Shown: one piece after another, positions 1-64,000 of the stretch
Layout: every line of letters begins with the position of its first letter
Position numbering within the stretch: the first letter of the stretch is position 1
Source of the DNA: Vicinamibacteria bacterium
Lineage (GTDB): Bacteria; Acidobacteriota; Vicinamibacteria; Marinacidobacterales; Marinacidobacteraceae
Assembly (NCBI GenBank): GCA_965232015.1
Contig: OZ246946.1
Coordinates: 3,302,612-3,366,611, forward strand
Direction of reading: 5' to 3'
DNA length: 64,000 bases
The notes under the pieces: model-generated
The model's input: the letters and a program-made list of their open reading frames with translations, nothing else
Databases searched by the model: none
Told to the model about the DNA's origin: nothing
Made by a program: the position numbers and the translations under genes

Positions 1-223
1 CGGCCCGAGCATCCGCATCAGGCTCTTCTCGTGGATTCCGGTCGCCTGCGAGAGTCGCGCGAAACCGATCGCGGCGTTCACGTAGCGCCGCAGCCCCGAT
101 CGCATCTCCGACAGGTCGCCAGCGAGCAAGGCGTTCAGCCCCTCGGCGAGCAGCGCCGCTCGGAGCTGGGGATCGCGGGCCGCCGGGGCCAGGATCCCGT
201 GGCGGAAGGTTCGACGCAAGGGC
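1..223 (-). CDS. Partial (window-truncated) HTH antidote protein, HigA-like 'addiction module antidote' family (COG3636-like); N-terminal ~74 aa present
   Basis: Reverse-strand translation reads ...RDPQLRAALLAEGLNALLAGDLSEMRSGLRRYVNAAIGFARLSQATGIHEKSLMRMLGP, matching the HTH core of HigA-like antidote proteins. Start is probably TTG at 223 or 217. The 3' end runs off the window. Confidence 0.4.
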
Positions 224-246
224 AATCGTGCGAGAGTAGCATATAA

Positions 247-285
247 GTTACCAATACGTCGTCCGAGAGAGCCGGATTGGTAACG
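247..285. promoter_or_regulatory. Perfect 9-bp inverted repeat GTTACCAAT-N20-ATTGGTAAC in an AT-richer patch just upstream of the HigA-like gene
   Basis: Seen directly in the sequence (agttaccaatacg...ccggattggtaacg). It sits in the only low-GC stretch of the 1-490 intergenic region and is a plausible operator or promoter element. Confidence 0.35.
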
Positions 286-315
286 CATACGCAACTTGGC
301 CCCCTGGACGCTCTT

Positions 316-374
316 CCGGTGCGGTCGAGGTCGGAGCGCCGGACTCCGCCGGTTCTCCCGGTCGGAGCGCCGGA
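316..374 (+). promoter_or_regulatory. Direct repeat (GGTCGGAGCGCCGGACT x2) embedding a 30-nt motif GGAGCGCCGGACTCCGCCGGTTCTCCCGGT that recurs at 25256-25285
   Basis: Both copies are visible in the sequence. The second instance, GGAGCGTCCGACTCCGCCGGTTCTCCCGGT, matches at 28 of 30 positions and lies upstream of mbfA. This copy is ~130-170 nt upstream of the TonB receptor start at 492. Confidence 0.35.
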
Positions 375-491
375 CTTCATGACACCCGGAGATACCTTGA
401 AACCTCAACGCGGCTCGGCAAGACTTCCGGCGACGCAGGGCCGCCCCCGAGGCGGGCCCGGCGCGTCTCCTTCCCATTTCATTCCCGTGGG

Positions 492-3425
492 GTGAACCCC
501 TTGTCCTTCAGAAGGTTTCTCGCGGTCGGCGTCGTGCTGACGCTGGCTCTCCATTCGACCGCCCTGGCCCAGTCGCTTGCGACCGTTCAGGGCTTCATCA
601 CCGATGACACCGGCGCCGCGCTTCCCGGAGTCACCGTCGAGATCACCGATGTCGAGCGCGGCACGAGCAGCACCGCCGTCACCGGGAATCGGGGCTTCTT
701 CGCCCTGCGGTCGGTCCCGAGCGGCACCTACGACCTGACCGCCAGCCTGAGCGGCTTCAGCACCGCTCGGCAGGAGAACATCCAGGTCTTCGTCGGCCAG
801 GTCCTCGAAGTGGACCTGACCCTCGGGCTCTCCGGCGTCGAGGAAACCGTCCTCGTGACCGCCGAGGCGCCGCTGGTCGAGGTCGGGCGAGGCGGCGCCG
901 CCGGCTACGTGGACCAGACCGAGATTCAGGCGCTCCCGATCCAGGGCCGGGACTTCGTCCAGTTCGCCCTGCTGAAACCCACGGTCAAGGTCGAGCCTCA
1001 GCGGGGCGGCATCTCGCTCAGCGGGCAGCGCGGCATCAACTCGGGGCTCACCATCGACGGAACCGACGCGAAAAGCGCCTTCTTCGGCTACGGCCGCGGC
1101 GGCGAGGCCACCGAGAACGGCGGCCTGGTCGTCGCGCAGGAGTCGGTGAAAGAGTTTCAGGTGGTCACGAGCGGCTATTCGGCCGAGACCGGGCGTTCCG
1201 GCGGCGGCACGATCAACGTCGTCACCCGCGCCGGGACGAACGACTTCTCCGGTTCCGGGTTCCTGTTCTTCCGCGACCAGCGGATGGTCGCCCGCTTGCC
1301 GCAATCCGATCTCGACGCCCACCAGGGCATCTCCGCGGACGATGATCGTTACGAGGTGGATGAGTTCGAGCGCTACAACTGGGGCAGCTCCTTCGGAGGT
1401 CCGGTGGTTCGCGACCGCACCCACTTCTTCCTCTCCTACGATCAGACCGCCCGCTCGCAGCCGTTCCTGCGCGACATCCGTGGCCGCGGCCAGTACGACG
1501 CGGTCTTTTCGCTCTACCCCGACCTGCTCGCCGGGTTCACGCCCAACGACGACGGGATTGCCGCGGCCGACCCGGAGCGGGGACGAACTGCCACCGGCCA
1601 GTTCACCCGCCAGACCGACAACCTGATCCTGTTCGGCAAGCTGAACCATCGAGTGAACGACCGGCACTCACTGACCCTCCGCTACAACTTCACGGACTAC
1701 GCCAGGATTTCGGACTACGCGTCCGAAGAGTCGAAGAAGCTGCAGCGCACGCATTCCGTCGTGGCCTCGATGGTTTCCGTCGTCGGGGAAACCGGGGTCA
1801 ACGAGTTCCGCGTCCAGTACGCCTACGATGATCTGGACCGGCTGGCGAACCTTCCGAGCAGCGCTCTCCAGGCCAACTTCCGGATCTTCTCGCCCACCTT
1901 CGGAGCCTTCGGCAAGCCGTGGTGGCTGCCCATCGAAGTGGATGAAGGCAAGTTCGAGCTCCAGGAGAAGTTCTCGTTCCTCGCCGGAGGCCACGAGATC
2001 CGGGTGGGCTTCAGTCTGAACCACGACATGCTGAGCGAGTACTTCGCCGGCAACGCGGACGGCCGCTACGACTTCGACACGGTGGAGAGCCTTCTCGCCG
2101 GGGACGCCGCCCGGGCGCGGATCTTCTTCGGGGACGTCAGCAACCCCAACTTCGACGTGACCCAGCAGACGGTCGGGATCTACGCTCAGGACTCGTGGAG
2201 CCCCAACCCGCGCCTGACCCTGAACTTCGGGGCGCGCTGGGACGGGACCTTCAACCCCGGCTCGATCGAGCACGTCCTGCCGGAGGGAACGTCCATCCCC
2301 GATGACCTGGACAACTTCTCGCCCCGTGCCGGCTTCTCCTGGTCGCTGGATGAACAGACCGTTCTACGCGGCGGCGGCGGCGTGTTCTACGGGCGCACTC
2401 CCACGCTGCTCTTCTTCTCGGCCTACAGCGATACCGGGGTCTTCCCCCGCTTCGGGAACGCCATCGTCTCCCCGGGAGACACTGGCTTCGTCGGCATGGG
2501 CGTCGCGATCGACAACTCGAACCCGCCGGCAGGTCTGATCCCCTCGCTCAGCTACGTCCACCCGGACTTCGAGGACCCCAGGACGGCGCGGTTCAACCTC
2601 GGCCTCGAGCGGGAGCTTGGTCGGGACCTCGCCGTTTCGCTCGACTTCGTTCACGCCCGGGCCGACTTCCTCGCTTCCAACGTGGACGCCAACGTTCCGG
2701 CGCCTACCCGCGACAGCTTCGGCCGCCCGCTGTATTCCGGCGAGCGGATCAACGCCGCCTACGGCACGATCCTGGTCCGGGACTCGGTGGCCCGATCGGA
2801 CTACACCGCGCTCACCGCCGCGGTCCGGCGCCGGTTCCGCGACGGGGTTCAGTTCCAGGCCCACTACACCTGGTCCCGTGACCGCTCGAACGACGACAAC
2901 GAGCGGTCCTCCGGGAGCCTCACGCTGACGGATCCCTCGGATCCGGATTACGACTGGGGCGTGTCCAGCCGCGACATCCCGCACCGCTTCGTGGCGAGCG
3001 GCGTGTTCACGCTGCCGTTCGAGATCCTCGCGAGCGGGATCCTGACCGCGCAGTCCGGCTCCCCGTACACCGCCCTCGATCCCCAGGTCGGCTTCCACAA
3101 CCACCCCGGCTTCTTTGTCGGTCCCCATGGCCCGCAGACCCGCGCCGTGGTCGGCGGGGTTATCGCGGACGTGAACGGCGAACGAAACGACGCCTGGACG
3201 AACCTCGATCTGCGGATCACGAAGCGCTTCGCCGTCGGCCCGGCGCAGCTCGAGGCCCTCTTCGAGGTGTTCAACGTGCTGAACTCGAACACCTTCCGCG
3301 TGTCCGGCGAGGACCAACAGGAGCCCACGCTCGAAGACGGTTCCCCAAACTCCGAGTTCGGCCTCGGCGCCGCCCTCGTCGGCGCCCAGCGCCAGGCGCA
3401 ACTCGGCCTGCGGATCGTCTTCTGA
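492..3425 (+). CDS. Outer-membrane TonB-dependent receptor-like protein with N-terminal carboxypeptidase-regulatory-like domain
   Basis: 977 aa. Signal peptide (LALHSTALAQ). The N-terminal region 'GFITDDTGAALPGVTVEITDVERGTSSTAVTGNRGFFALRSVPSGTYDL' is typical of the CarboxypepD_reg domain, followed by plug/barrel-like sequence and a C-terminal ...LGLRIVF (terminal aromatic). Confidence 0.85.
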   Translation: MNPLSFRRFLAVGVVLTLALHSTALAQSLATVQGFITDDTGAALPGVTVEITDVERGTSSTAVTGNRGFFALRSVPSGTYDLTASLSGFSTARQENIQVFVGQVLEVDLTLGLSGVEETVLVTAEAPLVEVGRGGAAGYVDQTEIQALPIQGRDFVQFALLKPTVKVEPQRGGISLSGQRGINSGLTIDGTDAKSAFFGYGRGGEATENGGLVVAQESVKEFQVVTSGYSAETGRSGGGTINVVTRAGTNDFSGSGFLFFRDQRMVARLPQSDLDAHQGISADDDRYEVDEFERYNWGSSFGGPVVRDRTHFFLSYDQTARSQPFLRDIRGRGQYDAVFSLYPDLLAGFTPNDDGIAAADPERGRTATGQFTRQTDNLILFGKLNHRVNDRHSLTLRYNFTDYARISDYASEESKKLQRTHSVVASMVSVVGETGVNEFRVQYAYDDLDRLANLPSSALQANFRIFSPTFGAFGKPWWLPIEVDEGKFELQEKFSFLAGGHEIRVGFSLNHDMLSEYFAGNADGRYDFDTVESLLAGDAARARIFFGDVSNPNFDVTQQTVGIYAQDSWSPNPRLTLNFGARWDGTFNPGSIEHVLPEGTSIPDDLDNFSPRAGFSWSLDEQTVLRGGGGVFYGRTPTLLFFSAYSDTGVFPRFGNAIVSPGDTGFVGMGVAIDNSNPPAGLIPSLSYVHPDFEDPRTARFNLGLERELGRDLAVSLDFVHARADFLASNVDANVPAPTRDSFGRPLYSGERINAAYGTILVRDSVARSDYTALTAAVRRRFRDGVQFQAHYTWSRDRSNDDNERSSGSLTLTDPSDPDYDWGVSSRDIPHRFVASGVFTLPFEILASGILTAQSGSPYTALDPQVGFHNHPGFFVGPHGPQTRAVVGGVIADVNGERNDAWTNLDLRITKRFAVGPAQLEALFEVFNVLNSNTFRVSGEDQQEPTLEDGSPNSEFGLGAALVGAQRQAQLGLRIVF

Positions 3426-3589
3426 GCCGATCCGTCCCGACGACCGGGGGCGCTCCCCAGCCCCCGCCGTCATCACCGAGGTCGACTTGATTCCGATTGA
3501 GCAGTCGAAACCGGCGCCGCACCCGCCGATCTACAGGCCCTCGCTAGAATGACGCCCATAGCGCGCCCGGACAGTCCGGGCCCACGGAC

Positions 3590-4135
3590 ATGATGAGTCT
3601 GCCTTCCGACCCCGTGCTTCCCTATGTGCGGACCGATCGACTGCGCGACCTGTATCACTTCACGGACACCCGCAACCTGCCGAGCATCCGGGAGCACGGC
3701 GGCCTGTTCCCGTTGGCCGAACTGCGCCGGCGAGGAATCAGCATTCGCGCTCCAGGTGGAAGCGAACTGAGTCATCGTCTCGACACCGAGAGAGGTCTGG
3801 ACGAATACGTACACCTGTGCTTTCGTGCACAGCACCCGATGGAGCATGTCGCACGGCAAGACGGACGAATCGCGGAGTCCGTCTTTCTCCGGATTGACGC
3901 GCGAGTCGCCGCGTGGCCCGATGTCCGCTTTGCCTCCGGCATCGCATACAGCACGGGATTCGAGATCCACGCGATGGATGAAGCCTTCAAGCTCATCGAC
4001 TTCGAGGTGCTGTACCGCTATACGGATTGGCGGGACAGTGACATCCAGGAGCGTCTGAAGCGCGCAACCAAGTACGAGCTCCTCGTTCCGCGTAAGATCC
4101 CAATCGCACTGATCCGAAACATCCCCGATGGCTGA
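3590..4135 (+). CDS. DarT-like (DUF4433) DNA ADP-ribosyltransferase toxin
   Basis: 181 aa. N-terminal YHFTDTRNLPSIREHGGL matches the DarT 'YHITHIDNLPSIL' motif. DEYVHLCF and a C-terminal KYELLV (ARTT-type catalytic Glu) are also present. Its stop overlaps the start of the next gene by 8 nt. Confidence 0.7.
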   Translation: MMSLPSDPVLPYVRTDRLRDLYHFTDTRNLPSIREHGGLFPLAELRRRGISIRAPGGSELSHRLDTERGLDEYVHLCFRAQHPMEHVARQDGRIAESVFLRIDARVAAWPDVRFASGIAYSTGFEIHAMDEAFKLIDFEVLYRYTDWRDSDIQERLKRATKYELLVPRKIPIALIRNIPDG

Positions 4136-4826
4136 GCGACCTGTTTTCATCCCCTTGGAGCCGGAGGACACCACTCTGGTCCAGGAGCGGTGCTTCCCGT
4201 TCAGGTGGCATCCGGGTTTCGCCGCCGTTCAGAAGAAACGGAATGTCGAGGCGCTTCATGCATCCGCCGCGGCGAGCGGAGTCGGGCCGCTCCTCGAGGT
4301 CTCGACGAAATCAGATGTGCCGCTTGGCCGTCGCCTGAGTGCCTTCAACCTTCGCATCGAGACCCGGCGCCGGGGAAGGATTCCGCTGGAGAGCGCCTAC
4401 CAGGGAAGCAAGGTCTTCGAGCGGGGCGGGCCCTTCGAGGATCTGTACGAGCGGGGAGCCTGGGAGGCGAAGAAGGACGAGCGCCTTCGGGCTTCCGGCG
4501 ATCTGATCCGATTCCAGTTTGACGGAATGCGCTTCGGCGCCGAGCCGAAGAGGGCATTCTATGACTGGCTGTACCTCAAGGCGCTATTCCCCCTCCGCGA
4601 TGATCTGCACGAGCTCTCTCGCTACCGGGGCTTTACGGACATCGAGTTCAACCCCCGGAAGTCCTTCAACTGCCAGGCACACGCTTGCGCGATGTACGTC
4701 GCGCTCGAGCGGCGAGGGCAACTGAACGCAGAGGTGCTGCGTCCGGACCGGTTCGTGGAGCTCTTCGGCGAAGCGCCGAACATCGTCTCGAGCCTCCGTC
4801 GGGCGCCGGGTTCTCTGTTCGCGTAG
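4128..4826 (+). CDS. Hypothetical protein translationally coupled to the DarT-like gene; candidate cognate antitoxin, with no macrodomain or NADAR motifs seen
   Basis: 232 aa. The ATG overlaps the DarT stop (atgGCTGA). Codon usage is GC3-rich and coding-like. No GGG/NAAN macrodomain motifs or NADAR-like motifs were recognisable. Confidence 0.6.
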   Translation: MAERPVFIPLEPEDTTLVQERCFPFRWHPGFAAVQKKRNVEALHASAAASGVGPLLEVSTKSDVPLGRRLSAFNLRIETRRRGRIPLESAYQGSKVFERGGPFEDLYERGAWEAKKDERLRASGDLIRFQFDGMRFGAEPKRAFYDWLYLKALFPLRDDLHELSRYRGFTDIEFNPRKSFNCQAHACAMYVALERRGQLNAEVLRPDRFVELFGEAPNIVSSLRRAPGSLFA

Positions 4827-4890
4827 GCCGTCCTCGCCACTGGCGTCGCCTGAGAGCGCATCAAGCGTCGCCCGCCCGCCGCGCCCTGCG

Positions 4891-6261
4891 TCAGCCGATG
4901 CGGGTGGACGATCCCAGCATCCATTGCCATGCCGGGCCGACCTCGACTGCAGGAGGTGGCTCGAACGGCAGCGGATCGGCCGTCAGCGTGAGCACGCGCC
5001 GCCTCGCCGTGGGGAACATCTCCTTCGCCTCGGCGAGAGCGGCGAACTCCCGCCGAGCCGTGTCCGGGTCGTGGAGTTCGGCGGCGACCTGGATCAGTTC
5101 CAGCGACCCGTTCGGGGCGCGCGCAAGGAAGTCCACTTCGCGGCGCCCCGGAGTGTGAACGTAGCTCGCATCAAGCCGGCGACGCTGCAACTCGACGAAG
5201 ACGGCCGTCTCCAGGAGACGTCCCCGGTTCTGTCGGCCGCGGCGCTCGAACACCGGAATCAACCCCGTGTCCGCCGGATACGCCTTGCGCGGGTTCATGG
5301 CTCTCTGCCGTTCCGAACCCGACGCCATCGAAACGAAGCCGCACAGGAAGCTGTCCTCGAGGTGGGACAGGAAGGCATGGATCGTGGCGCGGCTGACCCG
5401 GTAGCCCCGCGAACGGAGGGTGCGGTGGAATCGCTCGACGCTGAACAGCGCCGCCGGAGCGCTCAGGAGCTGGCGGACCAGAAAGGCCAGCGCGTCCGGG
5501 CTGCGCACCCGGTGACGCTCGATCACGTCCCGCAGCATGGCGATGTCCACATAAGCCCGGAGCAGCCAGTGCCGCCGGTCCACCGGGAGGCCCTGCGCTT
5601 CGGGGAAACCCCCGGTGACGAGCCAGCGGAGGAAGGCGCTCTCGGTCCGCGTTCTTCCCGATGGCGAGAGCCGTTCGATCTCGTCCGGGATCTCGAGCCC
5701 CTGGTGCGTGAGGAACTCGCCGAACGAAAAGGGATGGAGGGGAACCTCCCAGCCTCGACCCCGAAGGGAGGTCGCCACCTCGCGGGAGAGGAGCGCCGCC
5801 GAAGAACCGGAAACGACGACCTCGGTCAGCGGCGTGTCCAGGAGGCGCCGCACGAAGCGCTCCCAACCCGGCGCGAGATGGGCCTCGTCCAGATACCAGA
5901 CGACCGGGCCGCGGCCCCGCGCCGCCGGATGGAGCCGGTCGTACTCGTTCACGAGGAACCCGAGGGCCGTCCGATCGAGCCCCTCGAGGCGCTCGTCCTC
6001 GAAGCTCAAGAAGGGGACGTTCCCGGCCGGCAGCCCGGCAGCGACCCGTTCCCGACGCAATTGCTGCATGAGGGTCGTCTTTCCGACGCGCCGCATCCCC
6101 ACGATCGCGGTGGCCTTCCCCGGAAACCGGGGGTCGGTGGCGAGCTGACGGGGAGTGATCGGCTGCTCTGGGAGCTCGTGGGCGGACGCGATCTTTTCCT
6201 GAAGCGCCTGTCGAACCAGGTGCGCCGGAGCATCGGCGCGAGGGAAATCGCCCTTGACCAT
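4891..6261 (-). CDS. AAA+ ATPase, DUF4143 family (COG1373)
   Basis: 456 aa. Walker A GMRRVGKTTL, Walker B VWYLDEAH, and the C-terminal DUF4143-like region (REVDFLA...). This is one of three paralogs in the window. Confidence 0.8.
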   Translation of the reverse strand: MVKGDFPRADAPAHLVRQALQEKIASAHELPEQPITPRQLATDPRFPGKATAIVGMRRVGKTTLMQQLRRERVAAGLPAGNVPFLSFEDERLEGLDRTALGFLVNEYDRLHPAARGRGPVVWYLDEAHLAPGWERFVRRLLDTPLTEVVVSGSSAALLSREVATSLRGRGWEVPLHPFSFGEFLTHQGLEIPDEIERLSPSGRTRTESAFLRWLVTGGFPEAQGLPVDRRHWLLRAYVDIAMLRDVIERHRVRSPDALAFLVRQLLSAPAALFSVERFHRTLRSRGYRVSRATIHAFLSHLEDSFLCGFVSMASGSERQRAMNPRKAYPADTGLIPVFERRGRQNRGRLLETAVFVELQRRRLDASYVHTPGRREVDFLARAPNGSLELIQVAAELHDPDTARREFAALAEAKEMFPTARRRVLTLTADPLPFEPPPAVEVGPAWQWMLGSSTRIG

Positions 6262-6432
6262 GATGAGGAAGTCAGATTTTTCACCATATTACATGGTTAG
6301 GATGGGGACAGTCTCGTCAGCTCCTCTCTTCCCGTCGGGCGAGTGCGAACTCGGCCGCCCGCAGCACCTGGAGAGGCGCTTTCGTGTCGCGCCCGGCTGC
6401 CGAGAGCCCTGGCTGGAGCGTCCACCCGCGGC

Positions 6433-6849
6433 TCAGCCCTCCTCTGCCGGCCTCCTGCGCGAACGCTTCACCAGCGATCGCCTTCGCTTCGCCTCCAGCC
6501 GAGCCCGTTTCCGCCCTCTGGGCACTCGCGTCGGGACGCGCTTCGGCTTCCTCGCGAAATGTCTCTCCAGTCGCTCCCGCAGTCTGGCCAGCGCGACCTG
6601 GCGGTTGCGGTACTGGCTACGCCGCTCGCGGGCAAGGACCACGATTCCCGTGGGAAGATGCGTCAGGCGGACCGCGCTGTCGGTCGTGTTCTGGTGCTGG
6701 CCGCCCTTGCCTCCGGCTCGGAAGGTGTCGACGCAGCACTCGCGCAGGAGCTCCGCGTCCGAAGCGGGAATGGAGGCGGTCATCAGCGGGCCCACAAGTG
6801 CTCGGGTGCCTTCCTGGCGGTCAGGCCCGAAGCAGAAAGCCCCAGACAT
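6433..6849 (-). CDS. arfB: Alternative ribosome-rescue factor ArfB (peptidyl-tRNA hydrolase, class I release-factor-like GGQ protein)
   Basis: 138 aa with '[26 protein letters not shown]' (GGQ motif) and a basic C-terminal tail, as in ArfB/YaeJ. Confidence 0.8.
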
Positions 6850-6868
6850 GGCGGCGTGAAGACCGGGA

Positions 6869-8029
6869 TTATCGCGGCACGTAATCTCCGGCCCACAGGC
6901 GGCGGGCGAACTCGGTCGCGGGCAGGATTTCGATCCCGTCGTCCGTCCTGAGCAGCCGCGATTCGAGGCAGACCACCAGGCGCCGATCCACTTCGGGATG
7001 GTCCCGCACCAGGGAGCGCAGGCCCTTCAGGTGGCGCGGCCGGATCGCCTTCGCGGACTTCGCCTCGATCGCGATGCGCATGTCGCCGACGATGAAGTCC
7101 ACTTCGGCGCCTCCGGCCAGCCGCCAGTACGACAACCGCTCCGCCGAGCCGGAATAGTCCAGCCATGCGACGAGCTCGTGGTGCACCCAGTTCTCGAACG
7201 CCTTGCCGAAGAGGTCCGACCCGGGCTGGAGCGGGCCACGGAGAGCGAGGCGGTTCACCACCCCCACGTCGCCGAAATAGAACCTGGGCGTTCGGACGGT
7301 TCGCCGTTTGGGCCGCTTCCTCCACGCCGGAAGCCAGCGGCCGAGGAGTGTGTCCACGAGCACGGCGTACCAGGCGCGCGCCGGCTGCCGGCTCACGCCG
7401 CAATCGCTCGCGACCCGCTGGAACCGCACCATTTCGGTATCGCAGATGGCCGCCGCTTCGAGGAAATGCGAGAAGGCCGCGAGGTTGCGGGCGGCGCCCT
7501 CGGCGGCGATCTCCTCTCGCAGGTAGTCCCCCACGTAGGCATCGAGCAGCTTCTTCGGCGTCGGATCGCGGTGGACTGCCGGCAGATAGCCCAGGTCCAG
7601 CACCCGGCCGAGATCGAAGTCCTCCCCGAACTCCGCGGACACGAGCCCGTGGAGCTGGTACCGGATCGCCCTCCCGCCCAGCAGGGTCGCGGCGCCGCGC
7701 CGGACTTTCCGCGCGCTGGAGGCGCAGAGGGCGAAGCGGAGGCCGAGGTTCTCGATCATCCAGTGGACCTCGTGGAGGAGATCCGGCACCCGCAGCACCT
7801 CGTCCACGACCACGAAACCCGGCGCATCCGGCCCGGCGGCCCGCAGCTCCTGCCGGAGCGCCTCTGGGCGGCGGGCGTAGCGGCGGAACTCGTCGGCGCG
7901 CAGCAGATCCACGAACCTCGCCTCCGGGTACCGCAAGCGGAGGTGCGTGCTCTTCCCCACCTGCCGGGGGCCCCACAGGAAGAAGCTCGCGCTCCCGGCC
8001 TCGGGAAGTTCGAGCCTGCGAGTGTACAT
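6869..8029 (-). CDS. AAA+ ATPase, DUF4143 family (COG1373)
   Basis: 386 aa. Walker [10 protein letters not shown], Walker B FVVVDEV, and the DUF4143-like C-terminus (AEVDFIV). Confidence 0.8.
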
Positions 8030-8139
8030 CGCTACTTCACATTAGCATGACAATGTCAGGCGAAAGCGTCGGATCCGGGCCCACAGCGCGACCGAGCGGT
8101 GCGGAGTGGGAGTCGGAGGAAGTGGCCCCTCCGGCGTCC

Positions 8140-8913
8140 CTCAGTTTTCCCGGCGGATCACGACCCCGGCGAGGGCGCCGGTGGGGGTCCCATCCTCCAC
8201 CGCGATCTCTCCGTTCACGAGCACCCAGGGGATGCCGACCGGGGGGGTCGCCGGTTCGAGGATCGTCGCCACGTCTTCGACGCGCTCGTAGTCGAACGCC
8301 ACGATGTCCGCCGCGCAGCCGACGCGCAGACACCCTCGGTCTTCGAGCCCGATGATGGCGGCGGGCAGGCTCGTCGAGGACCGCACCATGAACGGCAGGC
8401 TGATCACGCCGCGTTCCCGGGTGTAGTGGGCGATCTTGCGCGGGTAGCTGCCCCAGTAGCGGGGGTGGCGTCCGGGCGTTCCTTCGAGCGCGACGCCGGC
8501 GTCGGTGGCGGTCGCCGTGAAGTCCTGCTCCATGTAGTGCTCGACATCGAAGCGGTGTCCCGCCACCGGCCGGATGAGCACACCGTGGAGAAGCTCCTCC
8601 GAGCCGGCCCGGGCGAATGCGATCAGCGTCTCCGCCACCGACTGGTCCGCTTCCCGCGCGATCTCGGCGACGGTCTTCCCGACCAGCGCCGGATCCTCGG
8701 GGAAGAAGACGACGATCAGGCGGTCGGCGCCCCCGAACAGGTCGAGTTGCTGCTCCAGGTCCATCAGGAGGTCGCCGCGCGTCTCCGGATCGGCGAGGTT
8801 CGCCTCGAGGTTCTCGAGGGTCAGCAGACCCGACCTCCGCCAGTCGGGGTCGTCCAGTCCGCCCGATCGGTCCATGCCCCTCGGCGCGAAGCCCCAGATC
8901 GGGATCACGCCGA
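8140..8913. repeat. Direct repeat copy A (~775 bp), duplicated again at 12655-13436; flanks the IetAS-like insert
   Basis: By-eye comparison shows near-identity (a few SNPs). Homology breaks at 8913/13436 on one side and ~8140/12655 on the other. Confidence 0.8.
8141..8908 (-). pseudogene. Duplicated 3' fragment of the N-acyl-D-amino-acid deacylase gene (C-terminal ~255 codons only)
   Basis: The sequence is nearly identical at DNA level to 12658-13436. The encoded peptide is near-identical to the C-terminal 255 residues of the 570-aa deacylase. It lacks the N-terminal catalytic half. Confidence 0.7.
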
Positions 8914-8918
8914 CCGCA

Positions 8919-11504
8919 TTACAACACGCTCGCGCCGGTCTTCACACGAACAGCAATCCGCTCGCGGACTTCCTGATGGATCGGGATGCGAAGAAGCAGA
9001 TCCTTCGCAACCTCGAGGGTCACTGCCAAGCCGAACCGGACGGGCTGCACGATGTCACCGGCGTCCTTCCGACAATTGACCTTCACCGTCATCTCGTCAC
9101 CATCGTTGATCGGGATGGCACTCATGCCCTCGAACACCTCATGCTGAACCGTTCCCCGCTGTGCCGCGCGGAAGTCTGCACATGACCGATCACTCGCAAT
9201 GGGGCCGGGCGCGCCGAACCAAAGGTGAGCCACGCGGTAACCGCGCCGGCGACTGTTGATCGGAGAAAACCATGCCAGAGTGATGATCACGCGCCTCCTC
9301 GCCGCAGCACCGGACAGGCTCGGCGGCAGCGGCAGGGAAAACACGGCCGCCTCTCTGTCGTCCAGTGATCCGAAGCCCAGGACGGTCACACGCCGCTCCG
9401 CACCCTGGGCCACGCGCCCGAAGTCAGCGAGGCCATAGCCAAGAAATCGTGCGACATAGTCTCGGAAGGATCGCCCGCGGCCCGCTCTCAAGATGTCCCC
9501 GTAACGGTCGAACATCTCGTCCCATCGGGCCCCATGCACGAGCAGCGCCTTGATCAGCACCGCGTCGAAATCATCCGGGATCTCATGGCTGGAGCTCGCA
9601 CGGAGCGTCTCCAACAACTCGAAGAACACAGACGCCCCGCGGGATGCCAAGGCGGCGGCGTTGCTTGTTCCTCGTGTGTAGTGCGTAGCGTTCAGTACAC
9701 CCTGCGCGCCCGGTGTCGCCACGCGCTGGCCGGGAGCTCCATCCGAAGCATGCGGCCGAAGAACAATCCTTCCTGGCGGCGGCGCGAGCTGTTCGGACAT
9801 CATCTGCCTTCCACCGGGCAGCAGGATGTCAGGCTTGATCGCACGCCGATAGCCCGGACCGTGAGCGGAGATGACGCTCGGCAATCCGCTCGCTACCGGC
9901 TCGATGAGATGACTCGGACCGGGGCTGGATTGGTCCCCATGCACTGCGCCCACTGTCAGCCCGTTCAGCGTCTCCCCCGGGGACAGGAGGCGCCGGTGTC
10001 TCGTGTCCTTCGCAACGGCCATGATCACTTCCCGCTGGCGAGCGTCCTGGCCCAATCCATGAAGTCCCTTGGCGGGCTCCGGAAAGGAGATATTCCGAGA
10101 GTGGTTTCCGGCGCTAACGACGAATAGGACGCCATACTTCCATGCGAGCCAGTCGAGGAGGCGAGCCCACGCGCTCATGTCCGTAATGAATGGGCGAGCG
10201 GGGTCGCCGACTGACAGATTGACCACGCGGATCTCCGGCGAGGCCGCCGGTTCTCCACCCTCTCCGTCGAACAGCCGACGAACGGCACGGTGCAGTAGAT
10301 CCACGGGCAGCACGTCCTCCGGTACCGCTTCCACGAAGTTGTTGTCAAAACCGCGGCGCGGCTTCATGATCGGCCGCACGTAGATCTGTCGATCCAGCGG
10401 CGATTCCTGAGCATCCAGGTCGCCATGACACATCAACGACGCCATCGCCGTCCCGTGGCTCCTCTCCCGAGCCTGGTAGCTCCCTTCGTGGCCGTCCGGG
10501 TCGTCCACGACCAGACGCCCGTCCAGCAGGGTATGTTGCGTGAGGGGCAACCCATCGAGCAAGGCGACGACTGGGGCCCCTAGAGGTCGGTGCCTCGGTG
10601 CGCCCGGCAGCGCTGAGACGACGTCGTCGGCCTCGTCGGGAACGGGCGTGGCGCACTGACCAACCGGTCGCACGAACATGATGTCGTCACATCGGAACAG
10701 AGCCACTTCACGCCGCAATGCCGGCTCGTTGAGCAGTCCCTGAACTCGCGTGATGTCGATGCGGCCGAGCATGGCGTGATAGGCGATGTCTCGAATGGTG
10801 CACTCGGTGACGACCTCTCCGCCGACTTCATGCACGAGGTGGCGGAGCTGCTGGTGGGCGATGGAACGTCGTGACTCGGAGCCGCGATACCAGAGATCGG
10901 CTTCGAACGGAACCAGTTCCTGGCCGGCCGCCACCCGCTCACGCCAGTCCTCGAGGAGGCCCGTCTCAGCCAGCCTGTCCTCCACTCCCCATGGCCGGAT
11001 CTCACGCAGCGACTCGAACGCGTGTTTGAGAGGGGCCAAGCCATGGCTGAACGGAGCCTCAGGCTCGCGGCGCCACGAGTCGAAGAGGCGTCGCAGCTCT
11101 GCCAGAGCGCGCTGGTCGGACATGATCAGGAAGAGCTGCCCGCTCAGGCTCTTCTCGGGATCCTTGGGGTCCTCGAATCCATCCCCCGGTGCGATTTCCT
11201 CAACGCCGTACTCCGCGAGCCATTCGAGCCCTTCGATCCCCTCAACTGCCCGGATGAAGTTTTCCACGGTCCCGACTGTCTTGAGCACGAGCACCTGCTC
11301 AGGCTCGATGCCGAGCGAACTCCCCTGAAGCTCGGCCCGACGGTGCGCCAGTGCTTCCTGCAACCGCTGGAATTGGGGCGCCAGGCGTTCACCCTGCCGG
11401 CGGGCGCTCGGCCGCTTCAGCCGGCCGCCGCCACCGAATCTCCGCTCCCGTTCCGCGCGTCCCGGGGTAGGAAACAACAGGATCGGGTAGTCGCTGCCCG
11501 CCAT
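8919..11504 (-). CDS. S8 subtilisin-family serine peptidase, IetS-like
   Basis: S8 catalytic motifs are present: Asp (VVALLDGLP), His (SHGTAMASL) and Ser (GTSNAAALAS). The likely start is MAGSDYP... (ATG 11504), 2 nt after the stop of the upstream AAA gene. A longer ORF extends to 11555. Confidence 0.75.
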   Translation of the reverse strand: MAGSDYPILLFPTPGRAERERRFGGGGRLKRPSARRQGERLAPQFQRLQEALAHRRAELQGSSLGIEPEQVLVLKTVGTVENFIRAVEGIEGLEWLAEYGVEEIAPGDGFEDPKDPEKSLSGQLFLIMSDQRALAELRRLFDSWRREPEAPFSHGLAPLKHAFESLREIRPWGVEDRLAETGLLEDWRERVAAGQELVPFEADLWYRGSESRRSIAHQQLRHLVHEVGGEVVTECTIRDIAYHAMLGRIDITRVQGLLNEPALRREVALFRCDDIMFVRPVGQCATPVPDEADDVVSALPGAPRHRPLGAPVVALLDGLPLTQHTLLDGRLVVDDPDGHEGSYQARERSHGTAMASLMCHGDLDAQESPLDRQIYVRPIMKPRRGFDNNFVEAVPEDVLPVDLLHRAVRRLFDGEGGEPAASPEIRVVNLSVGDPARPFITDMSAWARLLDWLAWKYGVLFVVSAGNHSRNISFPEPAKGLHGLGQDARQREVIMAVAKDTRHRRLLSPGETLNGLTVGAVHGDQSSPGPSHLIEPVASGLPSVISAHGPGYRRAIKPDILLPGGRQMMSEQLAPPPGRIVLRPHASDGAPGQRVATPGAQGVLNATHYTRGTSNAAALASRGASVFFELLETLRASSSHEIPDDFDAVLIKALLVHGARWDEMFDRYGDILRAGRGRSFRDYVARFLGYGLADFGRVAQGAERRVTVLGFGSLDDREAAVFSLPLPPSLSGAAARRRVIITLAWFSPINSRRRGYRVAHLWFGAPGPIASDRSCADFRAAQRGTVQHEVFEGMSAIPINDGDEMTVKVNCRKDAGDIVQPVRFGLAVTLEVAKDLLLRIPIHQEVRERIAVRVKTGASVL

Positions 11505-11506
11505 GA

Positions 11507-12493
11507 TCAGGCCGTGCGGCCACTGGAGGCCACTCGTCCGAGCCGCGTCCTCCACTGCCGCAAACGACCGTCAACGATGTCCTTGGGTCGAGCATCCGCT
11601 CCTTCCAGAATCAACTGTCGCAGGGCATCGGTGCAGAAGTCTTCCACTTCCGCGAAACTCAGCCCGGCCAACTTGCGCGCCAAGTCCGTCGGCTGGATGC
11701 CGAACGATTGTCCGGTCCGTCGCTCGAAGCCACCGTACCACTCCTCGATCTGCTGCTGGGTCGGCGGGCCGAGTTCGAGTCGGATCTGAAATCGACGCCA
11801 AGCCGCTCGATCAAGCAGTTCTGCGTGGTTCGTGGCCGCCAGAACCACGACATAACTGGGGAGAGCATCGATTTGCAGTAGCAGGGAGCTCACAACGCGT
11901 TTGATTTCACCCGTTTCGTGCGTGTCCCCCCGTTCCTTGCCAACGACGTCGAACTCGTCAAAGAGCAAGAGACATCGCCTTGACCGAACATGCTCGAAGA
12001 CCTTGGCAATTCGTTGCGCCGTTTCACCCAGGTAGCTGCCAATGACTGCTTCGTATTGAACGACAAAGAGGGGCACACCCAAGGCGTCGGCCAGCGCCTC
12101 GGCGAGAGTCGTCTTGCCGTTCCCCGGCGGCCCCGCCAAGAGTATTCGATTGCGTGGTTCCAGGTTGTATGACCTGAGCAGGTCCGCTCTGTGGTGCTCC
12201 GAGATCAGTTCTCGTACTGTCTCTTTGGTTGGAGGCGCTAGTGTCAAGTCATCCAGTCGGCGACGTGGAGTCTTCTCGACTACCAGCGGCGTGGCAGCTC
12301 GTCCTGGCGCGGGAAGCGGACGTGGGCTGAGCCCATTCGCAGGCCGGAGCTGCGCGAGCAGGCGATCCGCGAGGATCGTGTGGTTCTTGGCGCGCTCGTT
12401 GGCGGCCAGCGCCTCGACCGTCTTCCGAACCTGTGCTCGGTCGCCGCGATGGCTCGCCCTGACGAGACTCAGGATGAGGTCAGCACGAGCCAT
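11507..12493 (-). CDS. AAA+ ATPase (single classic AAA module), IetA-like
   Basis: 328 aa. Walker A GPPGNGKTTLA, Walker B LLLFDEFD, and sensor/Arg-finger-like region (ATNHAELLDRAAWRRF). It forms an operon with the S8 peptidase. Confidence 0.8.
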   Translation of the reverse strand: MARADLILSLVRASHRGDRAQVRKTVEALAANERAKNHTILADRLLAQLRPANGLSPRPLPAPGRAATPLVVEKTPRRRLDDLTLAPPTKETVRELISEHHRADLLRSYNLEPRNRILLAGPPGNGKTTLAEALADALGVPLFVVQYEAVIGSYLGETAQRIAKVFEHVRSRRCLLLFDEFDVVGKERGDTHETGEIKRVVSSLLLQIDALPSYVVVLAATNHAELLDRAAWRRFQIRLELGPPTQQQIEEWYGGFERRTGQSFGIQPTDLARKLAGLSFAEVEDFCTDALRQLILEGADARPKDIVDGRLRQWRTRLGRVASSGRTA

Positions 12494-12654
12494 GGTCAGT
12501 GTGCCGTCTCCGAAGAAGCTCCCGATGCGGTCCGCGGCCCGGCTCGCCCCCCCGAGTGACCAGAGCGGTTGCGCCGACGGTCTGACATCCTCACCTCAAG
12601 GCTTCTCGGACTCTAGCCGAATCGCCAAACGTGGGGTGGCGGCCCGTCCGGAGG

Positions 12655-13436
12655 GCCTCAGTCTTCCCGGCGGATCACGACCCCGGCGAGAGCGCCGGTG
12701 GGGGTCCCATCCTCCACCGCGATCTCTCCGTTCACGAGCACCCAGGCGATGCCCACCGGGGGGGTCGCCGGTTCGAGGATCGTCGCCACGTCTTCGACGC
12801 GCTCGTAGTCGAACGCCACGATGTCCGCCGCGCAGCCGACGCGCAGACACCCTCGGTCTTCGAGCCCGATGATGGCGGCGGGCAGGCTCGTCGAGGACCG
12901 CACCATGAACGGCAGGCTGATCACGCCGCGTTCCCGGGTGTAGTGGGCGATCTTGCGCGGGTAGCTGCCCCAGTAGCGGGGGTGGCGTCCGGGCGTTCCT
13001 TCGAGCGCGACGCCGGCGTCGGTGGCGGTCGCCGTGAAGTCCTGCTCCATGTAGTGCTCGACATCGAAGCGGTGTCCCGCCACCGGCCGGATGAGCACAC
13101 CGTGGAGAAGCTCCGCCGAGCCGGCCCGGGCGAATGCGATCAGCGTCTCCGCCACCGACTGGTCCGCTTCCCGCGCGATCTCGGCGACGGTCTTCCCGAC
13201 CAGCGCCGGATCCTCGGGGAAGAAGACCACGATCAGCCGGTTCGCGCCGCCGAACAGGTCGAGCTGCTGCTCCAGGTCCATCAGGAGGTCGCGGCGCGTC
13301 TCCGGATCGGCGAGGTTCGCCTCGAGGTTCTCGAGGGTCAGCAGACCCGACCTCCGCCAGTCGGGGTCGTCCAGTCCGCCCGAGCGGTCCATGCCCCTCG
13401 GCGCGAAGCCCCAGATCGGGATCACGCCGACCGGGC
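12655..13436. repeat. Direct repeat copy B (within the intact deacylase gene)
   Basis: See copy A at 8140-8913. Confidence 0.8.
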
Positions 13437-14370
13437 CGCCGCCGAAGGTCTCGTAGGGGTACTGGTCCAGATACACCTGAACCCCCTGCCGCCGGGCTTC
13501 CCGGATCGCCTGGACGTCCTTCGCCGAATGCCCCCAGCTCGACGGCCCCTTCGCCTTGATGTGGGTGCCCACGACCCGGATCCCGGTCTCGCGCCCGATG
13601 TGGATCGTCTCGGCCATGCCGTCGGTCCCGGTCAGCGTTGGCCCGTCCACGATGCTCGGCACCTGCCACCGGGGCATCGGGGACTGGCTCCGCTGGTGCG
13701 AGTAATAGAACCCGTCGTAGTCGCTGACCACGCGCGCCAGGGCCACGATCTCGCCCGTCTCGGAAAAGCGGGCCGGGCGGTACTCCGGACCGGCCCCGAG
13801 GCCCCACGCCCCGTCCTCCATGCCCTCGCGAACGAGCTCCGCCATCCGCGCGACTTCCCCGTCGGTCGCGGGCCGCTCGTGGTCCGCCCCCATGACCTGC
13901 AGGCGGACCGTGGAGTGGCCCACCATCGGGACCACGTTCATCCCGGTCCCCTGGCTCTCGTAGGCGGCGATCTCGTCGCGGATCGGCCAGATCGGGTTGC
14001 GTCCGTCCGCTCCCATGACGACGGTGGTGATCCCCTGCGCCACCAGATTGACCGCCCGGCGGGCATCGAGGTCGTCGCCCACGAGGGCGCGGTCGGCGTG
14101 CGAGTGGAGGTCCACCCAACCCGGAGACAGGTGGAGCCCGTCCATCCGGATCGTTCTGGCGGCCTCGCGCCCGGGGCGTCCCTCGAGTCGTCCGACCGCC
14201 ACGATCCGGTCTCCCCGGATCCCCACGTCGGCCCGCCGCGCCGGGTTGCCGCTCCCGTCGAAGACCCGGCCGCCGACGAGTAGCAGATCGTAGGCGGGGG
14301 TCTGCGCGGCGGCGATCCCCGCGCTGGCGCCCATCGCCAGTCCAAGAAATCCGACGAGGATCGTTTTCAT
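12658..14370 (-). CDS. N-acyl-D-amino-acid deacylase (D-aminoacylase) family amidohydrolase, secreted
   Basis: 570 aa with a signal peptide. The N-terminus DLLLVGGRVFDGSG...GWVDLHSHAD is the metal-binding HxH motif of the amidohydrolase superfamily; overall it resembles D-aminoacylases. Confidence 0.85.
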   Translation of the reverse strand: MKTILVGFLGLAMGASAGIAAAQTPAYDLLLVGGRVFDGSGNPARRADVGIRGDRIVAVGRLEGRPGREAARTIRMDGLHLSPGWVDLHSHADRALVGDDLDARRAVNLVAQGITTVVMGADGRNPIWPIRDEIAAYESQGTGMNVVPMVGHSTVRLQVMGADHERPATDGEVARMAELVREGMEDGAWGLGAGPEYRPARFSETGEIVALARVVSDYDGFYYSHQRSQSPMPRWQVPSIVDGPTLTGTDGMAETIHIGRETGIRVVGTHIKAKGPSSWGHSAKDVQAIREARRQGVQVYLDQYPYETFGGGPVGVIPIWGFAPRGMDRSGGLDDPDWRRSGLLTLENLEANLADPETRRDLLMDLEQQLDLFGGANRLIVVFFPEDPALVGKTVAEIAREADQSVAETLIAFARAGSAELLHGVLIRPVAGHRFDVEHYMEQDFTATATDAGVALEGTPGRHPRYWGSYPRKIAHYTRERGVISLPFMVRSSTSLPAAIIGLEDRGCLRVGCAADIVAFDYERVEDVATILEPATPPVGIAWVLVNGEIAVEDGTPTGALAGVVIRRED

Positions 14371-14469
14371 GGCCGTCTCCCGCCCCGTCGGGGCTCCCGA
14401 AAAGGCGCCCCGCGCCTTCCTTCGATCCTATCCGAGCAGCCCCCGGCCGCTCTGCTAGCGTCCCGGCCC

Positions 14470-17400
14470 ATGCGCGTCCGTTTCCGTCTCCTCCTCGCGG
14501 CAGCGGGACTGATCCTCCTGGCCGCGACCGCCGCCGCCCAGCCTCTGGACCCCGCACACCTCGGCGGGCTCCGCTGGAGGACGATCGGACCGGACGGGAA
14601 CCGCATCAGCGCCGCCGCCGGCGTCTGGGGGGACCCGGACATCCTCTTCTTCGGGGCGGCGTCGGGCGGTCTCTGGCGCAGCGACGACGCCGGCGTGACC
14701 TGGGCCCCGGTTTTCGACGAGCACGACGCCGCCTCGATCAGCGCGCTCGCGGTCTCGCCCTCCCATCCGGACCAGGTGTGGGCGGGCACCGGCGAGACCT
14801 TCATCATCCGTCCCGCGCTCGCGATGGGGAACGGGATCTACCGCTCCCTCGACGGGGGACGCAGCTTCCACCACCGGGGTCTGGAGGCGACCGGCCGGAT
14901 CGCCCGCATCCTGGTGGATCCACGGGATCCGGACCGGGTGTACGCCTGCGCGCTGGGGCACTCCTACGGGCCGCAGCCGGAGCGGGGCGTCTATCGGACC
15001 GACGACGGCGGCGCGAACTGGAGTCTGGTCCTCCATGTGGACGAGCACACCGGCTGCTCCGATCTCGCTCTCGACCTCGATCATCCCAACCGGCTTCTCG
15101 CCGGGATGTGGCAGCTCCGGATCGCCACCCACGGTCTCCGGAGCGGCGGTCCCGGAAGCGGCGTTTACCGGTCGAACGACGGCGGCGACACCTGGGAGCG
15201 GCTCTCCGGTCCGGTCAGCGCCGATGGCCCGAACGCGGGACGGGGGCTCCCCGGAGGCGAAGGGCATCCGGTAGGCAAGGTCGCGGTGGGGATCGCGCCG
15301 AGCGATCCGGACCGCTGGTACGCGCTCGTGGAGGACGAATCCCCCGGGTTCTATCGGTCCGACGACTCGGGTAACTCCTGGCGGCTGACCCTGACACACC
15401 ACGATCTCGCCGAGCGGGCGCCCTACTACGTCCGCTTCGCGGTGGACGCGACCGACGCCGACCGGATCTACTTCGCCTCGGTGCTGTTCGGAACTTCGGT
15501 GGACGGCGGCCTGAGCCTCCACGAGACGTCCTACCGGGCCGGGGGCGACAACCACGACGTGTGGGTGGACCCGTGGCTGCCCGGACGCATCCTCGTCGGC
15601 CACGACGGCGGGGGCAGCATCTCCATGAACCGCGGCGCGAGCTGGCGCCGGGTGGTGCCGCCGATCGCCCAGATGTACCACGTGACGGTGGACGACCGGA
15701 TCCCCTACCGGGTGTACGGAAACCGCCAGGACGGCTACTCCTACCGCGGCCCGAGCCGCACCGCGTCGGGCGGCATCCCGATCGGGCGGTGGCAGGGCGT
15801 CGGCGGCTGCGAGAGCGGCTGGGCCACGCCGGAGCCGGAGGACGACAACATCGTCTGGTCCGGCTGCTACGACGGCGGGCTCGAGGTGTACGACGACCGC
15901 ACCGGGCACGTGCGCGACGTCCGGGTCTGGCCCGAAGCCGCCTACGGCTGGGCGCCCGCCGATGTGAAGGTCCGCTGGCACTGGAACTTCCCCATGGTCC
16001 TCTCGCGCCACGAGCCGGGGACCACCTGGGTCGGCAGCCAGTTCGTGCACCGCAGCCGGAACCGGGGGCAGTCGTGGGAGGCGATCAGCCCCGATCTCAC
16101 GACGAACGACAAGGCGCGCCAGCAGGACTCCGGCGGCATCACGGTGGACAACCTCTACACCTTCGATGGCGCCGTCCTGTTCGCGCTCGCCGAGTCTCCC
16201 CTCGCCCCGGGTCAGCTCTGGGCGGGCAGCGTGGACGGCAGGCTCCACGTCACCACCGACGGGGGCGAGACCTGGCTGGACCGCAGCGACCAGGTGCCGG
16301 GGCTCGACGAGGAGGCCTGGATCAAGTCCATCGCTCCGTCGGCCCACGACACAGGCACCGCCTATCTGGCGGTGAGCTGGCACCAGTCGGGAGACTTTCG
16401 GCCCCACATCTACCGCACCCGCGACCTCGGCGAGAGCTGGGAGCGGATCAGCGCCGGCATCCCCGAATCTCCGTTCTCCTTCGTCCATGTGGTCCGGGAG
16501 GATCCGAAGCGCGCCGGGGTGCTGTTCGCCGGGACCGACAACCAGGTCTGGGGCAGCCTCGACGACGGAGCGAGCTGGTTCTCGCTGCGGCGCAACATGC
16601 CGCCGGCCCCGATCTACGACCTGGTGATCCAGGAGCGATTCGACGATCTGGTCGTCGCCACCTACGGCCGGGGGTTCTGGATCCTCGACGGGATCGGCCC
16701 GCTGCGCGATCTCGCGGCTTCCGGCTCCGGGCCGTTCCGCGTCTTCCCTTCCCCGACAGCCTGGCGATTCCTGCCCCGCCAGACGATCAAGACCGAGCCC
16801 GGCAGCCTCTCCACCGGACAGAACCCGCCCTACGGGGCCGCGATCTCGTGGTGGACCGACGCGGACGCCTCCGGTCCGGCGCGGATCACGATCACGAACT
16901 CCGAGGACGAGGTGATCCGGACGCTCCGCGCCCCGGCCGCAACCGGCCTCTCCCGGACCCACTGGGATCTGCGCCGCGACGGCCCGGCTCGGGCCACGCT
17001 CCGCACCCGGCCCCCGGATCGCGACTGGGTGGAGATGGGCGAGGACGGCTCACGAAGCATCCGAACCTGGGATCTGGACATCTTCCCCGGCTATCGGGGC
17101 GCGCTGGTCCCTCCGGGGACCTACACCGCCCGGGTGGAGATCGGGGACCGCGCGGCCGAGACCCCGATCGTGGTCGAGGCGGACCCGTCCTCCGCGGCGA
17201 CTCCGGCCGACGCCGCCGAGAAGTACGCTTTCCTCCGGGCGATCCACGCGCAGCTCGACGAGCTCGCCGACATGGTGGACGAGCTGGAGTTCGCGCGACG
17301 CGAGCTCGCCGCATTCGAGGAGTACGTGGGAGAGCGCCACGCCGGTGACGAGCGATTCACCGCGGTTCTCGAGAGCGCCGCCGAAGTCGCCGGCACCGCG

Positions 17401-17676
17401 CTCGCGATCGAGGGACGCCTGTTCGACACCGGTCTCACCGGCGCTCGCGAGGACGCGTTCCGCGCCCCCATCCGCCTGTTCGGACGGCTCGGAGCCCTCG
17501 CCAACGATGCGGGCCGGGATGGCGCCGACTTCGCCCCCACCGATCAGCAGCGGGAGGTCCGAGCGGTGCTGACCGGGCGGTTCGAAGAGGCGAGGGCGGC
17601 CTACCGGGATCTGGTCGGGACGCAGTTGCCCGCCCTCTGGCGCGCCATCGGGGAGGCGCGCGCCGGAGAGCGGTAG
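14470..17676 (+). CDS. Secreted BNR/Asp-box repeat (sortilin/Vps10-like) beta-propeller protein
   Basis: 1068 aa with a signal peptide. Repeated S-x-D-x-G-x-T-W motifs (SDDAGVTW, TDDGGANW, SNDGGDTW, SDDSGNSW, TTDGGETW, LDDGASWF). Confidence 0.8.
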   Translation: MRVRFRLLLAAAGLILLAATAAAQPLDPAHLGGLRWRTIGPDGNRISAAAGVWGDPDILFFGAASGGLWRSDDAGVTWAPVFDEHDAASISALAVSPSHPDQVWAGTGETFIIRPALAMGNGIYRSLDGGRSFHHRGLEATGRIARILVDPRDPDRVYACALGHSYGPQPERGVYRTDDGGANWSLVLHVDEHTGCSDLALDLDHPNRLLAGMWQLRIATHGLRSGGPGSGVYRSNDGGDTWERLSGPVSADGPNAGRGLPGGEGHPVGKVAVGIAPSDPDRWYALVEDESPGFYRSDDSGNSWRLTLTHHDLAERAPYYVRFAVDATDADRIYFASVLFGTSVDGGLSLHETSYRAGGDNHDVWVDPWLPGRILVGHDGGGSISMNRGASWRRVVPPIAQMYHVTVDDRIPYRVYGNRQDGYSYRGPSRTASGGIPIGRWQGVGGCESGWATPEPEDDNIVWSGCYDGGLEVYDDRTGHVRDVRVWPEAAYGWAPADVKVRWHWNFPMVLSRHEPGTTWVGSQFVHRSRNRGQSWEAISPDLTTNDKARQQDSGGITVDNLYTFDGAVLFALAESPLAPGQLWAGSVDGRLHVTTDGGETWLDRSDQVPGLDEEAWIKSIAPSAHDTGTAYLAVSWHQSGDFRPHIYRTRDLGESWERISAGIPESPFSFVHVVREDPKRAGVLFAGTDNQVWGSLDDGASWFSLRRNMPPAPIYDLVIQERFDDLVVATYGRGFWILDGIGPLRDLAASGSGPFRVFPSPTAWRFLPRQTIKTEPGSLSTGQNPPYGAAISWWTDADASGPARITITNSEDEVIRTLRAPAATGLSRTHWDLRRDGPARATLRTRPPDRDWVEMGEDGSRSIRTWDLDIFPGYRGALVPPGTYTARVEIGDRAAETPIVVEADPSSAATPADAAEKYAFLRAIHAQLDELADMVDELEFARRELAAFEEYVGERHAGDERFTAVLESAAEVAGTALAIEGRLFDTGLTGAREDAFRAPIRLFGRLGALANDAGRDGADFAPTDQQREVRAVLTGRFEEARAAYRDLVGTQLPALWRAIGEARAGER

Positions 17677-17687
17677 GAGCGATCCCG

Positions 17688-19409
17688 ATGGGCGCGGAGT
17701 TCCGGCGCTTCGGCCTGGGGAACCTCCTCGCCCTCGGCCTGCTCGCCGGATGGACCTTCGTCGTGGCCGCCTACGGTCCCGATCCCGGATTCCCGGGACG
17801 GGCGCTCGGAGAGCTCGCGGCCGGACTCGGTCGGACCGCGCTGTGGTTCGTTCCGGTGGGGGTTCTCGTCCCGCTGGCGCTGCCGCGCATGCGGGGGCTG
17901 TTCTCCACCCTCTTCGTGATCCTGATTCCTTCGGTGGTCCTGGCCGCCGCGATCACGGTGCTCGCCGTGGCCGCCCCCGATGAAGCGCCGTGGGCCCTCT
18001 TCGAATCGTTCCAGCTTCCCCCAGTGCTCGACCTCCTCGCTCCGGCGGCGGGCGCCTTCGCCGGAGTCCTCCTCGGGACCGTCCTGGCCCGGGGGTTCGG
18101 AGCCGCGCTGTTGCTGATCCCGGCGCTTCTCGGGATCGGCGCGGTTCTGCTCGCGATCGTCGCCGTCGCGCTGCTCGTCCTCACCGACCGGGTCGCGGCC
18201 GTGGAGCCGGTGGGAGTTCCCGCGCCGACCGCGGCGGACTACCACGCCGCCTTCTCCACCGACCCGGGAGGACGCGCGGGGGAGTCGCGGCTCGCGCTGT
18301 CGCCCGATGCGTTCGCGTCCGCCCTGCGGCTCGCGGTGGCGGCCGGCGGTCTGGCGCCCGGGACGCGGATCGCTTTCGCCGCCGAGGGGGACGAGCTCCG
18401 CGGCGGTTTTTCGCTCCCGTGGACGATTCCCTGGGTCGGGGAGCGGTTCGTCAACGTGGGCGCGGTCGCCCGACCCTCGTTCGAGGACGGGGCGTTCCGC
18501 GCCCGGGTGCGGTCGTTCTCGATTGGCGACCTGACGATCCCGCCGGGGATGGTGCGGCCCGCCTCCCGGATCGTGTCACGCTGGCTGCGGCAGGGGTCGC
18601 CGCTCGCCCCGGTGCTCGACGAGATGCAGCGGGCGGGAGCGGAGCTGGCGGTCGAGGAGTCGGCGCTCGTGGTGCGACGGCCCGCCTCCGCAACGCCGAG
18701 CGGCCCGGTGGGGGACTATGTCGCCCGCCTGGAGCGGGACGCTGGCCGGATTCGCGCCCGCCCGGACCGGTTGGTGGGCGCGCTCGAGACCGTGTTCGGG
18801 CTCGCCGCCGAGCGTTCGGTGAGCGTCGCCGCGATCCCGCACAATCGGGCGGCGATCCTCGCGCTCGGGGGCGCGGCGGGCCACCCGGCGCTGCTGTCCC
18901 TCGCCGGGTTCCCCGAGGCGGCGGGCGCCGCGCGCGGCCTGTCCGAACGGATGGGGCTCACTCTGGGGGGCCGCCGGGACTGGGCGCGGCACTTCCTGCT
19001 CAGCGCCGGACTGAGCCAGATCGGCCCCGACGGCCTGTCCGAACGCGCCGGACTGATCAAGGAGCGACTCGACGCCGCGAGCGGCGGCACCGGCTTCTCG
19101 TTCGCCGATCTCCTCATGGACGCGGCCGGGCGTCGCTTCGCCGCCGCCGCGACCGCGACCGAGCCCTCCGCGAGGGGAATCCAGGCCGCCGTTCTCGCCG
19201 GCGTCGTGGAGGACGACCTCGCACCCGGCAATACCGGCCTGCCGGAAGGTCTGTCGTCCGAGAGGCTGGAGGCGGAACTCGGCGGGTTCGACGGCGAGGC
19301 GTTCCTCGCGCTCGAAGCCGAGATCACCGGACGGCTCGATGCGCTCCCGCTCTACCGCGCCACGCCGAGCCGGGACGCCGTCCCGCCGCCCACTCTCGAG
19401 GACGGCTGA
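17688..19409 (+). CDS. Hypothetical membrane protein
   Basis: 573 aa. It starts 12 nt after the previous gene and has several N-terminal hydrophobic helices with GC3-rich codon usage. There is no recognisable domain. Competing antisense ORFs were judged spurious. Confidence 0.5.
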   Translation: MGAEFRRFGLGNLLALGLLAGWTFVVAAYGPDPGFPGRALGELAAGLGRTALWFVPVGVLVPLALPRMRGLFSTLFVILIPSVVLAAAITVLAVAAPDEAPWALFESFQLPPVLDLLAPAAGAFAGVLLGTVLARGFGAALLLIPALLGIGAVLLAIVAVALLVLTDRVAAVEPVGVPAPTAADYHAAFSTDPGGRAGESRLALSPDAFASALRLAVAAGGLAPGTRIAFAAEGDELRGGFSLPWTIPWVGERFVNVGAVARPSFEDGAFRARVRSFSIGDLTIPPGMVRPASRIVSRWLRQGSPLAPVLDEMQRAGAELAVEESALVVRRPASATPSGPVGDYVARLERDAGRIRARPDRLVGALETVFGLAAERSVSVAAIPHNRAAILALGGAAGHPALLSLAGFPEAAGAARGLSERMGLTLGGRRDWARHFLLSAGLSQIGPDGLSERAGLIKERLDAASGGTGFSFADLLMDAAGRRFAAAATATEPSARGIQAAVLAGVVEDDLAPGNTGLPEGLSSERLEAELGGFDGEAFLALEAEITGRLDALPLYRATPSRDAVPPPTLEDG

Positions 19410-19506
19410 GCGGGCCGCGCCGTTCGGCGCCCCCGGGAGGCATACTTCGGCTCGCTGGGCGCGCCCGCTCCGAGCTGGCGATGCCGGAGTGCGCCAGGGA
19501 GGGATC

Positions 19507-21933
19507 ATGCCGAACCTAAGCGGACGACCGAGAACTCCGGATCCCGGGTCCGGACGACATGGCCCGGAACACCTCGTCCGCGGCCTCGTCGCGCTGGGGG
19601 CAGCGGTCGTGCTGGCGGGATCGGCCTGCACCGCGCGTTCGGGGGCCACGAGTCCCACGCCTCGAGCCACCCCGCCGACCCCGGCTCCGACGCCCCCGCC
19701 CGAGCCCGAGCCGCCTCCGCCGCCGCGGGAGGTCGAGCCGCCTCCCGCCGATGTCTGCATCCCGACCCGCGACGGGTCCTGCCTGCCCGGTCCGGAGTTC
19801 CACGCGCAGGCCGAGGCGCTCGCCACCGACCACCTCGCCGACCCCGCCTTCGGCGCCCAGTGGGGACTCGAGTCCATCAACGCCCACCGCGCCTACGCGC
19901 ACGTGGATCTCCTCGAGGGCGAGGGCGTCGCCCCGGGTGAAGGCGTCACGCTCGGCTTCATTGACACCGGGATCGATCACGACCACCCGTCACTGGCCGG
20001 CAAGTGGATCCACGAGGTGCTCCTCCCCGGAGCGGAGGACGAGACCGGAGAGGACTACTCGCACGGCACGATGGTGGCCGGCGTCGCGGCCGGCGTCCCG
20101 ACGGGCAACAGCGGCTTCTCGCACGGGGTCGCGTGGGGCGCCGACATCGCCATGTGGGCCATCCCGCTCGGCTCGGGCGACGGGATCTACGACCCGCTTC
20201 CGGTGGACATCCTGGGCCTTGTGGACGGAGAGGACGCGGACCAGTTCCAGGCCGTCTTCGACTGGCGTGACGGAGAGCGGCGAGTGGACATCCTGAATCT
20301 CAGCTTCGGCTACCAGGGCATCATCGAGACCTACTCGGAGGAGGATCTCCGCACCTACTACTCGCAGACGCTCGAAGTGCTCGCCCAGGAGGGCGTCGCC
20401 GACCCGGTGCTCCTCGTCTGGGCGGCAGGCAACTCGAACGGCGACCGGTGCGGCTTCGGCACCGAGGGCTGCGAGGACGGGCGCTTCCAGGCGACTTCGG
20501 TGAGCCTCCTGCCCGGGCTCATGACCCGCATCGAGGAACTCCAGCCCCACTCGGTCGCGGTCGTCGCGCTCGGTCCGGATGGGGGCGCGATCGCCGAGTT
20601 CTCGAACCGCTGCGGCGTCGCCGCAGCGTTCTGCATCGCCGCGCCCGGTGAAGAGATCCGGGTCGCCTACTTCGGTCCAGACGAAGAGGATGTCGTCGTG
20701 AGGGGCGCCGTGGACGCCAACGGCACCTCGTTCGCCGCCCCGATGGTGAGCGGCGGGCTCGCGGTGATGAAGCAACTCTTCCGCGACCAGCTCTCGAATG
20801 TCGAGCTGCTGGACCGGCTGTTCCGAACCGCCGACGACACCGGCATCTACGCCGACCGCGAGATCTACGGCCGCGGCCGGATGGACCTCGGCGCCGCCAC
20901 CTCGCCGGTCGGTGTTCTCGACGTTCCCATCGGCGCGCACGGCGCCATGGTTGCGGCCTCGCTCGACTCCACGCAGCTCCGCATGGGGTCGGCGTTCGGT
21001 TCCGGGATCGGGGAGGCGCTCGCCGGGCGCGAGCTCATGGCGCTCGACGACTTCGGTGCCCCGTTCTGGTACAGCCTCGGGAGCTTCGCGGTCTCCACCG
21101 ATGGTCCCTCGCTCGCCCGGCGGCTCCGCACCTTCCTCCGGCCATCGCCGGGCGAAGACGGCGCGGGCGGTTGGACGCTCGCTTCGGCGACCGGTTCCTC
21201 CCGCATCGAGGGCGCGGCGCGGGGCCCCGGGTTCGGAGGCGCGACCGGCCACCTGTCGCTCGCCGAAGGAGCGCTCCTGCTCCCGGCCGGTTCCGGGGAC
21301 GGCTTCACCGCCGCCGCGTTCACCACCGGGCTCTCGCGTCCACAGCATCCGGCCGCCGGCGGGTCGCTGCGTTGGGCGCCGGGACGTCTCCCGGTAGGGC
21401 TCAGCGCCGGATGGATCCGGGAGCCGGAATCGCTCCTCGGCAGCGTCGGCCAGGGCGCCTTCGGGCAGCTCGCGGCCAGCACCGCATTCGGCGGGCTCGA
21501 CGGCGGCGTGACGGTCGGCCGCTGGAGCCTCGGCGCCCGGGGCGAGGTCGGCGTCGTGCGGCCGGAGGCGTGGGGCGGCGTCCTCCAGGACCTGTCGCTC
21601 CTCACGACCAGCACCTTCGAGCTCCACGCCGATGCGGCGTTCGGGGACGGCGGCGGCCTTCGTTTCTCGCTGTCGCAGCCGCTCCGGGTGGACCGGGGGC
21701 GGGCGTCGCTCCTCGTGCCGTCCGAGCGAACCCGTGACGGGGCGATCCGGCATCAGGCGATTGCGGCCGATCTCGCGCCGAACGGCCGCCAGCTCGACGC
21801 GGCGGCGGCCTGGCGCCGCCCGCTGGGGCTCGGCGAACTGCGGATCGGGGCGGTCTGGACCCGCTGGCCCGGGCATCAGGACCTGCCGGGCCACGGCCTG
21901 ACCCTCCTCTCCGGGTGGCGCTGGACGTTCTGA
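19507..21933 (+). CDS. S8 subtilase lipoprotein with Pro/Thr-rich linker and C-terminal autotransporter-like beta-domain
   Basis: Lipobox (VVLAGSAC). S8 motifs are present: Asp (GFIDTGIDHDHP), His (SHGTMVAG) and Ser (GTSFAAPMVSG). The C-terminus ends ...LLSGWRWTF. The start is chosen at MPNLSG; the ORF extends upstream to 19339. Confidence 0.75.
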   Translation: MPNLSGRPRTPDPGSGRHGPEHLVRGLVALGAAVVLAGSACTARSGATSPTPRATPPTPAPTPPPEPEPPPPPREVEPPPADVCIPTRDGSCLPGPEFHAQAEALATDHLADPAFGAQWGLESINAHRAYAHVDLLEGEGVAPGEGVTLGFIDTGIDHDHPSLAGKWIHEVLLPGAEDETGEDYSHGTMVAGVAAGVPTGNSGFSHGVAWGADIAMWAIPLGSGDGIYDPLPVDILGLVDGEDADQFQAVFDWRDGERRVDILNLSFGYQGIIETYSEEDLRTYYSQTLEVLAQEGVADPVLLVWAAGNSNGDRCGFGTEGCEDGRFQATSVSLLPGLMTRIEELQPHSVAVVALGPDGGAIAEFSNRCGVAAAFCIAAPGEEIRVAYFGPDEEDVVVRGAVDANGTSFAAPMVSGGLAVMKQLFRDQLSNVELLDRLFRTADDTGIYADREIYGRGRMDLGAATSPVGVLDVPIGAHGAMVAASLDSTQLRMGSAFGSGIGEALAGRELMALDDFGAPFWYSLGSFAVSTDGPSLARRLRTFLRPSPGEDGAGGWTLASATGSSRIEGAARGPGFGGATGHLSLAEGALLLPAGSGDGFTAAAFTTGLSRPQHPAAGGSLRWAPGRLPVGLSAGWIREPESLLGSVGQGAFGQLAASTAFGGLDGGVTVGRWSLGARGEVGVVRPEAWGGVLQDLSLLTTSTFELHADAAFGDGGGLRFSLSQPLRVDRGRASLLVPSERTRDGAIRHQAIAADLAPNGRQLDAAAAWRRPLGLGELRIGAVWTRWPGHQDLPGHGLTLLSGWRWTF

Positions 21934-23246
21934 CCCGCGCGGCGCGCGAGGATTCCGGCGTGCGCGCCGCCGCCTCCCGGGCAGGGTCTCGTTCGCTGCG
22001 CGTTCCGGCGTGGCGGATCGCGGCCCTGATCGTCGGCGGGATCGCCGTCGGCCCGACGGTCGAGCCCGCCGCCGCCACCGACCGCGCCGCTGAACTCGCC
22101 GAAGCGGAAGGGGTCGGAGCGCAGTGGCTGTTCGACTACGACTACGACCGTGCCGCCGCGCACTACGCCGGGGTCCGTGACGCCTATCCGAACCACCCGA
22201 CCGGCCCGTACCACCTCGCGACCGTTCTCTGGACCCGAGTCGCCCAGCGCGGCAACGGGATGCGGGGCTCCAGTCTCCGCAACGACCGCTACTTCTCGCA
22301 GACCCAGCGCGCCGACGCCACCCGCGAGGAAGGGGAAGCCTTCGCGGCGCACATCGCCGAGGCCTACCGCCGGGCCGATCGCATGCTCGCGACGCATCCG
22401 GAGGATCCGGAGGGGCTCTACTACCGGGGCGCGGCCGAGGCGCTCGAGTCGGGCTGGGCCATCGTGGTGGATCGGGCCTGGTTCCGCGCCGCCCGCACCA
22501 TCCGCCGTGCGACCGGGAGGCTTCGCCAGATCCAGCAGATCGCCCCGGAACTTCGCGACGCGTGGGCCGTCCCCGGCGCCTACGAGTACGGCATCGCCAC
22601 GCTGCCGCGTCCGCTCCGGATGCTCGCCTTCCTCTTCGGCGCCCGCGGGAACCGGGAGCGGGGACTCGAGGGGGTCCGGATCACCGCGGAAGAGGGTCGC
22701 CGGGCGAAGTGGGGGGCGCTGTGGACGTGGGCGCTCCTGATGCAGCGCGAGGGACGGGAGACGGAGGCGCTCGATGCAGTGCGCCGGCTCCGGCGCCAGT
22801 TCCCGCGGAACCCGGACTTCGCGCTCGAGGAGATCGGCGTACTGACGGCTCTCGACGAAACCGTGGAGGCGGAGCGGCAGGCCGACGCCTTCCTCGAGCG
22901 GCGCGACGCCGGCTTCGGGAACTACCACCTCGCCGCGTCGGGCCTGATCGAGCTGCGGCTCGGAGAGATCCTGCTGTTCGAGGAGCGCTGGGACGAGGCC
23001 GTCGCCGCGCTCAGCAGCGGCCTGGCGGCGGGGCCGGACGAGGTGACCGAGGCCACGCTCCTCTTCCGCCGCGGGAACGCCAGGGACGGCGCAGGACGGC
23101 GGGGGCAGGCCGCCACCGACTATTCGCGGGTCATGCGCTCCGGCGCCGACCCCCTCCTCGCCGAGTGGGCCGAGCAGCTCCGGCGCGACCCGTGGCCGGA
23201 GGGAGCGCCCGCCGGCTCCCGTCCCGAACCTCGCCACCGCGAGTAG
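21915..23246 (+). CDS. Hypothetical TPR-like repeat protein
   Basis: 443 aa, helical repeat-like sequence with an N-terminal hydrophobic segment. It overlaps the preceding gene by 19 nt. Confidence 0.45.
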   Translation: MALDVLTRAAREDSGVRAAASRAGSRSLRVPAWRIAALIVGGIAVGPTVEPAAATDRAAELAEAEGVGAQWLFDYDYDRAAAHYAGVRDAYPNHPTGPYHLATVLWTRVAQRGNGMRGSSLRNDRYFSQTQRADATREEGEAFAAHIAEAYRRADRMLATHPEDPEGLYYRGAAEALESGWAIVVDRAWFRAARTIRRATGRLRQIQQIAPELRDAWAVPGAYEYGIATLPRPLRMLAFLFGARGNRERGLEGVRITAEEGRRAKWGALWTWALLMQREGRETEALDAVRRLRRQFPRNPDFALEEIGVLTALDETVEAERQADAFLERRDAGFGNYHLAASGLIELRLGEILLFEERWDEAVAALSSGLAAGPDEVTEATLLFRRGNARDGAGRRGQAATDYSRVMRSGADPLLAEWAEQLRRDPWPEGAPAGSRPEPRHRE

Positions 23247-23740
23247 TGGCTACTCGACGTTAGTTCTCGTACCGTCGCCACGCCACGAGCGCCACATCCA
23301 CCGCGCCGCCTGAGCTGCTCGAGCGGAGTTCGGGCGGCTCAGGCACGGCGCGCATGAAGTGGACGCAGCGCTTCTGTTTGTGACTCATGGGAGGAGCTCT
23401 ACGAGAGGGACGACCAGGACGCAGGATCATCAACTTCTTGAGCGCGTACTCCCACGGGCGTGGCACACCTGATCCGGAGCGTGATATCACTGGTCTCCTG
23501 GAGGCGCCGGCGGTGATGAAAGACCTGCTTGACCTTGATCAAGTCGGAAGATCCAAATCACTATGCGAGGATGGCGGATGCGGTAGGCGAGAAACATGAG
23601 TGAGTGTCGGCGGGGCGAACCCTCCTGCCTGGAGTGTGGAACCGACGGGACGGCTGGGGAGGCTGTGGCGTTGTGGCGAGAGGAGGGGGCGGCAGCAGCG
23701 GAGGCGTGGGCCCTTGATCGTTGATGGCCTCGCGGGGAGC

Positions 23741-25110
23741 TCAGCGTGGGAGGGAGGCGAGGATGGCGGGGAGCCGCTCCACCAGGTAAAGCGGCAGCGA
23801 GAGGAGCCGGTAGCTGACTTCCGAGCGGCGGCCGTTTTCGCGCACGACGGTCCCGACCTCCTGGACCGAGGGCGGCGCCGCGTCGAACCGGACCGCGACC
23901 GGCGCTCTCTTCCGAGCCATGAACTGGTGGAGCGACTTCAGGCTGCCGCTCGCTCCGGCCTTGACTTCCACCGGAACGATGCGTCCGCCGAGAGCCACCA
24001 CGAAGTCCACTTCGGCGTTCGCCGAGCGCCGCTCGCGGAGCCAGTAGGTCAGCTCCCGATTCGCCGCGCCGGCAAGGAGCTCCTGCAGGTGCTGCCCGAT
24101 GAACTGCTCGGCCATCGCGCCCTCGTTGACCAGCCGGATCGAATCGAGCGCCCCGATGGACCTCCAGTCGAGGCCGCAGACCGCGTTCATCAACCCCACA
24201 TCGAGGAACAGGAGCTTGTACACCTTCGCGTCGGCCTCGGCCTGGAGCGGCAGCCCGCCACAGGCGCTGTGGGTGACTCGCAGCAGCACTCGCGCCAGGC
24301 ACAGCCGCGCGATGTCTTCCCGGATCGTCGCCGCCCGCACATCGCGAGCGAAGTGCACGTACTTGACTTTCCTGCCGGTGTAGCGGGCGGCGAGATTGAA
24401 GACCTGGACGATCCGCGCGAGGCTGCGCGAGCCGACGTAGCGCGGGAGGTCCTCCCGATAGGTTTCGATGATGGAGTGATGGACCTCGCTGGCCTCCCGC
24501 AGCCGACCCGACCTCGCGAAGGCCGCCACCGCTTCGGGCATGCCGCCGATGAACAGGTAGGTGCGAAGCCGTTCGAGGAGGCGGTTGTGGAGCGCCGGAT
24601 CCAGTCCGCGACCGATCTCGAACGTGGAGATCAGCTCGGCCAGCCGCTCTTCGCCGGCGCCCCGCAGGAACTCGGTGAAGGTCATGGGTCCCATATGGAG
24701 ATACGCCACCCGGCCCACGGGCATCCCCAGCCGATGCTCGGCGAGGGCGAAGTCCAGCAGGGAGCCTGCCGCCAGCACGGGGAGATCGCCGCGGTCTTCC
24801 CGCAGATAGCGGAGGGCTGGCAGGGCCTCCGGCACCGCCTGGATCTCGTCGAGGAACAGAAGCGAGCGCCGGCCGATCGGCCGGACGCCGGGCAAGGCTT
24901 CAAGGGTCCGGAGGAGGTGGGCTGGATCGTTCCGGGCGAAGGCGGGGCCGAGGTCGGGGTGCCGTTCGAGGTTGATCTCCGTCAGGGGCCGTTCCCACCG
25001 CTCGGCGAAGAGCCGCACCAGCGTGGACTTCCCGACCTGCCGGGCGCCTCTCAGGATGAGGGGCTTCCGGTCGGGGCGGTCCAGCCACGACCGAAGGGGG
25101 GTGAAGTGAC
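23741..25110 (-). CDS. AAA+ ATPase, DUF4143 family (COG1373), third paralog
   Basis: Walker A GARQVGKSTLV, Walker B LLFLDEIQ, and a DUF4143-like C-terminus (AEVDFVV). The start is proposed at TTG 25110 (..LFRRHFTPL..). The ORF extends to 25645 through low-complexity Arg/Pro sequence. Confidence 0.7.
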
Positions 25111-25255
25111 GACGGAACAATGAGACCTCTGGAGGGTGTCGCGGGGAGGCGTGGCGCCTGGTGTTCGGAACACACCTCTGTTTCAGCGACGAGTATGATA
25201 AAACAGAGATCTGTTTCGCCACTTCATCCGACGCGCCCGACTCTGTTGGCTGCAC

Positions 25256-25285
25256 ATGGAGCGTCCGACTCCGCCGGTTCTCCCG
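25256..25285 (+). promoter_or_regulatory. Second copy of the 30-nt motif GGAGCG(T)CCGACTCCGCCGGTTCTCCCGGT, ~150 nt upstream of mbfA
   Basis: It matches 28 of 30 positions of the motif at 329-358. It lies in the divergent intergenic region between the AAA gene (-) and mbfA (+). Confidence 0.35.
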
Positions 25286-25437
25286 GTAGGGGCCCGGCAC
25301 GGGTCGTCCCCTGCCGGCGCTGGGGCGCGATTCGTCGCGACCTTCCCGGGAGAAGGGTCGAGAGCTGCGCTCTGGGCGAGAGCGCTCCATGAAAGGGTGC
25401 CGGCATCTGGCTGCGTGCGGCACAATCCTCATGCCCC

Positions 25438-26538
25438 ATGACGAAGCGTGCGACCTCCCTGCGCGAGAGCTGGGAGAGCGAGGTGCAGGCGGCCTGGCTC
25501 TACCGCGTCCTCGCCGGAATCGAGTCCGGTGCGAACCGGAAGCTGTTCGAGGCGCTCGCCGAGGATGCCCTGGAACAGGGTCAGGCGTGGGTGCGCGAGA
25601 TCGAGAAGGCGGGCGACGCCGCTCCGGGCCCTTATCGCGCGACATTCCGGGTGCGGCTGGTGGGGTTCCTCCTGCGGCGCTTCGGGCCCCGATCGCTCCT
25701 CCCCGCCCTCGCTGCGCTCAAGGTCCGCGGCCTCTCCATCTACCGCTCCGGGCCGTCGAGCCTCGATGTCCTGAGCGAGCCGGAGGCGGGAACGGACGCG
25801 GAGCCGAAGGATCGTCACCTCCTCGACGAGGAGCGGCGTCACTTCTACGCTCGCGGCACCGTCGCCCTCCACGCCGCCGTTTTCGGCGTGAACGACGGCC
25901 TCGTGTCGAACACCGCGCTCGTCCTCGCCGTCGGGGGACTCGGCGGCGACCCGCGGACAGCGCTCCTGGTGGGCGGCGCCGGGATGCTCGCCGGAGCAGT
26001 CTCGATGGGCGCCGGCGAGTACCTGGGAACGCGGTCCCGGATCGAGCTCTTCGAACGGCAGATCGCGCTCGAGGAGGAAGAGCTGCGGCTCTATCCGGAA
26101 GAAGAGGCCGAGGAGCTGGCGCTCATCTTCGAGGCTCGCGGCCTGCCCCCGGACCAGGCGAACGAGCTGGGTCATCGCCTCATCGGCAATCCGGCGCGGG
26201 CGCTCGACGTGCTCTCCCGCGAGGAACTCGGCCTGAACCCCGACGACCTCGGCTCCCCGTGGACATCCGGCGCGGCGTCGTTCCTCAGCTTCGGAGCCGG
26301 GTCCGCGATCCCGCTCCTGCCGCTGCTCCTGCTGTCCGCTGGTCCCGTCTTTCTCGGCGCCGCGCTGGTCTCGGCGGGGGCGCTGTTCGCCGCCGGCGCC
26401 GCGACCAGCCTGTTCACCGGGAGGAAGGCGTGGAAGAGCGGTCTGCGGCTGGCGGCGGTCGGCGCCGCGCTGGGAGCGGGCCTGTTCGTGATCGCGCGGC
26501 TGGTCTCGTCCGCGGTCGCGCCCGGCGGATGGTCCTGA
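25438..26538 (+). CDS. mbfA: Membrane-bound ferritin-like/VIT1-CCC1 family iron (Fe/Mn) transporter (MbfA-like)
   Basis: 366 aa. N-terminal ferritin/rubrerythrin-like helices (EVQAAWLYRVLAG...). C-terminal VIT1 domain (HAAVFGVNDGLVSNTALVLAV...AGEYLG). Confidence 0.75.
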   Translation: MTKRATSLRESWESEVQAAWLYRVLAGIESGANRKLFEALAEDALEQGQAWVREIEKAGDAAPGPYRATFRVRLVGFLLRRFGPRSLLPALAALKVRGLSIYRSGPSSLDVLSEPEAGTDAEPKDRHLLDEERRHFYARGTVALHAAVFGVNDGLVSNTALVLAVGGLGGDPRTALLVGGAGMLAGAVSMGAGEYLGTRSRIELFERQIALEEEELRLYPEEEAEELALIFEARGLPPDQANELGHRLIGNPARALDVLSREELGLNPDDLGSPWTSGAASFLSFGAGSAIPLLPLLLLSAGPVFLGAALVSAGALFAAGAATSLFTGRKAWKSGLRLAAVGAALGAGLFVIARLVSSAVAPGGWS

Positions 26539-26546
26539 GTGGGGCG

Positions 26547-27395
26547 ATGACCAGGGCCGGCCTCGCCGCGGCTCTGCTCCTCGTGATGGGCGGGGCGGGC
26601 TGCGGCGACGGGGCGCAGCCGACCGCTCCGGTGACGCCGCCGGTTCCCCCGCCGTCACCCGTCGTGGATCTCCCGGCCGATCCGGAGGTCCTGTTTCTCG
26701 TCATCGACATGGGCGGCGGCTTCGTGCCCATCGGGTATTCGCTCGGCCTGCCCCCGCTGTTCGCCCTGTCGGTCGCCGGCGAGCTCTGGTCCCGCGCTCC
26801 GGCGCCGGAGATCTATCCGGGCCCGCTGGTTCCCGGCATCGTGCACTCCCGGGTGGATCCGGCAGGCGTCCAGACGGTTCTCCGGCTCATCGCCGAGCTC
26901 GGACTTCCCGATGTGGCGGTGGACGATCTGGAGATGATCCGCCAGCCCGAGGACGGCCCCATCCTCGCCGACGCTCCCGGGGTCGAGGTCCGGTTCACCA
27001 GCCCCGATGGCCCCCACCGCCTGTTCATCGAGGCGTTCGGTTCGTCGTATCACCGCGACCCTCGCGTGGATCTGGTCCGCGATCTGGTGGAGCGCCTCGG
27101 CGGGACGGCGCAATCCGACGGCGACCGGTGGGGCGGGGAGCGCGTCCAGGTGTGGGCGGGTCCCGATACCGGCCACGACGAGACCGTTCTCAGGCGGGAG
27201 CCGTGGCCGCTGCCCGATCCTCCTCCACCTCCCGAGGAGTACTTCGACTGTCAGGTCTTCGAAGGGGCGATCGCCCGGGAGCTGATGGAGGTGTTCGAGG
27301 CGGCGGACCACGGCGTCCGCTGGGAGTACGAAGGAGAGCTCCACCAGGTGCTCGCGCGGTGGCTCATCCCCGGCGAACCCGGCTGCGAGAGCTGA
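26547..27395 (+). CDS. Hypothetical lipoprotein
   Basis: MTRAGLAAALLLVMGGAGCGDG lipobox, then a Pro-rich linker. The six-frame ORF 25389-27395 spans this gene and the mbfA frame; the upstream part is rejected. Confidence 0.5.
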   Translation: MTRAGLAAALLLVMGGAGCGDGAQPTAPVTPPVPPPSPVVDLPADPEVLFLVIDMGGGFVPIGYSLGLPPLFALSVAGELWSRAPAPEIYPGPLVPGIVHSRVDPAGVQTVLRLIAELGLPDVAVDDLEMIRQPEDGPILADAPGVEVRFTSPDGPHRLFIEAFGSSYHRDPRVDLVRDLVERLGGTAQSDGDRWGGERVQVWAGPDTGHDETVLRREPWPLPDPPPPPEEYFDCQVFEGAIARELMEVFEAADHGVRWEYEGELHQVLARWLIPGEPGCES

Positions 27396-27411
27396 CGCTC
27401 ACCCACTGAAC

Positions 27412-27640
27412 ATGAGGATCCGCCTCTCGCGACCGCTGAGGCCGGTCGGGGCTCTCGCGCTCGCCGCCGGGCTCGCGACTCCCGCCGACGCGGCCGAGTT
27501 CGACCCCGACGCCTTCCACCGCTTCGTGGAGCGGGCGGCCTCCGACTGGAACGCGACCGGGCTCGCGGTGGCGGTCATCCAGAACGACGAGCTGCTCTTC
27601 GCCCGGGGATATGGAGTCCTCGAGCGCCGCGTCGAGGAAC
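27412..27640 (+). pseudogene. N-terminal stub of a beta-lactamase-family (serine hydrolase) gene, interrupted by the integrase remnant
   Basis: Signal peptide plus 'GLAVAVIQNDELLFARGYGV', typical of the class C/DD-peptidase-like N-terminus. Homology stops after ~75 codons and the frame continues into integrase-like sequence. Confidence 0.45.
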
Positions 27641-28354
27641 GCGGCCACCTGCCGATGGCTCACACGATCCTCCAGACCTGCGGGCGGGTGCTACGCCACG
27701 CTGTGGCGGCGGGCCGTGCGGAGCGGGACGTTTCGTGGGACCTGCGCGGGGCACTGCCGCCCACCAAGATCAAACACTACGCCGCAATCACCGACCCCAA
27801 GGAGGTCGCCCCGCTGCTCCGGCTTCTGCTACTCGGGAACGCTTCCCGTCCGCTGCGCGCTCCGCCTGTTGCCGCTGCTCTTCGTACGGCCCGGCGAGTT
27901 GCGGAAGGCCGAGTGGGCCGGCACCGATCTGGAGTCGGCCGAGTGGCGCTACACGGTCGGCAAGACCGGTACGCCGCACATCGTTCCGCTGGCGCGTCAG
28001 TCGGTCGGGATTCTGCGCGAGGTTTACACGCTGACCGGGCATCACCGCTTCGTCTTCCCGAACGCGCGCTATCCGAGGCGGGAGCGGTCGATGAGCCCCG
28101 CCACGCTGTTGGGCGCGTTCCGGGCGCTGGACATACCGAGCGACCGGATGTCCCTTCACGGATTCCGCGCCATGGCGCGGACGATTCTGGACGAGGTGCT
28201 GGGCTTCCGGCCCGACTTCATCGAGCACCAATTGGCCCACCGCGTCAGGGATCCGAACTGTCGCGCCTACAACCGGACGAAGTTCCTGCCCGAGCGGCGC
28301 GTGATGATGCAGGCTTGGGCCGACTATCTGGACCGGCTCCGGGCAGGGGAATAG
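27640..28354 (+). pseudogene. Tyrosine recombinase (P4-type phage integrase) 3' fragment with one internal frameshift; N-terminal ~150 aa missing
   Basis: Integrase-like blocks are present: RVLRHAVAAGRAERDVSWDLRGALP...KHYAAITDPKEV (frame 1), then ALRLLPLLFVRPGELRKAEW...HIVPL...HGFRAMARTILDE...IEHQLAH...AYNRTKFLPERRVMMQAWADYLD (frame 2). Confidence 0.7.
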
Positions 28355-28429
28355 GCCTAATCGGCTTGCTGGAATCGGTGGTCGGCATCGCCGGAATGGG
28401 CAGCTGGCCGCTGTTCCCGCTGCCTTGGC

Positions 28430-30055
28430 CTATGCCAGGGTGTCGAAGATGTCGCCTTTCAGCTTTAGGTATTCCGGTGTCTCGGCCGTCACCAGAGGTG
28501 CGAGCACGTCGCGCATGAACGCGTGCTTCGATTCGCCAGCGGGTGACAGCTTCAATTGGGCTTTGGCCGCTTGATGCACCGCCTGGGCCGCGGGTTTTAG
28601 GTCGTCGTCCCCATGCTGGCCGCTAGCACGGGCCACAGCTTCGTCGCGAGACGCTCGAATCGCGTCGAAGTTGTCAGCCTTGCCAAGGCTGGCGCAGAGT
28701 CTTCGAAGAACGCCATCGCACAGTAGCATCGATTCGATGTTCCTGTATGCGGACATGACGCGAACCCCTTGGAAGTGCTTGTCCTCGATCTCCGCTGGCG
28801 TCAGGTCGTCTCGATCCCGAAATCTGACAATCTCTGAGCCGCTGACGATCCGCTCCAGGAAAGGAAGAAGGTCCCCCATGCGCTTCTCGACCTTCGTTGC
28901 TGAGCCGACTGAAACGAAGCGGGTTCGCGGAAACTCCCGTGCGAAGATCCGATTGTAGCAGGACTCATCAAGCGCGGGATCATCGCCTTCTGTGGAGCCC
29001 TCGCAGAGGACGATGCGATCGGGCGCCAGAAGCCCCGCCATGTCATCTAGGGCGACATCATAGTGCCGGGTCCAAAACCGGTGATCCGGATCAGCCGGTT
29101 CGATAATCTGCCGTTGATCGTAGTCCCTCGGTTCGCCGTCGCGATCGAAGCCCATGTCGAGGAAGACGACGTGCTCCGGGTGCGCGGCGCGGATCTCCTG
29201 AGCCGTCCGCACCATTCCGATGGAGTGAGTGGCGAGCCAAAGCTGGGAGTTGTCCGGTACCAGTCGATACATCTCTTTCAAGAGCGCGCCCTGCAGTTTC
29301 GTGCTTAGGTGAGCCTCCGGTTCGTCCACGCAATAGAGAGAATTGCTGAACGCAGCCCTACTTACGACTACATCTAGCAGTAGGTCGAACGCGGCCTTCT
29401 CCCCTGCCGACAGGTTTTCGTAGAGACAGTTGTTCGACATTCCTTTGGTGAAGGTGAACGTACCCTGGCCTTCGACTGCAACGACTGCGTTGAGGTGAAG
29501 GTCGCCGAATACGATCCCCATCGATTTCTGGAGGTCGCCGATCGTTTCCTCCAGTATCTGATCGGTCGTCAACCCAGGCGTCGTTACCTGGCCCAAGAGA
29601 CGCCAGATGATCCGCTGATAGTTGTTTTGTACAGTCTTGTCAGTGTCGATCAGCCGGCGAACCGCGTGCCGGTCGAGGATATCGGGTTGATGTGCGATGG
29701 TCGTTTGTTGGAAGGATGGGTCGTGCCGATAGGCAGAGCGAACATAAAGACTCTTCTTGAGGTCGTCCTGGGAGGTGGGGTTGTCGCCATGGAAATCCAA
29801 GATGACTTCATCGCTCGACGCAGTGGTCCCCGGCGTCCTCGGACGACGGTAGTACCTCTTGAATTCGTCGCTCATACCGTAGAATTGGTCCACCTTTAGC
29901 CGCCGTTGAAATGCATCGAACAGTGAGGACTTACCACAACCGTTCGGTCCCAAGAGAACAACGAGCTTCGCATCGAGAGGAAGATCGCAAATCGTTAGGT
30001 GGACGAAGCGCTTGAAGTACGTGATCTTGGCTGATTTCAATTTCATGGGACTAGT
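28430..30055 (-). CDS. ABC-type ATPase fused to a TOPRIM-like (DUF4435/OLD-family) domain; OLD/PARIS(AriAB)-like candidate defence nuclease
   Basis: Walker A LLGPNGCGKSSL, signature-like LSAGEKAAF, Walker B LYCVDEPEAHL, and H-loop LWLATHS. The C-terminal 'RIVLCEGSTEGDD' and 'FRDRDD' resemble TOPRIM acidic motifs. The start is at ATG 30055 (MKLKSAKITYF). The region is lower in GC than the genome. Confidence 0.65.
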   Translation of the reverse strand, partial: TSPMKLKSAKITYFKRFVHLTICDLPLDAKLVVLLGPNGCGKSSLFDAFQRRLKVDQFYGMSDEFKRYYRRPRTPGTTASSDEVILDFHGDNPTSQDDLKKSLYVRSAYRHDPSFQQTTIAHQPDILDRHAVRRLIDTDKTVQNNYQRIIWRLLGQVTTPGLTTDQILEETIGDLQKSMGIVFGDLHLNAVVAVEGQGTFTFTKGMSNNCLYENLSAGEKAAFDLLLDVVVSRAAFSNSLYCVDEPEAHLSTKLQGALLKEMYRLVPDNSQLWLATHSIGMVRTAQEIRAAHPEHVVFLDMGFDRDGEPRDYDQRQIIEPADPDHRFWTRHYDVALDDMAGLLAPDRIVLCEGSTEGDDPALDESCYNRIFAREFPRTRFVSVGSATKVEKRMGDLLPFLERIVSGSEIVRFRDRDDLTPAEIEDKHFQGVRVMSAYRNIESMLLCDGVLRRLCASLGKADNFDAIRASRDEAVARASGQHGDDDLKPAAQAVHQAAKAQLKLSPAGESKHAFMRDVLAPLVTAETPEYLKLKGDIFDTLA

Positions 30056-30252
30056 CCTTGTGGGCGCGTCGGTTCCGTAGGCGTTGCCGTCGCGAATCGG
30101 TGCAGCACGTCCTCCGCGACCGTCAGCATGCCGCCGGTCCCGCACGCGCCGTCGTAGAGCAGGTAGGTGCGGGCCTCGAGCCGGTCGGCGAAAATCGATA
30201 GCGTGCCGAGGATTCCAAGGCTCAGCGCTCGGTATCTCGACACTCCGGGCAA
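30043..30252 (-). pseudogene. Fragment of an N6-adenine DNA methyltransferase (motif I only)
   Basis: The short ORF contains 'LLYDGACGTGGMLTVA', the SAM-binding motif I (DPACGSGGFL-like) of HsdM/N6-MTases. There is no further MTase sequence, and it abuts the ATPase start. Confidence 0.3.
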
Positions 30253-30282
30253 GGTGGAGGCTACGCCAAGTACGGCGGCAGC

Positions 30283-30504
30283 TTAGTCTTCCACTCGCTC
30301 ATCAGGGCGAGCGCGCACCGCACGGATTGGCGATCCTCGAGCGAGATCCCGCTCTCCCGGCGCCAGAGGGCCGCAAAGGAACTCGGCCCACGCGACGGCG
30401 CTGACCAGTACCGGTTCATCCGAATCCGTGGTCTCCATGAGGTGGGACTCCGGTGAGCCCGGTTCCAGCATTCGGATCAGGAAACTGCTGTCCAAGTGAA
30501 TCAC
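30283..30504 (-). pseudogene. vapC: Truncated PIN-domain toxin VapC (first ~73 codons only)
   Basis: MIHLDSSFLIR...VSAVAWAEFLCG carries the first two acidic PIN residues, but the ORF ends after 73 aa, with the distal Asp residues missing. Its ATG overlaps the vapB stop (ATGA). Confidence 0.5.
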
Positions 30505-30788
30505 GAAGGATCGTCCCCCAATCGGGGAAAGGACCCGGATCGGATCTCACCCGCCTCTCGCTCCCACGCCGCGAGATCGACGCCGCGAGACGCCACCGAT
30601 TCCTGAAGTGATCGGAGGGCCCGGCGGCGCGTCTCGGCGCGGGAGGGCACTCGTTCGGAAGCGCCTCGAATCGCCCTCCGAAGCGCTGCGGACTTCGAGA
30701 CGTTCCAGTGACGCGCCAGGTCCTCCAGTCTCCGGGCGGTGTCCGGATCAAGGGAGAGCGTGGCCTTGATGATCGTCATCGTGGCCAT
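30501..30788 (-). CDS. vapB: VapB-type antitoxin (ribbon-helix-helix/CopG-like)
   Basis: 95 aa. 'TIIKATLSLDPDTARRLEDLARHWNVSKSAALRRAIR' is a typical RHH antitoxin N-terminus. It sits upstream of and overlaps vapC. Confidence 0.6.
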   Translation of the reverse strand: MATMTIIKATLSLDPDTARRLEDLARHWNVSKSAALRRAIRGASERVPSRAETRRRALRSLQESVASRGVDLAAWEREAGEIRSGSFPRLGDDPS

Positions 30789-30907
30789 GAGTCGATTGTA
30801 TGGCCATACCGTCTCGCATCCGTCTCGACCGGAATGCCGAGGCTCCCGGTCGGGAGTCCCGTGAGGTGTGCGCCGACCGCCTCTGCCCGCTATGCTTTGC
30901 GCTTGAA

Positions 30908-31061
30908 AATGAAAACCGGTTCCATCTTTCCCGAACGGCTCCGGCAGTCGAAGCTCGCGAAACGGCTCGCCGGCGCCGCCTTCCTGTTCTTCCTGATCAA
31001 GGGCCTGGTCTGGCTGGGCATCTTCGCGGCCGCGGCGTGGGCCGCCTGGCGGGTCTCGTGA
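30908..31061 (+). CDS. Small hypothetical membrane protein (50 aa)
   Basis: MKTGSIFPERLRQSKLAKRLAGAAFLFFLIKGLVWLGIFAAAAWAAWRVS has a single TM helix. Its stop overlaps the GTG start of the heme oxygenase gene (GTGA). Confidence 0.35.
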
Positions 31062-31681
31062 CGACGAACGGCGCGAACGGACTCGCCGATCTCCTCAAGG
31101 AGGCGACCGCCGAAGCCCATCGGTCGGCCGAGAACCACTCCTTCCAGAGATCCCTGGTCCGGGGCCGGGTGTCCCGCGCCGCCCTCGTCCGGCACCAGAC
31201 GGGTCTTCTCGAGCTCGTCCGGGCCATCGAGACGGGCCTCGCCGCGCTCGGCTCCTCGGGAGAGGGGTTCCGGAAGGCGATGCGGGCTCACGCGGCGCGC
31301 CTCGAAGCCGATCTCGGCGGACTGCGGAACGGGGAGCCGGGGCCGCCCTCCCCGGGAGTGCGGGCTTTCCGCGATGCGCTCGGCGGTGATTCGTGGCCCC
31401 CGCAGGCGGCCCTCGCCGCGTTTTACGTCATCGAGGGTTCGATGAACGGGAACCGCTTCATCCGAAGAGCGCTCCTCGCAGCACGCCCCGATCTGGCCGG
31501 TCATCTCGCTTACTTCGACCCCTACGGAGGAGATCAGCGGCGCTACTGGCAGGAGACCCGGACCGAGATCAGCCGAATCGGCGAGCAGATCGGTTCTCCC
31601 GAGGTCGCGGTCCGGGCCGCCCGAGCGACCTTCGAGGCGGCCGGAGCGCTGGCCTCCGAAGCCGTGGGCTCCTCCGCTTGA
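31058..31681 (+). CDS. Heme oxygenase (biliverdin-producing, HO/HmuO/PigA family)
   Basis: The start 'TTNGANGLADLLKEATAEAHRSAENHSF' matches the HO N-terminus (…LKE/QATAEAH…E…). The proposed GTG start is at 31058. It is ~207 aa. Confidence 0.65.
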   Translation: MTTNGANGLADLLKEATAEAHRSAENHSFQRSLVRGRVSRAALVRHQTGLLELVRAIETGLAALGSSGEGFRKAMRAHAARLEADLGGLRNGEPGPPSPGVRAFRDALGGDSWPPQAALAAFYVIEGSMNGNRFIRRALLAARPDLAGHLAYFDPYGGDQRRYWQETRTEISRIGEQIGSPEVAVRAARATFEAAGALASEAVGSSA

Positions 31682-32022
31682 GCGACGGGCCCGGCGCCGC
31701 GGGGTTCCAGCTCGCGATCAGTACCGCTGCAACGCCCGCCGAGGCCGAGCGGATCGCCGCCGCCCTCGTCGAGGAACGCCTCGCCGCCTGCGTGAACATC
31801 GTCCCGGGCGCAACCTCGATCTACCGCTGGGAGGGGAAGATCCATCGCGACCGCGAAGTGCTGCTCCTCCTCAAGACGACCGACGACGCCCTCGATGCGC
31901 TGCGGGAACGGCTTCTGGAACTCCATCCCTACGAAACCCCGGAGTTCCTCGCGTTCCAGGTCGCCTCCGGCGCGCCCGCCTACCTCCGCTGGATCGCCGA
32001 CTCAGTCGACCCTCACGGGTGA
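31678..32022 (+). CDS. cutA: Divalent-cation tolerance protein CutA
   Basis: C-terminal 'AACVNIVPGATSIYRWEGKIHRDREVLLLLKTTDDALDALRERLLELHPYETPEF' is classic CutA1. The TTG start at 31678 overlaps the heme oxygenase stop. Confidence 0.75.
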   Translation: MSDGPGAAGFQLAISTAATPAEAERIAAALVEERLAACVNIVPGATSIYRWEGKIHRDREVLLLLKTTDDALDALRERLLELHPYETPEFLAFQVASGAPAYLRWIADSVDPHG

Positions 32023-32161
32023 CGGCAGGCCCACAGCTTCAGAGTGCAGCCGAGGCTGGTAGGATGTTCCTTAACAGGAGGACTCGCTTCCGTGTTGCTT
32101 CGTTGCCGGGGCAACGACGGACTAGGAAGCGATCGAAATCCTGTCTCAGACCTACAGGAGC

Positions 32162-32989
32162 TTGTCCATAGTGAGTGAAGAACCACGAAAGATGCGTGTG
32201 ATCGCCGTCGACCCTGCACCCGGCAAGACGAGCACCGTGTTCGACGGGAACGAGTTCTGCGAGAAGGAAGCGTCCGCGCTTCGTAAGTTCTTGGACAAGC
32301 CGTGCAACCGAACACACGAGACCCTAGTCTGCTGGGATGCGCCGCTCACCGGTCCGGCGGATCCTTTGTCCGCTGGAGAGATTCCTGGTGACTTCACGCA
32401 GAGACCGATTGAACGGTTCTTCCCAAGGAGACTGGAGACCGCAAGGAGTCCATCGGATTTGAGGCTCGAGACCCCGTCGGGAATTTCGGTGCAGGGTTAC
32501 GCGGGCTGCCAGCACTGGACCATTTCGAGATCTCTCCTCGGTTTGCCAAGGACCGGACGTTTTGACTGTGCCTACAGCGAACTACCATTTCATCTAGTAG
32601 AGGGCGCAGCGTGCCTGAGTGCGGGGCGGCCCTGCGTCGTTGAGATTCATCCGGCTGTGGCAGCGTGGCTGTGGTGTCGATGCGAGAGAGGAGCGGACGC
32701 AGACTGGAGATACAAGGGGAACAAGGGAACCAAGAAAAGCAGGGAAAGAGTTCGCGAAGAAATGTGGTCGATCATCCTCGACAAGACACAGTTTCCGTGG
32801 GAGACGCCGCTGACGCCGAAGAACGACGATCAGTTCGATGCTGCTGTGGGCTACATCTTGGGCAGCCTGTACGCCGATGAGGAGACGAGGGACAAAGTGA
32901 CCCTGCTCGGCAGCCGTGAGACGGGTTCGTTTCTCCTGCCTGTAGTGCGTGGGCTTGAGGAGAAGTGGAACGATTGGATCAAGCCGTGA
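32162..32989 (+). CDS. Hypothetical protein, probable DUF429/COG4923-like RNase H-fold protein (low-GC patch)
   Basis: 275 aa. 'MRVIAVDPAPGKTSTVFDG' resembles the RNase H-like N-terminal strand with Asp. The C-terminus 'DDQFDAAVGYILG' also fits the fold. Local GC is ~55% against ~70% for the genome. It is a distant paralog of 58268-58897. Confidence 0.55.
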   Translation: MSIVSEEPRKMRVIAVDPAPGKTSTVFDGNEFCEKEASALRKFLDKPCNRTHETLVCWDAPLTGPADPLSAGEIPGDFTQRPIERFFPRRLETARSPSDLRLETPSGISVQGYAGCQHWTISRSLLGLPRTGRFDCAYSELPFHLVEGAACLSAGRPCVVEIHPAVAAWLWCRCERGADADWRYKGNKGTKKSRERVREEMWSIILDKTQFPWETPLTPKNDDQFDAAVGYILGSLYADEETRDKVTLLGSRETGSFLLPVVRGLEEKWNDWIKP

Positions 32990-33162
32990 GCGGAGGCTGC
33001 CGTTGGGGACCGCCCGGCAGTCGGTCCCGGCCGCAGTGCCGGTCTGGAGACCGGCGCTCCATACGGCGCCCGTGCCGTCGTTGACGGGGAGTCGGCACGG
33101 TCGGTAGCGTTCGCGCTACGTGCGGAGCCGCCGAGGTCCGCACTCCAGGGGGAGTTCATCCG

Positions 33163-34215
33163 ATGCGAACGAATCGCGTGATCCACGCCGTGGATCTCCA
33201 CGCCGCCGGGGAGCCGGGCCGCGTGATCGTGGGTGGCGTGCTCGACGTGCCCGGCGCCACGATGTTCGAGAAGATGCAGCACCTGGAGCGGCACGGGGAC
33301 GGGCTGCGGAAGCTGATGCTGCGCGAGCCGCGGGGCTACCCCGCCTCGAACTGCAACCTGGTCCTTCCCCCGACCCACCCCGACGCCGACGCCGGGTTCG
33401 TGATCATGGAGCAGACCGAGTATCCGCCGATGTCGGGCACGAACACGATGTGCACGGTGACCGCTCTCCTCGAGACCGGGATGCTTCCGGCGAAGGAGCC
33501 GGTCACCGAACTCGTGCTCGAAACCCCCGCCGGGCTCGTGGGCGTCGAGGCCCGGGTCGAGGGCGGGAAGGTGACCCGGGTGACGTTCGAGAACGTGCCC
33601 GTCTTTCCGGTCCACCTGGGAGCAACGGTCGAGGTTCCGACTCTCGGCGGGGTCGAGGTGGATGTCGCCTGGGGCGGGATGTTCTACGCGATCGCCGAGG
33701 CGGCGCGGTTCGGCCTCCGGATCGCCCCCGAATGCGGCCGGGATCTCGCCCGGGTGGGGGCGATGGTGAAGCAGGCGGCGCGCGAGCAGCTCGAAGTGGT
33801 CCACCCCGAAAACCCCGAGATCCGCCAGGCGAGCATCGGCCAGCTCACCGGGCCGTGGGACCGGAAGACCCGCACCGCCTCGAACGCGGTGTCGGTGGCG
33901 ACCGGCGAACTCGACTGGGACCGGCCCGAGACCTGGACCGGCGCGCTCGACCGCTCCCCGTGCGGCACCGGGACCTGCGCCCGGATGGCGGTCCTCCACG
34001 CCCGCGGCGAGCTGGGGCTCGGAGAGGACTTCGTGAACCGGGGGCCGGTCGGCACCGAGTTCATCGGCCGGCTGGTGCGGCGCACGACGGTCGGCGGCGT
34101 ACCCGCGGTCGTTCCCACGATCAGCGGTGCGGCGTGGATCACCGGGATCGCCCAGTATTCGGTGGACCCGGCCGACCCGTTCCCGGAGGGCTTCACCCTC
34201 GGGGACATCTGGTAA
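33163..34215 (+). CDS. Proline racemase family enzyme (4-hydroxyproline 2-epimerase/proline racemase-like; both catalytic Cys present)
   Basis: 350 aa. 'MSGTNTMC' (first Cys) and 'SPCGTGTCA' (second Cys) are hallmark motifs of the PrdF/4-Hyp epimerase family. Confidence 0.85.
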   Translation: MRTNRVIHAVDLHAAGEPGRVIVGGVLDVPGATMFEKMQHLERHGDGLRKLMLREPRGYPASNCNLVLPPTHPDADAGFVIMEQTEYPPMSGTNTMCTVTALLETGMLPAKEPVTELVLETPAGLVGVEARVEGGKVTRVTFENVPVFPVHLGATVEVPTLGGVEVDVAWGGMFYAIAEAARFGLRIAPECGRDLARVGAMVKQAAREQLEVVHPENPEIRQASIGQLTGPWDRKTRTASNAVSVATGELDWDRPETWTGALDRSPCGTGTCARMAVLHARGELGLGEDFVNRGPVGTEFIGRLVRRTTVGGVPAVVPTISGAAWITGIAQYSVDPADPFPEGFTLGDIW

Positions 34216-34331
34216 GCGTCGAACGCACCGCGCGGCCGGCCGGCCCACTCGCCGGGCGGCGGGGGACCGCTGTCACCGGTCGCGGATATCATGTTTCGTT
34301 CGCCTGCGTGCGTCCGAGGAGGTCGTGCTCG

Positions 34332-36395
34332 ATGTTGTCCGAATCCGTGAACCCCATTCCGCCCGTCGCGAAGTCGCGTCGGTGTGTGCGCGTCGCCGCG
34401 TGGATCGTCGCCACCATGGCGCTCGCTGCTCCAGCCGCCGCCCAGGAGCCGACCGAGCTGGTGGTGACGCCGTCCGAGTTGACCCTCGAGGTCGGCGGCA
34501 CCGCCCAGCTCCAGGCCGAAGTCCGCGACGCCAGCGGCGCCGCCGTGGAGCGGCAGGTCGTCTTCTTCTCGCGCGCCCGACGCTACGTGGGCGTGACGCC
34601 CACCGGCATGGTGGAGGCGCACCGTCCCGGCGAGCACACGCTGATCGCGCTCGTGCCGGTGGAGGATGGCCCGGCGAGCCGGCGGTCCGAGGCCTCGGTC
34701 ATGGTCGAGATCCCGGTCTCGGTCGCGTGGCCGCCGCTCGCTTCGGTGGAAGTGGCGCCGCTGCCGTCGAGCCTCTACGCGCGGACGTCGCTCCCGGTGA
34801 GCGCCAGCGCGACCGACGAATCGGGCGCCGACCGGAAGCCGGAGTTCAACTGGAGCTCGAGTGACGCCTCGGTCGCGACCGTCAGCGAGCACGGGATGCT
34901 CATGCTCCACGGCGAGGGCTCGGCGACCATCACCGCTACCGCGGAGGGGGTCCGGGGAACGGCCGACCTCTCGGTCGCCGCCAATCCGGCGGTCCGCATC
35001 GAGGTGTCTCCCGACGGCGCCGAGGCGCGCACCGGCGATGTGGTGTGGCTGGAGGCTTCGGCTCTCGACGCGGCGGGGAACGCGGTGCCCGACTACCCGC
35101 TCCAGTACGCCGTCTTCACGCGTACTCCACCGAACCTCGTCGCCCCGGGCGCCGCGGCCTTCGTGGAGCCCGATGGGGCGTTCGTGGCCGAGCGCGCCGG
35201 TCTCCACACCGTCGTCGTATCCGGCGGAGGGCTCACCGCCCGGACCTCCCTCCGCGCCGTCCCCCGGGACATCAGGAAGGACTGGGAGATCGTGGGCCGT
35301 GGCCCGGTGCGCGACCGGCACACCTCGGATCTGTGGGTCTGGGAGGGTCTCGACGGACGCGACTACGCCGTCACCGGGACCTGGGGCGCCGACGGCCATG
35401 CTTACTTCTGGGATGTGACCGACCCGTCGAGCATTCATCTCGTGGACACCGTCCGGGTCAACGCCCGCACCGTGAACGACGTGAAGGTCTCGCCTGATGG
35501 CAAGTTCGCGGTGATCAGCCGCGAGGGAGCGTCGGACCGCAAGAACGGCCTCGTCGTGCTCGATGTCTCGAACCCGACCGACGGCGTTCGCATCCTGTCC
35601 CGCTACGACGATCAGTTGAGCGGCGGAGTCCACAACGTCTTCGTCGCCGAGGAGCACATCTACGCGCTTTCCGCGGGTCGTCGCTACGACATCCTGAACG
35701 CCGAGGATCCGGCGAACCCCTACCGGGTGGGACGGTTCGAGCTCGACACCCCCGGGCACGGCATCCACGACGTGTGGGTCCATGAGGGGATTGCGTGGTC
35801 CTCGAACTGGACCGACGGGATCGTGGCGGTGGATGTCGGCGGCGGCGAGCTCGGCGGCGCGCCGAACGACCCGAAGATGATCGGCAGCTTCACCTACCCG
35901 AGCGGCTGGAACCACGCCGGCTTCCCCTACCGCAGCCAGTCCACCGGCAAGATGCTCGTCTTCGCCGGAGACGAGAGCTTCCCCTGGACCTTCGATCCCG
36001 AGGGCGACCTGCCCGATCGCGCCGCCGGCTGGATCCACATCGCCGAGTGGGACGAGGAAGGCGGCGAGGGCCGCGAAGTGGCGCGTTACCAAGTGCCCGA
36101 GGCGGGCAGCCACAACGTGTGGGTCGAGGACGACATCCTCTACGTCGGCTACTACAACGGCGGGCTCCGGGTTGTGGACGTCTCGGGTGACCTCCGCGGC
36201 GACCTCTACACCCAGGGCCGCGAGATCGCCTTCTTCGAGCCCGCTGATCCCGACGGATACAAGAAGAACGCCCCCTTCGCGTGGGGCGCGCAGCCGTTCA
36301 AGGGCCACATCTTCCTCACCGACTGGAACTCCGGCCTGTGGGCGATGAAGCTGGTGGACCCGGAGACGCCCCGGAACATGGGAGAACCGCAGTGA
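34332..36395 (+). CDS. Secreted Big_2 (bacterial Ig-like) + LVIVD-repeat beta-propeller protein, paralog 1
   Basis: Signal peptide. N-terminal Big_2-like 'LVVTPSELTLEVGGTAQLQAEVRD'. Repeated LVIVD-type strands (GLVVLDVSNP, GIVAVDVGG, GLRVVDVSG). It is ~50% identical to the other three paralogs. Confidence 0.8.
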   Translation: MLSESVNPIPPVAKSRRCVRVAAWIVATMALAAPAAAQEPTELVVTPSELTLEVGGTAQLQAEVRDASGAAVERQVVFFSRARRYVGVTPTGMVEAHRPGEHTLIALVPVEDGPASRRSEASVMVEIPVSVAWPPLASVEVAPLPSSLYARTSLPVSASATDESGADRKPEFNWSSSDASVATVSEHGMLMLHGEGSATITATAEGVRGTADLSVAANPAVRIEVSPDGAEARTGDVVWLEASALDAAGNAVPDYPLQYAVFTRTPPNLVAPGAAAFVEPDGAFVAERAGLHTVVVSGGGLTARTSLRAVPRDIRKDWEIVGRGPVRDRHTSDLWVWEGLDGRDYAVTGTWGADGHAYFWDVTDPSSIHLVDTVRVNARTVNDVKVSPDGKFAVISREGASDRKNGLVVLDVSNPTDGVRILSRYDDQLSGGVHNVFVAEEHIYALSAGRRYDILNAEDPANPYRVGRFELDTPGHGIHDVWVHEGIAWSSNWTDGIVAVDVGGGELGGAPNDPKMIGSFTYPSGWNHAGFPYRSQSTGKMLVFAGDESFPWTFDPEGDLPDRAAGWIHIAEWDEEGGEGREVARYQVPEAGSHNVWVEDDILYVGYYNGGLRVVDVSGDLRGDLYTQGREIAFFEPADPDGYKKNAPFAWGAQPFKGHIFLTDWNSGLWAMKLVDPETPRNMGEPQ

Positions 36396-37528
36396 TCCGC
36401 CTCCGACTCCTCGCCCCGGCCCTCGCGGCCGCCTTCGCTCTCGCGCTCCCGGCCCTCGCCGAGGATCCGGAGCCGCCGAAGCGGAACTACTTCGTCTATG
36501 TGTGCGCCGAGTCGGACGACACGGTGCATCTCATCCGGTTCGGTCCCGGCGGCACCGCCGAGGTGGATCGGATCGCGGTGGGCAGTTTCCCCACCGAAAC
36601 CGAGGGGCCGCACGGGATCAACCTCTCGCCCGACGGGAAGTACTGGTTCCTCTCCATCGCCCACGGGATGCCGTTCGGATCGGTTCACAAGTACGAAACC
36701 GGCACGAACGAGTGGATGGGCGACGCGACCCTCGGCATGTTCCCGGCGACCATGGATATCTCGCCGAGCACCGGGCTGCTCTACGTCGTCAACTTCAACC
36801 TGCACGGCGACATGGTTCCGAGCACGATCTCGGTCGTGGAGACCGGCACCATGATCGAGGTCGCCACGATCGACACCGGGGTCATGCCCCACGGCGCCCG
36901 GATGAACGCGGACGGCACCCGGCTCTATTCGGTCAACATGATGGACGACGAGCTGGTCGAGGTGGACACCCTCCGGTTCGAGATCGCCCGTCGGCTCGCG
37001 TTGGGCACCGATCCGCCGGATCCCCACGCCGGCCACGCCGGCATGAGCGACATGGTGGGAGACATGAGCGGCATGCGGATGCCGGTCGTCAAGCCGACCT
37101 GGGCCACCAAGCCGTCGCCGGACGGGAAGGTGTACGTGGCCGGCAACGGCGACAGCGCCATTTACGAGGTGGATCTCGATTCGTGGGAGGTGTCCCGCCG
37201 GCTCGACGCCGGGCCCGGCGAGAACCCCTACAACCTCGAGATCACCTCCGACGGCAGCCTGCTGGTCGCCACCTACAAGTCGGGCAACAAGGTCGGCTTC
37301 TGGGATCTGGAGTCGGGATCGCTGATCGCGGCGCCCGAGACCACCCGCCGGGTTCCCCACGGCGTGGTCGTGACCGACGACGACCGCTACGCCCTGGTGA
37401 CTCTCGAGGGCGTCGGCGGCGAGCCGGGGACCGTCGAGGTCTATGACCTGTCCGTCGCCGAGCGCGTCGGAGAGGTGGACGTCGGCAAGCAGGCCGGCGG
37501 GATCATCTACTGGAACGGCCAACCCTGA
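36392..37528 (+). CDS. Secreted YVTN-family beta-propeller repeat protein
   Basis: 378 aa. The GTG start overlaps the stop of the preceding gene (GTGA). Signal peptide RLLAPALAAAFALALPALA. Repeated 'LYVVN/LYSVN/VYVAGNGD' propeller blades. Confidence 0.75.
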   Translation: MIRLRLLAPALAAAFALALPALAEDPEPPKRNYFVYVCAESDDTVHLIRFGPGGTAEVDRIAVGSFPTETEGPHGINLSPDGKYWFLSIAHGMPFGSVHKYETGTNEWMGDATLGMFPATMDISPSTGLLYVVNFNLHGDMVPSTISVVETGTMIEVATIDTGVMPHGARMNADGTRLYSVNMMDDELVEVDTLRFEIARRLALGTDPPDPHAGHAGMSDMVGDMSGMRMPVVKPTWATKPSPDGKVYVAGNGDSAIYEVDLDSWEVSRRLDAGPGENPYNLEITSDGSLLVATYKSGNKVGFWDLESGSLIAAPETTRRVPHGVVVTDDDRYALVTLEGVGGEPGTVEVYDLSVAERVGEVDVGKQAGGIIYWNGQP

Positions 37529-37572
37529 GGCGAGACGAGGAACCGACCCTTCCCGAGCGGAGAACGCGCACC

Positions 37573-39678
37573 ATGAACGAGCAATCCAGGAACGCCGGCG
37601 CCCTGCCGGCGCCCCGAACCCCGGTTCGGCAATTTTTCGCCGCCCTGGCGGCGGCCTTTCTGCTCTTCGCCGCCTCGGCCGCGGCGCAGGAGGAGGCCGA
37701 AGAGCCCACGGGGCCGCAGCCTTCCGAGCTGATCGTCACGCCGTCGGAGGTCACGCTGGAGGTCGGCGAGACGCTGACCCTCGAGGCCGAAGTCCGCGAT
37801 GAAGAGGGTGGCGTCATGGACCGGACCGTGGTGTTCTACTCGCGCCGCCGCCGGGCCGTGGGCGTGAACCCGGCGGGCATCGTGGAGGCGTATCGGCCGG
37901 GCGAGCACACCCTGATCGCCATGGTGCCGCGCGATCCCGAGGACAACAACCGCCGCGCCGAGCCCGCGGTTCAGGTCGAGATCCCGGTCACGATCCCGAA
38001 CCCGCCGGTGGCCACCGTCGAGGTCGCGAATCTGCCCGGTCGGCTCTATGCCGGAACCGAGATCAGCCTCCGCGCCCTCGTGACTGACACCTCCGGCGCC
38101 ACCCGCAACGATGTCGAGGTCGGCTGGAGTTCGAGTGATCCGTCGGTCGCCGAGGTGGATGCGCTCGGCGTCCTGACCCTGGCTGGCGCCGGCGGCGCCA
38201 CGCTGACCCTGACCGCGGAGGCGGTGAGCCATGACGCCGCGATCGAGGTCGCCGCGAACCCGGCCGCTTCGATCACGCTGGAGGCGAGGCTCGACCCGAA
38301 CGCGAGCGATCCGGTCCGCACCGGGGACGTGGTTTTCTTCGAGGCCGAGGTTCTCGACGCGAGCGGCGGCGCGGTGCCCGAGTACCCGGTCCAGTTCGCC
38401 TCGTTCGGGGTCGCCGCCGACGGCATCATCGCCCCCGGCGCCACCTCGCAGGTCGGCGCCGACGGGGCGTTCGTGGCCGAACGTCCCGGCACGCACACGG
38501 TGATCGCCGACGGGTTCACGGTGTCGGCGTCGGCTTCGGTCCGCGTCGTGTCCCGCAACGTGCGGAAGGACGTGGAGATCGTGGGGCAGGGGCCGGTCCG
38601 GGACCGGCGCACCTCGGATCTGTGGGTCTGGGAAGGAACCGACGGTCGCGACTACGCGGTCACCGGAACCCACAGCGCCGACGGGCACGCCTACTTCTGG
38701 GACGTGACCGACCCCTCGGCGATGGCGCTGATCGACACGGTCCGGGTGGACGCCCGCACGGTGAACGACGTGAAGGTGTCGGAGGACGCGAAGTTCGCGG
38801 TGATCAGCCGCGAAGGGGCGTCGAACCGGAAGAACGGGCTGGTGATCCTCGACGTGAGCGACCCGGCGAACGGGGTTCAGGTGATCGCCCGCTACGACGA
38901 CCAGCTCAGTGGCGGGGTGCACAACGTGTTCATCGCCGAGGAGCACATCTACGCGCTCTCGGCGGGCCGGCGGTACGACATCCTGAACGCGGAGGATCCG
39001 ACGAACCCGTACCGGGTGGGGCGGTTCGAGCTGGACACGCCGGGGCACTCGATCCACGACGTGTGGGTGCACGAGGGGATCGCGTATTCGTCGAACTGGA
39101 GCGACGGAGTGGTCGCGGTGGACGTGGGTGGCGGCGGCATGGGGGGCGCGCCGAACAACCCGGTGCTGCTGGGGAGCACGCCGTATCCGAGTGGCTGGAA
39201 TCACGCGGCGTTCCCGTATCGGAGCGAGTCCACCGGGAAGTTCCTGATGATCGGGGGCGACGAGGCCTTCCCCTACCAGACCATCCGGCAGCCGGAGACT
39301 CCGGGGCGGGCCGCGGGCTGGATCCACATCTACGAGTGGGACAACTGGGAGGAGCCGAAGGAAGTGGCGCGCTACCAGGTTCCGGAGGCGGGGACGCACA
39401 ACCTGTGGGTGGAGGACGACATCCTCTACATCGCCTACTACAACGCGGGCCTGCGGGTCGTGGACATCTCGGGCGAGCTGCGGGGGGATCTCTACCGCCA
39501 GGGACGGGAGATCGCCGCCTTCCTCCCGGAGGATCCCGAAGGGCACATCCCGAACGCTCCGATGACGTGGGGTCCGCAGCCCTACAAGGGCCACATCTTT
39601 CTCAGCGACATGAACTCGGGGCTGTGGGCGGTGAAGCTCGTGGACCCCGAACCGGTGTTCCTCGGCGAACCCCGGTAG
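37573..39678 (+). CDS. Secreted Big_2 + LVIVD-repeat beta-propeller protein, paralog 2
   Basis: 701 aa. Same architecture as paralog 1. Its C-terminal ~530 aa are >90% identical (and near-identical at DNA level) to paralog 4. Confidence 0.85.
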   Translation: MNEQSRNAGALPAPRTPVRQFFAALAAAFLLFAASAAAQEEAEEPTGPQPSELIVTPSEVTLEVGETLTLEAEVRDEEGGVMDRTVVFYSRRRRAVGVNPAGIVEAYRPGEHTLIAMVPRDPEDNNRRAEPAVQVEIPVTIPNPPVATVEVANLPGRLYAGTEISLRALVTDTSGATRNDVEVGWSSSDPSVAEVDALGVLTLAGAGGATLTLTAEAVSHDAAIEVAANPAASITLEARLDPNASDPVRTGDVVFFEAEVLDASGGAVPEYPVQFASFGVAADGIIAPGATSQVGADGAFVAERPGTHTVIADGFTVSASASVRVVSRNVRKDVEIVGQGPVRDRRTSDLWVWEGTDGRDYAVTGTHSADGHAYFWDVTDPSAMALIDTVRVDARTVNDVKVSEDAKFAVISREGASNRKNGLVILDVSDPANGVQVIARYDDQLSGGVHNVFIAEEHIYALSAGRRYDILNAEDPTNPYRVGRFELDTPGHSIHDVWVHEGIAYSSNWSDGVVAVDVGGGGMGGAPNNPVLLGSTPYPSGWNHAAFPYRSESTGKFLMIGGDEAFPYQTIRQPETPGRAAGWIHIYEWDNWEEPKEVARYQVPEAGTHNLWVEDDILYIAYYNAGLRVVDISGELRGDLYRQGREIAAFLPEDPEGHIPNAPMTWGPQPYKGHIFLSDMNSGLWAVKLVDPEPVFLGEPR
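38160..39640. repeat. ~1.5-kb near-identical dispersed repeat (internal to LVIVD paralog 2), partner at ~48180-49680
   Basis: Long stretches are identical by eye (for example 38231-38503 vs 48270-48542 give identical out-of-frame ORF translations). A more diverged third copy lies at ~40250-41740. Confidence 0.75.
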
Positions 39679-39712
39679 ATCCCGGCGGCCTCTCCCGGTC
39701 GCCCGCCGTCCC

Positions 39713-41773
39713 ATGACCAGAACGACTTTCCGCTCCTTTCCCGGCTTCCCCGCTGCCTTCGCCGCCGCCCTTCTGCTTGCCCTGCCGGCGCTCGCCCAGG
39801 AGGAGGAATCCGCCCCCGGTCCGCAGCCCGCGGAGCTGATCGTCACGCCGGCGGAAGTGGAGCTCGAAGTCGGCGAATCGCTGACGCTCGAAGCGGAGGT
39901 CCGCGATGAGGAAGGCGGCGTCATGGACCGGACGGTCGTGTTCTACTCCCGCCGCCGCCGGGCGGTGGGCGTGAATCCGGCGGGAATCGTGGAGGCCTAC
40001 CGGCCGGGAGAGCACGTCCTGATCGCCATGGTGCCGAAGGATCCGGAGGACAACCACCGCCGGGCCGAGCCCGCCGTCGTCGTCGAGATCCCGGTCACGA
40101 TCCCGAACCCGCCGGTCGCCTCGGTCGAGGTGGCCAACCTGCCGGGCCACCTCTACGCCGGGACCGAGGTCAACCTCCGCGCCCTCGTGACCGACACCTC
40201 CGACGCGGTCCGTCACGATGTCGAGGTCGGCTGGAGCACCGCCGATCCGTCGGTCGCGAGCGTGGACTCCCTCGGCGTCCTGACTCTGGTGGGGTCCGGG
40301 AGCACGACCCTCACCGTCTCCGCCGAGGCGGCCTCGCATGACGCGGCGATCGAAGTGCTCGCCAACCCGGTCGCCTCGGTCACGCTGAGCGGCGCCCCGG
40401 ACGAGGCGGTGCGGACCGGAGACGTGGTCTTCCTCGAGGCGCGCGTCCTCGATGCCTCCGGGAACGAGGTCCCCGACTACCCGGTGCAGTTCGCCGCCCT
40501 TGGCGTTCCCGCCGACGGCATCATCGCTCCCGGCGCCACCTCCCAGGTCGGCGAGGACGGCGCGTTCGTAGCGGAGCGGTCCGGCACCCACACCGTGATC
40601 GTGGACGCTTTCACCCACTCCGCGACCGCCACCATCGCCACCGTCCCCCGCAACGTGCGCAAGGACGTCGAGGTCGTGGGACGGGGTCCGGTCCTCGATC
40701 GGCGCACCTCCGACCTGTGGGTGTGGGAAGGGACCGACGGACGCGACTACGCGGTCACCGGAACCCACAGCGCCGACGGGCACGCCTACTTCTGGGACGT
40801 GACCGACCCCTCGGCGATTTCGCTGATCGACACCGTCAGGGTGGACGCCCGCACGGTGAACGACGTGAAGGTCTCGGAGGACGCCCGTTTCGCTGTGATC
40901 AGCCGGGAGGGGGCTTCCAACCGCAAGAACGGCCTCGTCATCCTCGACGTGAGCGACATGCAGGGCGGCATCCAGGTCATCGCCCGCTACGACGACCAGC
41001 TCAGCGGCGGCGTCCACAACGTGTTCATCGCCGAGAACCACATCTACGCGCTCTCGGCGGGTCGCCGCTACGACATCCTGAACGCCGAGGATCCGACGAA
41101 CCCCTACCGGGTCGGACGCTTCGAGCTGGACACGCCGGGGCACTCGATCCACGACGTCTGGGTCCATGAAGGGATCGCGTATTCGTCGAACTGGAACGAC
41201 GGCGTGGTTGCGGTGGACGTCGGGGGCGGCGGCCAGGGCGGCGCGCCGAACAACCCGGTGATGCTGGGGAGCACGCCCTACCCGAGCGGCTGGAACCACG
41301 CGGCGTTCCCGTATCGCAGCCAGTCCACCGGGAAGTTCCTGATGATCGGGGGTGACGAGGCCTTCCCGTACCAGTTGATCGAAGGGGACCGCGCCCCGCG
41401 CCGGGCCGCGGGCTGGATCCACATCTTCGAGTGGGACGAGTGGGATGCGCCGAAGGAAGTGGCGCGCTATCAGGTGCCGGAGGCGGGGACGCACAACCTG
41501 TGGGTGGAGGACGACATCCTCTACATCGCCTACTACAACGGGGGACTCCGGGTCGTGGACCTTTCCGGCGAGCTGCGGGGCGACCTCTACCGGCAGGGCC
41601 GCGAGATCGCCATGTTCCGCCCCATGGATCCCGGCAGCGTCAAGCCGAATACGCCGTTCGTGTGGGGACCGCAGCCTTACAAGGGTCACATCTTCCTCGC
41701 CGACAACAGCTCCGGCCTGTGGGCGGTGAAGCTGGTGGACGCCGACCCGGTGTATCTGGGCGAACCGCAGTAG
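39713..41773 (+). CDS. Secreted Big_2 + LVIVD-repeat beta-propeller protein, paralog 3
   Basis: 686 aa with a signal peptide. It is ~80% identical to paralogs 2 and 4. Confidence 0.85.
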   Translation: MTRTTFRSFPGFPAAFAAALLLALPALAQEEESAPGPQPAELIVTPAEVELEVGESLTLEAEVRDEEGGVMDRTVVFYSRRRRAVGVNPAGIVEAYRPGEHVLIAMVPKDPEDNHRRAEPAVVVEIPVTIPNPPVASVEVANLPGHLYAGTEVNLRALVTDTSDAVRHDVEVGWSTADPSVASVDSLGVLTLVGSGSTTLTVSAEAASHDAAIEVLANPVASVTLSGAPDEAVRTGDVVFLEARVLDASGNEVPDYPVQFAALGVPADGIIAPGATSQVGEDGAFVAERSGTHTVIVDAFTHSATATIATVPRNVRKDVEVVGRGPVLDRRTSDLWVWEGTDGRDYAVTGTHSADGHAYFWDVTDPSAISLIDTVRVDARTVNDVKVSEDARFAVISREGASNRKNGLVILDVSDMQGGIQVIARYDDQLSGGVHNVFIAENHIYALSAGRRYDILNAEDPTNPYRVGRFELDTPGHSIHDVWVHEGIAYSSNWNDGVVAVDVGGGGQGGAPNNPVMLGSTPYPSGWNHAAFPYRSQSTGKFLMIGGDEAFPYQLIEGDRAPRRAAGWIHIFEWDEWDAPKEVARYQVPEAGTHNLWVEDDILYIAYYNGGLRVVDLSGELRGDLYRQGREIAMFRPMDPGSVKPNTPFVWGPQPYKGHIFLADNSSGLWAVKLVDADPVYLGEPQ

Positions 41774-41847
41774 GGACCGCTTCCGGCGCGGAGCCGGGGA
41801 GGATCCGGGACGTGGTTGTCGCGCGTCGCCGATGGGAGGAATCCACC

Positions 41848-42822
41848 GTGCGCATCGTTTCCTTGCCGGAAATCCGGTCCGCCATCACGCCGGAGGCCGC
41901 CGTCGAAGCGGTGAAGGCGGGCTTTGTCGCCCATGCGCAGGGTCTCGTGGACTGCCCTCCGCCGATGCAGATCGTCTTTCGGGACGACCAGCGGGAACTC
42001 ACCGGCGAGTGCCACGTCAAGTCCGCGACCTGGAGCGGGAATCCCTGGCTCTCCGTCAAGATCGCCTCCGGCTCCTACCGCAACGCGGAGCGCGGTCTGC
42101 CGGGAGCGGGCGGGATGGTCGTCGTGCTCTCCGCCGACACCGGCCTGCCGGTCGCGCTGCTGCATGACGACTGCTGGCTCACCAACGTGCGCACCGCCGC
42201 CGCCGGGGCCCTCGCCGCGGCGCTGAAGCCGGTCTCCGGCGAAGCGACCCTCGGCGTGATCGGCACCGGCGTCCAGGCGAAGATCCAGGTGGAGATGATC
42301 TCGGCCCATCTGGGACTCTCATCGGTGGCCGTTTGGGGACGGTCGCCGGCGAAGGCCGCGGCGCTTGCGAAGACACTCGCCGCCGGAGGGCTTGCCGCAA
42401 CCGCGATGAACACCGTCCGTGACGTGTGCCATGCCAGCGCCATCCTCGTCACCACCACCCCGGCCACCAGCCCGGTCGTCCGGCTGGAGGACGTCCCCGA
42501 AACCCTCCACATCGTCGCGGTCGGGGCCGACACCCCGGGCAAGACCGAGCTGGATCCGCGCATCCTGGGACGCGCCCACACGATCGTCACCGACGACCAC
42601 CGGGAGTGTCTCGAAAACAGTGACTTCGGCGCCGCGGTGCGCGCCGGCGCGGCGGCGGAGGACAGCGACTTCTCCTTCGGCGAACTGCTGGCGCGCGACA
42701 CCCCGGACCCGCGGCTGGCGCGGAACGGGATTTCCGTCGTGGACCTGACCGGGATGGGGGTCCAGGATCTCGCGATCGCGACGCTGACCCTGGAGGCGCT
42801 CGGGAAGGCATCGGGGCGCTGA
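41848..42822 (+). CDS. Ornithine cyclodeaminase/mu-crystallin family NAD(P)-dependent enzyme (possible Δ1-pyrroline-2-carboxylate reductase)
   Basis: Rossmann 'LGVIGTGVQA' plus overall OCD/mu-crystallin-like sequence. GTG start at 41848. The ORF's upstream extension overlaps the preceding gene in another frame and is rejected. Confidence 0.75.
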   Translation: MRIVSLPEIRSAITPEAAVEAVKAGFVAHAQGLVDCPPPMQIVFRDDQRELTGECHVKSATWSGNPWLSVKIASGSYRNAERGLPGAGGMVVVLSADTGLPVALLHDDCWLTNVRTAAAGALAAALKPVSGEATLGVIGTGVQAKIQVEMISAHLGLSSVAVWGRSPAKAAALAKTLAAGGLAATAMNTVRDVCHASAILVTTTPATSPVVRLEDVPETLHIVAVGADTPGKTELDPRILGRAHTIVTDDHRECLENSDFGAAVRAGAAAEDSDFSFGELLARDTPDPRLARNGISVVDLTGMGVQDLAIATLTLEALGKASGR

Positions 42823-43017
42823 CGCTCGCCACGCACGGTCCGGTGCGGCGGGTTCTGACTTCAGTCAAGGCTCTCGGAGCCATCGCCGAGCCGGAGCGCG
42901 GCGGCCTCCATCCGGATCCGCCCGGGTTGGCGCCGCGCCGGACCGCGACTCGATCCCGCCGGCGACTCGAGTCACCACCCGAGTCACACCGTCGCCGTAG
43001 CGCCGGCGACGCCGGTC

Positions 43018-46000
43018 TCAGCGCCGCCCGGCGGCGTCTCCTGGTCGCCCCGCGTCGAGGTCCGCCGCCCCCTCGCTGTCTCCCCCGTTCCGTCGGGCCC
43101 CGAACCGGTAGGTGAGACCGATCTTCAGGCGGCGGCTCTTCGGGTTGTGCGTCAGGCCGTCGAACCCCTGCTCGTAGTCAACGCGGGGTGGCGGCTCGTC
43201 GGTCAGGTTCAGCGCCGAGAATGTGACGGTCACTCCGTTGTCGAGCCGCCACCGGACGTTGGCGTCCCACGTCAGGAACGGCTCGATGAAGGGGGTGCGG
43301 GTCCAGACGTAGCGGTCCTCGTATGAGGAGATGTGGTTGACCCAGCTCAACAGGCTGATGTCGTTCCAGTGGTAGCCAACCGACGCCCGCGTCTTCATCT
43401 TCGGCAGCGGCGGCGCGACCGGAATCTCCCGGTTGAACGCGCCCGCTACATCCTGCGCCTCGGTGAAACGAACGCCATCCATCTCCAGGGCGCGCAGGCG
43501 GTACTCCAGCAGCATGGTCGTGTCGAGGGTGGCGGAGAACCGGCCAGGCCCGGCATCGAAACGGGCGCCGACGCGCCAGTCGAAGCCCGACGTCTCGACG
43601 CCGGGCCAGTTGGTCAAGTCCACCCGCACCCGCTCGATGTTGGCGGGGCTGCACGACCCGTCCGTCGCGCCGCCGGGGCAGAACACGCGGTGCTGCACCG
43701 CATCCAGCCGCCGCTGCCGTTCGTCCCGGGTCAGACCGGAGTCGTTTCCAGTGGCGTCGATGTAGAGCTGGACAACGTTGTCGTAGGGCAGTGGCGCGAT
43801 CACTTCCGAGAAGTCGTACGTCCAGTAGTCGAATGTCATTTCGATGCCCGGCGTCGCGAACAGGACGAGGCCAACGTTCCAGGTCAGCGCCTCCTCGGGT
43901 ACGAGGTTGCGGCTGCCGTAAGCGTCCACCGCCTTGTACGCCCCCACGGTGTCGAACCACTCGAGCGTCGTTCGGACATCCTCGTTCAGGTCGTCCACGG
44001 ACGGCGCCCGGAAGGTGGACTGCACCGAGCCGCGCAGGGACAGGGCGTAGTTGGCGGACTCCATGATCTGCATGGTCGCCGCCGCCTTGGGATCGAAGCT
44101 GCTCACGGTGTCGTGGATCTCGTAGTTCGCGGCGAGCTGCGCGTCGAGTCGGGGGCCGATGTTCAGCGGGATCTCACCGAAGACCCGGTGCACGGTCTGG
44201 CTGGCCGCGTACGGGTGGAAGCCGGGAGTGAAGGTGAACGGGCCGACGACGGATCCGGTGAACCGTCCCCGGGCATCGATGCACGACCGGTCGCCTGGCG
44301 CCAGACACGGGTTGAGCGACAGGTTCGCCGCGTCGTTCGGGGTGGCCGACACGTCGAACCGCCGGAATTGGTAGCCGACGGCGTAGCTCGCCACGTCCTC
44401 GATCAGGGTTCCGCTCAGCGTCGCATCGCTGACCAGCAAGCCGGCCGTGCTCTTCAGGTTGACCTCCTCGTTGATCCAGTCGCGCAACGCGGCGCTGTTC
44501 GCCAGGGCCGGGTCGAAGGCCGGGTTCGCCGTGTGCTCGTAGGCCGCGCCCGGCTGCGCGGAGAACTGGAGGGCGTTGCTGAACGGGTTGTAGTACATGC
44601 AGTCGCCCTGGCCGGCCACTCGGTCGCCGACGCCGCCGAGCGCCAGACCCGAGGGCGACCGGGCGTCCGCCACGACGCCGACCCCGCAGGTCGGTCCCCC
44701 GTAGCCGCGGAACGCGAGGAACTTGCGGTACGCGTACTCGGCCGGCTGGTTCATGTTCCCGGCGGCGCGCGAGTAGCTGACGCCCACATCGAGGGAGGCG
44801 TCCCGCTCGCCGAATCTCAGGTCGCGCGCCACCGAAGCGGCGAGGCGCCCGGTGCTCGACTTGCGGCTCAGGGTGCGCCCGGGACCGCTGTTGCCGATCA
44901 GGCGGCCATAGAAGTACCAGTCGTCGGACGCGAGGCAGTCGTCCGCGGACGCGAACCCCGCCGCGCCGTAATCCGACCCGCAAAACGCCTGTCGCCCCGG
45001 ATTGTCCGGCTCGACCACCTGGAGCCCGTCGAACAGCGACACCGGCGGGAAGGACGGCGTCGTGAGGTAGTCCGGTACCCGGGCGTCGGCCCAGAGGGCC
45101 TCCAGATGGTAGGTGGTCCGGTCGTCCATCGGACCGTTCAGTTCGAAGAACGCCCGCGTGTGCTCCTGCTCCTCGATGAGGGTGTCCCAGATCTGGTAGC
45201 GGAACGCGCACGTGTTCGAGAGCAACGCGCCCCCGAGTTCCTCGCACGCCGGGTCGATGAAGAAGTCCCCGGCATCGCGCGCGCCGGCGAGCGTGGAGAC
45301 GAGGTCGGCGCCCGCCAACGATGGCGTGAGGAAGGCCCCGGGGTTGCCCGTGCTCGACCAGCCCCAGAACGTCTCCGAGCGGGTGCGCACGGCCCAGTCC
45401 CGCTCGATCAGATCCAGCTCCTGGCGGTCAACCCGCTCCACCGAAAGGACCGCGCGAGCCGGTCCGATTTTCCCACCCCAGATCGCGCCGAACGTCGTAT
45501 CGCCGGCGCCGTCGAAGTCGTCGTGCGAGGCCGAGATCTCCAGACCCTCGAAGTCGTCTCGGGTCACGAAGTTGGCGACGCCGGCCACCGCGTCCGACCC
45601 GTAGATGGCCGCTGCCCCCTCCTTGAGCACCTCGATCCGGTCGAGCGCGATCGCCGGGAAGACGTTCACGTCCACGAAGCGCCCGCCGAAGAGGCGGGCG
45701 GGGACCGGGGTCTGTCGCCGGCCGTTGAAGAGCACCAGGGTTCGCGACGCCCCGAGACCGCGCAGGTTCACGTTGGCCACCGTCTCCGGCACCGACAGTG
45801 CCTGGTCGTTGTACCAACTGTTCGCCTCGCCGATGACCGCGCTGCTCGCGCCCAGGTTCTTGAAGAAGTCGGTGACCGGCAGCGAGCCCAGCTCCTCCAG
45901 CTCCTCGCGGTCCACGACGGCCACCGCGTAGGGCAGATTGATGGGGGGTTCATCGAACGCCGTGCCGGTGACCGCGACCGTGACCTCTTCGAACAGGCTG

Positions 46001-46356
46001 CCGATCTGGAGGACAGCGTCGATCGTCGCCGTCGCCCCCGCCGCCAGCTCGACGCTGTCCCGCGACGCGGAAAGAAAGCCCGGCAACGTGAACGAGACCG
46101 TGTAGGTCCCCGCCGGCAGCCCGCTGAACGCATAGCGCCCCTCGGTGTCCGTCACCTCGAGTCGCGGCGCGCCGGCCAGCGGGGGGCCGGCCACCTCGAC
46201 CGTCGCTCCCGGCAGGACGCCTCCGGTGTCGTCGGTCACGGTCCCCGTGATTCCTCCGCGCTGGGCAAGCGCGGGAAGCGGCAGCGCGACCAGGCACAGC
46301 ACGAGCCGGAAATGTCTGGAGGGACTGATCCGACGACGCTGCACCCGAAGTTTCAC
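43018..46356 (-). CDS. TonB-dependent outer-membrane receptor with N-terminal carboxypeptidase-regulatory-like domain
   Basis: Signal peptide (LVLCLVALPLPALAQ). CarboxypepD_reg-like 'GITGTVTDDTGGVLPGATVEV...GRYAFSGLPAGTYTV'. Plug-like 'RIEVLKEGAAAIYGSDAVAGVANFVTR'. Long barrel. GTG start at 46356; the ORF extends to 46677. Confidence 0.8.
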   Translation of the reverse strand: MKLRVQRRRISPSRHFRLVLCLVALPLPALAQRGGITGTVTDDTGGVLPGATVEVAGPPLAGAPRLEVTDTEGRYAFSGLPAGTYTVSFTLPGFLSASRDSVELAAGATATIDAVLQIGSLFEEVTVAVTGTAFDEPPINLPYAVAVVDREELEELGSLPVTDFFKNLGASSAVIGEANSWYNDQALSVPETVANVNLRGLGASRTLVLFNGRRQTPVPARLFGGRFVDVNVFPAIALDRIEVLKEGAAAIYGSDAVAGVANFVTRDDFEGLEISASHDDFDGAGDTTFGAIWGGKIGPARAVLSVERVDRQELDLIERDWAVRTRSETFWGWSSTGNPGAFLTPSLAGADLVSTLAGARDAGDFFIDPACEELGGALLSNTCAFRYQIWDTLIEEQEHTRAFFELNGPMDDRTTYHLEALWADARVPDYLTTPSFPPVSLFDGLQVVEPDNPGRQAFCGSDYGAAGFASADDCLASDDWYFYGRLIGNSGPGRTLSRKSSTGRLAASVARDLRFGERDASLDVGVSYSRAAGNMNQPAEYAYRKFLAFRGYGGPTCGVGVVADARSPSGLALGGVGDRVAGQGDCMYYNPFSNALQFSAQPGAAYEHTANPAFDPALANSAALRDWINEEVNLKSTAGLLVSDATLSGTLIEDVASYAVGYQFRRFDVSATPNDAANLSLNPCLAPGDRSCIDARGRFTGSVVGPFTFTPGFHPYAASQTVHRVFGEIPLNIGPRLDAQLAANYEIHDTVSSFDPKAAATMQIMESANYALSLRGSVQSTFRAPSVDDLNEDVRTTLEWFDTVGAYKAVDAYGSRNLVPEEALTWNVGLVLFATPGIEMTFDYWTYDFSEVIAPLPYDNVVQLYIDATGNDSGLTRDERQRRLDAVQHRVFCPGGATDGSCSPANIERVRVDLTNWPGVETSGFDWRVGARFDAGPGRFSATLDTTMLLEYRLRALEMDGVRFTEAQDVAGAFNREIPVAPPLPKMKTRASVGYHWNDISLLSWVNHISSYEDRYVWTRTPFIEPFLTWDANVRWRLDNGVTVTFSALNLTDEPPPRVDYEQGFDGLTHNPKSRRLKIGLTYRFGARRNGGDSEGAADLDAGRPGDAAGRR

Positions 46357-46835
46357 GACCGAGAGTGTCACACCGAGCGCCCACCGACGAGCGCGAGGAA
46401 GGTCGTCAGGTTCGAAGGACGAGTGGAGCGAGGGCTTTCCATCGGTCGGGCGTGAATCGCCACCTGGAGACAGGCGACCGGCCCCACCGGCTCGCTGCTC
46501 TGGCTTCGCACCGAACCGCTGCGAGGCAGGCATCGAAAATTCATGTGGACCCGGCGGGCGCCCCTTGCGAGGACGGCCCAGCGCGGCTAAAACACGGGAA
46601 TTGAGCCGCGGCGCCGATTTCCTCCGGCGAGCGGCCGATTCGAGGCCCTGCGAAGAGGGCCGAGACGACCTTGCCACGACCGATCGGTCGGGCGTGGAAC
46701 CGCCACCAGGAGACCGGCGACCTGCCCACTACGGCCCACTTCCCGGCTCCCCGCGCGGGTCCGCCTTCCCGCCGCACGCCGCACCGGAGCGTCGGATCCG
46801 GGACATCGCGAAGCTCGAGGCGCCAGCGAGAGGTC

Positions 46836-47540
46836 GTGGCGGAGGACCACCTGGATCTCGTGTCCTCGATCGCCCGCCGGTACCGGGGTTACGGACTGCC
46901 GTACGACGATCTGGTGCAGGAGGGGACGCTGGGGCTTCTCGCGGCGGTTCGAAACTACGACACGAAGCGCGGCGTACCCTTCCGGGCGTACGCGGCCCGT
47001 TGGATCCGGCAGGCGATCTGTCGGGGGGTCTCGATCCGGTGCCGCATCATTCGCATCCCGCTCGACGTCCTTCAGATTCGCCGGCGCCTGCATCAGGTGA
47101 GAGCGCAACTGGAACAGGAGGCGGCAGCGTCCGGACGCTCGCCGACCGTCGAGGAGTGCGCCCGGGTCATGGGCGTCACGCCCGATGTGCTGCGGACCAC
47201 GCTCCGGCGGGTGCCGGAGTTCACCTCGCTCGACGCTCCGCGCGGCGGGAAGGGTATGTCGCTCGTTCCGCTGCCGCCGGACACCCGTCCCTGTCCCTTC
47301 GCCTCGGCGGCGTCCCGGGAGCGAGGTCGGCTCCTGCGATCGGCCATCGCCGAACTGCCCGGCCGGTTGGGGCGGGTGATGCGTCGTCGCTACGGCATCC
47401 GTGGCCACGAGGCGGCCACCCTCGCGCAGATCGGGGCGGAGCTGGGCGTCTCCCGCGAGCGGGCGCGGCAGCTCCACAACCGGGGGATCATGCTGCTCCG
47501 GCAAAACGCCCGTCTCCGGGCCGGCTGCGGCAGCGACTGA
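46836..47540 (+). CDS. Sigma-70 family RNA polymerase sigma factor (group 3, FliA/sigma-28-like; regions 2, 3 and 4)
   Basis: Region 2 'DLVQEGTLGLLAAVRNYDTKRGVPFRAYAARWIRQAI'. Region 4 HTH 'ATLAQIGAELGVSRERARQLHNRGIMLLR'. The GTG start at 46836 is a proposal; the ORF begins at 46671. Confidence 0.65.
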   Translation: MAEDHLDLVSSIARRYRGYGLPYDDLVQEGTLGLLAAVRNYDTKRGVPFRAYAARWIRQAICRGVSIRCRIIRIPLDVLQIRRRLHQVRAQLEQEAAASGRSPTVEECARVMGVTPDVLRTTLRRVPEFTSLDAPRGGKGMSLVPLPPDTRPCPFASAASRERGRLLRSAIAELPGRLGRVMRRRYGIRGHEAATLAQIGAELGVSRERARQLHNRGIMLLRQNARLRAGCGSD

Positions 47541-47647
47541 CCCCCCGAACCACCCCCGGCTCGTTCCGGCGCGGCGGGCTCGGCTGACCGGGGATGCCGG
47601 GCGCGTATATTCCGTTCCGGAGGACCGCAACCGGTACCCGCTCGAAC

Positions 47648-49717
47648 ATGATCCGACTCTCCTCTCTCTCCTCGATCACCCGGGCGGTTCTCGCCCTGCT
47701 GCTCCTTGCTCCGGTCGCGTTCGCACAGGAGGACGCGAGCGAGACCACCGCCGCCGAACCGGCCGAGCTCGTGGTCACGCCCGCCGAGTTGACGCTCGAA
47801 GTCGGGGATCAGCTCGTCCTGCAGGCCGAGGTGCGCGACGCCGAGGGCAACGCGCTCGACCGGACCGTCATCTACTTCTCCCGGGCGCGCCGGTCGGTGG
47901 GAGTGAACCCCGCCGGCGTCGTCGAGGCCTACCGGCCCGGCGAACACACGCTGATCGCCATGGTGCCGCGCGATCCCGAAAACGCCGACCGGCGCTCCGA
48001 ACCCGCAGTCCGCGTCGAGATCCCGGTCACCATCCCGAACCCTCCGGTCGCCTCGGTCGAAGCGGTGAACCTGCCCGGGAGGCTCTACGCCGGCACCCAG
48101 GTCGCTCTCGAGGCCAGGGTGACGGACATCTCGGGAGCGATCCGCAACGACGTGGAAGTGGAGTGGAGCAGCAGTGATCCATCGGTCGCCGACATGGATG
48201 CGCTCGGCGTCCTGACCCTGGCTGGCGCCGGCGGCGCCACGCTGACCCTGACCGCGGAGGCGGTGAGCCATGACGCCGCGATCGAGGTCGCCGCGAACCC
48301 GGCCGCTTCGATCACGCTGGAGGCGAGGTCCGACGCGAACGCGAGCGATCCGGTCCGAACCGGGGACGTGGTCTTCTTCGAGGCCGAGGTTCTCGACGCC
48401 AGCGGCAGCGCGGTGCCCGAGTACCCGGTCCAGTTCGCCTCGTTCGGGGTCGCAGCCGACGGCATCATCGCCCCCGGCGCCACCTCGCAGGTCGGCGCCG
48501 ACGGGGCGTTCGTGGCCGAACGTCCCGGCACGCACACGGTGATCGCGGACGGGTTCACGGTGTCGGCGTCGGCTTCGGTCCGCGTCGTGTCCCGCAACGT
48601 GCGGAAGGACGTGGAGATCGTGGGACAGGGGCCGGTCCGGGACCGGTACACCTCGGATCTGTGGGTGTGGGAGGGGACCGATGGCCGCGACTACGCCATC
48701 ACCGGAACGTGGGGCGCCGACGGGCACGCCTACTTCTGGGACGTGACCGACCCCTCGGCGATGGCGCTGATCGACACGGTCCGGGTGGACGCCCGCACGG
48801 TGAACGACGTGAAGGTGTCGGAGGACGCGAAGTTCGCGGTGATCAGCCGCGAAGGGGCGTCCAACCGGAAGAACGGGTTGGTGATCCTCGACGTGAGCGA
48901 CCCGGCGAACGGGGTTCAGGTGATCGCCCGCTACGACGACCAGCTCAGTGGCGGGGTGCACAACGTGTTCATCGCCGAGGAGCACATCTACGCGCTCTCG
49001 GCGGGCCGGCGCTACGACATCCTGAACGCGGAGGACCCGACGAACCCGTATCGGGTGGGCCGGTTCGAGCTGGACACGCCGGGGCACTCGATCCACGACG
49101 TGTGGGTGCACGAGGGGATCGCGTATTCGTCGAACTGGAGCGACGGGGTGGTCGCGGTGGACGTGGGTGGCGGCGGCATGGGGGGCGCGCCGAACAACCC
49201 GGTGCTGCTGGGGAGCACGCCGTATCCGAGCGGCTGGAATCACGCGGCGTTCCCGTATCGGAGCGAGTCCACCGGGAAGTTCCTGATGATCGGGGGCGAC
49301 GAGGCCTTTCCCTACCAGACCATCGGCGAGACCGGCACTCCCGACCGGGCCGCGGGCTGGATCCACATCTACGAGTGGGACGACTGGGATGAGCCGAGGG
49401 AAGTGGCGCGCTACCAGGTTCCGGAGGCGGGGACGCACAATCTGTGGGTGGAGGACGACATCCTCTACATCGCCTACTACAACGCGGGTCTGCGGGTCGT
49501 GGACATCTCGGGCGAGCTGCGCGGGGATCTCTACCGCCAGGGACGGGAGATCGCCGCCTTCCTGCCCCAGGATCCCGAGAGCTTCGTCCCGAACGCCCCG
49601 ATGGCGTGGGGCCCGCAGCCCTGGAAGGGCCACATCTTCCTCGCCGACCACCACTCCGGACTGTGGGCGCTGAAGCTGGTGGAGCCCGAGCCGGTCTTCC
49701 TCGGCGAGCCGCAGTAG
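47648..49717 (+). CDS. Secreted Big_2 + LVIVD-repeat beta-propeller protein, paralog 4
   Basis: Start chosen at MIRLSSLSS...signal peptide; the ORF extends to 47594. It is near-identical to paralog 2 over ~530 aa. Confidence 0.85.
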   Translation: MIRLSSLSSITRAVLALLLLAPVAFAQEDASETTAAEPAELVVTPAELTLEVGDQLVLQAEVRDAEGNALDRTVIYFSRARRSVGVNPAGVVEAYRPGEHTLIAMVPRDPENADRRSEPAVRVEIPVTIPNPPVASVEAVNLPGRLYAGTQVALEARVTDISGAIRNDVEVEWSSSDPSVADMDALGVLTLAGAGGATLTLTAEAVSHDAAIEVAANPAASITLEARSDANASDPVRTGDVVFFEAEVLDASGSAVPEYPVQFASFGVAADGIIAPGATSQVGADGAFVAERPGTHTVIADGFTVSASASVRVVSRNVRKDVEIVGQGPVRDRYTSDLWVWEGTDGRDYAITGTWGADGHAYFWDVTDPSAMALIDTVRVDARTVNDVKVSEDAKFAVISREGASNRKNGLVILDVSDPANGVQVIARYDDQLSGGVHNVFIAEEHIYALSAGRRYDILNAEDPTNPYRVGRFELDTPGHSIHDVWVHEGIAYSSNWSDGVVAVDVGGGGMGGAPNNPVLLGSTPYPSGWNHAAFPYRSESTGKFLMIGGDEAFPYQTIGETGTPDRAAGWIHIYEWDDWDEPREVARYQVPEAGTHNLWVEDDILYIAYYNAGLRVVDISGELRGDLYRQGREIAAFLPQDPESFVPNAPMAWGPQPWKGHIFLADHHSGLWALKLVEPEPVFLGEPQ
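48180..49680. repeat. Partner copy of the ~1.5-kb near-identical repeat (internal to LVIVD paralog 4)
   Basis: See 38160-39640. Confidence 0.75.
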
Positions 49718-49762
49718 TTCCGGACCGATCCGAGCGCTCACCCCATCGACAAGGAGAAACCG

Positions 49763-51061
49763 ATGTTCCCGAACCGCGCTGACCGCCTGACCGCCTCGCT
49801 GCGCCGCTTCCCGATCACCGCCGCTCTCGCCGCGGCGTTCATCGCCGCATCCTGCGGGGGCGGGGAGGAGGTCCCCGCGTCCACCGCGGTGGCCTACACC
49901 GGGGCGGGCCTGATCGTCGGCGACGGGACCGGACCGATCGCCGATTCGGTCATCGTGGTGGATGGCGGCCGGATCACCGCCGCCGGACCGGCGTCGTCCG
50001 TGGAGGTCCCGGCGGGCGCGGAGCGGGTCGAGCTCTCCGGCCGGTTCGTGATCCCGGCGCTCGTGGACACCCACGTCCACTTCCGGCTCCCGCGTGAGGA
50101 TCTCGTGGACGACCTCCATCGCCGGGCGTGGTACGGGGTCGGCCTCGCCCTCAGCCTGGGTCTCGAGGGGCTGGAAGATGCCGTCTTCGAAGCGCGCGGG
50201 GAGACGATCCCCGAGGCGGCCCGCGCCATGACCGCTGGTCCCGGCATCACCCGGCCGGAGCCGGGCCGCTCCGAGATTCCCTACTGGATCAATACGCCCG
50301 AAGAGGGCCGCGCCGCGGTCCGCGAGCTCGCCGTGAAGAACGTGGACATCGTGAAGGTCTGGGTGGACGACCGGAACGACCAGTACGAGAAGCTGACCCC
50401 GGAGCTCTATGGCGCGGTGATTGACGAGGCCCACCAGCACGGCCTCCGGGTGGCCGCCCACATCTTCGATCTCGAGGACGCCAAGGGGCTGCTGGCAGCC
50501 GGCGTGGACGCCTTCGCCCACAGCGTTCGGGACATGGACGTGGACGACGAGTTCGTGGCGATGGTCCAGGAGCGGCCCGACGTGGTTCTGATCCCGAACC
50601 TCGGGAGCCGGGGCGCTTTCGAGGATGTCTCGTGGCTGTCGGGCACGATCCCGGCCGAGGAGCTGGAGGCGCTGCAGGAGCAGTATCGGGAGCGCCCGGA
50701 GATCCAGGAGGCCTTCGCCATCCAGGCGCGCAACCTGGCGCGGCTGAACGAGGCCGGGATGAAGATCGTGATGGGGACCGACGGGAACGGCCCCTACCGG
50801 CCCCACATCGAGATGCTGGACATGGTCGAGGCCGGGATGAGCCCCCACGAGGTTCTCGTGGCCTCCACCGGCGCGGGAGCGGAGTTCCTCGGGCGCGGTG
50901 ACGAGGTCGGGACGATCACCGCCGGCAAGTCAGCCGACTTCGTGGTGCTCGAGGCGAACCCGCTCGAGGACATCAGGAACACCCGCCGGATCGAGGCGGT
51001 TTATCTGCGCGGCGAGCGGGTGGATCGGGAGGGGATGAGCGCCGGCTGGGTAGGCCAGTAG
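49763..51061 (+). CDS. Amidohydrolase-family metal-dependent hydrolase lipoprotein
   Basis: Lipobox AAFIAASCGG. 'PALVDTHVHF' HxH metal motif, '...AHIFD...' and 'MGTDGNGP' are typical of the amidohydrolase superfamily (Xaa-Pro dipeptidase/imidazolonepropionase-like). Confidence 0.8.
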   Translation: MFPNRADRLTASLRRFPITAALAAAFIAASCGGGEEVPASTAVAYTGAGLIVGDGTGPIADSVIVVDGGRITAAGPASSVEVPAGAERVELSGRFVIPALVDTHVHFRLPREDLVDDLHRRAWYGVGLALSLGLEGLEDAVFEARGETIPEAARAMTAGPGITRPEPGRSEIPYWINTPEEGRAAVRELAVKNVDIVKVWVDDRNDQYEKLTPELYGAVIDEAHQHGLRVAAHIFDLEDAKGLLAAGVDAFAHSVRDMDVDDEFVAMVQERPDVVLIPNLGSRGAFEDVSWLSGTIPAEELEALQEQYRERPEIQEAFAIQARNLARLNEAGMKIVMGTDGNGPYRPHIEMLDMVEAGMSPHEVLVASTGAGAEFLGRGDEVGTITAGKSADFVVLEANPLEDIRNTRRIEAVYLRGERVDREGMSAGWVGQ

Positions 51062-51165
51062 GACCGGGCTCCGGCCCGCCTCAGGGACCGGGACGGGCGG
51101 TTTCGACGGCGCCTTTGGGGAGTCCGAGAACGGCGCCCCAGAGTTCTGGTCGAGGCGGTTGAGGT

Positions 51166-51513
51166 TCAGGGCCGGACCCGGGCGACTTCCTGTTCGAGGA
51201 GGCCGACCCGGACCTCCAGCTCGCGCACGCGCCCCTCCAGCACTCCCAGGCGGACTTCGACTTCCCGCAGGCGTTCTTCGATCTTCGCGAAGCGCACTTC
51301 GATGCGGTCCTCGAGGCGATCCATTCGCGCCTCGAGCCGTTCCATTCGCGCCTCGAGACGGTCCATCCGGTCTTCGAGCCGATCTTCGGTTCTCGCGAGC
51401 CGCGCGTCGGTGAAGGTGAGGATGGTGACGACCCCCATCACCATGGGCGCCCACTGGCCCACCCACGACGGAAGGCGGCGCCTTCCGGACGGCGCGGGAG
51501 AGGCAGCGGGAGT
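51166..51513 (-). CDS. Hypothetical single-TM coiled-coil protein with tandem DRLEARMERLEARMDRLEDR heptad-like repeats
   Basis: Only the C-terminal ~115 aa of the 325-aa ORF look real (TM 'MVMGVVTILTF' then a highly regular coiled coil). The upstream part overlaps the pseudopilin gene in another frame. Confidence 0.4.
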   Translation of the reverse strand, partial: TPAASPAPSGRRRLPSWVGQWAPMVMGVVTILTFTDARLARTEDRLEDRMDRLEARMERLEARMDRLEDRIEVRFAKIEERLREVEVRLGVLEGRVRELEVRVGLLEQEVARVRP

Positions 51514-51629
51514 CATTCCGGGTTGCGGCGCCTCGGTGTCGGCGGCTTCGCCGGCATCGTAGCGGTCGGTCGCCGGGGCCCCGGGGTTTCCGAGGCCCCT
51601 CGAGTCTGGAGGTCGGCGGCTGGTTTCGC

Positions 51630-52322
51630 TCACTCCTGAACCCACTCGTCGCCCACGCGCCGCTCCACCCGGATCCGGGAGTTGGCGCCGTGGATCACCA
51701 CCGCGTAGGTCACGCCCTCGCCGCTCAACGTGATCCGCCCCGAGCCGGATTCCCCGAGCGGAGAGAACGAGACCATGCCGGCCCCGCCCACCGCGATCCC
51801 GGGAAGATCCCCGCCGAGCCGCCCGTCGCCGGGGGCGCCCCACTGCACACCGGGGAACCGGTCCTCCAGGCGCCACGGGTTCTCGAGGAGCCGCTCGGTC
51901 CCGGCGGCGATCTCGGCCCGGCGGACGCCGTTGTGGTTCGTGTCCTGGTAGAGCGCCACCTGTGGCGAGCCCCGGAAGAGGCCGCTGTTCAGGAGTCCTC
52001 CCGGGCCGGTGGAGGGTGGATCGAAGACCACCGCGACGTTGGCGGCGCGGTTGGCGGCAGCCGTCCGGGCGCGGTAGAGGAGTGTGCGCATCGCGAAGGC
52101 GGCGCTTCGGACCTGCTGCGCCCGAAACTGCCCCGCCACCCACGGCACCGCCATCGCTCCCAGGACCGAAGCGAGCGCGGCGGCGATCAGGATCTCGGCG
52201 AGCGAGACCCCCTTCGCGCCCGGGCGCGCCGCCCGCCCCGAAGGACGGGCGACGGCTCCGCCCCGGGACGCCTCAGCCCCGGACGGCACGATCCGTCTCG
52301 GAAACGGGCGTTGCGAGGGCAT
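51630..52322 (-). CDS. Type II secretion/type IV pilus pseudopilin (GspH/FimT-like) with prepilin-type N-terminal methylation motif
   Basis: 'GAKGVSLAEILIAAALASVLGAMAVP' is a prepilin cleavage/methylation-type N-terminus. The start is uncertain; no canonical start codon lies close to the motif. Confidence 0.55.
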   Translation of the reverse strand: MPSQRPFPRRIVPSGAEASRGGAVARPSGRAARPGAKGVSLAEILIAAALASVLGAMAVPWVAGQFRAQQVRSAAFAMRTLLYRARTAAANRAANVAVVFDPPSTGPGGLLNSGLFRGSPQVALYQDTNHNGVRRAEIAAGTERLLENPWRLEDRFPGVQWGAPGDGRLGGDLPGIAVGGAGMVSFSPLGESGSGRITLSGEGVTYAVVIHGANSRIRVERRVGDEWVQE

Positions 52323-52674
52323 GCACCGGAGGGCTGGTCCGGTCCGCTCGAGGCTTGGCCGGTTTGTCCACGGTCACATGGGGCCGGATCCGCTCGAAGG
52401 TGCGCTCGCCGATGCCCTGGACATTCAGCAGCTCCTCGATCTCGGCGAACGGGCCGTTCTCCTCGCGCCAGGCGATGATGCGGGCGGCGGTCACCTCGCC
52501 GACCCGCGGGAGCTCCATGAGTTCCTCGGCGCTGGCGGTGTTGATGTTGATCGGCTCCTCCGGCTGCGCGGCGCTGACCGCAGCGGACAGGAACCAGAAG
52601 GCGGCGACGGCGACCGCGACGAAGGTCGTGACAGGGGGCCGGCGGCGCGGCCCGGGATGACGGATCGGGTTCAT
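52273..52674 (-). CDS. comEA: Competence protein ComEA (tandem helix-hairpin-helix DNA-binding)
   Basis: TM segment (VAVAVAAFWFLSAAV) then 'ININTASAEELMELPRVGEVTAARIIAWREENGPFAEIEELLNVQGIGERTFERIRPHV', classic ComEA HhH. Confidence 0.7.
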   Translation of the reverse strand: MNPIRHPGPRRRPPVTTFVAVAVAAFWFLSAAVSAAQPEEPININTASAEELMELPRVGEVTAARIIAWREENGPFAEIEELLNVQGIGERTFERIRPHVTVDKPAKPRADRTSPPVHALATPVSETDRAVRG

Positions 52675-52935
52675 GGATGCCTCCTCGAAGCACGGGGGAC
52701 GGGTGGCAAGGTCGCCGCAGTGAGAGGGCATCGGCCGGCTCGCGGCGGCGACGTGGGAGAGGCAAGGGCGGGACCACCCGGCCGCGCCGGTCCCGGACAC
52801 CCTCCCCGTTCGGTCCAAGTCATTGACCGCGCCAGGAATCAGGCGCGGCGACCCCGGGTTCCGGCCTCGACCTCGACCTGATCCCGCGTCAACGAACGCT
52901 GACACGGCGGCCACGTCCGTTGCCGGTCCAGCGGT

Positions 52936-54879
52936 TCAGGTGGAGTCGTTGCGAATGTGGGCGGGCATCGAAGCGACGACGACTTCGCTCGACGACGCAT
53001 CCCAGAAGTAGTAGATCCGCAGGCAACGGGTCGGATCGTGGGTGGAGCCGCCACTCTTGATGTGCCAGTCCACCCGCCGGCCCCGGCCGCGCCACTTGAT
53101 GGTGAACGCGTCTCCCCCGCAGGGCTGGTTGTGCACGCCGTTCTCCACGATCGCCTTCAGTCCCTGCCCGGAGGTCTCCAGGCGCAGGCGGCGGTACTCC
53201 CCGCCCAGCCACCGCAGGCAGCGCGCGGCGAGCTCCACATCGGCGAAGCGGGCCCGTTTCAGCTCCCGGCGAGCCCGCGGCAGCAGACGAACCCGACCGG
53301 TGAGCTCCGCCTCGCACCACGCAGCGAATCCGGACCAGTCGGTGGGCAATCGGTGCGGAACGGAATGCGCGCCGCCGAGCGCGATCACCTCGCTTCGAAG
53401 CCGCTGGACCTCGGCCACGGCGAGGTCGCGGGCGCGAACCGCTTCGTCGGCGCGGTGCTCGGCCCTTTCCCATTCCTGCTCGTACTCCCTCCGATCGCTC
53501 CGGGCCGTCGCGAGCCGTTCGGTCGCCTGGGCCGCCTGCTTCCTCCGGCGTTCCTCGGATCGCCCCAGACGCCGCTCCGAAGCGTCCAGCTCCCGGCGGA
53601 GCGCCTCCACGGCTTGTTCCGCTTCCGGATCAGGCGCCCCCACGAGCGCCCGCCAGACGCCAGCCCCGCGGGAGCGAAGCAGGCTCCACATCCCGGGGCT
53701 AACCCGGGACGGCTCGGCTGCCTCGTCCGCAGGCCCGGTTTCGGGCTCCGATGGAGTCACTTCCCGCGGCGCCGGACGCGCAGGCGGCGGCGCTTCACGT
53801 TGCGGAGGCGGGGCCGGATCGGCGGCGGGGGCGACGGACCGGGTGTCCGCGGGCCCGGGCCGGGTTGGCTCCGGCGGGGCGGCGGATCGGGTGTCCGCGG
53901 GCCCGGACCGGGCTGGCTCCGGCGCGGCGCCGGTCTGCGACACCAGATTCCGGATCTGGGCGAAGGACCACGCCCCCGACCCGGTGAGGCTGTGCTCCGC
54001 GATCCGTCGCAGCAGCTCGTCCCGATGGGTCACGAGCCCTCCAGGCTTCGTCATCCAGTCGAAGAGGATGAGCCGATGATCCCGCGGATCGGCGGTGGAA
54101 CTGAAACCCGGCAGGTAGAGGCGAACCGCACCGAGGTACACCGAGCGTTGCTTGTCGAACGTCCGGGTCAGCGTCCAGGTGAAGTCCGACCGGAGAACGA
54201 CGACGACCGCCAGCCCGGCCGTCGCCCGGGCCATCGCCACCGGGTCGAGGAGCGGCCGATTCGGATCGTCAGCTCCCTCGGGTACCGAGAGCACGAGCCA
54301 CGGGATCCGGCGTTCGGGTGAGGCGAGCTCCTGACACAGCCGGTGCGCCGCGGGCTCCGAGTCCACGAGCCAGGGATCGGTCGTGATCTTCTTTCCGTCG
54401 CGCCGGAGGTCGAGGACGGAAGCCAGCCGTGTCAGCAGGTCCGGCACGCGGGGAGCGTCGTCGAGCCCGGACGAACGCCGCTCCCGGAGGAGCCGCAGCC
54501 GGAATTCGGGGACGCGCCCCGACTGGACGCGGACGCCGACCTCCGTGACCCACGCTTCCTCGGAGCCGGAGGAGTGGACCAGCCGCGCCGCCCAGACGTC
54601 GTCGCCGTCGGTTCGGACGCGGGCGGCCTCGACGGCGTGGCTCCCGGACTGCCGCGTGAAGGTTTCGAATCGTGAGCCTTCGGGAGGGAGCGGATCGGGG
54701 AAGCGGGAGGCGATCCAATCCAGCGCCATCGTCCGACAGGTTCGAGCGGCCGCGGCGGAATCCGGGGCGCGGACATCGGCCTCGACGCGCAGCACCTCGG
54801 TGGCGGCGGCCCCTGGCGTCGCCGGCGCGGTCAGCTCGTCGCGCAGGTCGTCGAAGGAAGTGAACGAACGGAGGGTCAC
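52936..54879 (-). CDS. Large hypothetical protein (647 aa): N-terminal globular region, Pro-rich linker with tandem repeat, coiled-coil, conserved Cys/His-containing C-terminal domain
   Basis: Long GC3-rich ORF on the same strand as, and upstream of, comEA/pseudopilin. The linker contains 'PEPARSGPADTRSAAP'/'PEPTRPGPADTRSVAP'. The C-terminus reads 'NQPCGGDAFTIKWRGRGRRVDWHIKSGGSTHDPTRCLRIYYFWD'. No family was recognised. Confidence 0.55.
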   Translation of the reverse strand: MTLRSFTSFDDLRDELTAPATPGAAATEVLRVEADVRAPDSAAAARTCRTMALDWIASRFPDPLPPEGSRFETFTRQSGSHAVEAARVRTDGDDVWAARLVHSSGSEEAWVTEVGVRVQSGRVPEFRLRLLRERRSSGLDDAPRVPDLLTRLASVLDLRRDGKKITTDPWLVDSEPAAHRLCQELASPERRIPWLVLSVPEGADDPNRPLLDPVAMARATAGLAVVVVLRSDFTWTLTRTFDKQRSVYLGAVRLYLPGFSSTADPRDHRLILFDWMTKPGGLVTHRDELLRRIAEHSLTGSGAWSFAQIRNLVSQTGAAPEPARSGPADTRSAAPPEPTRPGPADTRSVAPAADPAPPPQREAPPPARPAPREVTPSEPETGPADEAAEPSRVSPGMWSLLRSRGAGVWRALVGAPDPEAEQAVEALRRELDASERRLGRSEERRRKQAAQATERLATARSDRREYEQEWERAEHRADEAVRARDLAVAEVQRLRSEVIALGGAHSVPHRLPTDWSGFAAWCEAELTGRVRLLPRARRELKRARFADVELAARCLRWLGGEYRRLRLETSGQGLKAIVENGVHNQPCGGDAFTIKWRGRGRRVDWHIKSGGSTHDPTRCLRIYYFWDASSSEVVVASMPAHIRNDST

Positions 54880-55004
54880 GGCCTCGACCTCCGTCGGGCG
54901 GGGCGGGTGCGGGCAGGCATCGCCCCATTGTTGCGCGAACGGCGCGGAGTCGGCTATTCGCGGGCGACGAGGCGCGGTCCGGGGGCTTATATCCTCGCCC
55001 GCTC

Positions 55005-57878
55005 ATGGCCGAGCTCGCACGGGACCTCGCTTCCCGGATCGAAGGCGCCGTGCGCTTCGATCGCGCCACGCGGCTGCTGTATTCGACCGACGCCAGCATC
55101 TACCAGATCGAGCCGCTCGGCGTCGTCCTGCCGAAGCACGCCGGGGACGTCGTCGAGACGGTGCGCGCGGCGACCGCCGCCGGGGCCCCCATCCTGCCCC
55201 GGGGAGGCGGTACGTCGCTCGCCGGGCAGGCGGTGGGGGAAGCCGTCGTGCTCGACCTGTCCGTCCACCTGCGGCGGGTTCTCGAAGTGAACCGCGAGGA
55301 GATGTGGGCCCGGGTCCAGCCGGGCCTCGTGCAGGACGCCTTCGCTGCGGCGCTCGCTCCTCTGGGCCTGCGGTTCGGTCCCGAGACCTCCACGTCGAAC
55401 CGGGCCAATCTGGGCGGCATGATCGGCAACAACTCGGCGGGCGCTCGCTCCCTGGTGTACGGGAAGACGGTGGACAACGTCATTGACGCCACGGTCGTGC
55501 TGGCCGACGGGACGGTGGAGCGGCTCGGCTGGATGGCGTGGGACGAAATCCGCCGCCGCGCCCGGGGCCACGGCGCGCTGTCCCGGATCCTCCGCGAGAT
55601 CGTCGCGATCCGCGACGGGTACGCCGACGACATCCGGTCCCGCTTCCCGCGAATCCCCCGCCGGGTCTCCGGCTACAACCTCGATCTCCTGCTGGACTCG
55701 GCGGGAGTGAACCTGGCGCGGCTGATCGTGGGATCGGAGGGCACTCTCGCGACCGTGGTCGAGGCGCGGGTTCAGCTCCACCGGCTCCCGCCCGCCACCG
55801 GGCTCGCCGTGCTCCACTTCGACGGGATGCTCCCGGCGCTCGAGGCGGGCGTGGAGGCGCTCGAGCTCCGGCCCACCTGCGTGGAACTGGTGGACCGGAT
55901 GGTCCTGCGGCTGGCGCGCGAGTCGCTCGCCTATGCGCGGCGGCTCCACTTCGTGGAGGGTGAGCCGGAGGCGCTGATCCTGGTCGAGTTCGCGGGCGAG
56001 AGCCAGGCCGAGGTCCGGTCGCGGTTCGATCGGCTCGAGGCCCGGATGGGAACGCGCGGCCAGCCCATGCTCCGAATCCTCGATCCGGCGGAGCAAAAGA
56101 ACGTGTGGGCGGTGCGGAAATCGGCGCTGCCGCTGCTCCTCAGCCTGCCCGGTGACCACAAGCCGATCGCGTTTGTCGAGGACACGGCGGTCTCCCCCGA
56201 GCGCCTGCCCGAATTCATCCGGCGGTTCGAGGAAATCCTCGACCGCAGCCGCACAAAGAGCTGCTTCTACGCCCACGCCGGGGCCGGCTGTCTCCACATC
56301 CGCCCGCTGATCAACCTCAAGAACCCGGCCGAAGTCCGCAAGATGGAGGGGCTGGCGCGGGAGGTGTGTGATCTGGTCCGTGATTTCGGCGGGGCGATGA
56401 GCGGTGAACATGGCGACGGACTCGCCCGGAGCCACTTCAACGAGGAGGTGTTCGGGCCGCGGGTGTACGAGGCGTTCGGACGGCTGAAGGCCGCCTTCGA
56501 CCCGGAAGGGCTGATGAACCCGGGAAAGGTCGTGAACGCCCCTCCGATGACCGACAACCTCCGCTACGGACCGGATTACCGGGCGGTGGAACTGCCCGTC
56601 GTTTTCCCCTACCCCCGGGAGGGCGGCTTTGGCGGCGCGGTGGAGCTTTGCAACGGCGCCGGCGTTTGCCGCAAGGAGCTCGCGGGAACGATGTGCCCGT
56701 CGTACATGGTGACCCGGGACGAGGAACACTCCACCCGCGGGCGGGCCAACCTGTTGCGGGCGCTGCTCGACGGGCGTCTGGCGCCGGGCAAGGCGTCGGA
56801 GGATCGTGTGCTCGACGCGCTCGATCTCTGCCTGGGGTGCAAGGCATGCAAGGCCGAGTGTCCGTCGGGCGTGGACATGGCGCGCCTGCGGAGCGACTTC
56901 CTCCACCACTACTACCGGAACCGGCGGCGTCCCCTGGCGGATGCGGTGTTCGGGGCGCCGGACCGGTGGGCCCGCTGGGGCCACCGCCTCGGGCCGCTCG
57001 CGCGGTTCGCCGCCCGGCGCGGCTGGACCGGGGCGCTTCTCTCCCGGGTGGCGGGACTCGACCCCCGGCGCAGCCTGCCGAACCTGGCGGACACCCGCTT
57101 CACCGAGTGGTTCGGTCGGGAGGCGCCGTCCCGTCAGCCGGCGAGGCCCCACCGGACCGTTGCGCTGTTCCCGGACACCTTCACCAACTTCTTCGAGCCC
57201 GAGGTGGGGATCGCCGCCTGCCGGGTGCTGTGGGCGCTCGGCTATGAGATTCGACTCGCCCCGGCGGTCTGTTGCGGTCGCCCGGCGATCTCGCGGGGTC
57301 TGCTGGATCGGGCCCGAAAGCTCGCGCGCCGCAGCGTGGCGGCCTTGTCGGGGTTGGCCAGCGAGGACATCCCGATCATCGGGCTCGAGCCTTCCTGTCT
57401 GCTCACCTTCCGCGACGAGATCCCGGAGCTCGTCCGCGAGGCGCACCGCCACGATGCGCGCCGGATCGCGGGCGCCGCCGTCCTGTTCGACGAGTTCGTC
57501 GCCGGGGACGCCGAGGAGCTGTCTCGAGTGACCCACGGTCGGGGCGCCGCGGGCGAGTCGCTTGCGCACGGGCACTGCCACCAGAAGGCGTTTTGCGGAA
57601 CCGGCCCGCTCCGGGCGGCGCTCGAGGCCGCCGGGGGCCCGGTCGAGGTGGCGGACTCCGGCTGCTGCGGAATGGCGGGGAGTTTCGGCTACACCTCGGA
57701 TCACTACGAGCTGTCCGTCGCCGTCGGCGAGCGGCGGCTCCTGCCCGCGGTGCGCGCGCTGGGCGAAGGACAGTCGGTGATCGCGGCGGGCACTTCCTGC
57801 CGCCACCAGATCCTCGACGTCACCGGACGTCGCGCGCTCCATCCCGCGGAGTACCTCGAGCAGTTCCTCGATCCCTGA
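55005..57878 (+). CDS. FAD-linked oxidase fused to (Fe-S) CCG-domain oxidoreductase (GlcD/GlcF- or D-lactate dehydrogenase-like)
   Basis: 957 aa. The N-terminal FAD-binding PCMH domain (PRGGGTSLAGQ), a central 4Fe-4S ferredoxin-like CxxCxxC region (CLGCKACKAECP) and C-terminal Cys-rich CCG motifs are present. Confidence 0.85.
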   Translation: MAELARDLASRIEGAVRFDRATRLLYSTDASIYQIEPLGVVLPKHAGDVVETVRAATAAGAPILPRGGGTSLAGQAVGEAVVLDLSVHLRRVLEVNREEMWARVQPGLVQDAFAAALAPLGLRFGPETSTSNRANLGGMIGNNSAGARSLVYGKTVDNVIDATVVLADGTVERLGWMAWDEIRRRARGHGALSRILREIVAIRDGYADDIRSRFPRIPRRVSGYNLDLLLDSAGVNLARLIVGSEGTLATVVEARVQLHRLPPATGLAVLHFDGMLPALEAGVEALELRPTCVELVDRMVLRLARESLAYARRLHFVEGEPEALILVEFAGESQAEVRSRFDRLEARMGTRGQPMLRILDPAEQKNVWAVRKSALPLLLSLPGDHKPIAFVEDTAVSPERLPEFIRRFEEILDRSRTKSCFYAHAGAGCLHIRPLINLKNPAEVRKMEGLAREVCDLVRDFGGAMSGEHGDGLARSHFNEEVFGPRVYEAFGRLKAAFDPEGLMNPGKVVNAPPMTDNLRYGPDYRAVELPVVFPYPREGGFGGAVELCNGAGVCRKELAGTMCPSYMVTRDEEHSTRGRANLLRALLDGRLAPGKASEDRVLDALDLCLGCKACKAECPSGVDMARLRSDFLHHYYRNRRRPLADAVFGAPDRWARWGHRLGPLARFAARRGWTGALLSRVAGLDPRRSLPNLADTRFTEWFGREAPSRQPARPHRTVALFPDTFTNFFEPEVGIAACRVLWALGYEIRLAPAVCCGRPAISRGLLDRARKLARRSVAALSGLASEDIPIIGLEPSCLLTFRDEIPELVREAHRHDARRIAGAAVLFDEFVAGDAEELSRVTHGRGAAGESLAHGHCHQKAFCGTGPLRAALEAAGGPVEVADSGCCGMAGSFGYTSDHYELSVAVGERRLLPAVRALGEGQSVIAAGTSCRHQILDVTGRRALHPAEYLEQFLDP

Positions 57879-57938
57879 CCCGGCGCCCCGCCGGCGCCAC
57901 GGGCGTACGGTGGCGTTCGGGCTCGGCGGTTCGTTAGA

Positions 57939-58178
57939 GTGCCGCGGATGAGTCCTGAAGTCATCGCGATCCTCAGTGTTGGCGCGACCGTCGGAGTCGG
58001 TCTCGGCGGCCTCATCATCTCCGGGAACCGGTCGCTGCGCGCGGGGCTCGAGGCTGCGACCGTTGAACGGGCCTCCATCCGCCAGGACCTGCACGCCCTG
58101 GCGGAACGGGTGGCCCGGATCGAGGGCGCCCTCTCGTTCCTGGTGCGCCAGGGGAAAGCGAGCGAGCCCGCCGCGTAG
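57939..58178 (+). CDS. Small hypothetical TM/coiled-coil protein (79 aa)
   Basis: MSPEVIAILSVGATVGVGLGGLIISG then helical segment; it is weakly supported. Confidence 0.3.
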   Translation: MPRMSPEVIAILSVGATVGVGLGGLIISGNRSLRAGLEAATVERASIRQDLHALAERVARIEGALSFLVRQGKASEPAA

Positions 58179-58267
58179 CCGTCCCGCCCGTCCCGACGGT
58201 GGCGTTCGGCTTCAGCCGTTCGCTGGAGTGCCGTAGCTCGCGGGTCAGCGCCGTGGGAAAGCCGTGT

Positions 58268-58897
58268 TCACGGTCGGATTACCAGACACGGTGTGTGGAG
58301 CAACTGGACATCGGTGGACCATTCGGCCCACAAGAGGGCACCGCCAATCAACGATCGGGTTGCTGTATTGGGCTTGACGGCGTTCTTCTGACGAGGGTCG
58401 GGGAGAGCGCAGCGAAATGCCTCGACAGCGGCCTGCGCATCGGCCGTGTGCGAACCGGCCTTGGCCTTACCGCTTACGAAGGCTTCCCACAGAAAGAGGC
58501 CGCCTTGCGAAGATTGGAAGTGGCTCCAGTCAAGGAAGGCCGTGTCCACCGCCTGTGGGCGAATCCGGCGCAAGATCCACGCGACTTCGGCCAACCCGGT
58601 CGTCAGGACGCAAGCCCCGGGGGCGGCGGACCAAGGACGGTTTCCCTCATTTGCGCGCCGGCGGGTCAGATCCACCGGGTGGTCGGCAACGGGGATCCAC
58701 AGCGGGCACTCGAAGCCCAATGCGACCTTGTCTCCGGCCTCGAGGCGACGTGCAACGAACGCCGCGAGTTTCTCAATATTCTGCGCATCGGCATCTGTGC
58801 GGTCCGGTTCGCGGGGGTGACTCGCCCATCCAAACCTTCCTCTCGCGACAGACCCGATATCAGCGCAACAGATGGTCAGATTGTCCATGGATCCCAT
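58268..58897 (-). CDS. Hypothetical protein, second DUF429/RNase H-fold-like paralog (low-GC patch)
   Basis: 209 aa. 'LTICCADIGSVARGRFGWA', 'ALGFECPLWIPV' and 'ADAQAAVEAFRCAL' align block-wise with the 32162-32989 protein. Local GC is below the genome average. Confidence 0.45.
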   Translation of the reverse strand: MGSMDNLTICCADIGSVARGRFGWASHPREPDRTDADAQNIEKLAAFVARRLEAGDKVALGFECPLWIPVADHPVDLTRRRANEGNRPWSAAPGACVLTTGLAEVAWILRRIRPQAVDTAFLDWSHFQSSQGGLFLWEAFVSGKAKAGSHTADAQAAVEAFRCALPDPRQKNAVKPNTATRSLIGGALLWAEWSTDVQLLHTPCLVIRP

Positions 58898-58930
58898 ACG
58901 CGGTATCCGGCCGCAAGCGTAGACACGCTA

Positions 58931-59263
58931 TCAGAGCCGTTTCACGTAGTAGCGGATCGAGGCGACGACGCCTAGAAGGATGGCGCACGCGAGTCCGCCC
59001 TTCATCCACGTCGCCATCCGCTCCGCCGGCCACTCGGGGAAGACAGCCAGCAGCGTCAGGCCGAACGCCAACGCGGCGACAGCGGCGACCAACAGGGACC
59101 ATCCGAGCGCCCGGTTGGCGGGGTACCAGATATCCGGAGTCGAAAGCGCCTCCTCGGTGCGGAATCCGTAGAGCCGGTTCGGGGGAATCCAGCCCCGGAT
59201 CAGCGGCACGGCCACCGCCGCCAGCACGACTTCGATGAGGAAGAGATTCTGGAGCTCGGTCAT
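58931..59263 (-). CDS. SdpI/YhfL-family small membrane protein
   Basis: C-terminal 110 aa 'MTELQNLFLIEVVLAAVAVPLIRGWIPPNRLYGFRTEEALSTPDIWYPANRALGWSLLVAAVA...' is typical of the SdpI family. The upstream Arg-rich ORF extension is rejected. Confidence 0.55.
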   Translation of the reverse strand: MTELQNLFLIEVVLAAVAVPLIRGWIPPNRLYGFRTEEALSTPDIWYPANRALGWSLLVAAVAALAFGLTLLAVFPEWPAERMATWMKGGLACAILLGVVASIRYYVKRL

Positions 59264-59781
59264 GCGTGTTCGGCGAGGGTGCGGCGCACTTCGCGCTCGG
59301 CCTCCCGCCGCCTGATCGTCTCCCGTCGGTCGCGGTGGCTCTTGCCCTTGGCGAGCGCGAGCTGGACCTTGATCCAGCCGCCGCGCAAGTGGATATCGAG
59401 CGGGATCAGCGTCAGTCCGGTGGTGCTCAGCTTCCCGGTCAACCGCCGCAACTCGTCGGCGTGGAGGAGCAGTTTCCGGGCGCGGTCCGGATTCCCCTGG
59501 TCGGCGGGTGCGTGGGCGTAGGGGGCGATGTGGCAGTTCACCAGATACAGCTCGCCGCCTTGCTCCTTTCCGTAGGAGTCCTTCAGGTTGGCGCCGCCGT
59601 TCCGGCACGACTTGACTTCCGCGCCGGTGAGGGCCAGCCCCGCCTCGAACCGGTCCAGCAGGACGTAGTCGCGGCGGGCGCGCCGGTTCTGGGCGAGCAC
59701 CTGGCCGGGAGCGCCGCTCCGGCCGCGGACGCCGGCGCCGCGGAGGCGCCGCTTCTTCCTCGAAGTTCTCTTGCGGCTCAT
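59260..59781 (-). CDS. smpB: SsrA-binding protein SmpB (trans-translation)
   Basis: 'NRRARRDYVLLDRFEAGLALTGAEVKSCRNGGANLKDSY...RKLLLHADELRRL...GLTLIPLDIHLRGGWIKVQLALAKGK' matches SmpB throughout. Confidence 0.8.
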   Translation of the reverse strand: MSRKRTSRKKRRLRGAGVRGRSGAPGQVLAQNRRARRDYVLLDRFEAGLALTGAEVKSCRNGGANLKDSYGKEQGGELYLVNCHIAPYAHAPADQGNPDRARKLLLHADELRRLTGKLSTTGLTLIPLDIHLRGGWIKVQLALAKGKSHRDRRETIRRREAEREVRRTLAEHA

Positions 59782-59865
59782 GCTGGTCGCCCCCCTGCCT
59801 CCGCAGTCTAGCCGGGCGGAGACCGGTGCCCCGCGTCGCAGCCGCCCCTGTTCAGAGGGCGGGCG

Positions 59866-61089
59866 TTACCGGCTGCCAGTCTCGAAGGCCGAGGCCATGC
59901 GGTCCCGCTCTCTCGGCGGGATTCCGAAGCGGGAAGCCGTCTCGCGCCACATCCGCACCGCTTCGGCGACTTCGCCCAGGATCCGGGTGGCGTCGCTCGC
60001 GTCGAGTCCGTAGGTGATCGCGGATTCCCGGGCCAGTTCGAGGTCGGCCCGGTCGTCATTCTCCACGATGCAGGTCGTCAAGCGTCCGCCCCCGGCATCC
60101 GCCGGAACCGGGTTCAGGTCGTATGCGGGGGCGAGACGCCAGCCCGCGTCGTCCTGTCGGAGAAAACCGTGGTTGCGGAGATGATCATCGCGGTTCGAGA
60201 TCAGGACCGTGAACACGACCCGGCGAAAGAGTTCTTCGAGGTCCTGTCTCGGCGCTGCTCCATGGCGACGAATCGCTTCGGCGATCCGGGGATAGCTGGA
60301 GCGCTGGCGGTCGGACGCCCCGAGGAGGGTCATGGCGGACACGAACGGGATTCGGGTCGCTCCGCGCCGGTCGAACCGGCGGACGAGCAGGATCTGTCGT
60401 CCCGCGACCGGTTCCAGCCGAGCGGCCGCGGCGTGCATCCTCGTCCGGCGAGCCAGCGAGAGGGCGACGGCCTCCCACGCGGGCAGGTTCCATTCGTCGC
60501 CGCGCCTCGGGAACTTCGCGATCAGGAGGTCGCCGTTCCGGTCGCGCACCGACGCCTTCGGCCGCGCTCCTCCCAGGGACGACCCGGGTGCGAGCAACAG
60601 GGCGAGTTCGTCCGCAGTCTCCGATTCCTCTTCGACGCGGCCGGCGGCGCCCAGGAGCCGCGGGAGCGCGATCAGCGGAGGAATCCGGCCGGGGGAGGGG
60701 GGCGCGAGGAACGGACCGTCGGGCGCCGCGCGGAAACGCAACGCGCCGTGGCGGGACTCGTCGTCCACGCGGAGAAGGAAGTCGGCATCGCCGAGCGCCC
60801 GGGGAGTCCGTCCCGCTCGGCGAGCCGCTCGGCGCTCCGCTCGACGCAGGAGCGTCCTCCCCCATCGGTCCGGCGCGGAGTCGTCGAGAGCCCCGAAGAG
60901 GCTCCTGCCGGGCTCGGTGTGAAAGGCGCCCGAGCCGAGTGGGAGCGCCGGATCGAGAGCGAAGCCACCTGGGTGGCGGAGCCAACCGCGGGTGTAGCGG
61001 AACGAGGCGCCCCCGCGACGCAGCCACAGTTCCCCGACCGGGTCGGCGAAACCCCCGCGACCCAGGTGGACCGACACTCGCCGCGTCAT
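59866..61089 (-). CDS. hipA: HipA-family serine/threonine kinase toxin
   Basis: 407 aa. 'GSSLGGARPKASV' and the catalytic 'DDHLRNHGFL' motifs are present. The ATG overlaps the hipB stop. Confidence 0.8.
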   Translation of the reverse strand: MTRRVSVHLGRGGFADPVGELWLRRGGASFRYTRGWLRHPGGFALDPALPLGSGAFHTEPGRSLFGALDDSAPDRWGRTLLRRAERRAARRAGRTPRALGDADFLLRVDDESRHGALRFRAAPDGPFLAPPSPGRIPPLIALPRLLGAAGRVEEESETADELALLLAPGSSLGGARPKASVRDRNGDLLIAKFPRRGDEWNLPAWEAVALSLARRTRMHAAAARLEPVAGRQILLVRRFDRRGATRIPFVSAMTLLGASDRQRSSYPRIAEAIRRHGAAPRQDLEELFRRVVFTVLISNRDDHLRNHGFLRQDDAGWRLAPAYDLNPVPADAGGGRLTTCIVENDDRADLELARESAITYGLDASDATRILGEVAEAVRMWRETASRFGIPPRERDRMASAFETGSR

Positions 61090-61427
61090 TCGAAGTCGGC
61101 CTCGAAGTCGGCGTGACGCAGGCGAATGCGCTTCGGCAGGCGCTCGGTTTCGAGTTCGAGTCCGACCGGGTCCGTCGCGGCGTCGGCGAGTTCACCGAGT
61201 CGCCGATGGAGCCCGAGGACCCACAACACTCGCGCGTAGTTTCCGAGAGAGACTCCCGGATCGCCGCGCTCGATCCGGTGGAGGGTGGTGCGGCTGAACA
61301 GGGCCCGCTCGGCGAGCAGCGCCGTGGGGATGCGGCGCCGGCGGCGGGCGTCACGGAGATCGGCCCCGAGCTTCTGGAGGAGAGGGAGGACGGAGAGCGG
61401 AAGGGTGGCGTCCCGATGCGATGGCAT
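61086..61427 (-). CDS. hipB: HipB-like XRE-family HTH antitoxin
   Basis: 113 aa with HTH 'IPTALLAERALFSRTTLHRIERGDPGVSLGNYARVLWVLGL'. It is followed downstream by hipA with ATGA overlap, and an AT-rich region lies upstream. Confidence 0.7.
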   Translation of the reverse strand: MPSHRDATLPLSVLPLLQKLGADLRDARRRRRIPTALLAERALFSRTTLHRIERGDPGVSLGNYARVLWVLGLHRRLGELADAATDPVGLELETERLPKRIRLRHADFEADFE

Positions 61428-61491
61428 AGCGTGTGGAATATAGAACAATAACATCACTTTCAGTTCTGAACTCTGGACGCAAAGGCATGCC

Positions 61492-62964
61492 ATGAACAAC
61501 CGGGTAGAGGCCTCGCTCGGCCCCGCTCCGTCCCCGCCGGCGGTCTGCCCGGCTCCGGATGGGCGGCGTTTCCCGGCTCGGCGTCGGCGGGATGGGACGC
61601 CGAACCCCGGTCCGGAGGAGTCTCGTCCGCGGGGCAGGGCGCCTTTCGGAGAGCCACGCTCTCCGCGGTCGGTCAGCGCTGCGCTCGTTATCCTGAGGCG
61701 GTCCGTGGCCGAGTACCTGTGCCAGATCGGCGAGCCGGCGGGAGATCTGCGCCGTCTCCGGATCGCGGCGCCGAGTTCCGAGGCGGCCCGCCGCCAGCTC
61801 GAGCGCGAGGGATTCCACGTGTTCGGCGTGCGACGGATCTCGGGGATCGCCGCGTGGTTCGGGCGAAGCGCGGGCGGTCGGCCGAGCGCCGGGTCCAGGA
61901 CGGGGCGAGGCCACCTGCTCCTGGGCCGACCCGTGCGCAGCCGCGATGTGCTCCTCTTCAACCAGGAGTTGGCCGCGCTCCTCCGGGCGGGGCTTCCGCT
62001 CGCCGAGTCGCTCGCCATCATGGTCGAGCGGATGGAGAACCGGACCCTGCGCGCTGCGGTGACGGAGATCCTGCGCCAGGTCCGCGGGGGGACGCCGATG
62101 AGTCAGGCCGCGTCCCGTTTCCCGTTCTTCCCCCCGGTGTATGCGGCGTGTCTGCAGGCGGGGGAGACCAGCGGGGACCTCGCCGGAATGCTGCGACGGT
62201 TCACCGACACCTTTCGGGTCGCGGTGCGGGCGAGATCGCAGCTCGTCGCCGCCCTCGTCTATCCGGCGTTTCTGCTCGCCGCCCTTCTCGGGACGGCCGC
62301 GTTCCTCCTGCTCGGAGTGGTGCCCGAGTTCATCCCGTTCTTCGCCGGATTCGGGCAGGAGCTGCCGCTGCTCACCACGGTCCTGCTGGCCGTTGCGGAA
62401 GGCGTCCGGAGCCATTTCGGCTGGGTGCTGGCTGGAGCCGCGGCGGTGGCGCTCGCCGGGGCGGCGTGGTCCCGTCGGCCGGACTCGGGCCGCGTCCGGG
62501 ACCGATGGCTGCTCCGGCTCCCGGCCGTCGGGGAAGTGCTGCGGCTCTATGCCGTCTCGCAGTTCTGCCGGGCGCTCGGCACCCTGCTGGCCGGAGGGAT
62601 GCCGCTCGCCCGGGCGATCCCGGTCGCCGCCGACGCGGTGGGCAATCGCTACCTGCGAGCGGTGCTCGGTCCCACGGCCGGCGATGTGAGCGAGGGCCGG
62701 ACGTTCGTGGACGCGCTTGCGGCCAGCGGCGAGGTGCCCGCATTCGCTCTCTCCATGGTGCGGGTGGGCGAGGGAACCGGCGATCTGGCCCGCATGGTCT
62801 CGAGCGTGAGCGACTTCAACGACGAGGTCATCGAGAACCGGGTGGCGATGCTCCTGAGCCTGCTCACGCCGGTCGTGCTCCTTCTGCTGGGCGGCTTCGT
62901 GGCGCTGGTGCTGCTCGCCATCTACCTGCCGTTGTTCAGTCTGGCGTCGGTCCCCGGCTTCTGA
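61492..62964 (+). CDS. gspF: Type II secretion/type IV pilus platform protein (GspF/PilC family)
   Basis: Two GspF-type repeats ('LLFNQELAALLRAGLPLAESL', 'QFCRALGTLLAGGMPLARAI') and three TM segments. The start may lie downstream of 61492, since the ORF has an ~80-aa low-complexity N-terminal extension. Confidence 0.75.
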   Translation: MNNRVEASLGPAPSPPAVCPAPDGRRFPARRRRDGTPNPGPEESRPRGRAPFGEPRSPRSVSAALVILRRSVAEYLCQIGEPAGDLRRLRIAAPSSEAARRQLEREGFHVFGVRRISGIAAWFGRSAGGRPSAGSRTGRGHLLLGRPVRSRDVLLFNQELAALLRAGLPLAESLAIMVERMENRTLRAAVTEILRQVRGGTPMSQAASRFPFFPPVYAACLQAGETSGDLAGMLRRFTDTFRVAVRARSQLVAALVYPAFLLAALLGTAAFLLLGVVPEFIPFFAGFGQELPLLTTVLLAVAEGVRSHFGWVLAGAAAVALAGAAWSRRPDSGRVRDRWLLRLPAVGEVLRLYAVSQFCRALGTLLAGGMPLARAIPVAADAVGNRYLRAVLGPTAGDVSEGRTFVDALAASGEVPAFALSMVRVGEGTGDLARMVSSVSDFNDEVIENRVAMLLSLLTPVVLLLLGGFVALVLLAIYLPLFSLASVPGF

Positions 62965-63446
62965 TGGCGTCCACCGGCCGCCAGCGCGGCTTCACCCTGA
63001 TCGAGCTCGTGGTCGCCTCCGGCGTGCTCGCGGTGCTGGCCCTCGCGGTCATCCCGGTGGCGAAAGTGGCCTCGGTGCGCGCGAAGGAGATCGAGCTGCG
63101 GCAGCAGTTGCGCACCGTGCGTCTTGCGATCGACGCCTACCATGAAGCCGCGGAGGCGGGCGAGATCGCCCCCGAGGTCCTCGAACCGGACCACGAGAAC
63201 TATCCGCCCACTCTCGAGGCGCTGGTGGAGGGGGTGCCCGGGCCCCCGGATCCGGAGGGGCGGACGCCGGTGCTGCGGTTCCTCCGCCGTCTCCCGGTGG
63301 ACCCGTTCACCGGGCGGACCGACTGGCTGCTGCGCTCCTATCAGGACGACCCCGACTCCCTGCGATGGGGCGGCGAGAACGTGTACGACCTCCGCTCCGC
63401 CTCCCCCCGGCGCGGACTCGACGGGACGCCGTACCGCTCATGGTGA
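62964..63446 (+). CDS. GspG-like major pseudopilin (prepilin N-terminal methylation domain)
   Basis: 'RGFTLIELVVASGVLAVLALAVIP' prepilin motif. The ATG overlaps the gspF stop. Confidence 0.7.
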   Translation: MASTGRQRGFTLIELVVASGVLAVLALAVIPVAKVASVRAKEIELRQQLRTVRLAIDAYHEAAEAGEIAPEVLEPDHENYPPTLEALVEGVPGPPDPEGRTPVLRFLRRLPVDPFTGRTDWLLRSYQDDPDSLRWGGENVYDLRSASPRRGLDGTPYRSW

Positions 63447-63880
63447 CGATGACCGGCCGTCCGCTGCCCCCCCGGCCACACCCGGGGTTCCGGTCGGGCA
63501 GGGAGTCCGGCTTCAGTTTCATCGAGATGGTCCTCGTGATCCTGGTGCTCGGGATCCTGTTCGGGATCGCGGCGCCCCGCTACCAGGCCCAGGTCGTCAA
63601 GGCGAAGGAGGCGGTGCTGAGCCACAACCTCGCCGTGATCCGCGAGCGGCTCGATCAGTACCGCGCGGATCGGGAGGAGTACCCGTCCGGGCTCGGGGAC
63701 CTGGTCGTGGGCGGTTATCTGCGGGAGATCCCGGCGGATCCGATGACCAGATCCATCCTGTGGGAGGAGATTCGGGACGGCTACGACCCGCTGTTCCCCG
63801 ACGCCCCGGCGGGGGTTTCGGACATCAGGAGCCGGTCGGAGGAAGTCGGGAGCGACGGACGCCCCTATCGTGAGTGGTGA
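63440..63880 (+). CDS. Second GspG-like pseudopilin
   Basis: 'SGFSFIEMVLVILVLGILFGIAAPRY' prepilin motif. The ATG overlaps the previous stop. Confidence 0.7.
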   Translation: MVTMTGRPLPPRPHPGFRSGRESGFSFIEMVLVILVLGILFGIAAPRYQAQVVKAKEAVLSHNLAVIRERLDQYRADREEYPSGLGDLVVGGYLREIPADPMTRSILWEEIRDGYDPLFPDAPAGVSDIRSRSEEVGSDGRPYREW

Positions 63881-64000
63881 TCCGGTCCGCGGCGAGCGCG
63901 GCTTCGTTCTCTTCGGGGTCCTCATGGGAGCGACGCTGCTCGGCGTCGGGCTGCTCGCGGCGGTGACCCTGTGGAGCCGCGTCCTTCAGCGGGAGCAGGA
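63870..64000 (+). CDS. Partial minor pseudopilin-like gene (window-truncated)
   Basis: The GTG at 63870 overlaps the upstream stop. It encodes ...RGFVLFGVLMGATLLGVGLLAAVTLW (prepilin-like hydrophobic N-terminus). Confidence 0.4.
   Translation, partial: MSGDPVRGERGFVLFGVLMGATLLGVGLLAAVTLWSRVLQREQ

Follow-up and report, generated by a model that had tools for sequence, protein, structure and literature searches.

Gao et al. (2020) reportedly introduced IetAS as an anti-phage system. As cited in later papers (PMC8562856, PMC13069673), the first description is that of Yamamoto et al. 2009, where it was a plasmid-stabilising toxin-antitoxin pair of pTiC58. In this pair, the protease is the toxin and the ATPase is the antitoxin (PMC13069673; PMC8562856), and abortive infection by IetAS is set off by SPbeta yosG (bioRxiv 10.1101/2022.08.27.505566). 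Neutralisation of the protease toxicity by the ATPase and protection against phages have been shown for other IetAS members (PMC13069673; bioRxiv 10.1101/2022.08.27.505566). The Mycoplasma pair TA132/133 is a chromosomal AAA-ATPase/subtilisin-like toxin-antitoxin pair, which indicates that the module works outside plasmids (PMC8562856). The ietHAS system comprises IetAS and an SNF2 helicase; its protease is needed for defence and IetA acts as antitoxin (PMC13069673).

The window analysed here is the whole 64,000-nt stretch of a Vicinamibacteria bacterium. All genes of the locus lie on its minus strand, in the order amidohydrolase, IetA, IetS and a repeated 3' end of the amidohydrolase. IetA (11507-12493) is a single-module classic-clade AAA+ ATPase of 328 aa, which matches the PADLOC IetA model PDLC04232 at 7e-141 (residues 1-320 on profile positions 1-322 of 330) and Pfam AAA at 6.6e-30. 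Its relatives in the PDB are Rix7, p97, Cdc48 and NSF, with E-values of ~1e-38 to 1e-41, and its Walker A (GPPGNGKT, 121-128), pore loop (SYLGE, 153-157) and Walker B (DEFD, 179-182) are unvarying among 5 homologues. The stop codon of IetA (TGA, 11509-11507) is followed by the dinucleotide TC (11506-11505) and by the ATG of IetS at 11504. IetS (8919-11504), an S8 subtilase of 861 aa, ends with a TAA at 8921-8919 and comprises an N-terminal region of ~300 aa, an S8 domain at ~305-640 and a C-terminal beta-sandwich at ~700-850. It matches the PADLOC IetS model PDLC04233 with 1029.8 bits (residues 22-873 of an 878-aa ORF on profile positions 3-850 of 855) and Pfam Peptidase_S8 at 7e-18. Asp317, His350, Asn467 (oxyanion) and Ser614 show no variation across 120 homologues, and the AF2 model of IetS (pLDDT 69, pTM 0.76) gave Foldseek matches to KP-43, PCSK9, furin and site-1 protease. 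The initial annotation had proposed that an AAA ATPase followed 2 nt later by an S8 peptidase, both with intact motifs, corresponds to IetA/IetS, and had recommended a PADLOC search. This search recognised both proteins across their full length, and the 2-nt gap, the Asp/His/Ser motifs of IetS and the Walker A/B motifs of IetA are all present as described. By homology, IetS is presumed to be the toxin/effector and IetA the antitoxin/regulator.

The same ATPase-first, same-strand adjacent pair is present in the contigs L001, L081-L083 and L162, and full-length relatives with 34-41% identity lie beside ATPase genes on plasmids of Rhizobium, Agrobacterium and actinobacteria. With NCBIfam equivalog scores of 218.6 bits for IteA (cut-off 510) and 71.2 bits for IteS (cut-off 900), both under the cut-off, the pair belongs to a divergent subfamily, and its function is therefore extrapolated. 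Judged from its sequence, the region is a chromosomal IetAS module of this subfamily, comprising a leader, IetA and a large, predicted intracellular IetS. The leader lies in the spacer upstream of IetA (12494-12640), whose sequence was compared with those of L001 and L081-L083. The part from 12618 to 12494 is kept among IetAS cassettes in unrelated contexts and displays the motifs GGCTAGAGTCC and CCTTGAGG..GATGT, with the outermost 22 nt (12640 to 12619) lying beyond the conserved part. Since no match to the sigma-70 consensus was seen in the spacer, we only infer that the conserved part has a promoter role; it presumably comprises the promoter and 5'UTR. The homology to the L081-L083 cassettes, which sit in unrelated contexts, is confined to the sequence from ~118 nt upstream of IetA through the IetS stop, and none of the other IetAS loci compared exhibits a flanking duplication. 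The cassette is foreign in composition, with a GC of 0.58-0.66 versus ~0.70 elsewhere and a GC3 of 0.68/0.75 versus 0.84-0.92 in native genes.

Upstream of the cassette lies an intact Amidohydro_3-family (D-aminoacylase-like) amidohydrolase gene of 570 aa (12658-14370; Pfam Amidohydro_3 5.8e-17), with a signal-peptide-like N-terminus and a GC3 of 0.91. Its match to the NCBIfam amidohydrolase subfamily PRK09061 is under the cut-off, and its orthologues in Acidobacteriota MAGs show 78-91% aa identity. The 3' 776 nt of this gene and 17 nt beyond its stop form copy B (12641-13433) of a direct repeat. Copy A (8124-8916) comprises a truncated 3' fragment of the amidohydrolase, which matches only the C-terminal part of Pfam Amidohydro_3, and the 17 nt beyond its stop. 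The ungapped local alignment of the two copies spans 793 nt with 17 mismatches (97.9% identity). Their coding parts (8141-8916 and 12658-13433; 776 nt) differ at 13 positions (98.3% identity), and 13 of the 17 nt past the stop codon match. The coding part of copy A, read from 8916 to 8141, comprises 258 codons and is free of frameshifts, stops and indels. The copy is presumed to be non-functional. The segment between the copies (8917-12640; 3,724 nt) encodes only IetA and IetS, with no integrase, excisionase, transposase or recombinase. A two-nucleotide filler, TG (8917-8918), separates the IetS stop from the amidohydrolase fragment and marks the diagnostic junction. Further downstream, outside the cassette, lies a gene for an AAA_14 + DUF4143 ATPase (6869-8029; assigned by Pfam and as PADLOC candidate PDC-S01).

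The layout given by the initial annotation is thus confirmed, with small refinements of the coordinates. The ~775-bp direct duplication that it saw around the cassette is the 793-nt repeat, the intact deacylase gene and the truncated copy are those described above, and the junction that it placed at 8913-8919 is narrowed to the filler. Its statement that the duplication is not of the transposase target-site type also agrees with our results: the segment has neither flanking inverted repeats nor a transposase or integrase, and there is no tRNA within the 64-kb window. The wording that the cassette was inserted into the D-aminoacylase gene is loose: the repeat does bracket the cassette, but the gene itself has stayed intact, the cassette being located between the amidohydrolase and the DUF4143 ATPase genes.

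The same junction, i.e. the IetS stop, 2 nt and the same amidohydrolase position, was found in three lineages and four assemblies: the window, L161 (the Logan assembly of run ERR3887488, 93% identical to the window at the nucleotide level), and L001 (a GenBank MAG contig) and L162 (an ENA metagenome scaffold), which both represent the sister species. The filler is TG in the window and L161, and TC in L001/L162. The L161 contig ends 127 nt into the amidohydrolase fragment. In the sister species, the duplication is reduced to a decayed remnant of ~160 nt with ~65% identity. The alignment score of the L001 remnant is 66-79, versus a mean of 23-25 (sd 2.7) for shuffled sequences, and this remnant is equally similar to the genes of the clade (63-66%) and less similar to those of outgroups (53-60%). 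In 100/100 bootstraps, the IetS of the window pairs exclusively with that of L001 as its sister. In more distant relatives, the slot is empty or otherwise filled; the comparison with related genomes that the initial annotation had advised found it empty in L005, L008 and L084, where the DUF4143 ATPase gene directly follows the amidohydrolase gene. The shared junction, the decayed remnant, the sister relationship of the IetS proteins, a cassette dS no smaller than that of the flanks and the empty or otherwise filled slots argue that the cassette and the duplication entered once, in a common ancestor. Between the window and L001, the dS of the cassette is 0.93-1.25 (0.93 for IetS), versus 0.42-0.65 for the flanks. 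This approximately twofold difference could reflect a deeper coalescence or an allelic replacement of the locus instead of strict vertical descent, and the weaker codon bias of the cassette could be another cause.

The repeat copies are much more similar to each other (dS of 0.041) than to the L001 orthologue (0.54-0.58; 0.58 for copy A), and copy A clusters with copy B rather than with the remnant in L001. These values argue that gene conversion or allelic recombination keeps the copies alike. As the duplication is shared with the sister species, the 2% divergence of the copies measures their last homogenisation and not the insertion. The coding differences comprise eight synonymous and five non-synonymous changes (P=0.007 vs neutral), and five of the 13 are packed into 22 nt (P=0.0018). 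At the non-synonymous sites, the copy A state is present in 9/9 orthologues at three sites, in 7/9 at 8725 and in 2/9 at 8146, and no non-synonymous change specific to copy A was observed relative to the nine aligned orthologues. When the 17 differences were polarised against 9 outgroups, no clean switch point emerged; the crossover pattern of donor and recipient was probably erased by later conversion. The lower match at the outer edge of the repeat is as expected for the border of a converted tract. We infer gene conversion from 13-17 differences only, and copy A may conceivably have been re-created recently, for example by excision and re-integration, or because a close strain supplied the whole locus.

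Based on these observations, it is likely that the locus is a divergent IetAS that entered once together with the duplication and was inherited vertically, and that its flanking copies were homogenised in this genome. The cassette would have entered in the stem lineage of a small marine, probably sponge-associated, Acidobacteriota clade, with the variable slot between the amidohydrolase and DUF4143 ATPase genes as landing site. The shared junction shows that the same event also put a duplicate of the final ~793 nt of the amidohydrolase locus directly after the IetS stop. This founding event may have been a single crossover (Campbell-type) of circularised DNA carrying the amidohydrolase 3' end, the leader, IetA and IetS. 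Campbell-type products are known from suicide plasmids or circularised DNA, and direct repeats of the homologous segment flank their insert. Such a layout is present here: chromosomal direct repeats bracket the insert, with an intact gene on one side and a truncated copy on the other. Campbell-type integration predicts exactly this architecture and would be the most economical model for the origin of the scar. Against it, the junctions show no visible microhomology. The locus would then have been passed on vertically. Most of the extra fragment would have been lost by deletion in the sister species, and the rest would have decayed. In this genome, repeated gene conversion and/or imports of allelic tracts would have homogenised the copies, as suggested by the dS values and the pattern of differences. 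By family homology, IetS would be a toxic protease effector restrained by the ATP-dependent IetA; a phage protein would free IetS and lead to abortive infection, and the pair may double as an addiction (toxin-antitoxin) module. RecA-dependent recombination between direct repeats of such length would be expected to remove the cassette; that it was maintained through speciation points to post-segregational killing by IetS or to selection for defence.

The initial annotation had instead read the locus as a recent insertion, resulting from capture by homologous recombination or from insertion into a pre-existing tandem duplication as landing pad, and had proposed to count the SNPs between the two repeats in order to date the event. 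The near-identity of the copies, the atypical composition of the cassette and the empty sites in several relatives would be in line with this, but the ATPase-S8 pair and the identical junction are present in the closer lineage L161 and, with the decayed remnant, in the sister species, and the IetS sisters are already separated by a dS of 0.93, which makes a recent insertion very unlikely. The 17 SNPs can be counted, but the duplication predates speciation. The landing pad has no support and would require insertion exactly at the duplication joint. Conservation of the pair in synteny among relatives, which the same annotation had named as an argument against recency, is largely what was found, yet the sister species keeps the remnant of the duplication. 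A false duplication created by a strain-mixture chimera is barely credible: the source is evidently a MAG, and short reads can lead to mis-assembly of ~0.8-kb repeats, but the junction of IetS and fragment recurs in the L161, L001 and L162 assemblies, the source contig measures 3.88 Mb and the copies differ at 17 positions.

Mobility of the element offers other explanations. Phages and ICEs carry replacement 3' ends at tRNA or protein-gene att sites, and a site-specific integrative element targeting the amidohydrolase gene could likewise have brought a replacement 3' end, as one repeat copy rebuilds the intact gene and the displaced 3' end stays downstream, which is formally an attL/attR layout. 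The 3.7-kb insert, however, consists of IetA and IetS only, with no integrase, excisionase, transposase, tRNA or inverted repeat, a 793-nt att site is far above the length of known core sites, and related cassettes sit at unrelated sites without repeats; such an element is thus extremely unlikely. It is also rather unlikely that the fragment and IetAS form a recombinase-free circle that recurrently loops out and re-integrates by single crossover in related cells, the shared junction being the element's own and the near-identity of the copies reflecting recent re-integration from a close strain. In favour of this, the architecture matches a Campbell-type product exactly, copy A shows no decay, and the differences between the copies are mostly synonymous and clustered, resembling allelic variation of functional genes. 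Nevertheless, metagenome and genome scans gave no same-species empty allele or closer copy, the cassette was not found on viral contigs, its divergence tracks or exceeds that of the host, the IetS tree mirrors the host relationship and other IetAS loci have no flanking duplication. We consider it distinctly unlikely that the 793-nt repeats turn IetAS into a recombinase-free 'loop-out / loop-in' cassette driven by RecA, whose circle with one repeat would re-enter the amidohydrolase gene of relatives by a single crossover. Loss would then be penalised by the IetS/IetA addiction, and gene conversion would maintain the ability of the repeats to recombine; if true, defence genes could move within species by host homologous recombination alone.

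Under the preferred reading of a single ancestral entry, an insertion can be dated far too young from the SNPs between its flanking repeats if these evolve in concert, and a defence cassette can outlast speciation between long direct repeats. This persistence is compatible with selection for addiction or defence offsetting recombinational loss. The locus adds one more IetAS, extends this little-studied and mechanistically unsolved family to uncultivated marine Acidobacteriota, and defines a compact cassette from the leader to the IetS stop. The system itself is known and its scar is of modest interest, and neither evolutionary point is surprising to specialists.

As in Campbell-type products, the target gene is completed by one of the repeats, and the other, a truncated copy, is fused to the DNA that originally lay downstream; unlike in these products, no vector or replicon remnant is present, and the event is probably ancient, with repeats that have since evolved in concert. 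Gene conversion drives the concerted evolution of duplicates, e.g. bacterial tuf or rRNA paralogues. The repeats resemble such duplicates in that the paralogous copies are closer to each other than to the orthologue, the duplication is older than speciation and the edge is more diverged. In contrast to tuf or rRNA paralogues, one partner is a presumed non-functional fragment, so homogenisation would be a by-product and not selected. The IetA/IetS core is common to the window pair and ietHAS, but no helicase gene adjoins the former, whose neighbours are the amidohydrolase fragment and the DUF4143 ATPase gene. Mycoplasma TA132/133 is, by description, a similar chromosomal pair of ATPase and S8 protease, although it originates from a different phylum with much smaller genomes. 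Unlike the plasmid-borne IetAS, the window copy is chromosomal, in an uncultivated Acidobacteriota, and known here from sequence alone. It is divergent from characterised members, with 34-41% identity to those on plasmids and scores under the NCBIfam cut-offs. Nevertheless, it shares with IetAS the AAA+ ATPase followed by an S8 subtilase, the 2-nt gap, the full-length PADLOC matches and the intact motifs.

All relevant genes of the locus are carried on the minus strand. The intact amidohydrolase gene (14370 to 12658) encodes a D-aminoacylase-like protein of 570 aa, which belongs to the Amidohydro_3 family in Pfam, exhibits a signal-peptide-like N-terminus and has a single, sub-threshold NCBIfam match, to an amidohydrolase subfamily. 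It is followed by 164 nt of non-coding sequence, by the gene of a 328-aa AAA+ ATPase (IetA, 12493 to 11507) and, after a gap of 2 nt, by that of an 861-aa S8 subtilase (IetS, ATG at 11504, stop at 8921-8919). The IetS stop is followed by the dinucleotide 'TG' and then by the final 776 nt of the amidohydrolase CDS once more, stop codon included (8916 to 8141); an AAA_14/DUF4143 ATPase gene (8029 to 6869) lies 111 nt past this fragment. The junctions were checked by direct reading of the sequence. In an ungapped local alignment, the direct repeat spans 793 nt, 8124-8916 (copy A, the truncated fragment) versus 12641-13433 (copy B, in the intact gene), with 17 mismatches (97.9% identity), of which 13 are located within the coding 776 nt and four within the 17 nt after the stop codon. 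No inverted repeats were found flanking the segment. The cassette has a GC content of 0.58-0.66, versus approximately 0.70 around it, and GC3 is 0.68 for IetA and 0.75 for IetS, versus 0.84-0.92 for native genes. The initial annotation had described an ATPase-subtilase cassette within a D-aminoacylase gene, bracketed by a duplication of its 3' end; this description holds, with coordinates slightly refined. The divergent neighbour of the amidohydrolase gene (14470-17676, plus strand), also present in relatives, encodes a protein of 1068 aa; a 36-nt repeat family, present there in four copies, codes for [YW]R[ST][DN]D[AGS]G.{3}W, which is BNR/Asp-box-like.

The assignment of the pair to the IetAS family, also proposed initially, is confirmed by PADLOC models that cover both proteins end to end: residues 1-320 of IetA match PDLC04232 at positions 1-322 of 330 (7e-141), and IetS matches PDLC04233 at positions 3-850 of 855 (1029.8 bits). 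Pfam recognises AAA and Peptidase_S8 in these proteins. The best named matches in NCBIfam are the equivalogs IteA (218.6 bits, cut-off 510) and IteS (71.2 bits, cut-off 900), and scores so far under the cut-offs indicate a divergent branch of the family. Residues Asp317, His350, Asn467 and Ser614 of IetS are invariant across 120 homologues. The Walker A motif (GPPGNGKT, 121-128), the classic pore loop (SYLGE, 153-157) and the Walker B motif (DEFD, 179-182) of IetA do not vary among five homologues. The nearest solved relatives of IetA are Rix7, p97, Cdc48, NSF and AFG2 (E of approximately 1e-38 to 1e-41), which are substrate-threading unfoldases. No PDB relative of IetS was found by sequence. 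Its AlphaFold2 model (pLDDT 69, pTM 0.76) begins with a poorly ordered N-terminus (1-120), which is followed by an alpha/beta region at ~124-280, the S8 domain at ~305-640 and, C-terminally, a beta-sandwich at ~700-850; the top Foldseek matches are KP-43, PCSK9, furin and site-1 protease, all subtilases with a C-terminal beta-sandwich domain. The pair is a bona fide but divergent IetAS module, and this kind of system is already known.

Two other genes of the window deserve mention here. A second S8 subtilase of 864 aa (19339-21933, plus strand), with native codon composition (GC3 0.88), is unrelated and was rejected as an IetS, as the PADLOC IetS models match it at 8e-6 only. A second low-GC patch (28000-33000, GC 0.565-0.64 versus approximately 0.70) is also present. 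The ORF at 28430-30145 (minus strand) encodes a 571-aa AAA_21/AAA_15 ABC-type ATPase of atypical codon composition (GC3 0.69), whose PADLOC matches are only partial (AriA/AriAB, mad3, PtuA and GajA, the best at 7.8e-18); it may be a further acquired gene of defence type, with no partner gene identified.

The initial annotation implied a recent insertion, which is contradicted by the junctions of related lineages. In the sister species (contig L001), the IetS stop is followed by 2 nt and then by approximately 160 nt aligning to the amidohydrolase gene, and this alignment begins exactly at the position where copy A starts ('CGGTC...'). The remnant gives local alignment scores of 66-79, versus a mean of 23-25 (sd 2.7) for shuffled sequences; it contains indels and exhibits ~63-66% identity to the genes of the clade and 53-60% to more distant orthologues. 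The remainder of the fragment is absent. The same remnant is present in an ENA metagenome scaffold of 10.1 kb (L162), which comes from a separate assembly and matches L001 at 99.96% identity. A closer lineage (L161, Logan assembly of run ERR3887488), with 93.4% nucleotide identity to the window across the cassette, has an identical junction ('...GTGTTGtaa TG CGG...'), after which the fragment is intact for the 127 nt that remain of the contig. The IetS proteins of the window and of L001 form an exclusive sister pair, with 100/100 bootstraps, in the neighbour-joining tree built from 47 IetS homologues. Replacement of the cassette between these two lineages was also considered, but was rejected, as both four-point and neighbour-joining analyses make them sisters. 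The next closest IetS proteins (70-73%) occur in unrelated contexts without flanking duplications, namely type I restriction-modification islands or next to a DDE transposase or an M24 peptidase. The three closest cassettes in other contexts (L081-L083) exhibit only short chance repeats at their flanks, so IetAS insertion does not generally involve such a duplication. The junction was therefore formed once, and the common ancestor of these lineages already had the cassette and the duplication.

The duplication thus dates back to the species split or earlier, yet its copies are nearly identical (Nei-Gojobori dS of 0.041), which indicates that they were homogenised long after that split. Relative to the L001 orthologue, dS is 0.58 for copy A and 0.54 for copy B, and between the window and L001, IetA reaches 1.25 and IetS 0.93, compared with 0.42-0.65 in flanking genes. 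In the cassette, dS is thus about double the flank values, which may stem from a weaker constraint on codon usage (lower GC3) or from cassette alleles that coalesce deeper in time. Copy A has no frameshift or stop, and the 13 coding differences comprise eight synonymous and five non-synonymous changes (expected synonymous fraction 0.26, P=0.007). Five differences are packed into 22 nt (8711-8732; permutation P=0.0018), where copy B carries the L001 state and copy A that of more distant relatives. Against nine aligned orthologues, no non-synonymous change is specific to copy A: at the five non-synonymous sites its state is found in all nine at three, in seven at 8725 and in two (L001 and L006, another relative) at 8146. 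Similarity drops in the 17 nt at the outer end of the repeat (13/17 identical), as expected if conversion tracts seldom reach the edge. These differences look like allelic variation brought in by recombination and not like pseudogene decay. As the copies were homogenised after the split, the number of SNPs between them cannot date the insertion. Could copy A instead be a functional truncated paralogue? It is missing the N-terminal metal-binding half, the sister species has lost the copy, and a dS as low as 0.04 is beyond what selection alone can explain, so this explanation was rejected. The insertion scar is unusual but explicable; it is of ancestral origin and undergoes concerted evolution with its parent gene.

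A scan with one genome per species found the amidohydrolase at 80 loci, all of them from marine MAGs of Acidobacteriota and Gemmatimonadota; the nearest ones bear the names Acidobacteria, Vicinamibacteria or 'Candidatus Marinacidobacterium'. Among these species representatives, only the closest, L001, has IetA and IetS in the slot downstream of the gene; its protein identity to the window is 86-91% for flanking genes, 80% for IetA and 67% for IetS. In L005, L008 and L084, a DUF4143 ATPase directly follows the amidohydrolase (gaps of ~140-370 nt), while the slot contains a TonB-dependent receptor with Dcm methylase and Vsr in L002, a PIN-like gene in L016 (with homologous ORFs in L012 and L007) and a PP2C phosphatase in L004. 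The slot, empty or differently filled in relatives, is thus variable, which suggests a recombination or insertion hotspot. In a metagenome scan with the amidohydrolase, the closest matches reached 79-82% and no additional allele occupied by IetAS turned up, and a viral-contig scan with IetS gave no matches.

The window contains three AAA_14 + DUF4143 ATPases (PADLOC candidate PDC-S01), all on the minus strand (4891-6261, 6869-8029 and 23741-25645), the third of which (4e-144) has an N-terminal extension of ~180 aa. The first two are kept in the sister species. They flank a gene (6433-6849, minus strand) for a 138-aa RF-1-domain protein with an ArfB/PrfH-like peptidyl-tRNA hydrolase domain, whose NCBIfam matches are all sub-cut-off; L001 and L162 exhibit the same arrangement. 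The DUF4143 ATPases neighbouring the cassette were rejected as part of the IetAS system, since they are present in relatives without IetAS. Directly upstream of the DUF4143 ATPase start, a motif (TCATGCTAATGTGA / ACATGATAATNTGA), likely a promoter or operator, is present in the window (8030-8060), L001, L005, L008 and L084.

Between cassettes in different contexts, homology begins ~118 nt before the IetA start, at 12618 in the window, and ceases at the IetS stop. This ~118-nt leader (motif at 12608-12618), common to L001 and, in unrelated contexts, to L082 and L083, exhibits the motifs GGCTAGAGTCC, CCTTGAGG..GATGT and, at the start, GACTGAC[C/G]ATGGCT. It is presumably a promoter and 5'UTR. 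The sigma-70 consensus was not matched in the leader, and promoter and terminator consensus scans were uninformative.

The order 5' gene, repeat, leader, IetA, IetS, repeat and original downstream DNA matches the product expected if a circular molecule bearing the repeat and the cassette integrated through a single homologous crossover, and we rank such Campbell-type integration first as the origin of the duplication. Alternatively, a break-repair or template-switch event could have joined insertion with duplication. The junctions show no visible microhomology, and polarising the variants reveals no crossover switch point. A site-specific element is unlikely, as a recombinase, tRNA, inverted repeat and short target duplication are all absent; neither tRNAs nor Rfam families were found within the window. 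An assembly artefact is excluded by the presence of the same junction in other assemblies.

Homologous recombination between direct repeats that are 793 nt long and 98% identical should remove the cassette. Its retention across speciation suggests selection, through either a defence benefit or IetS/IetA addiction, and in the sister species the cassette would have become locked in place once most of the repeat was gone. Recombinase-free mobility, in which the repeat and cassette loop out and in again, seems improbable.

The function of IetAS can be considered in the light of the family literature. According to PMC13069673 and PMC8562856 (citing Yamamoto et al. 2009), IetS is the toxin and IetA the antitoxin, defence needs protease activity, IetA-mutant constructs were unobtainable and the anti-phage mechanism is described as still unknown. 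For a Bacillus cereus IetAS, bioRxiv 10.1101/2022.08.27.505566 reports abortive infection triggered by the SPbeta protein YosG. Together with the motifs, these accounts make a three-part mechanism most likely, extended by analogy to the present subfamily: a hexameric unfoldase, IetA, would hold the large intracellular protease IetS inactive, a phage protein would upset this control, and the released IetS would cut cellular targets, so that growth stops. Full-length relatives (34-41% identity, 95-99% coverage) adjoin ATPase genes on Rhizobium, Agrobacterium, Sinorhizobium and actinobacterial plasmids, which agrees with the first description of the IetAS family as a toxin-antitoxin pair stabilising the Ti plasmid.

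Follow-up and report, generated by a model that had tools for sequence, protein, structure and literature searches.

The region is best read, with a probability of roughly 0.8, as the scar of a horizontal transfer, an ordinary decayed insertion in which a foreign patch of 2713 bp (positions 27626-30338) very probably stands in place of 1609 bp of native chromosome in the window (the whole stretch of 64,000 nucleotides analyzed here). On the native side, the lost stretch would begin in a beta-lactamase-family hydrolase gene (codon 72), take in a 57-bp spacer, and stop in the resident vapC (codon 56), which is convergent with that gene; the foreign DNA would be a patchwork joined to the chromosome by illegitimate recombination. 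Judged from its reading frame and motifs, a 538-aa gene for an ABC ATPase fused to a DUF4435/TOPRIM-like domain is the only intact foreign gene in the patch.

Boundaries of the putative patch

The boundaries were set with a syntenic relative, an Acidobacteria MAG (L001), as the reference, which is collinear with the window over more than 10 kb to the left and to the right, at 78-90% nucleotide identity. Between the same flanks, L001 has the gene order lipoprotein, full hydrolase (520 aa), full vapC, vapB, heme oxygenase, and CutA, in which the intact hydrolase gene is convergent with an intact vapC-vapB pair and no island lies between them; the comparison with a relative lacking the island that the initial annotation had proposed thus reveals the native arrangement. 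Homology to L001 stops at 27625/27626, where the hydrolase alignment (A1) ends at ...CTCGAGC, and starts again at 30338/30339, from which it is unbroken through vapB into heme oxygenase and CutA. By this comparison, the 1609 bp lost comprise hydrolase codons 72-520, the 57-bp spacer, and vapC codons 56-122.

At the left junction (J1), homology to foreign integrase DNA (L007) begins exactly at 27626, and the two sides have only "GC" (2 nt) in common, which suggests illegitimate recombination. Both junctions fall within genes, on the native as on the foreign side, and therefore neither can be an att site. A site-specific genomic island is bracketed by att sites in direct repeat and, as a rule, lies at a tRNA or tmRNA gene. 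At this locus no tRNA or tmRNA was found, an Rfam search returned no match, and no direct repeats, att repeats included, were found to bracket 27626-30338. The junctions point to joining by illegitimate, non-site-specific recombination.

Only one independent syntenic relative was found (L001, to which L019 is 100% identical), so that the polarity of the change rests on L001 and on the copies in the window being truncations of full-length families. The surroundings at 23-34 kb are indel-rich relative to L001. The lower GC content first noticed at 28.4-30.5 kb is borne out, with the cassette well below the native flanks (68.5-72%); across vapBC the value is ~65-66%, slightly low.

Table 1. Features of the locus (positions in the window)
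Feature	Position	Strand	Remarks
Native serine hydrolase stub, beta-lactamase family	27412..27625	+	Collinear with the 520-aa protein of L001
Foreign P4-type tyrosine integrase remnant	27626..28354	+	Fused in frame to the hydrolase stub
44-bp spacer, integrase stop codon to cassette edge	28355..28398	.	Outside the homology to L007 and L002
Single-gene cassette, 1693 bp, 57.8% GC	28399..30091	-	94.3% nucleotide identity to L002 over exactly the same span
Cassette CDS, 538 aa: ABC ATPase fused to DUF4435/TOPRIM-like domain	28430-30046	-	
Type I (HsdM-like) N6-adenine DNA methyltransferase fragment, 33 codons	30091..30189	-	Motif I YDGACGTGGML
149 bp of foreign DNA	30190..30338	.	Contains the last 18 codons and stop (30283-30285) of the vapC reading frame
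Native vapC, codons 1-55	30339..30504	-	ORF as read, 30283-30504
Native vapB, RHH antitoxin, 95 aa, full length	30501..30788	-	PF01402, E 1.4e-5

Native genes at the two junctions

PF00144 serine hydrolases possess an S-x-x-K motif within a full domain of roughly 330 aa. The 520-aa ortholog of L001 matches PF00144 (Beta-lactamase) with 204 bits; the stub in the window retains the start codon, the signal peptide, and codons 1-71 (78.7% nucleotide identity to L001 up to 27625), gives no Pfam detection by itself, and stops upstream of the STTK active-site motif of the ortholog, lacking the full domain. The hydrolase N-terminus initially described as running into integrase sequence at ~27640 is therefore real, with the junction at 27625|27626. 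The resulting stub-integrase chimera is a pseudogene. None of the missing halves of the truncated genes was found elsewhere in the 64-kb window, neither the 3' part of the hydrolase gene nor the N-terminal part of the integrase; the former had been expected to mark a distant boundary of the element, and belongs instead to the 1609 bp that were replaced.

A VapC PIN domain is about 120 aa in length and is encoded next to an RHH antitoxin. The vapC reading frame of 73 codons, taken at first as a toxin truncated after that length, is indeed truncated, with only its first 55 codons derived from VapC and the last 18 being read-through into foreign DNA (tblastn with the VapC of L001, residues 1-55, 74.5%, E 8.6e-25). 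Full-length relatives are 122 aa (PF01850 match, 45 bits), and the truncated gene keeps the N-terminal half of the PIN domain without the C-terminal half (17.1 bits against a cut-off of 23.6, profile positions 3-48 of 120). The adjacent vapB is intact, as had been noted: it is collinear with the 94-aa ortholog of L001, and its homologs are 90-94 aa and paired with PIN genes. As read from these alignments, vapC is a pseudogene and vapB an orphan antitoxin without a functional cognate toxin. Because both the hydrolase gene and vapBC are intact between the same flanking genes in L001, they are regarded as native chromosome rather than island cargo, and the truncation of the toxin would be collateral to the formation of the right-hand junction rather than a sign that cargo had decayed selectively.

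Composition of the foreign DNA

The integrase remnant is equivalent to the part of P0121, a P4-type integrase of 413 aa, between residues 153 and 396 (BLASTP, about 86-87% identity, with a gap at LLRLL[DG]YSG) and is 88.4% identical in nucleotides to L007, L008, and L009 (blastn), all starting exactly at 27626; it also matches PF22022, PF00589, and NCBIfam PRK09692. Its catalytic motifs are present, with the first 152 codons, and with them the Arm-DNA-binding domain as well as half of the central domain, gone, and its frame is shifted by a 5-nt deletion at 27829, in good agreement with the ~150 missing codons and the frameshift near 27830 first reported. Arm-binding, central, and catalytic domains are thus not found in one open frame, and the remnant is, on this evidence, non-functional. 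No homology to L007 was found past 28350, nor to L002 before 28399.

The methyltransferase fragment and the cassette meet at the 5' edge of the latter, with nothing in between. Its identity as an N6-methyltransferase motif-I fragment holds (tblastn to plasmid genes for class I SAM-dependent DNA methyltransferases or type I M proteins, residues 32-64, about 70%, E 4e-9; PADLOC MTase_I, E 4.9e-6, profile positions 206-233 of 661), with 33 homologous codons around motif I in place of the 35 originally counted; a complete N6_Mtase domain, which would include motif IV (NPPF) in addition to motif I, is not there. The following stretch, 30190..30338, has no homology to L001 or any fetched locus. The matches along the insert show a mosaic of at least three unrelated pieces, not the one coherent element first proposed.

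The predicted ATPase-DUF4435 protein

The true start of the cassette gene is the ATG at 30046, which gives the 538-aa product, and not the GTG at 30145. The gene is of full length and keeps all motifs invariant in the family (alignment A3, 36 sequences). Those of the ATPase part are Walker A (GPNGCGKSS), the signature (LSAGEKAAFDLLLD), Walker B (DEPEAHL), and ATHS, and those of the C-terminal domain are IVLCEGS, FRDRDD, and RNIESMLL. The ATPase part matches PF13304 (AAA_21, 51.5 bits) and PF13175 (AAA_15, 49.2 bits), both above cut-off. It thereby has what marks the N-terminal ATPase of PARIS, an AAA_15/AAA_21 type with Walker A, signature, Walker B, and H-loop motifs. The probable link to DUF4435, proposed in the initial annotation, runs through relatives: the window protein has no direct Pfam DUF4435 (PF14491) match, its C-terminal domain is homologous to P0365 (E 1.9e-23), which itself scores 31.2 bits on DUF4435 (27-bit cut-off), and 12 of 31 distant relatives match DUF4435. 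Split two-gene versions of the family also exist, in which the C-terminal domain forms a stand-alone protein (250-320 aa).

The protein is predicted to be PARIS-like, of the fused AriA-AriB type. Among the PADLOC models AriAB scores best (E 7.8e-18, 62 bits to a 694-position profile, with the match reaching residue 455), and the ATPase head scores more weakly with AbiLi (1e-9) and PtuA (7e-10). Single-gene fused AriA-AriB forms have been documented (PMC9122126), and the acidic catalytic residues of the AriB TOPRIM domain are E26, D30, D88, E90, and E122 (PMC11464382). E349, D411, D413, and E438 of the window protein do not vary across the 36 aligned sequences, and the spacing of E349-D411-D413 (62 and 64) equals that of AriB E26-D88-E90 (PMC11464382), in keeping with a set of acidic catalytic residues; E438 lies 89 residues from E349 versus 96 for its AriB equivalent (E122), and the residue equivalent to AriB D30 is not conserved.

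Structural comparisons were led by the ATPase head. Foldseek with the full-length model gave the retron Eco8 OLD effector (E 1.8e-10), PtuA, and GajA as top matches, at low TM-scores (0.24-0.27) driven by the head; the isolated C-terminal model (pLDDT 83) matched nothing in the PDB significantly (GajA, E 0.27) and recovered no AriB chain, and in a profile search against PDB sequences the matches were confined to the ATPase part. The OLD-like_TOPRIM family (PF20469) gave no match at E up to 10, and the NCBIfam retron Eco8 effector only 17.5 bits (cut-off 250).

At least 3487 homologs of the protein exist, and among 120 listed the lengths are 447-569 aa, mostly about 535 aa, with 64-93% identity. 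The few that carry a taxon name belong to Chloroflexota, Verrucomicrobiota, Acidobacteriota, and Gammaproteobacteria, described as four phyla. A close copy (L002; dN/dS 0.33 against the window gene) lies in an unrelated defence island with unrelated flanks (DarTG, a Gabija-like pair), and more remote copies have IS elements, toxin-antitoxin genes, and integrases for neighbours and share no constant partner.

By analogy with PARIS, which is activated by phage anti-restriction proteins (Ocr-like) and cleaves tRNA (tRNA-Lys in E. coli), the protein could serve as a single-polypeptide sensor and effector of abortive infection. In such a scheme the ATPase moiety would restrain the TOPRIM nuclease as long as no phage trigger has been sensed; upon sensing, the nuclease would be free to cleave a host nucleic acid. 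The ATPase gene lies on the same strand as vapB and the truncated vapC, 237 bp downstream, and no terminator-like site was found, although neither promoters nor terminators could be called in this sequence of 70% GC. It is conceivable from this arrangement that the vapB promoter transcribes the ATPase gene, the two being co-transcribed. We consider it unlikely that the protein represents an uncharacterised and unusually conserved single-gene clade, PARIS-related but distinct and perhaps with its own trigger and target, which seemingly spreads as a bare ~1.7 kb gene without dedicated recombination machinery, and which was captured here as an operon fusion behind the orphaned vapB, as a defence effector under antitoxin control.

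Origin of the patch

Two routes to the replacement may be considered. The patch may, at somewhat less than even odds, have arisen by multi-step decay, in which the 57-bp spacer between hydrolase gene and vapC received a larger defence island that carried an integrase together with type I R-M and embedded genes, separate deletions removed each end together with the adjacent native parts, and internal deletions left the integrase remnant, the cassette, and the HsdM fragment. In favour of this route, what is left of the integrase lies at the left edge and faces outward, the arrangement seen in integrase-first islands; at least four breakpoints, internal or terminal, can be counted in the insert; integrases and IS elements also accompany this ATPase in defence islands; and the surroundings show the indels described above. 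However, this route requires two independent deletions, each crossing an island-chromosome border, no remnant of a tRNA or att site accompanies the insert, and public data yielded no intermediate state. It is likewise conceivable, though again short of an even chance, that the cell took up a linear foreign fragment whose mosaic structure had already arisen in the donor, and that microhomology or end-joining fixed both of its ends in one step, substituting the 1.6 kb of native DNA. The 2-nt identity at the left junction, the mid-gene position of both foreign ends, the small size, and the unameliorated GC content of the cassette agree with such a replacement; nevertheless, the present data fit the multi-step route equally, and the integrase piece (68.6% GC) differs from the cassette (57.8% GC) in composition, so that the two have different histories.

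The initial annotation had treated 27412-30800 as one decayed integrative island within the beta-lactamase-family gene, carrying integrase, ATPase, methylase, and vapBC as cargo, with toxin and integrase decaying later and the other half of the hydrolase gene forming the far boundary. Its listed features were all found at or very near where it had placed them, with homology scores far beyond chance, and what is retained from it is the decayed foreign DNA, in which the P4-type integrase is dead, one ATPase-TOPRIM-like gene is intact, and a scrap of a methylase remains, as well as the truncation of the beta-lactamase-family gene and of vapC. All pieces are contiguous, vapBC modules and defence genes are frequent passengers of islands, and the slightly low GC content across vapBC would suit this view; nevertheless, we consider it very improbable, since L001 has intact vapC-vapB at the orthologous position, convergent with an intact hydrolase gene and with no island, its homology to the window is continuous from 30339, and the hydrolase 3' half does not occur in the window. 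Foreign DNA accordingly ends at 27626 and 30338, and vapBC is not a remnant of the element. Least probable of all are chimeric joins made by the metagenome assembler, for which the MAG origin of related sequences and the short microhomology at the left junction might speak, but which would require four distinct joins and would not normally come back to the same locus 2.7 kb on, both flanks being syntenic with a single L001 contig in the same order and orientation.

Under the preferred reading of a foreign patch replacing native sequence, the locus offers a clean, base-resolved example of a defence gene apparently entering a chromosome outside site-specific integration, in which the patch would have overwritten native genes and inactivated a resident toxin, its antitoxin being left orphaned. 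A single syntenic genome sufficed to set the boundaries to the base, where a plausible sequence-only reading as an island with decayed cargo had assigned resident genes to a mobile element. The ATPase-DUF4435 family is large and highly conserved, and if it defends against phages, the PARIS/OLD theme would be extended to environmental phyla. The value of the case is mainly corrective and illustrative, and current concepts are unchanged.

Comparison with known systems

As in chromosomal VapBC type II modules, the RHH VapB overlaps the PIN VapC by 4 bp, and L001 has both orthologs in intact form (94 aa and 122 aa), whereas VapC here retains only 55 of 122 codons. The integrase belongs with the P4-type (Arm-DNA-bind_3/DUF4102) enzymes of integrative mobilizable elements, such as P0121, which adjoins MobC and relaxase genes; unlike these, the present copy is 5'-truncated, carries a 5-nt deletion, and has no att site or tRNA. 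The 538-aa protein shares an ABC ATPase followed by a C-terminal, TOPRIM-like domain with OLD nucleases (class 1 OLD/P2 Old, the retron Eco8 effector, GajA), but its C-terminal motifs are of the DUF4435 type (CEG...RDRD...RNIE), and neither GajB, as in Gabija, nor a retron RT/msd partner is present. Its ATPase head is also related to those of AbiL (AbiLi ATPase with AbiLii DUF4435) and Septu PtuA; unlike AbiL it is fused, and unlike Septu it has no HNH partner (PtuB). In architecture the protein resembles PARIS (AriA ABC ATPase with AriB DUF4435 TOPRIM nuclease) in its fused form, with an AAA_15/AAA_21 ATPase and then a putative DUF4435-type domain on one polypeptide, and its gene stands alone in surroundings linked to defence or mobility; in contrast to PARIS, the protein falls in a distinct, tightly conserved clade and shows no significant fold or sequence match to the AriB chains in the PDB.

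Gene content at 27.4-30.8 kb

All the elements that the initial annotation had listed at 27.4-30.8 kb were recovered by the ORF map and by Pfam, NCBIfam, and PADLOC searches; several of its coordinates were correct within a few bases, and its account of the fragments as decayed, and of the nature of each, was borne out. Windowed GC is 55-60% across 28.5-30.2 kb, in a window of ~69% GC. The true start of the ATPase is ATG 30046 (MKLKSAKITYF), the mechanical ORF opening at GTG 30145. The 80-aa hydrolase stub by itself gave no Beta-lactamase match in Pfam, and its identity was settled by its ortholog in L001, a syntenic locus from an Acidobacteria MAG. No tRNA or tmRNA was found across the entire 64-kb window, nor any Rfam match in 27.0-33.5 kb.

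Features of the locus and its surroundings (window coordinates)
Feature	Coordinates	Strand or frame	Content
AAA_14 + DUF4143 ATPase	23741-25645	-	PADLOC candidate defence family PDC-S01 (E 4e-144); intact
Lipoprotein gene	26547-27395		directly upstream of the hydrolase stub
Hydrolase-integrase chimera	27412-28518		ORF from 27412: signal-peptide-like N-terminus, then Phage_int_M match
Segment assigned as foreign	27626-30338		2713 bp
Integrase remnant	27626-28350		88.4% nucleotide identity to the P0121 gene
Integrase catalytic domain		+1 frame	Phage_integrase match; motifs HGFRAMARTILDE, IEHQLAH, AYNRTKF
Cassette	28399-30091	-	57.8% GC
ATPase (in cassette)		-	538 aa, AAA_21/AAA_15
Methylase fragment	30091-30189	-	33 residues; short ORF contains YDGACGTGGML
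Unassigned segment	30190-30338		supplies final 18 codons and stop of the truncated vapC frame
Truncated vapC		-	73 codons; PIN match over first 50 residues
vapB		-	95-aa RHH protein
Second insertion	32013-33160		GC 60.6%
275-aa ORF	32162-32989	+	DUF429 sub-threshold, 21 vs 23-bit cut-off

Comparison with the syntenic relative

One genome per species was scanned with the upstream lipoprotein, and one syntenic relative was recovered, L001 (MAG labelled Acidobacteria bacterium), which is collinear with the window over >10 kb on each side at 78-90% nucleotide identity. Between the same neighbours, L001 has a complete 520-aa gene (PF00144 Beta-lactamase, 204 bits, and DUF3471) that is convergent, across a 57-bp spacer, with a complete 122-aa PIN vapC and a 94-aa vapB, beyond which lie the genes for heme oxygenase, CutA, and proline racemase. 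The homology ends at 27625 and restarts at 30339. On the basis of these breakpoints and the gene content of L001, three pieces are assigned to the native chromosome: the first 71 codons of the hydrolase, a stub that stops short of the S-x-x-K motif; the first 55 codons of vapC; and vapB. The intervening DNA is assigned to a foreign source and occupies the place of 1609 bp of ancestral DNA, which comprised the hydrolase from codon 72 to codon 520, the spacer, and vapC from codon 56 to codon 122. Since the genes truncated in the window are full-length family members in L001, the polarity is clear; it depends on a single independent genome, as L019, at first sight another relative, matches L001 at 100% identity.

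The hydrolase-integrase chimera and the truncated vapC are pseudogenes, and vapB is an orphan. More distant VapB homologs always have a PIN-domain toxin gene alongside; in L017/L018 its product is a PIN protein of 122 aa, and in L015/L016 it is a PIN-DUF4268 fusion of 341 aa. The hydrolase 3', vapC 3', and integrase 5' halves were absent by tblastn from the rest of the 64-kb window. The L001 locus and the lack of the hydrolase 3' half in the window contradict three parts of the initial reading, namely the extent of the element, vapBC as its cargo, and the hydrolase 3' half as the mark of another boundary.

Anatomy and origin of the insert

The integrase homology opens exactly at 27626, corresponding to residue 153, so the remnant lacks the arm-binding domain and one half of the central domain that are present in P0121, a 413-aa P4-type integrase (Arm-DNA-bind_3/Phage_int_M/Phage_integrase) whose gene adjoins those for MobC and a relaxase. 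A 5-nt deletion lies at 27829 (window CTG-C-TAC vs LLRLLDGYSG in P0121). At the left junction, the two sources, native and integrase, have only 'GC' in common. Another breakpoint may lie at the 3' end of the fragment, because P0121 extends 17 codons further; the remnant diverges from its closest relative, in the integrase-homologous locus L007, 4 bp ahead of the stop codon (28351-28354 vs L007 11188-11242). The 44-bp spacer that follows had no match among the fetched loci. The methylase fragment shares ~70% identity with the motif I region of type I M subunits (E 4e-9; PADLOC MTase_I, E 4.9e-6) and terminates exactly at the cassette edge. No direct repeats bracketing the insert were found. As every breakpoint falls within a gene, the joins are attributed, judging from the sequence, to illegitimate recombination or deletion and not to integrase action.

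The favoured reading, with a probability of about 0.8, is that a foreign mosaic took the place of native DNA; the locus is a scar of horizontal transfer of the ordinary sort, and it bears a defence gene. A pre-assembled fragment was possibly captured in a single event, or the mosaic is possibly the leftover of an integrase-bearing island that was once larger, may have included a type I restriction-modification system, and was trimmed by deletions over both borders. Intermediate states of the locus were obtained from neither the genome nor the metagenome scans, the lipoprotein query giving zero metagenome matches and a two-sequence alignment giving relatives at 25-37% identity only, without synteny. 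A chimeric assembly is unlikely, given that 2.7 kb further on the sequence rejoins the syntenic locus it had left.

The vapB gene, the truncated vapC, the methylase fragment, and the ATPase all lie on the minus strand. Promoter and terminator scans, uninformative at 70% GC, made no calls. Given the common strand and the lack of a detected terminator-like site, the ATPase could be transcribed from the vapB promoter.

Neighbouring variable region

The 23-34 kb interval forms an indel-rich variable region with several defence-type genes. The PDC-S01 ATPase has an L001 ortholog (L001 4392-5192) reduced to a pseudogene by an 818 bp internal loss (window 23978-24795), and ~515 bp of the window (23225-23739) are missing from L001. 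The second, independent insertion corresponds to 33 bp in L001, between CutA and proline racemase, and its 275-aa ORF had no match in PADLOC. Another ~500 bp occur in L001 alone (L001 11833-12335; window 34218-34271).

The cassette elsewhere

The single-gene cassette has a 94.3%-identical counterpart in L002, a locus with unrelated flanks, in which the ATPase gene neighbours DarT-Macro, a Metallophos/AAA_23 pair, and a UvrD/OLD-like (Gabija-type) pair. A DUF429 gene stands by the 93%-identical ATPase in L002, but it is unrelated to the second insertion of the window. Copies of ~82% identity are found among IS elements, integrases, and toxin-antitoxin genes, or are carried by a Zymomonas plasmid, and none of the partners is constant; adjacency to hsdM, considered as a typical setting, was absent from all seven contexts inspected. 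No phage record and one plasmid (Zymomonas pZMOB01, 42% identity) carried an ATPase homolog. In three metagenome contigs (L004-L006), an island with an 80%-identical homolog, IS elements, and two integrase genes is flanked by 66-aa and 752-aa products (6891-7091 and ~17674-20103), both DUF2339 matches, and looks like another instance of the ATPase gene within DNA disrupting a resident gene.

The ATPase-DUF4435-like protein and PARIS

At least 3487 homologs of the ATPase were found at E<=1e-5 among 8000 scored candidates; the best 120 are 447-569 aa long (mostly ~535 aa) and 64-93% identical to the window protein, and the few of them with a named source are from Chloroflexota, Verrucomicrobiota, Acidobacteriota, and Gammaproteobacteria MAGs. 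The window protein retains every invariant column of a 36-sequence family alignment (A3), including GPNGCGKSS, LSAGEKAAFDLLLD, DEPEAHL, and ATHS in the ATPase and IVLCEGS, FRDRDD, and RNIESMLL in the C-terminal domain, and comparison with the L002 copy gives a dN/dS of 0.33. Matches of the AlphaFold model (pLDDT 78) to the retron Eco8 OLD-type effector, PtuA, and GajA stem from its ATPase head. Modelled separately (pLDDT 83), the C-terminal domain shows alternating strands and helices; Foldseek with this isolated model gave no significant PDB match, and searches of PDB sequences, run with the single protein, the family profile A3, and A5, matched the ATPase head only, without reaching AriB.

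Exhaustive phmmer with the C-terminal domain gave 451 cluster representatives, mostly of the same fused architecture and some stand-alone at 250-320 aa. Pfam DUF4435 is matched by 12 of the 31 sampled relatives, among them P0365 (31.2 bits against a gathering cut-off of 27 bits, across the aligned region). Because Foldseek and the PDB profiles gave no direct AriB match, the DUF4435 link of the window protein is regarded as transitive, through its relatives. The domain is found by itself, too, in proteins of 240-320 aa (P0260, P0317, P0345, and P0365); therefore, the family has both fused and split forms, which is also how PARIS is described.

The E. coli PARIS nuclease cuts tRNA-Lys. By analogy, the ATPase scaffold would hold the TOPRIM nuclease in check until a phage trigger frees it. 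The top PADLOC model for the ATPase is AriAB (fused PARIS; E 7.8e-18), the match extending to residue 455. The invariant Glu349, Asp411, and Asp413 (E349/D411/D413) are spaced identically to E26, D88, and E90, the catalytic residues of AriB (PMC11464382), and fused AriA-AriB forms are on record (PMC9122126). Based on the AriAB rank, the transitive DUF4435 link, the residue spacing, and the documented fusions, the 538-aa protein is called PARIS-like and is a possible member of that family. The defence gene belongs to an already known kind, of which this copy is new.

Follow-up and report, generated by a model that had tools for sequence, protein, structure and literature searches.

The locus examined here, positions 33163 to 51061 of a 64,000-nucleotide stretch of Vicinamibacteria bacterium DNA (hereafter the window), raises the question of what a family of four secreted β-propeller proteins, each carrying Big_2 immunoglobulin (Ig)-like domains and LVIVD repeats (the LV paralogs), contributes to the organism, and whether the enzymes encoded around them disclose a substrate. 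A sequence-only reading had proposed that this is a locus for the capture and use of collagen or other hydroxyproline (Hyp)-rich peptides, in which LVIVD proteins act at the surface, a TonB receptor takes up the products and expression is under a sigma factor of its own. The gene content underlying that proposal was largely borne out, with two details wrong (a catalytic residue pair and the class of the sigma factor), and is as follows:

g1, 33163..34215, + strand: proline-racemase-superfamily (PRS) enzyme, 350 aa, without signal peptide; Ser91/Cys267 dyad
g2, 34332..36395, + strand: LV paralog 1, 687 aa; signal peptide, about three Big_2 domains, seven-bladed LVIVD propeller
g3, 36392..37528, + strand: secreted YncE/YVTN-type seven-bladed propeller, 378 aa; disordered His/Met-rich loop
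g4, 37573..39678, + strand: LV paralog 2, 701 aa; Pfam Big_2 and LVIVD
g5, 39713..41773, + strand: LV paralog 3, 686 aa; Pfam Big_2 and LVIVD
g6, 41848..42822, + strand: OCD/mu-crystallin-family NAD(P)-dependent enzyme, 324 aa; GGAGG motif, then GTG start
g7, 43018..46356 (open reading frame to 46677), - strand: TonB-dependent receptor; Pfam PF13620, PF07715 and PF00593
g8, 46671..47540 (start uncertain, 46671 to 46833), + strand: sigma-70-family factor; regions 2, 3 and 4
g9, 47594..49717 (alternative start at internal Met 47648), + strand: LV paralog 4, 707 aa; Big_2 and LVIVD
g10, 49763..51061, + strand: lipoprotein amidohydrolase, 432 aa; Pfam Amidohydro_1; cog1228 dipeptidase/carboxypeptidase group

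By their coordinates, the genes are separated by intergenic gaps of 34 to 117 nt from g1 to g6 and of 45 to 53 nt from g8 to g10. Terminator and promoter scans of the locus produced matches no better than chance, and operon structure is thus inferred from gene spacing alone. The window gave no matches when scanned for tRNA and Rfam families, and a repeat search near the g6-g9 segment recovered short, weak matches only and no rearrangement boundaries. A literature search on Ca. Marinacidobacterium and Multivorans found no papers, and an exact-sequence look-up (P0001) gave no match.

The enzymes flanking the LV paralogs are those on which a hydroxyproline reading depends. The g1 protein belongs to the PRS family (PF05544; E 1e-116, 390 bits against a cut-off of 27, profile positions 2 to 325 of 325), as had been proposed, but it does not have the two catalytic cysteines attributed to it: the first catalytic motif is PMS91GTN, with Ser, and the second DRSPC267GTG, with Cys. 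The same dyad occurs at both motifs in 4q2h and 4lb0 and has been reported for a 4-Hyp 2-epimerase cluster (PMC4113996). The best PDB matches of g1 are 4k8l, 1tm0 and 4k7g, and its backbone is nearest to the Ser/Thr cluster of trans-3-hydroxy-L-proline (t3Hyp) dehydratases (t3HypD; 4k7g), in which the second catalytic position is Thr where g1 has Cys. T3LHypDht is its best NCBIfam model, and g1 falls below the cut-offs of both t3Hyp dehydratase equivalogs (363 versus 550 bits for NF047722 and 251 versus 540 bits for NF045511). We consider g1 a candidate hydroxyproline 2-epimerase and/or t3Hyp dehydratase.

The predicted OCD/mu-crystallin-family enzyme is likewise present, g6 matching PF02423 over its full length (E 2e-42, 145.7 bits against a cut-off of 24). 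It lies below all NCBIfam equivalog cut-offs, including those of the Pyr2C-reductase models (110 of 322 bits for PRK06141, 97.5 of 266 for PRK07340 and 67.8 of 400 for LhpI, NF045512) and that of the true ornithine cyclodeaminase model (91 bits against 350). Among PDB entries it comes closest to the archaeal AlaDH 1omo (130 bits), with the Pyr2C reductase 6t3e at 64 bits. We treat g6 as a candidate imine (Pyr2C) reductase. The lipoprotein amidohydrolase described previously corresponds to g10, which combines Amidohydro_1 with a lipobox, IAASC, read from the sequence. Its nearest relatives are cog1228 Xaa-Pro/Xaa-Arg dipeptidases, and its PDB matches include 2p9b ("possible prolidase"), 3mtw (Arg carboxypeptidase) and 2qs8 (Xaa-Pro dipeptidase). 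The fold and the C-terminal half are common to g10 and the cog1228 members Cc2672 Arg carboxypeptidase and the Sgx9260 prolidases (3mtw, 2qs8, 3feq; E 1e-24 to 1e-15), but at 125 bits g10 is far under the 500-bit cut-off of the Xaa-Pro dipeptidase equivalog NF051886, and an Xaa-Pro, Xaa-Arg or other specificity is possible.

The co-occurrence of racemase-family and mu-crystallin-family enzymes had been taken as the signature of bacterial hydroxyproline catabolism. Such a neighborhood signature is indeed published (Zhao et al. 2014, PMC4113996), but it marks the catabolism of t3Hyp and not that of 4-Hyp; the t3Hyp pathway consists of t3HypD and a Pyr2C reductase (Zhao et al. 2014 eLife, PMC4113996; Watanabe et al. 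2014 cited therein). As in that pair, g1 and g6 are on the same strand and within ∼8 kb, but with four secreted-protein genes between them. Genes of the 4-Hyp route (DAAO, DHDPS and aldehyde/KGSA dehydrogenase) were found neither in the window nor in the scanned gene gaps of relatives.

We compared the neighborhoods of 70 acidobacterial LV loci, calling ORFs with a crude, GC3-based caller and ignoring antisense shadow ORFs (clusters 4, 9, 10, 14 and 15). A YncE-like gene resembling g3 (52 to 91% identity) adjoins the LV gene in 63 of the 70, while PRS enzymes are neighbors in 18, amidohydrolases in 10 and OCD-family enzymes in 4 to 5; none of the last three was found in the 47 more distant loci. 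A block of the form PRS-LV-YncE-LV-LV(-LV)...amidohydrolase...OCD recurs in at least 5 genomes of Ca. Marinacidobacterium/Vicinamibacteria, all from one clade with 76 to 92% identity, for which inheritance by descent is possible. The co-occurrence that the sequence-only reading anticipated between LV genes and PRS and OCD genes thus holds in the close clade and disappears beyond it, and because these genes and the amidohydrolase are restricted to the closest relatives, the hydroxyproline reading amounts to clade-specific synteny. In other lineages the LV module has unrelated neighbors, namely 2-oxoglutarate dehydrogenase, MoxR/vWA, sulfatase or PhoX genes. We also considered the MoxR-vWA-beta-propeller ternary system, but the MoxR neighbor scores 209 bits against AAA_3 and only 46 against bpMoxR, and is absent from the window.

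The receptor and the sigma factor distribute differently again. The g7 protein contains the carboxypeptidase-regulatory, plug and barrel domains expected from the earlier description (PF13620, 67 bits; PF07715, 60 bits; PF00593, 66 bits), and the position of its signal peptide points to translation starting near 46356. A sigma factor does sit directly upstream of paralog 4, with g8 ending at 47540, 53 nt before g9, but it is not the sigma-28-like protein it was said to be: its best NCBIfam matches are RpoD/RpoS/SigB-type models (138 to 160 bits, those of the RpoD/RpoS type 148 to 160, all below their own cut-offs), which outrank the FliA/WhiG model TIGR02479 (70 bits against a cut-off of 189.6). 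Counterparts of g7 and g8 occur in none of the 70 related acidobacterial loci, one of which is 88 to 92% identical to this one. Of the LV loci compared, only the one in this genome carries the TonB receptor and the sigma factor, and a "dedicated" role for either finds no counterpart in the relatives.

Taken together, these observations make a collagen or Hyp-rich peptide capture-and-use locus, with all of its proposed parts, unlikely. The published PRS and OCD signature (PMC4113996), the recurrent block and the prolidase-like character of g10 argue for it. Exopeptidases of three unrelated families (M28, M19 and cog1228) also adjoin LV genes in different lineages. Sponges are rich in collagen, and the isolate names of many related metagenome-assembled genomes look like those of sponge-symbiont bins. 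Against it stand a receptor and a regulator without counterparts even in the locus at 88 to 92% identity, the absence of all three enzymes from the more distant loci, the missing 4-Hyp downstream genes, the Ser/Cys instead of Cys/Cys pair in g1, the position of g6 under the cut-offs of every Pyr2C-reductase model and a sigma factor unlike sigma-28. A hydroxyproline link of the locus is, in our assessment, plausible but unproven.

The LV proteins offer a different entry to the function of the locus. The four paralogs share 65 to 87% protein identity, have lengths of 686 to 707 aa and all exceed the Pfam gathering cut-offs for LVIVD (PF08309; 32.3, 34.8, 23.7 and 35.0 bits against 20.2) and Big_2 (PF02368; 55.2, 41.5, 31.5 and 33.4 bits against 22.8), in agreement with the common architecture first described. 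Each has a putative signal peptide, recognized in the sequence as a hydrophobic N-terminal stretch that ends in AxA/AQE. The most divergent copy is g2 (65 to 67% identical to the other three), whose orthologue is directly upstream of the g3 counterpart in relatives. At the DNA level g5 is 82% identical to g4, and g9 is 94 to 99% identical to g4 across its 3' two thirds, which indicates recent duplication or gene conversion. The family is large, with >4,000 close matches in the searched database 205 representative clusters at an E value of ≤1e-30 and at least 567 loci in GTDB representatives. Members from different phyla are still 43 to 69% identical and share invariant His, Asp, Arg and Tyr positions. 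LVIVD/Big_2 proteins are annotated merely as "Ig-like domain-containing" or hypothetical, and neither the PF08309 nor the TIGR04312 family definition has a function attached. The latter describes choice-of-anchor B proteins, to which the LV paralogs are partly similar across the last two blades; they score 58 to 76 bits, under the 100-bit cut-off, match the model in its C-terminal portion only and have no evident alternative C-terminal sorting signal.

LVIVD proteins had been described as functionally uncharacterized, a statement that misses a relative with a solved structure and known activity. When a predicted model of the g4 propeller domain (residues 326 to 701) was compared with the PDB using Foldseek, the top match was 5hrm (E 2.3e-11, TM 0.73), ∼200-fold ahead of the runner-up. 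This entry, together with 5ioj, represents Sb-PTE, the phosphotriesterase (haloalkylphosphorus hydrolase) of Sphingobium sp. TCM1, which, like the LV proteins, is a seven-bladed β-propeller with LVIVD-like repeats. An hmmsearch of the PDB with the LV family profile gave propeller-region matches solely to 5hrm and 5ioj (5hrm, E 9.5e-11), and a global hhalign comparison of the LV family with a 583-aa Sb-PTE orthologue returned 97.3% probability (E 5.5e-11) over 350 columns. The relationship surfaced in the PDB only with a diverse family profile; searches with the g4 single sequence or a full-length profile recovered Ig-like domains only. Since Sb-PTE itself is below the Pfam LVIVD threshold, the link is invisible to routine annotation.

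Correspondence extends to the metal site. Sb-PTE has a binuclear Mn center, the ligands of which we take to be H258, H317, H389 and H475 together with bridging E201 and E407; all 12 positions compared for this purpose carry the right residue types in the Sb-PTE orthologue. HMMER local alignments to 5hrm had their repeats out of register and were dropped for ligand mapping in favor of global hhalign, in which the four presumed His ligands align exactly with g4 H450, H495, H544 and H609. The two carboxylates are off-register beside alignment gaps, with acidic residues near both: E201 is 2 to 3 residues from N398/D399 and E407 is 1 to 2 residues from E564/D563. The residues H450, H495, H544, H609, N398, D399, D496 and D563 (g4 numbering) are invariant in 46 orthologues, a set that takes in Acidobacteriota and sequences whose sources label them Planctomycetota and Rhodothermales; E564 is retained in at least 90% of the set. 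Ligand-equivalent residues are unchanged across g2, g4, g5 and g9; some distant LV family members are without the histidines.

The resemblance has clear limits. Sb-PTE, the sole member with known activity or metal content, is only 16 to 23% identical to the LV proteins, which carry ∼320 extra N-terminal residues in the form of Ig-like domains. The LV propeller is shorter (376 residues versus ∼470), with several long blade insertions of Sb-PTE missing, and is devoid of Cys where Sb-PTE has three disulfides. The Sb-PTE orthologue, as read from its sequence, also has an N-terminal export-like segment, but the genes around this orthologue encode an SDR, an enoyl-CoA hydratase and IS6100, whereas LV genes come with a conserved YncE-like partner. 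The LV substrate need not be a phosphotriester. On this comparison, the LV paralogs resemble metal-dependent hydrolases that are secreted and share ancestry with Sb-PTE. Their LVIVD propellers, earlier cast in a surface binding or processing role, fit better with catalysis at an Sb-PTE-like metal site. The competing view that they are noncatalytic adhesins or S-layer-like proteins, with Ig domains and propeller as a binding scaffold and histidines whose role is structural, directly or through a bound structural metal, seems improbable to us: adhesins are not usually this similar between phyla, with His, Asp, Arg and Tyr positions held invariant, each of the invariant histidines matches a catalytic metal ligand in the one solved structure with significant similarity, and no anchoring signal is evident, choice-of-anchor B being below its cut-off.

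The other conserved element is g3. As first described, it is a YVTN propeller whose GTG start overlaps the g2 stop, by 4 nt (GTGA), and the LV-YncE pairing recurs with a 4-nt overlap in a Planctomycetota contig (L072) and with spacings of 2 and 7 nt in two further contigs (L076 and L078). The protein is set apart from E. coli YncE, archaeal YVTN surface-layer propellers and BtuG by invariants of its own (four PHG/AHG histidines, NMM and GKQAGG), by a His/Met-rich disordered insert and by its fixed genomic pairing with a hydrolase-like LV gene. It is not a second Sb-PTE-like enzyme, an idea we rejected after hhalign gave the g3 family only 4.8% probability against Sb-PTE. That the pair instead forms a periplasmic redox metalloenzyme (for example with copper, like N2O reductase or thiocyanate dehydrogenase), with g3 catalytic or serving in electron transfer, strikes us as very doubtful.

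We lean, by a narrow preference, toward the explanation that an old two-gene module, consisting of an Sb-PTE-type LV hydrolase and its YncE-like partner, has been tandemly amplified here, with a clade-specific use in proline or Hyp metabolism being possible. Both proteins would be exported via Sec. We infer from the aligned residues that two divalent metal ions would be bound at the top of the LV central channel by H450, H495, H544 and H609 and the carboxylates D399 and D563/E564 (g4 numbering), and that a metal-bridged hydroxide could then attack an ester or amide bond of an extracytoplasmic substrate, while the Ig-like domains may place the enzyme or a polymeric substrate. The YncE-like partner, presumably in a fixed ratio with LV, might deliver metal or assist maturation, or else serve as the subunit that binds substrate. 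Amplification in the Ca. Marinacidobacterium clade has brought the module to 3 to 5 copies on one strand, with the predicted cytoplasmic Ser/Cys PRS enzyme on one side and the lipoprotein prolidase-like amidohydrolase and OCD enzyme on the other. These flanking genes suggest that LV products in this clade may be Pro/Hyp-containing peptides, from which trimming would release imino acids for conversion to L-proline.

More broadly, we tentatively suggest, at a lower level of confidence, that Big_2+LVIVD and YncE-like proteins constitute a widespread and unrecognized two-propeller extracytoplasmic metallohydrolase system, whose members number in the thousands across Acidobacteriota, Planctomycetota and Rhodothermales, that this could be the natural source family of the flame-retardant phosphotriesterase Sb-PTE, and that it may have been recruited to Pro/Hyp peptide salvage in related marine Vicinamibacteria, where it is present in 3 to 5 copies. 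The racemase, prolidase-like and OCD flanks provide a concrete and cheap substrate hypothesis, Pro/Hyp peptides, although not an established one. If the His4/carboxylate site is functional, >4,000 close members would gain a testable assignment as binuclear metallohydrolases, the conserved YncE-like partner would call for an explanation, and the family would represent a natural reservoir for a fold relevant to organophosphate bioremediation.

The window has a G+C content of ~70%, and gene calling by codon-position GC (GC1 ~0.7, GC2 ~0.5, GC3 ~0.9) resolved ten genes, g1 to g10, between 33.1 and 51.1 kb.

Genes of the locus and their Pfam domains (window coordinates)
33163-34215, g1, Pro_racemase
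34332-36395, g2, Big_2 + LVIVD
36392-37528, g3, YNCE/lactonase-type propeller
37573-39678, g4, Big_2 + LVIVD
39713-41773, g5, Big_2 + LVIVD
41848-42822, g6, OCD_Mu_crystall
43018-46356/46677, minus strand, g7, CarboxypepD_reg + Plug + TonB barrel
~46671-47540, g8, Sigma-70 regions 2, 3 and 4
47594-49717, g9, Big_2 + LVIVD
49763-51061, g10, Amidohydro_1, lipobox AASC

The Pfam search agrees with the domain calls of the earlier sequence-only reading, including Big_2 plus LVIVD in four paralogs (g2, g4, g5 and g9, hereafter LV; 65-87% protein identity). The overlapping start of g3 also holds: its GTG at 36392 shares GTGA with the g2 TGA and is followed by a clean signal peptide. That reading described the locus correctly overall, except for two details, the catalytic cysteine pair of g1 and the sigma-28 type of g8. 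Another CarboxypepD_reg-type TonB-dependent receptor (OMP_b-brl_4) is encoded at the window start (240-3425), and with at least two such receptors in 64 kb, less can be inferred from the nearness of g7 to the LV genes.

The Big_2+LVIVD family appears to be a remote relative of the Sphingobium sp. TCM1 phosphotriesterase (Sb-PTE; PDB 5hrm/5ioj) that retains its metal-ligand set. AlphaFold2 modelled the g4 propeller confidently (pLDDT 90.6, pTM 0.90) from an alignment of 46 sequences drawn from g4 homologues; the model has 28 strands, consistent with seven blades. For comparison we used a 583-aa Sb-PTE orthologue encoded on a Sphingobium xenophagum plasmid (L071:1802-3553). The metal ligands of Sb-PTE are E201, H258, H317, H389, E407 and H475, and its disulfide cysteines are 146/242, 411/443 and 542/559; all 12 residues occur at the expected positions in the orthologue. 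Global hhalign of the LV family against it (97.3% probability, E 5.5e-11, 350 columns) maps H258, H317, E318, H389 and H475 onto g4 H450, H495, D496, H544 and H609, with E201 and E407 falling 1-3 residues off N398/D399 and D563/E564, beside alignment gaps. H450, H495, H544, H609, N398, D399, D496 and D563 do not vary across the 46 aligned sequences, E564 is conserved in at least 90% of them, and the four window paralogs have all nine. Given this alignment and the conserved ligand-equivalent residues, the paralogs are best read as putative binuclear-metal hydrolases that are secreted and bear Ig-like domains at the N terminus, and we consider the metallohydrolase assignment reasonably probable. 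Divergence among the paralogs falls mostly in the first ~600 nt of DNA, the Ig-like region, as might be expected if recognition of substrates or partners had diversified around a conserved catalytic core.

In L001, the nearest relative (88-92% identity), the order is racemase-LV-YncE-LV-LV-amidohydrolase, followed by the downstream genes that the window also has; the g6-g7-g8-g9 segment has therefore been rearranged or inserted in this genome. Consistent with this, g9 and g4 DNA are 94-99% identical over the 3' two thirds (~38150-39500 versus ~48200-49550); identity is just 47-78% over the first ~600 nt, and the pattern suggests a recent partial gene conversion or duplication that left the signal peptide and the first Ig-like region untouched. 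Immediately upstream of the locus is a lower-GC stretch (0.60-0.68; 27440-32989) with a phage-integrase-family gene, a heme-oxygenase-like ORF, a weak DUF429 ORF and an AAA_21/AbiEii-like ATPase (28430-30145, minus strand). AAA_21 genes also lie inside relatives' LV clusters (L011:3985-5700, L020:3527-4693, L057:17328-18431), and the region appears to be a hot spot for insertions. Elsewhere in the window, a gene for DarT (ssDNA thymidine ADP-ribosyltransferase) overlaps the DarT1-associated NADAR antitoxin gene that comes after it (3548-4826), and the two look like a toxin-antitoxin or defence pair. Other genes there are:

8919-11570, minus strand, S8 subtilase with lower GC3 (0.69-0.75), adjoining the next gene
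11507-12595, minus strand, AAA ATPase
19057-21933, second S8 subtilase
4891-6288, 6869-8041 and 23741-25717, three AAA_14/DUF4143 ATPases

Homologues of g4 number more than 4,000 at E≤1e-5, with several copies on many contigs. Among GTDB species representatives, a scan confirmed 567 matches, and we analysed 70 of these loci, all from Acidobacteriota MAGs (by title Vicinamibacteria, Ca. Marinacidobacterium, Thermoanaerobaculia, Ca. Multivorans or Holophagae), by tblastn of the window proteins (≥50% query coverage, ±10 kb). A g3 homologue was found at 63 of the 70, adjacent every time. Racemase-family (18/70), amidohydrolase (10/70) and OCD genes (4/70, or 5/70 with a looser threshold) were confined to the closest clade (L001-L023 and L057), in the order racemase-LV-YncE-LV-LV(-LV)...amidohydrolase...OCD. 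The receptor and the supposedly dedicated sigma factor were each found at none of the 70 and belong to no conserved unit. Outside the Acidobacteriota, a Planctomycetota contig carries an LV gene and then a YncE-like gene with a 4-nt overlap, and the pair is 2 nt and 7 nt apart on two further contigs. That start and stop codons overlap in two phyla speaks for LV and YncE-like proteins working as partners in a fixed ratio. In two other relatives, one of which its source names Rhodothermales, the place downstream is taken by an esterase-like gene and an M19 dipeptidase.

The g3 family is large and annotated "YncE family protein". Among the residues invariant in a 31-sequence alignment are four PHG/AHG histidines (H74, H91, H167, H323), an NMM motif and GKQAGG. 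A His/Met-rich insert between blades (residues ~205-230, PHAGHAGMSDMVGDMSGMRMP) varies widely in length among orthologues: a few lack it, and at the other extreme it spans over 60 residues of HxxH repeats. It is predicted disordered in the g3 model (overall pLDDT 87.4) and resembles a loop for metal binding. The fold is that of a generic YVTN propeller, and the best matches (S-layer YVTN domain, lactonases, NosZ, YncE, thiocyanate dehydrogenase, BtuG) do not settle its function, which may be metal delivery or maturation, or substrate binding. Direct comparison ruled out g3 itself as an Sb-PTE relative.

The sequence-only reading proposed a hydroxyproline-peptide capture locus, and is partly supported. 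Neighbouring racemase-family and OCD genes are a published signature of t3Hyp catabolism (Zhao et al. 2014, PMC4113996), and with the LV cluster and the amidohydrolase they form a block syntenic in at least five related genomes; the association is confined to a single clade (76-92% identity), in which common descent would be expected to preserve synteny. Instead of both catalytic cysteines, g1 has PMS91GTN (Ser) and DRSPC267GTG (Cys). A Ser/Cys dyad is reported for a cluster with 4-Hyp 2-epimerase activity and a Ser/Thr dyad for t3Hyp dehydratases that belong to a cluster of mixed function (Zhao et al. 2014, PMC4113996); the former is visible in chains 4lb0 and 4q2h aligned with g1. Because the g1 backbone is nearest the Ser/Thr group (4k8l, 1tm0, 4k7g; 290-303 bits) yet its dyad is Ser/Cys, epimerase, dehydratase or both are candidate reactions; NCBIfam T3LHypDht scores 363 bits, under its 550-bit cut-off. 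Upstream of the racemase-family gene, relatives conserve a secreted FG-GAP/UnbV_ASPIC repeat protein (L001:784-2439, L002:1098-3170, L011:425-2119, L020:1762-3489), a domain absent from the window genes scanned. The OCD gene g6 reached no cut-off among OCD-family equivalogs, neither Pyr2C reductase nor true ornithine cyclodeaminase. Prolidase-like g10 is nearest cog1228 dipeptidases/carboxypeptidases (2p9b "possible prolidase", 3mtw, 2qs8), with 125 bits on NCBIfam Xaa-Pro dipeptidase (cut-off 500). For g1, g6 and g10 alike the specific function is at candidate level, which counts against the hydroxyproline proposal. The sigma factor g8 is not sigma-28-like, scoring 70 bits on FliA/WhiG (cut-off 190) and 138-160 bits on its nearest models, of RpoD/RpoS/SigB type.

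Just 3' of their LV genes, different lineages carry exopeptidases from three families unrelated to one another (M28, M19, cog1228 amidohydrolase; L076:11431-12360, L075:4548-5524, L077:6828-8090, window 49763-51061), which may point to peptide processing; a PhoX phosphatase is also present in L077, and a RidA-family gene in L076. Against a hydroxyproline role, no DAAO, DHDPS or aldehyde dehydrogenase gene occurs anywhere in the window, the scanned gaps in relatives' clusters hold AAA_21-type ATPase genes and no Hyp-pathway genes, and in other lineages the LV-YncE pair adjoins 2-oxoglutarate dehydrogenase, MoxR/DUF58/vWA, sulfatases or PhoX. The MoxR operon (unknown gene, MoxR (AAA_3), DUF58, second unknown gene, vWA gene) adjoins the pair in 17-24 loci (among them L025-L052, e.g. 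L027:13347-21314); these are loci with Thermoanaerobaculia or Ca. Multivorans in the title and two Marinacidobacterales loci. A functional link, for instance metal insertion with the help of MoxR, would be conceivable. A Tenderiales preprint likewise describes an LVIVD protein that is conserved, with BatABD genes and a secreted protein without known function as neighbours. We regard even a clade-specific link of the LV cluster to Pro/Hyp peptides as rather doubtful.

The probable kinship with Sb-PTE, together with the conserved YncE-like partner, is the solider and more general finding. The Sb-PTE orthologue scores 16.2 bits on Pfam LVIVD, below the 20.2 cut-off, and has no meaningful NCBIfam match, so domain annotation hides the kinship of this phosphotriesterase with LVIVD proteins. 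Through that kinship, a large "hypothetical" Big_2+LVIVD family becomes directly testable.
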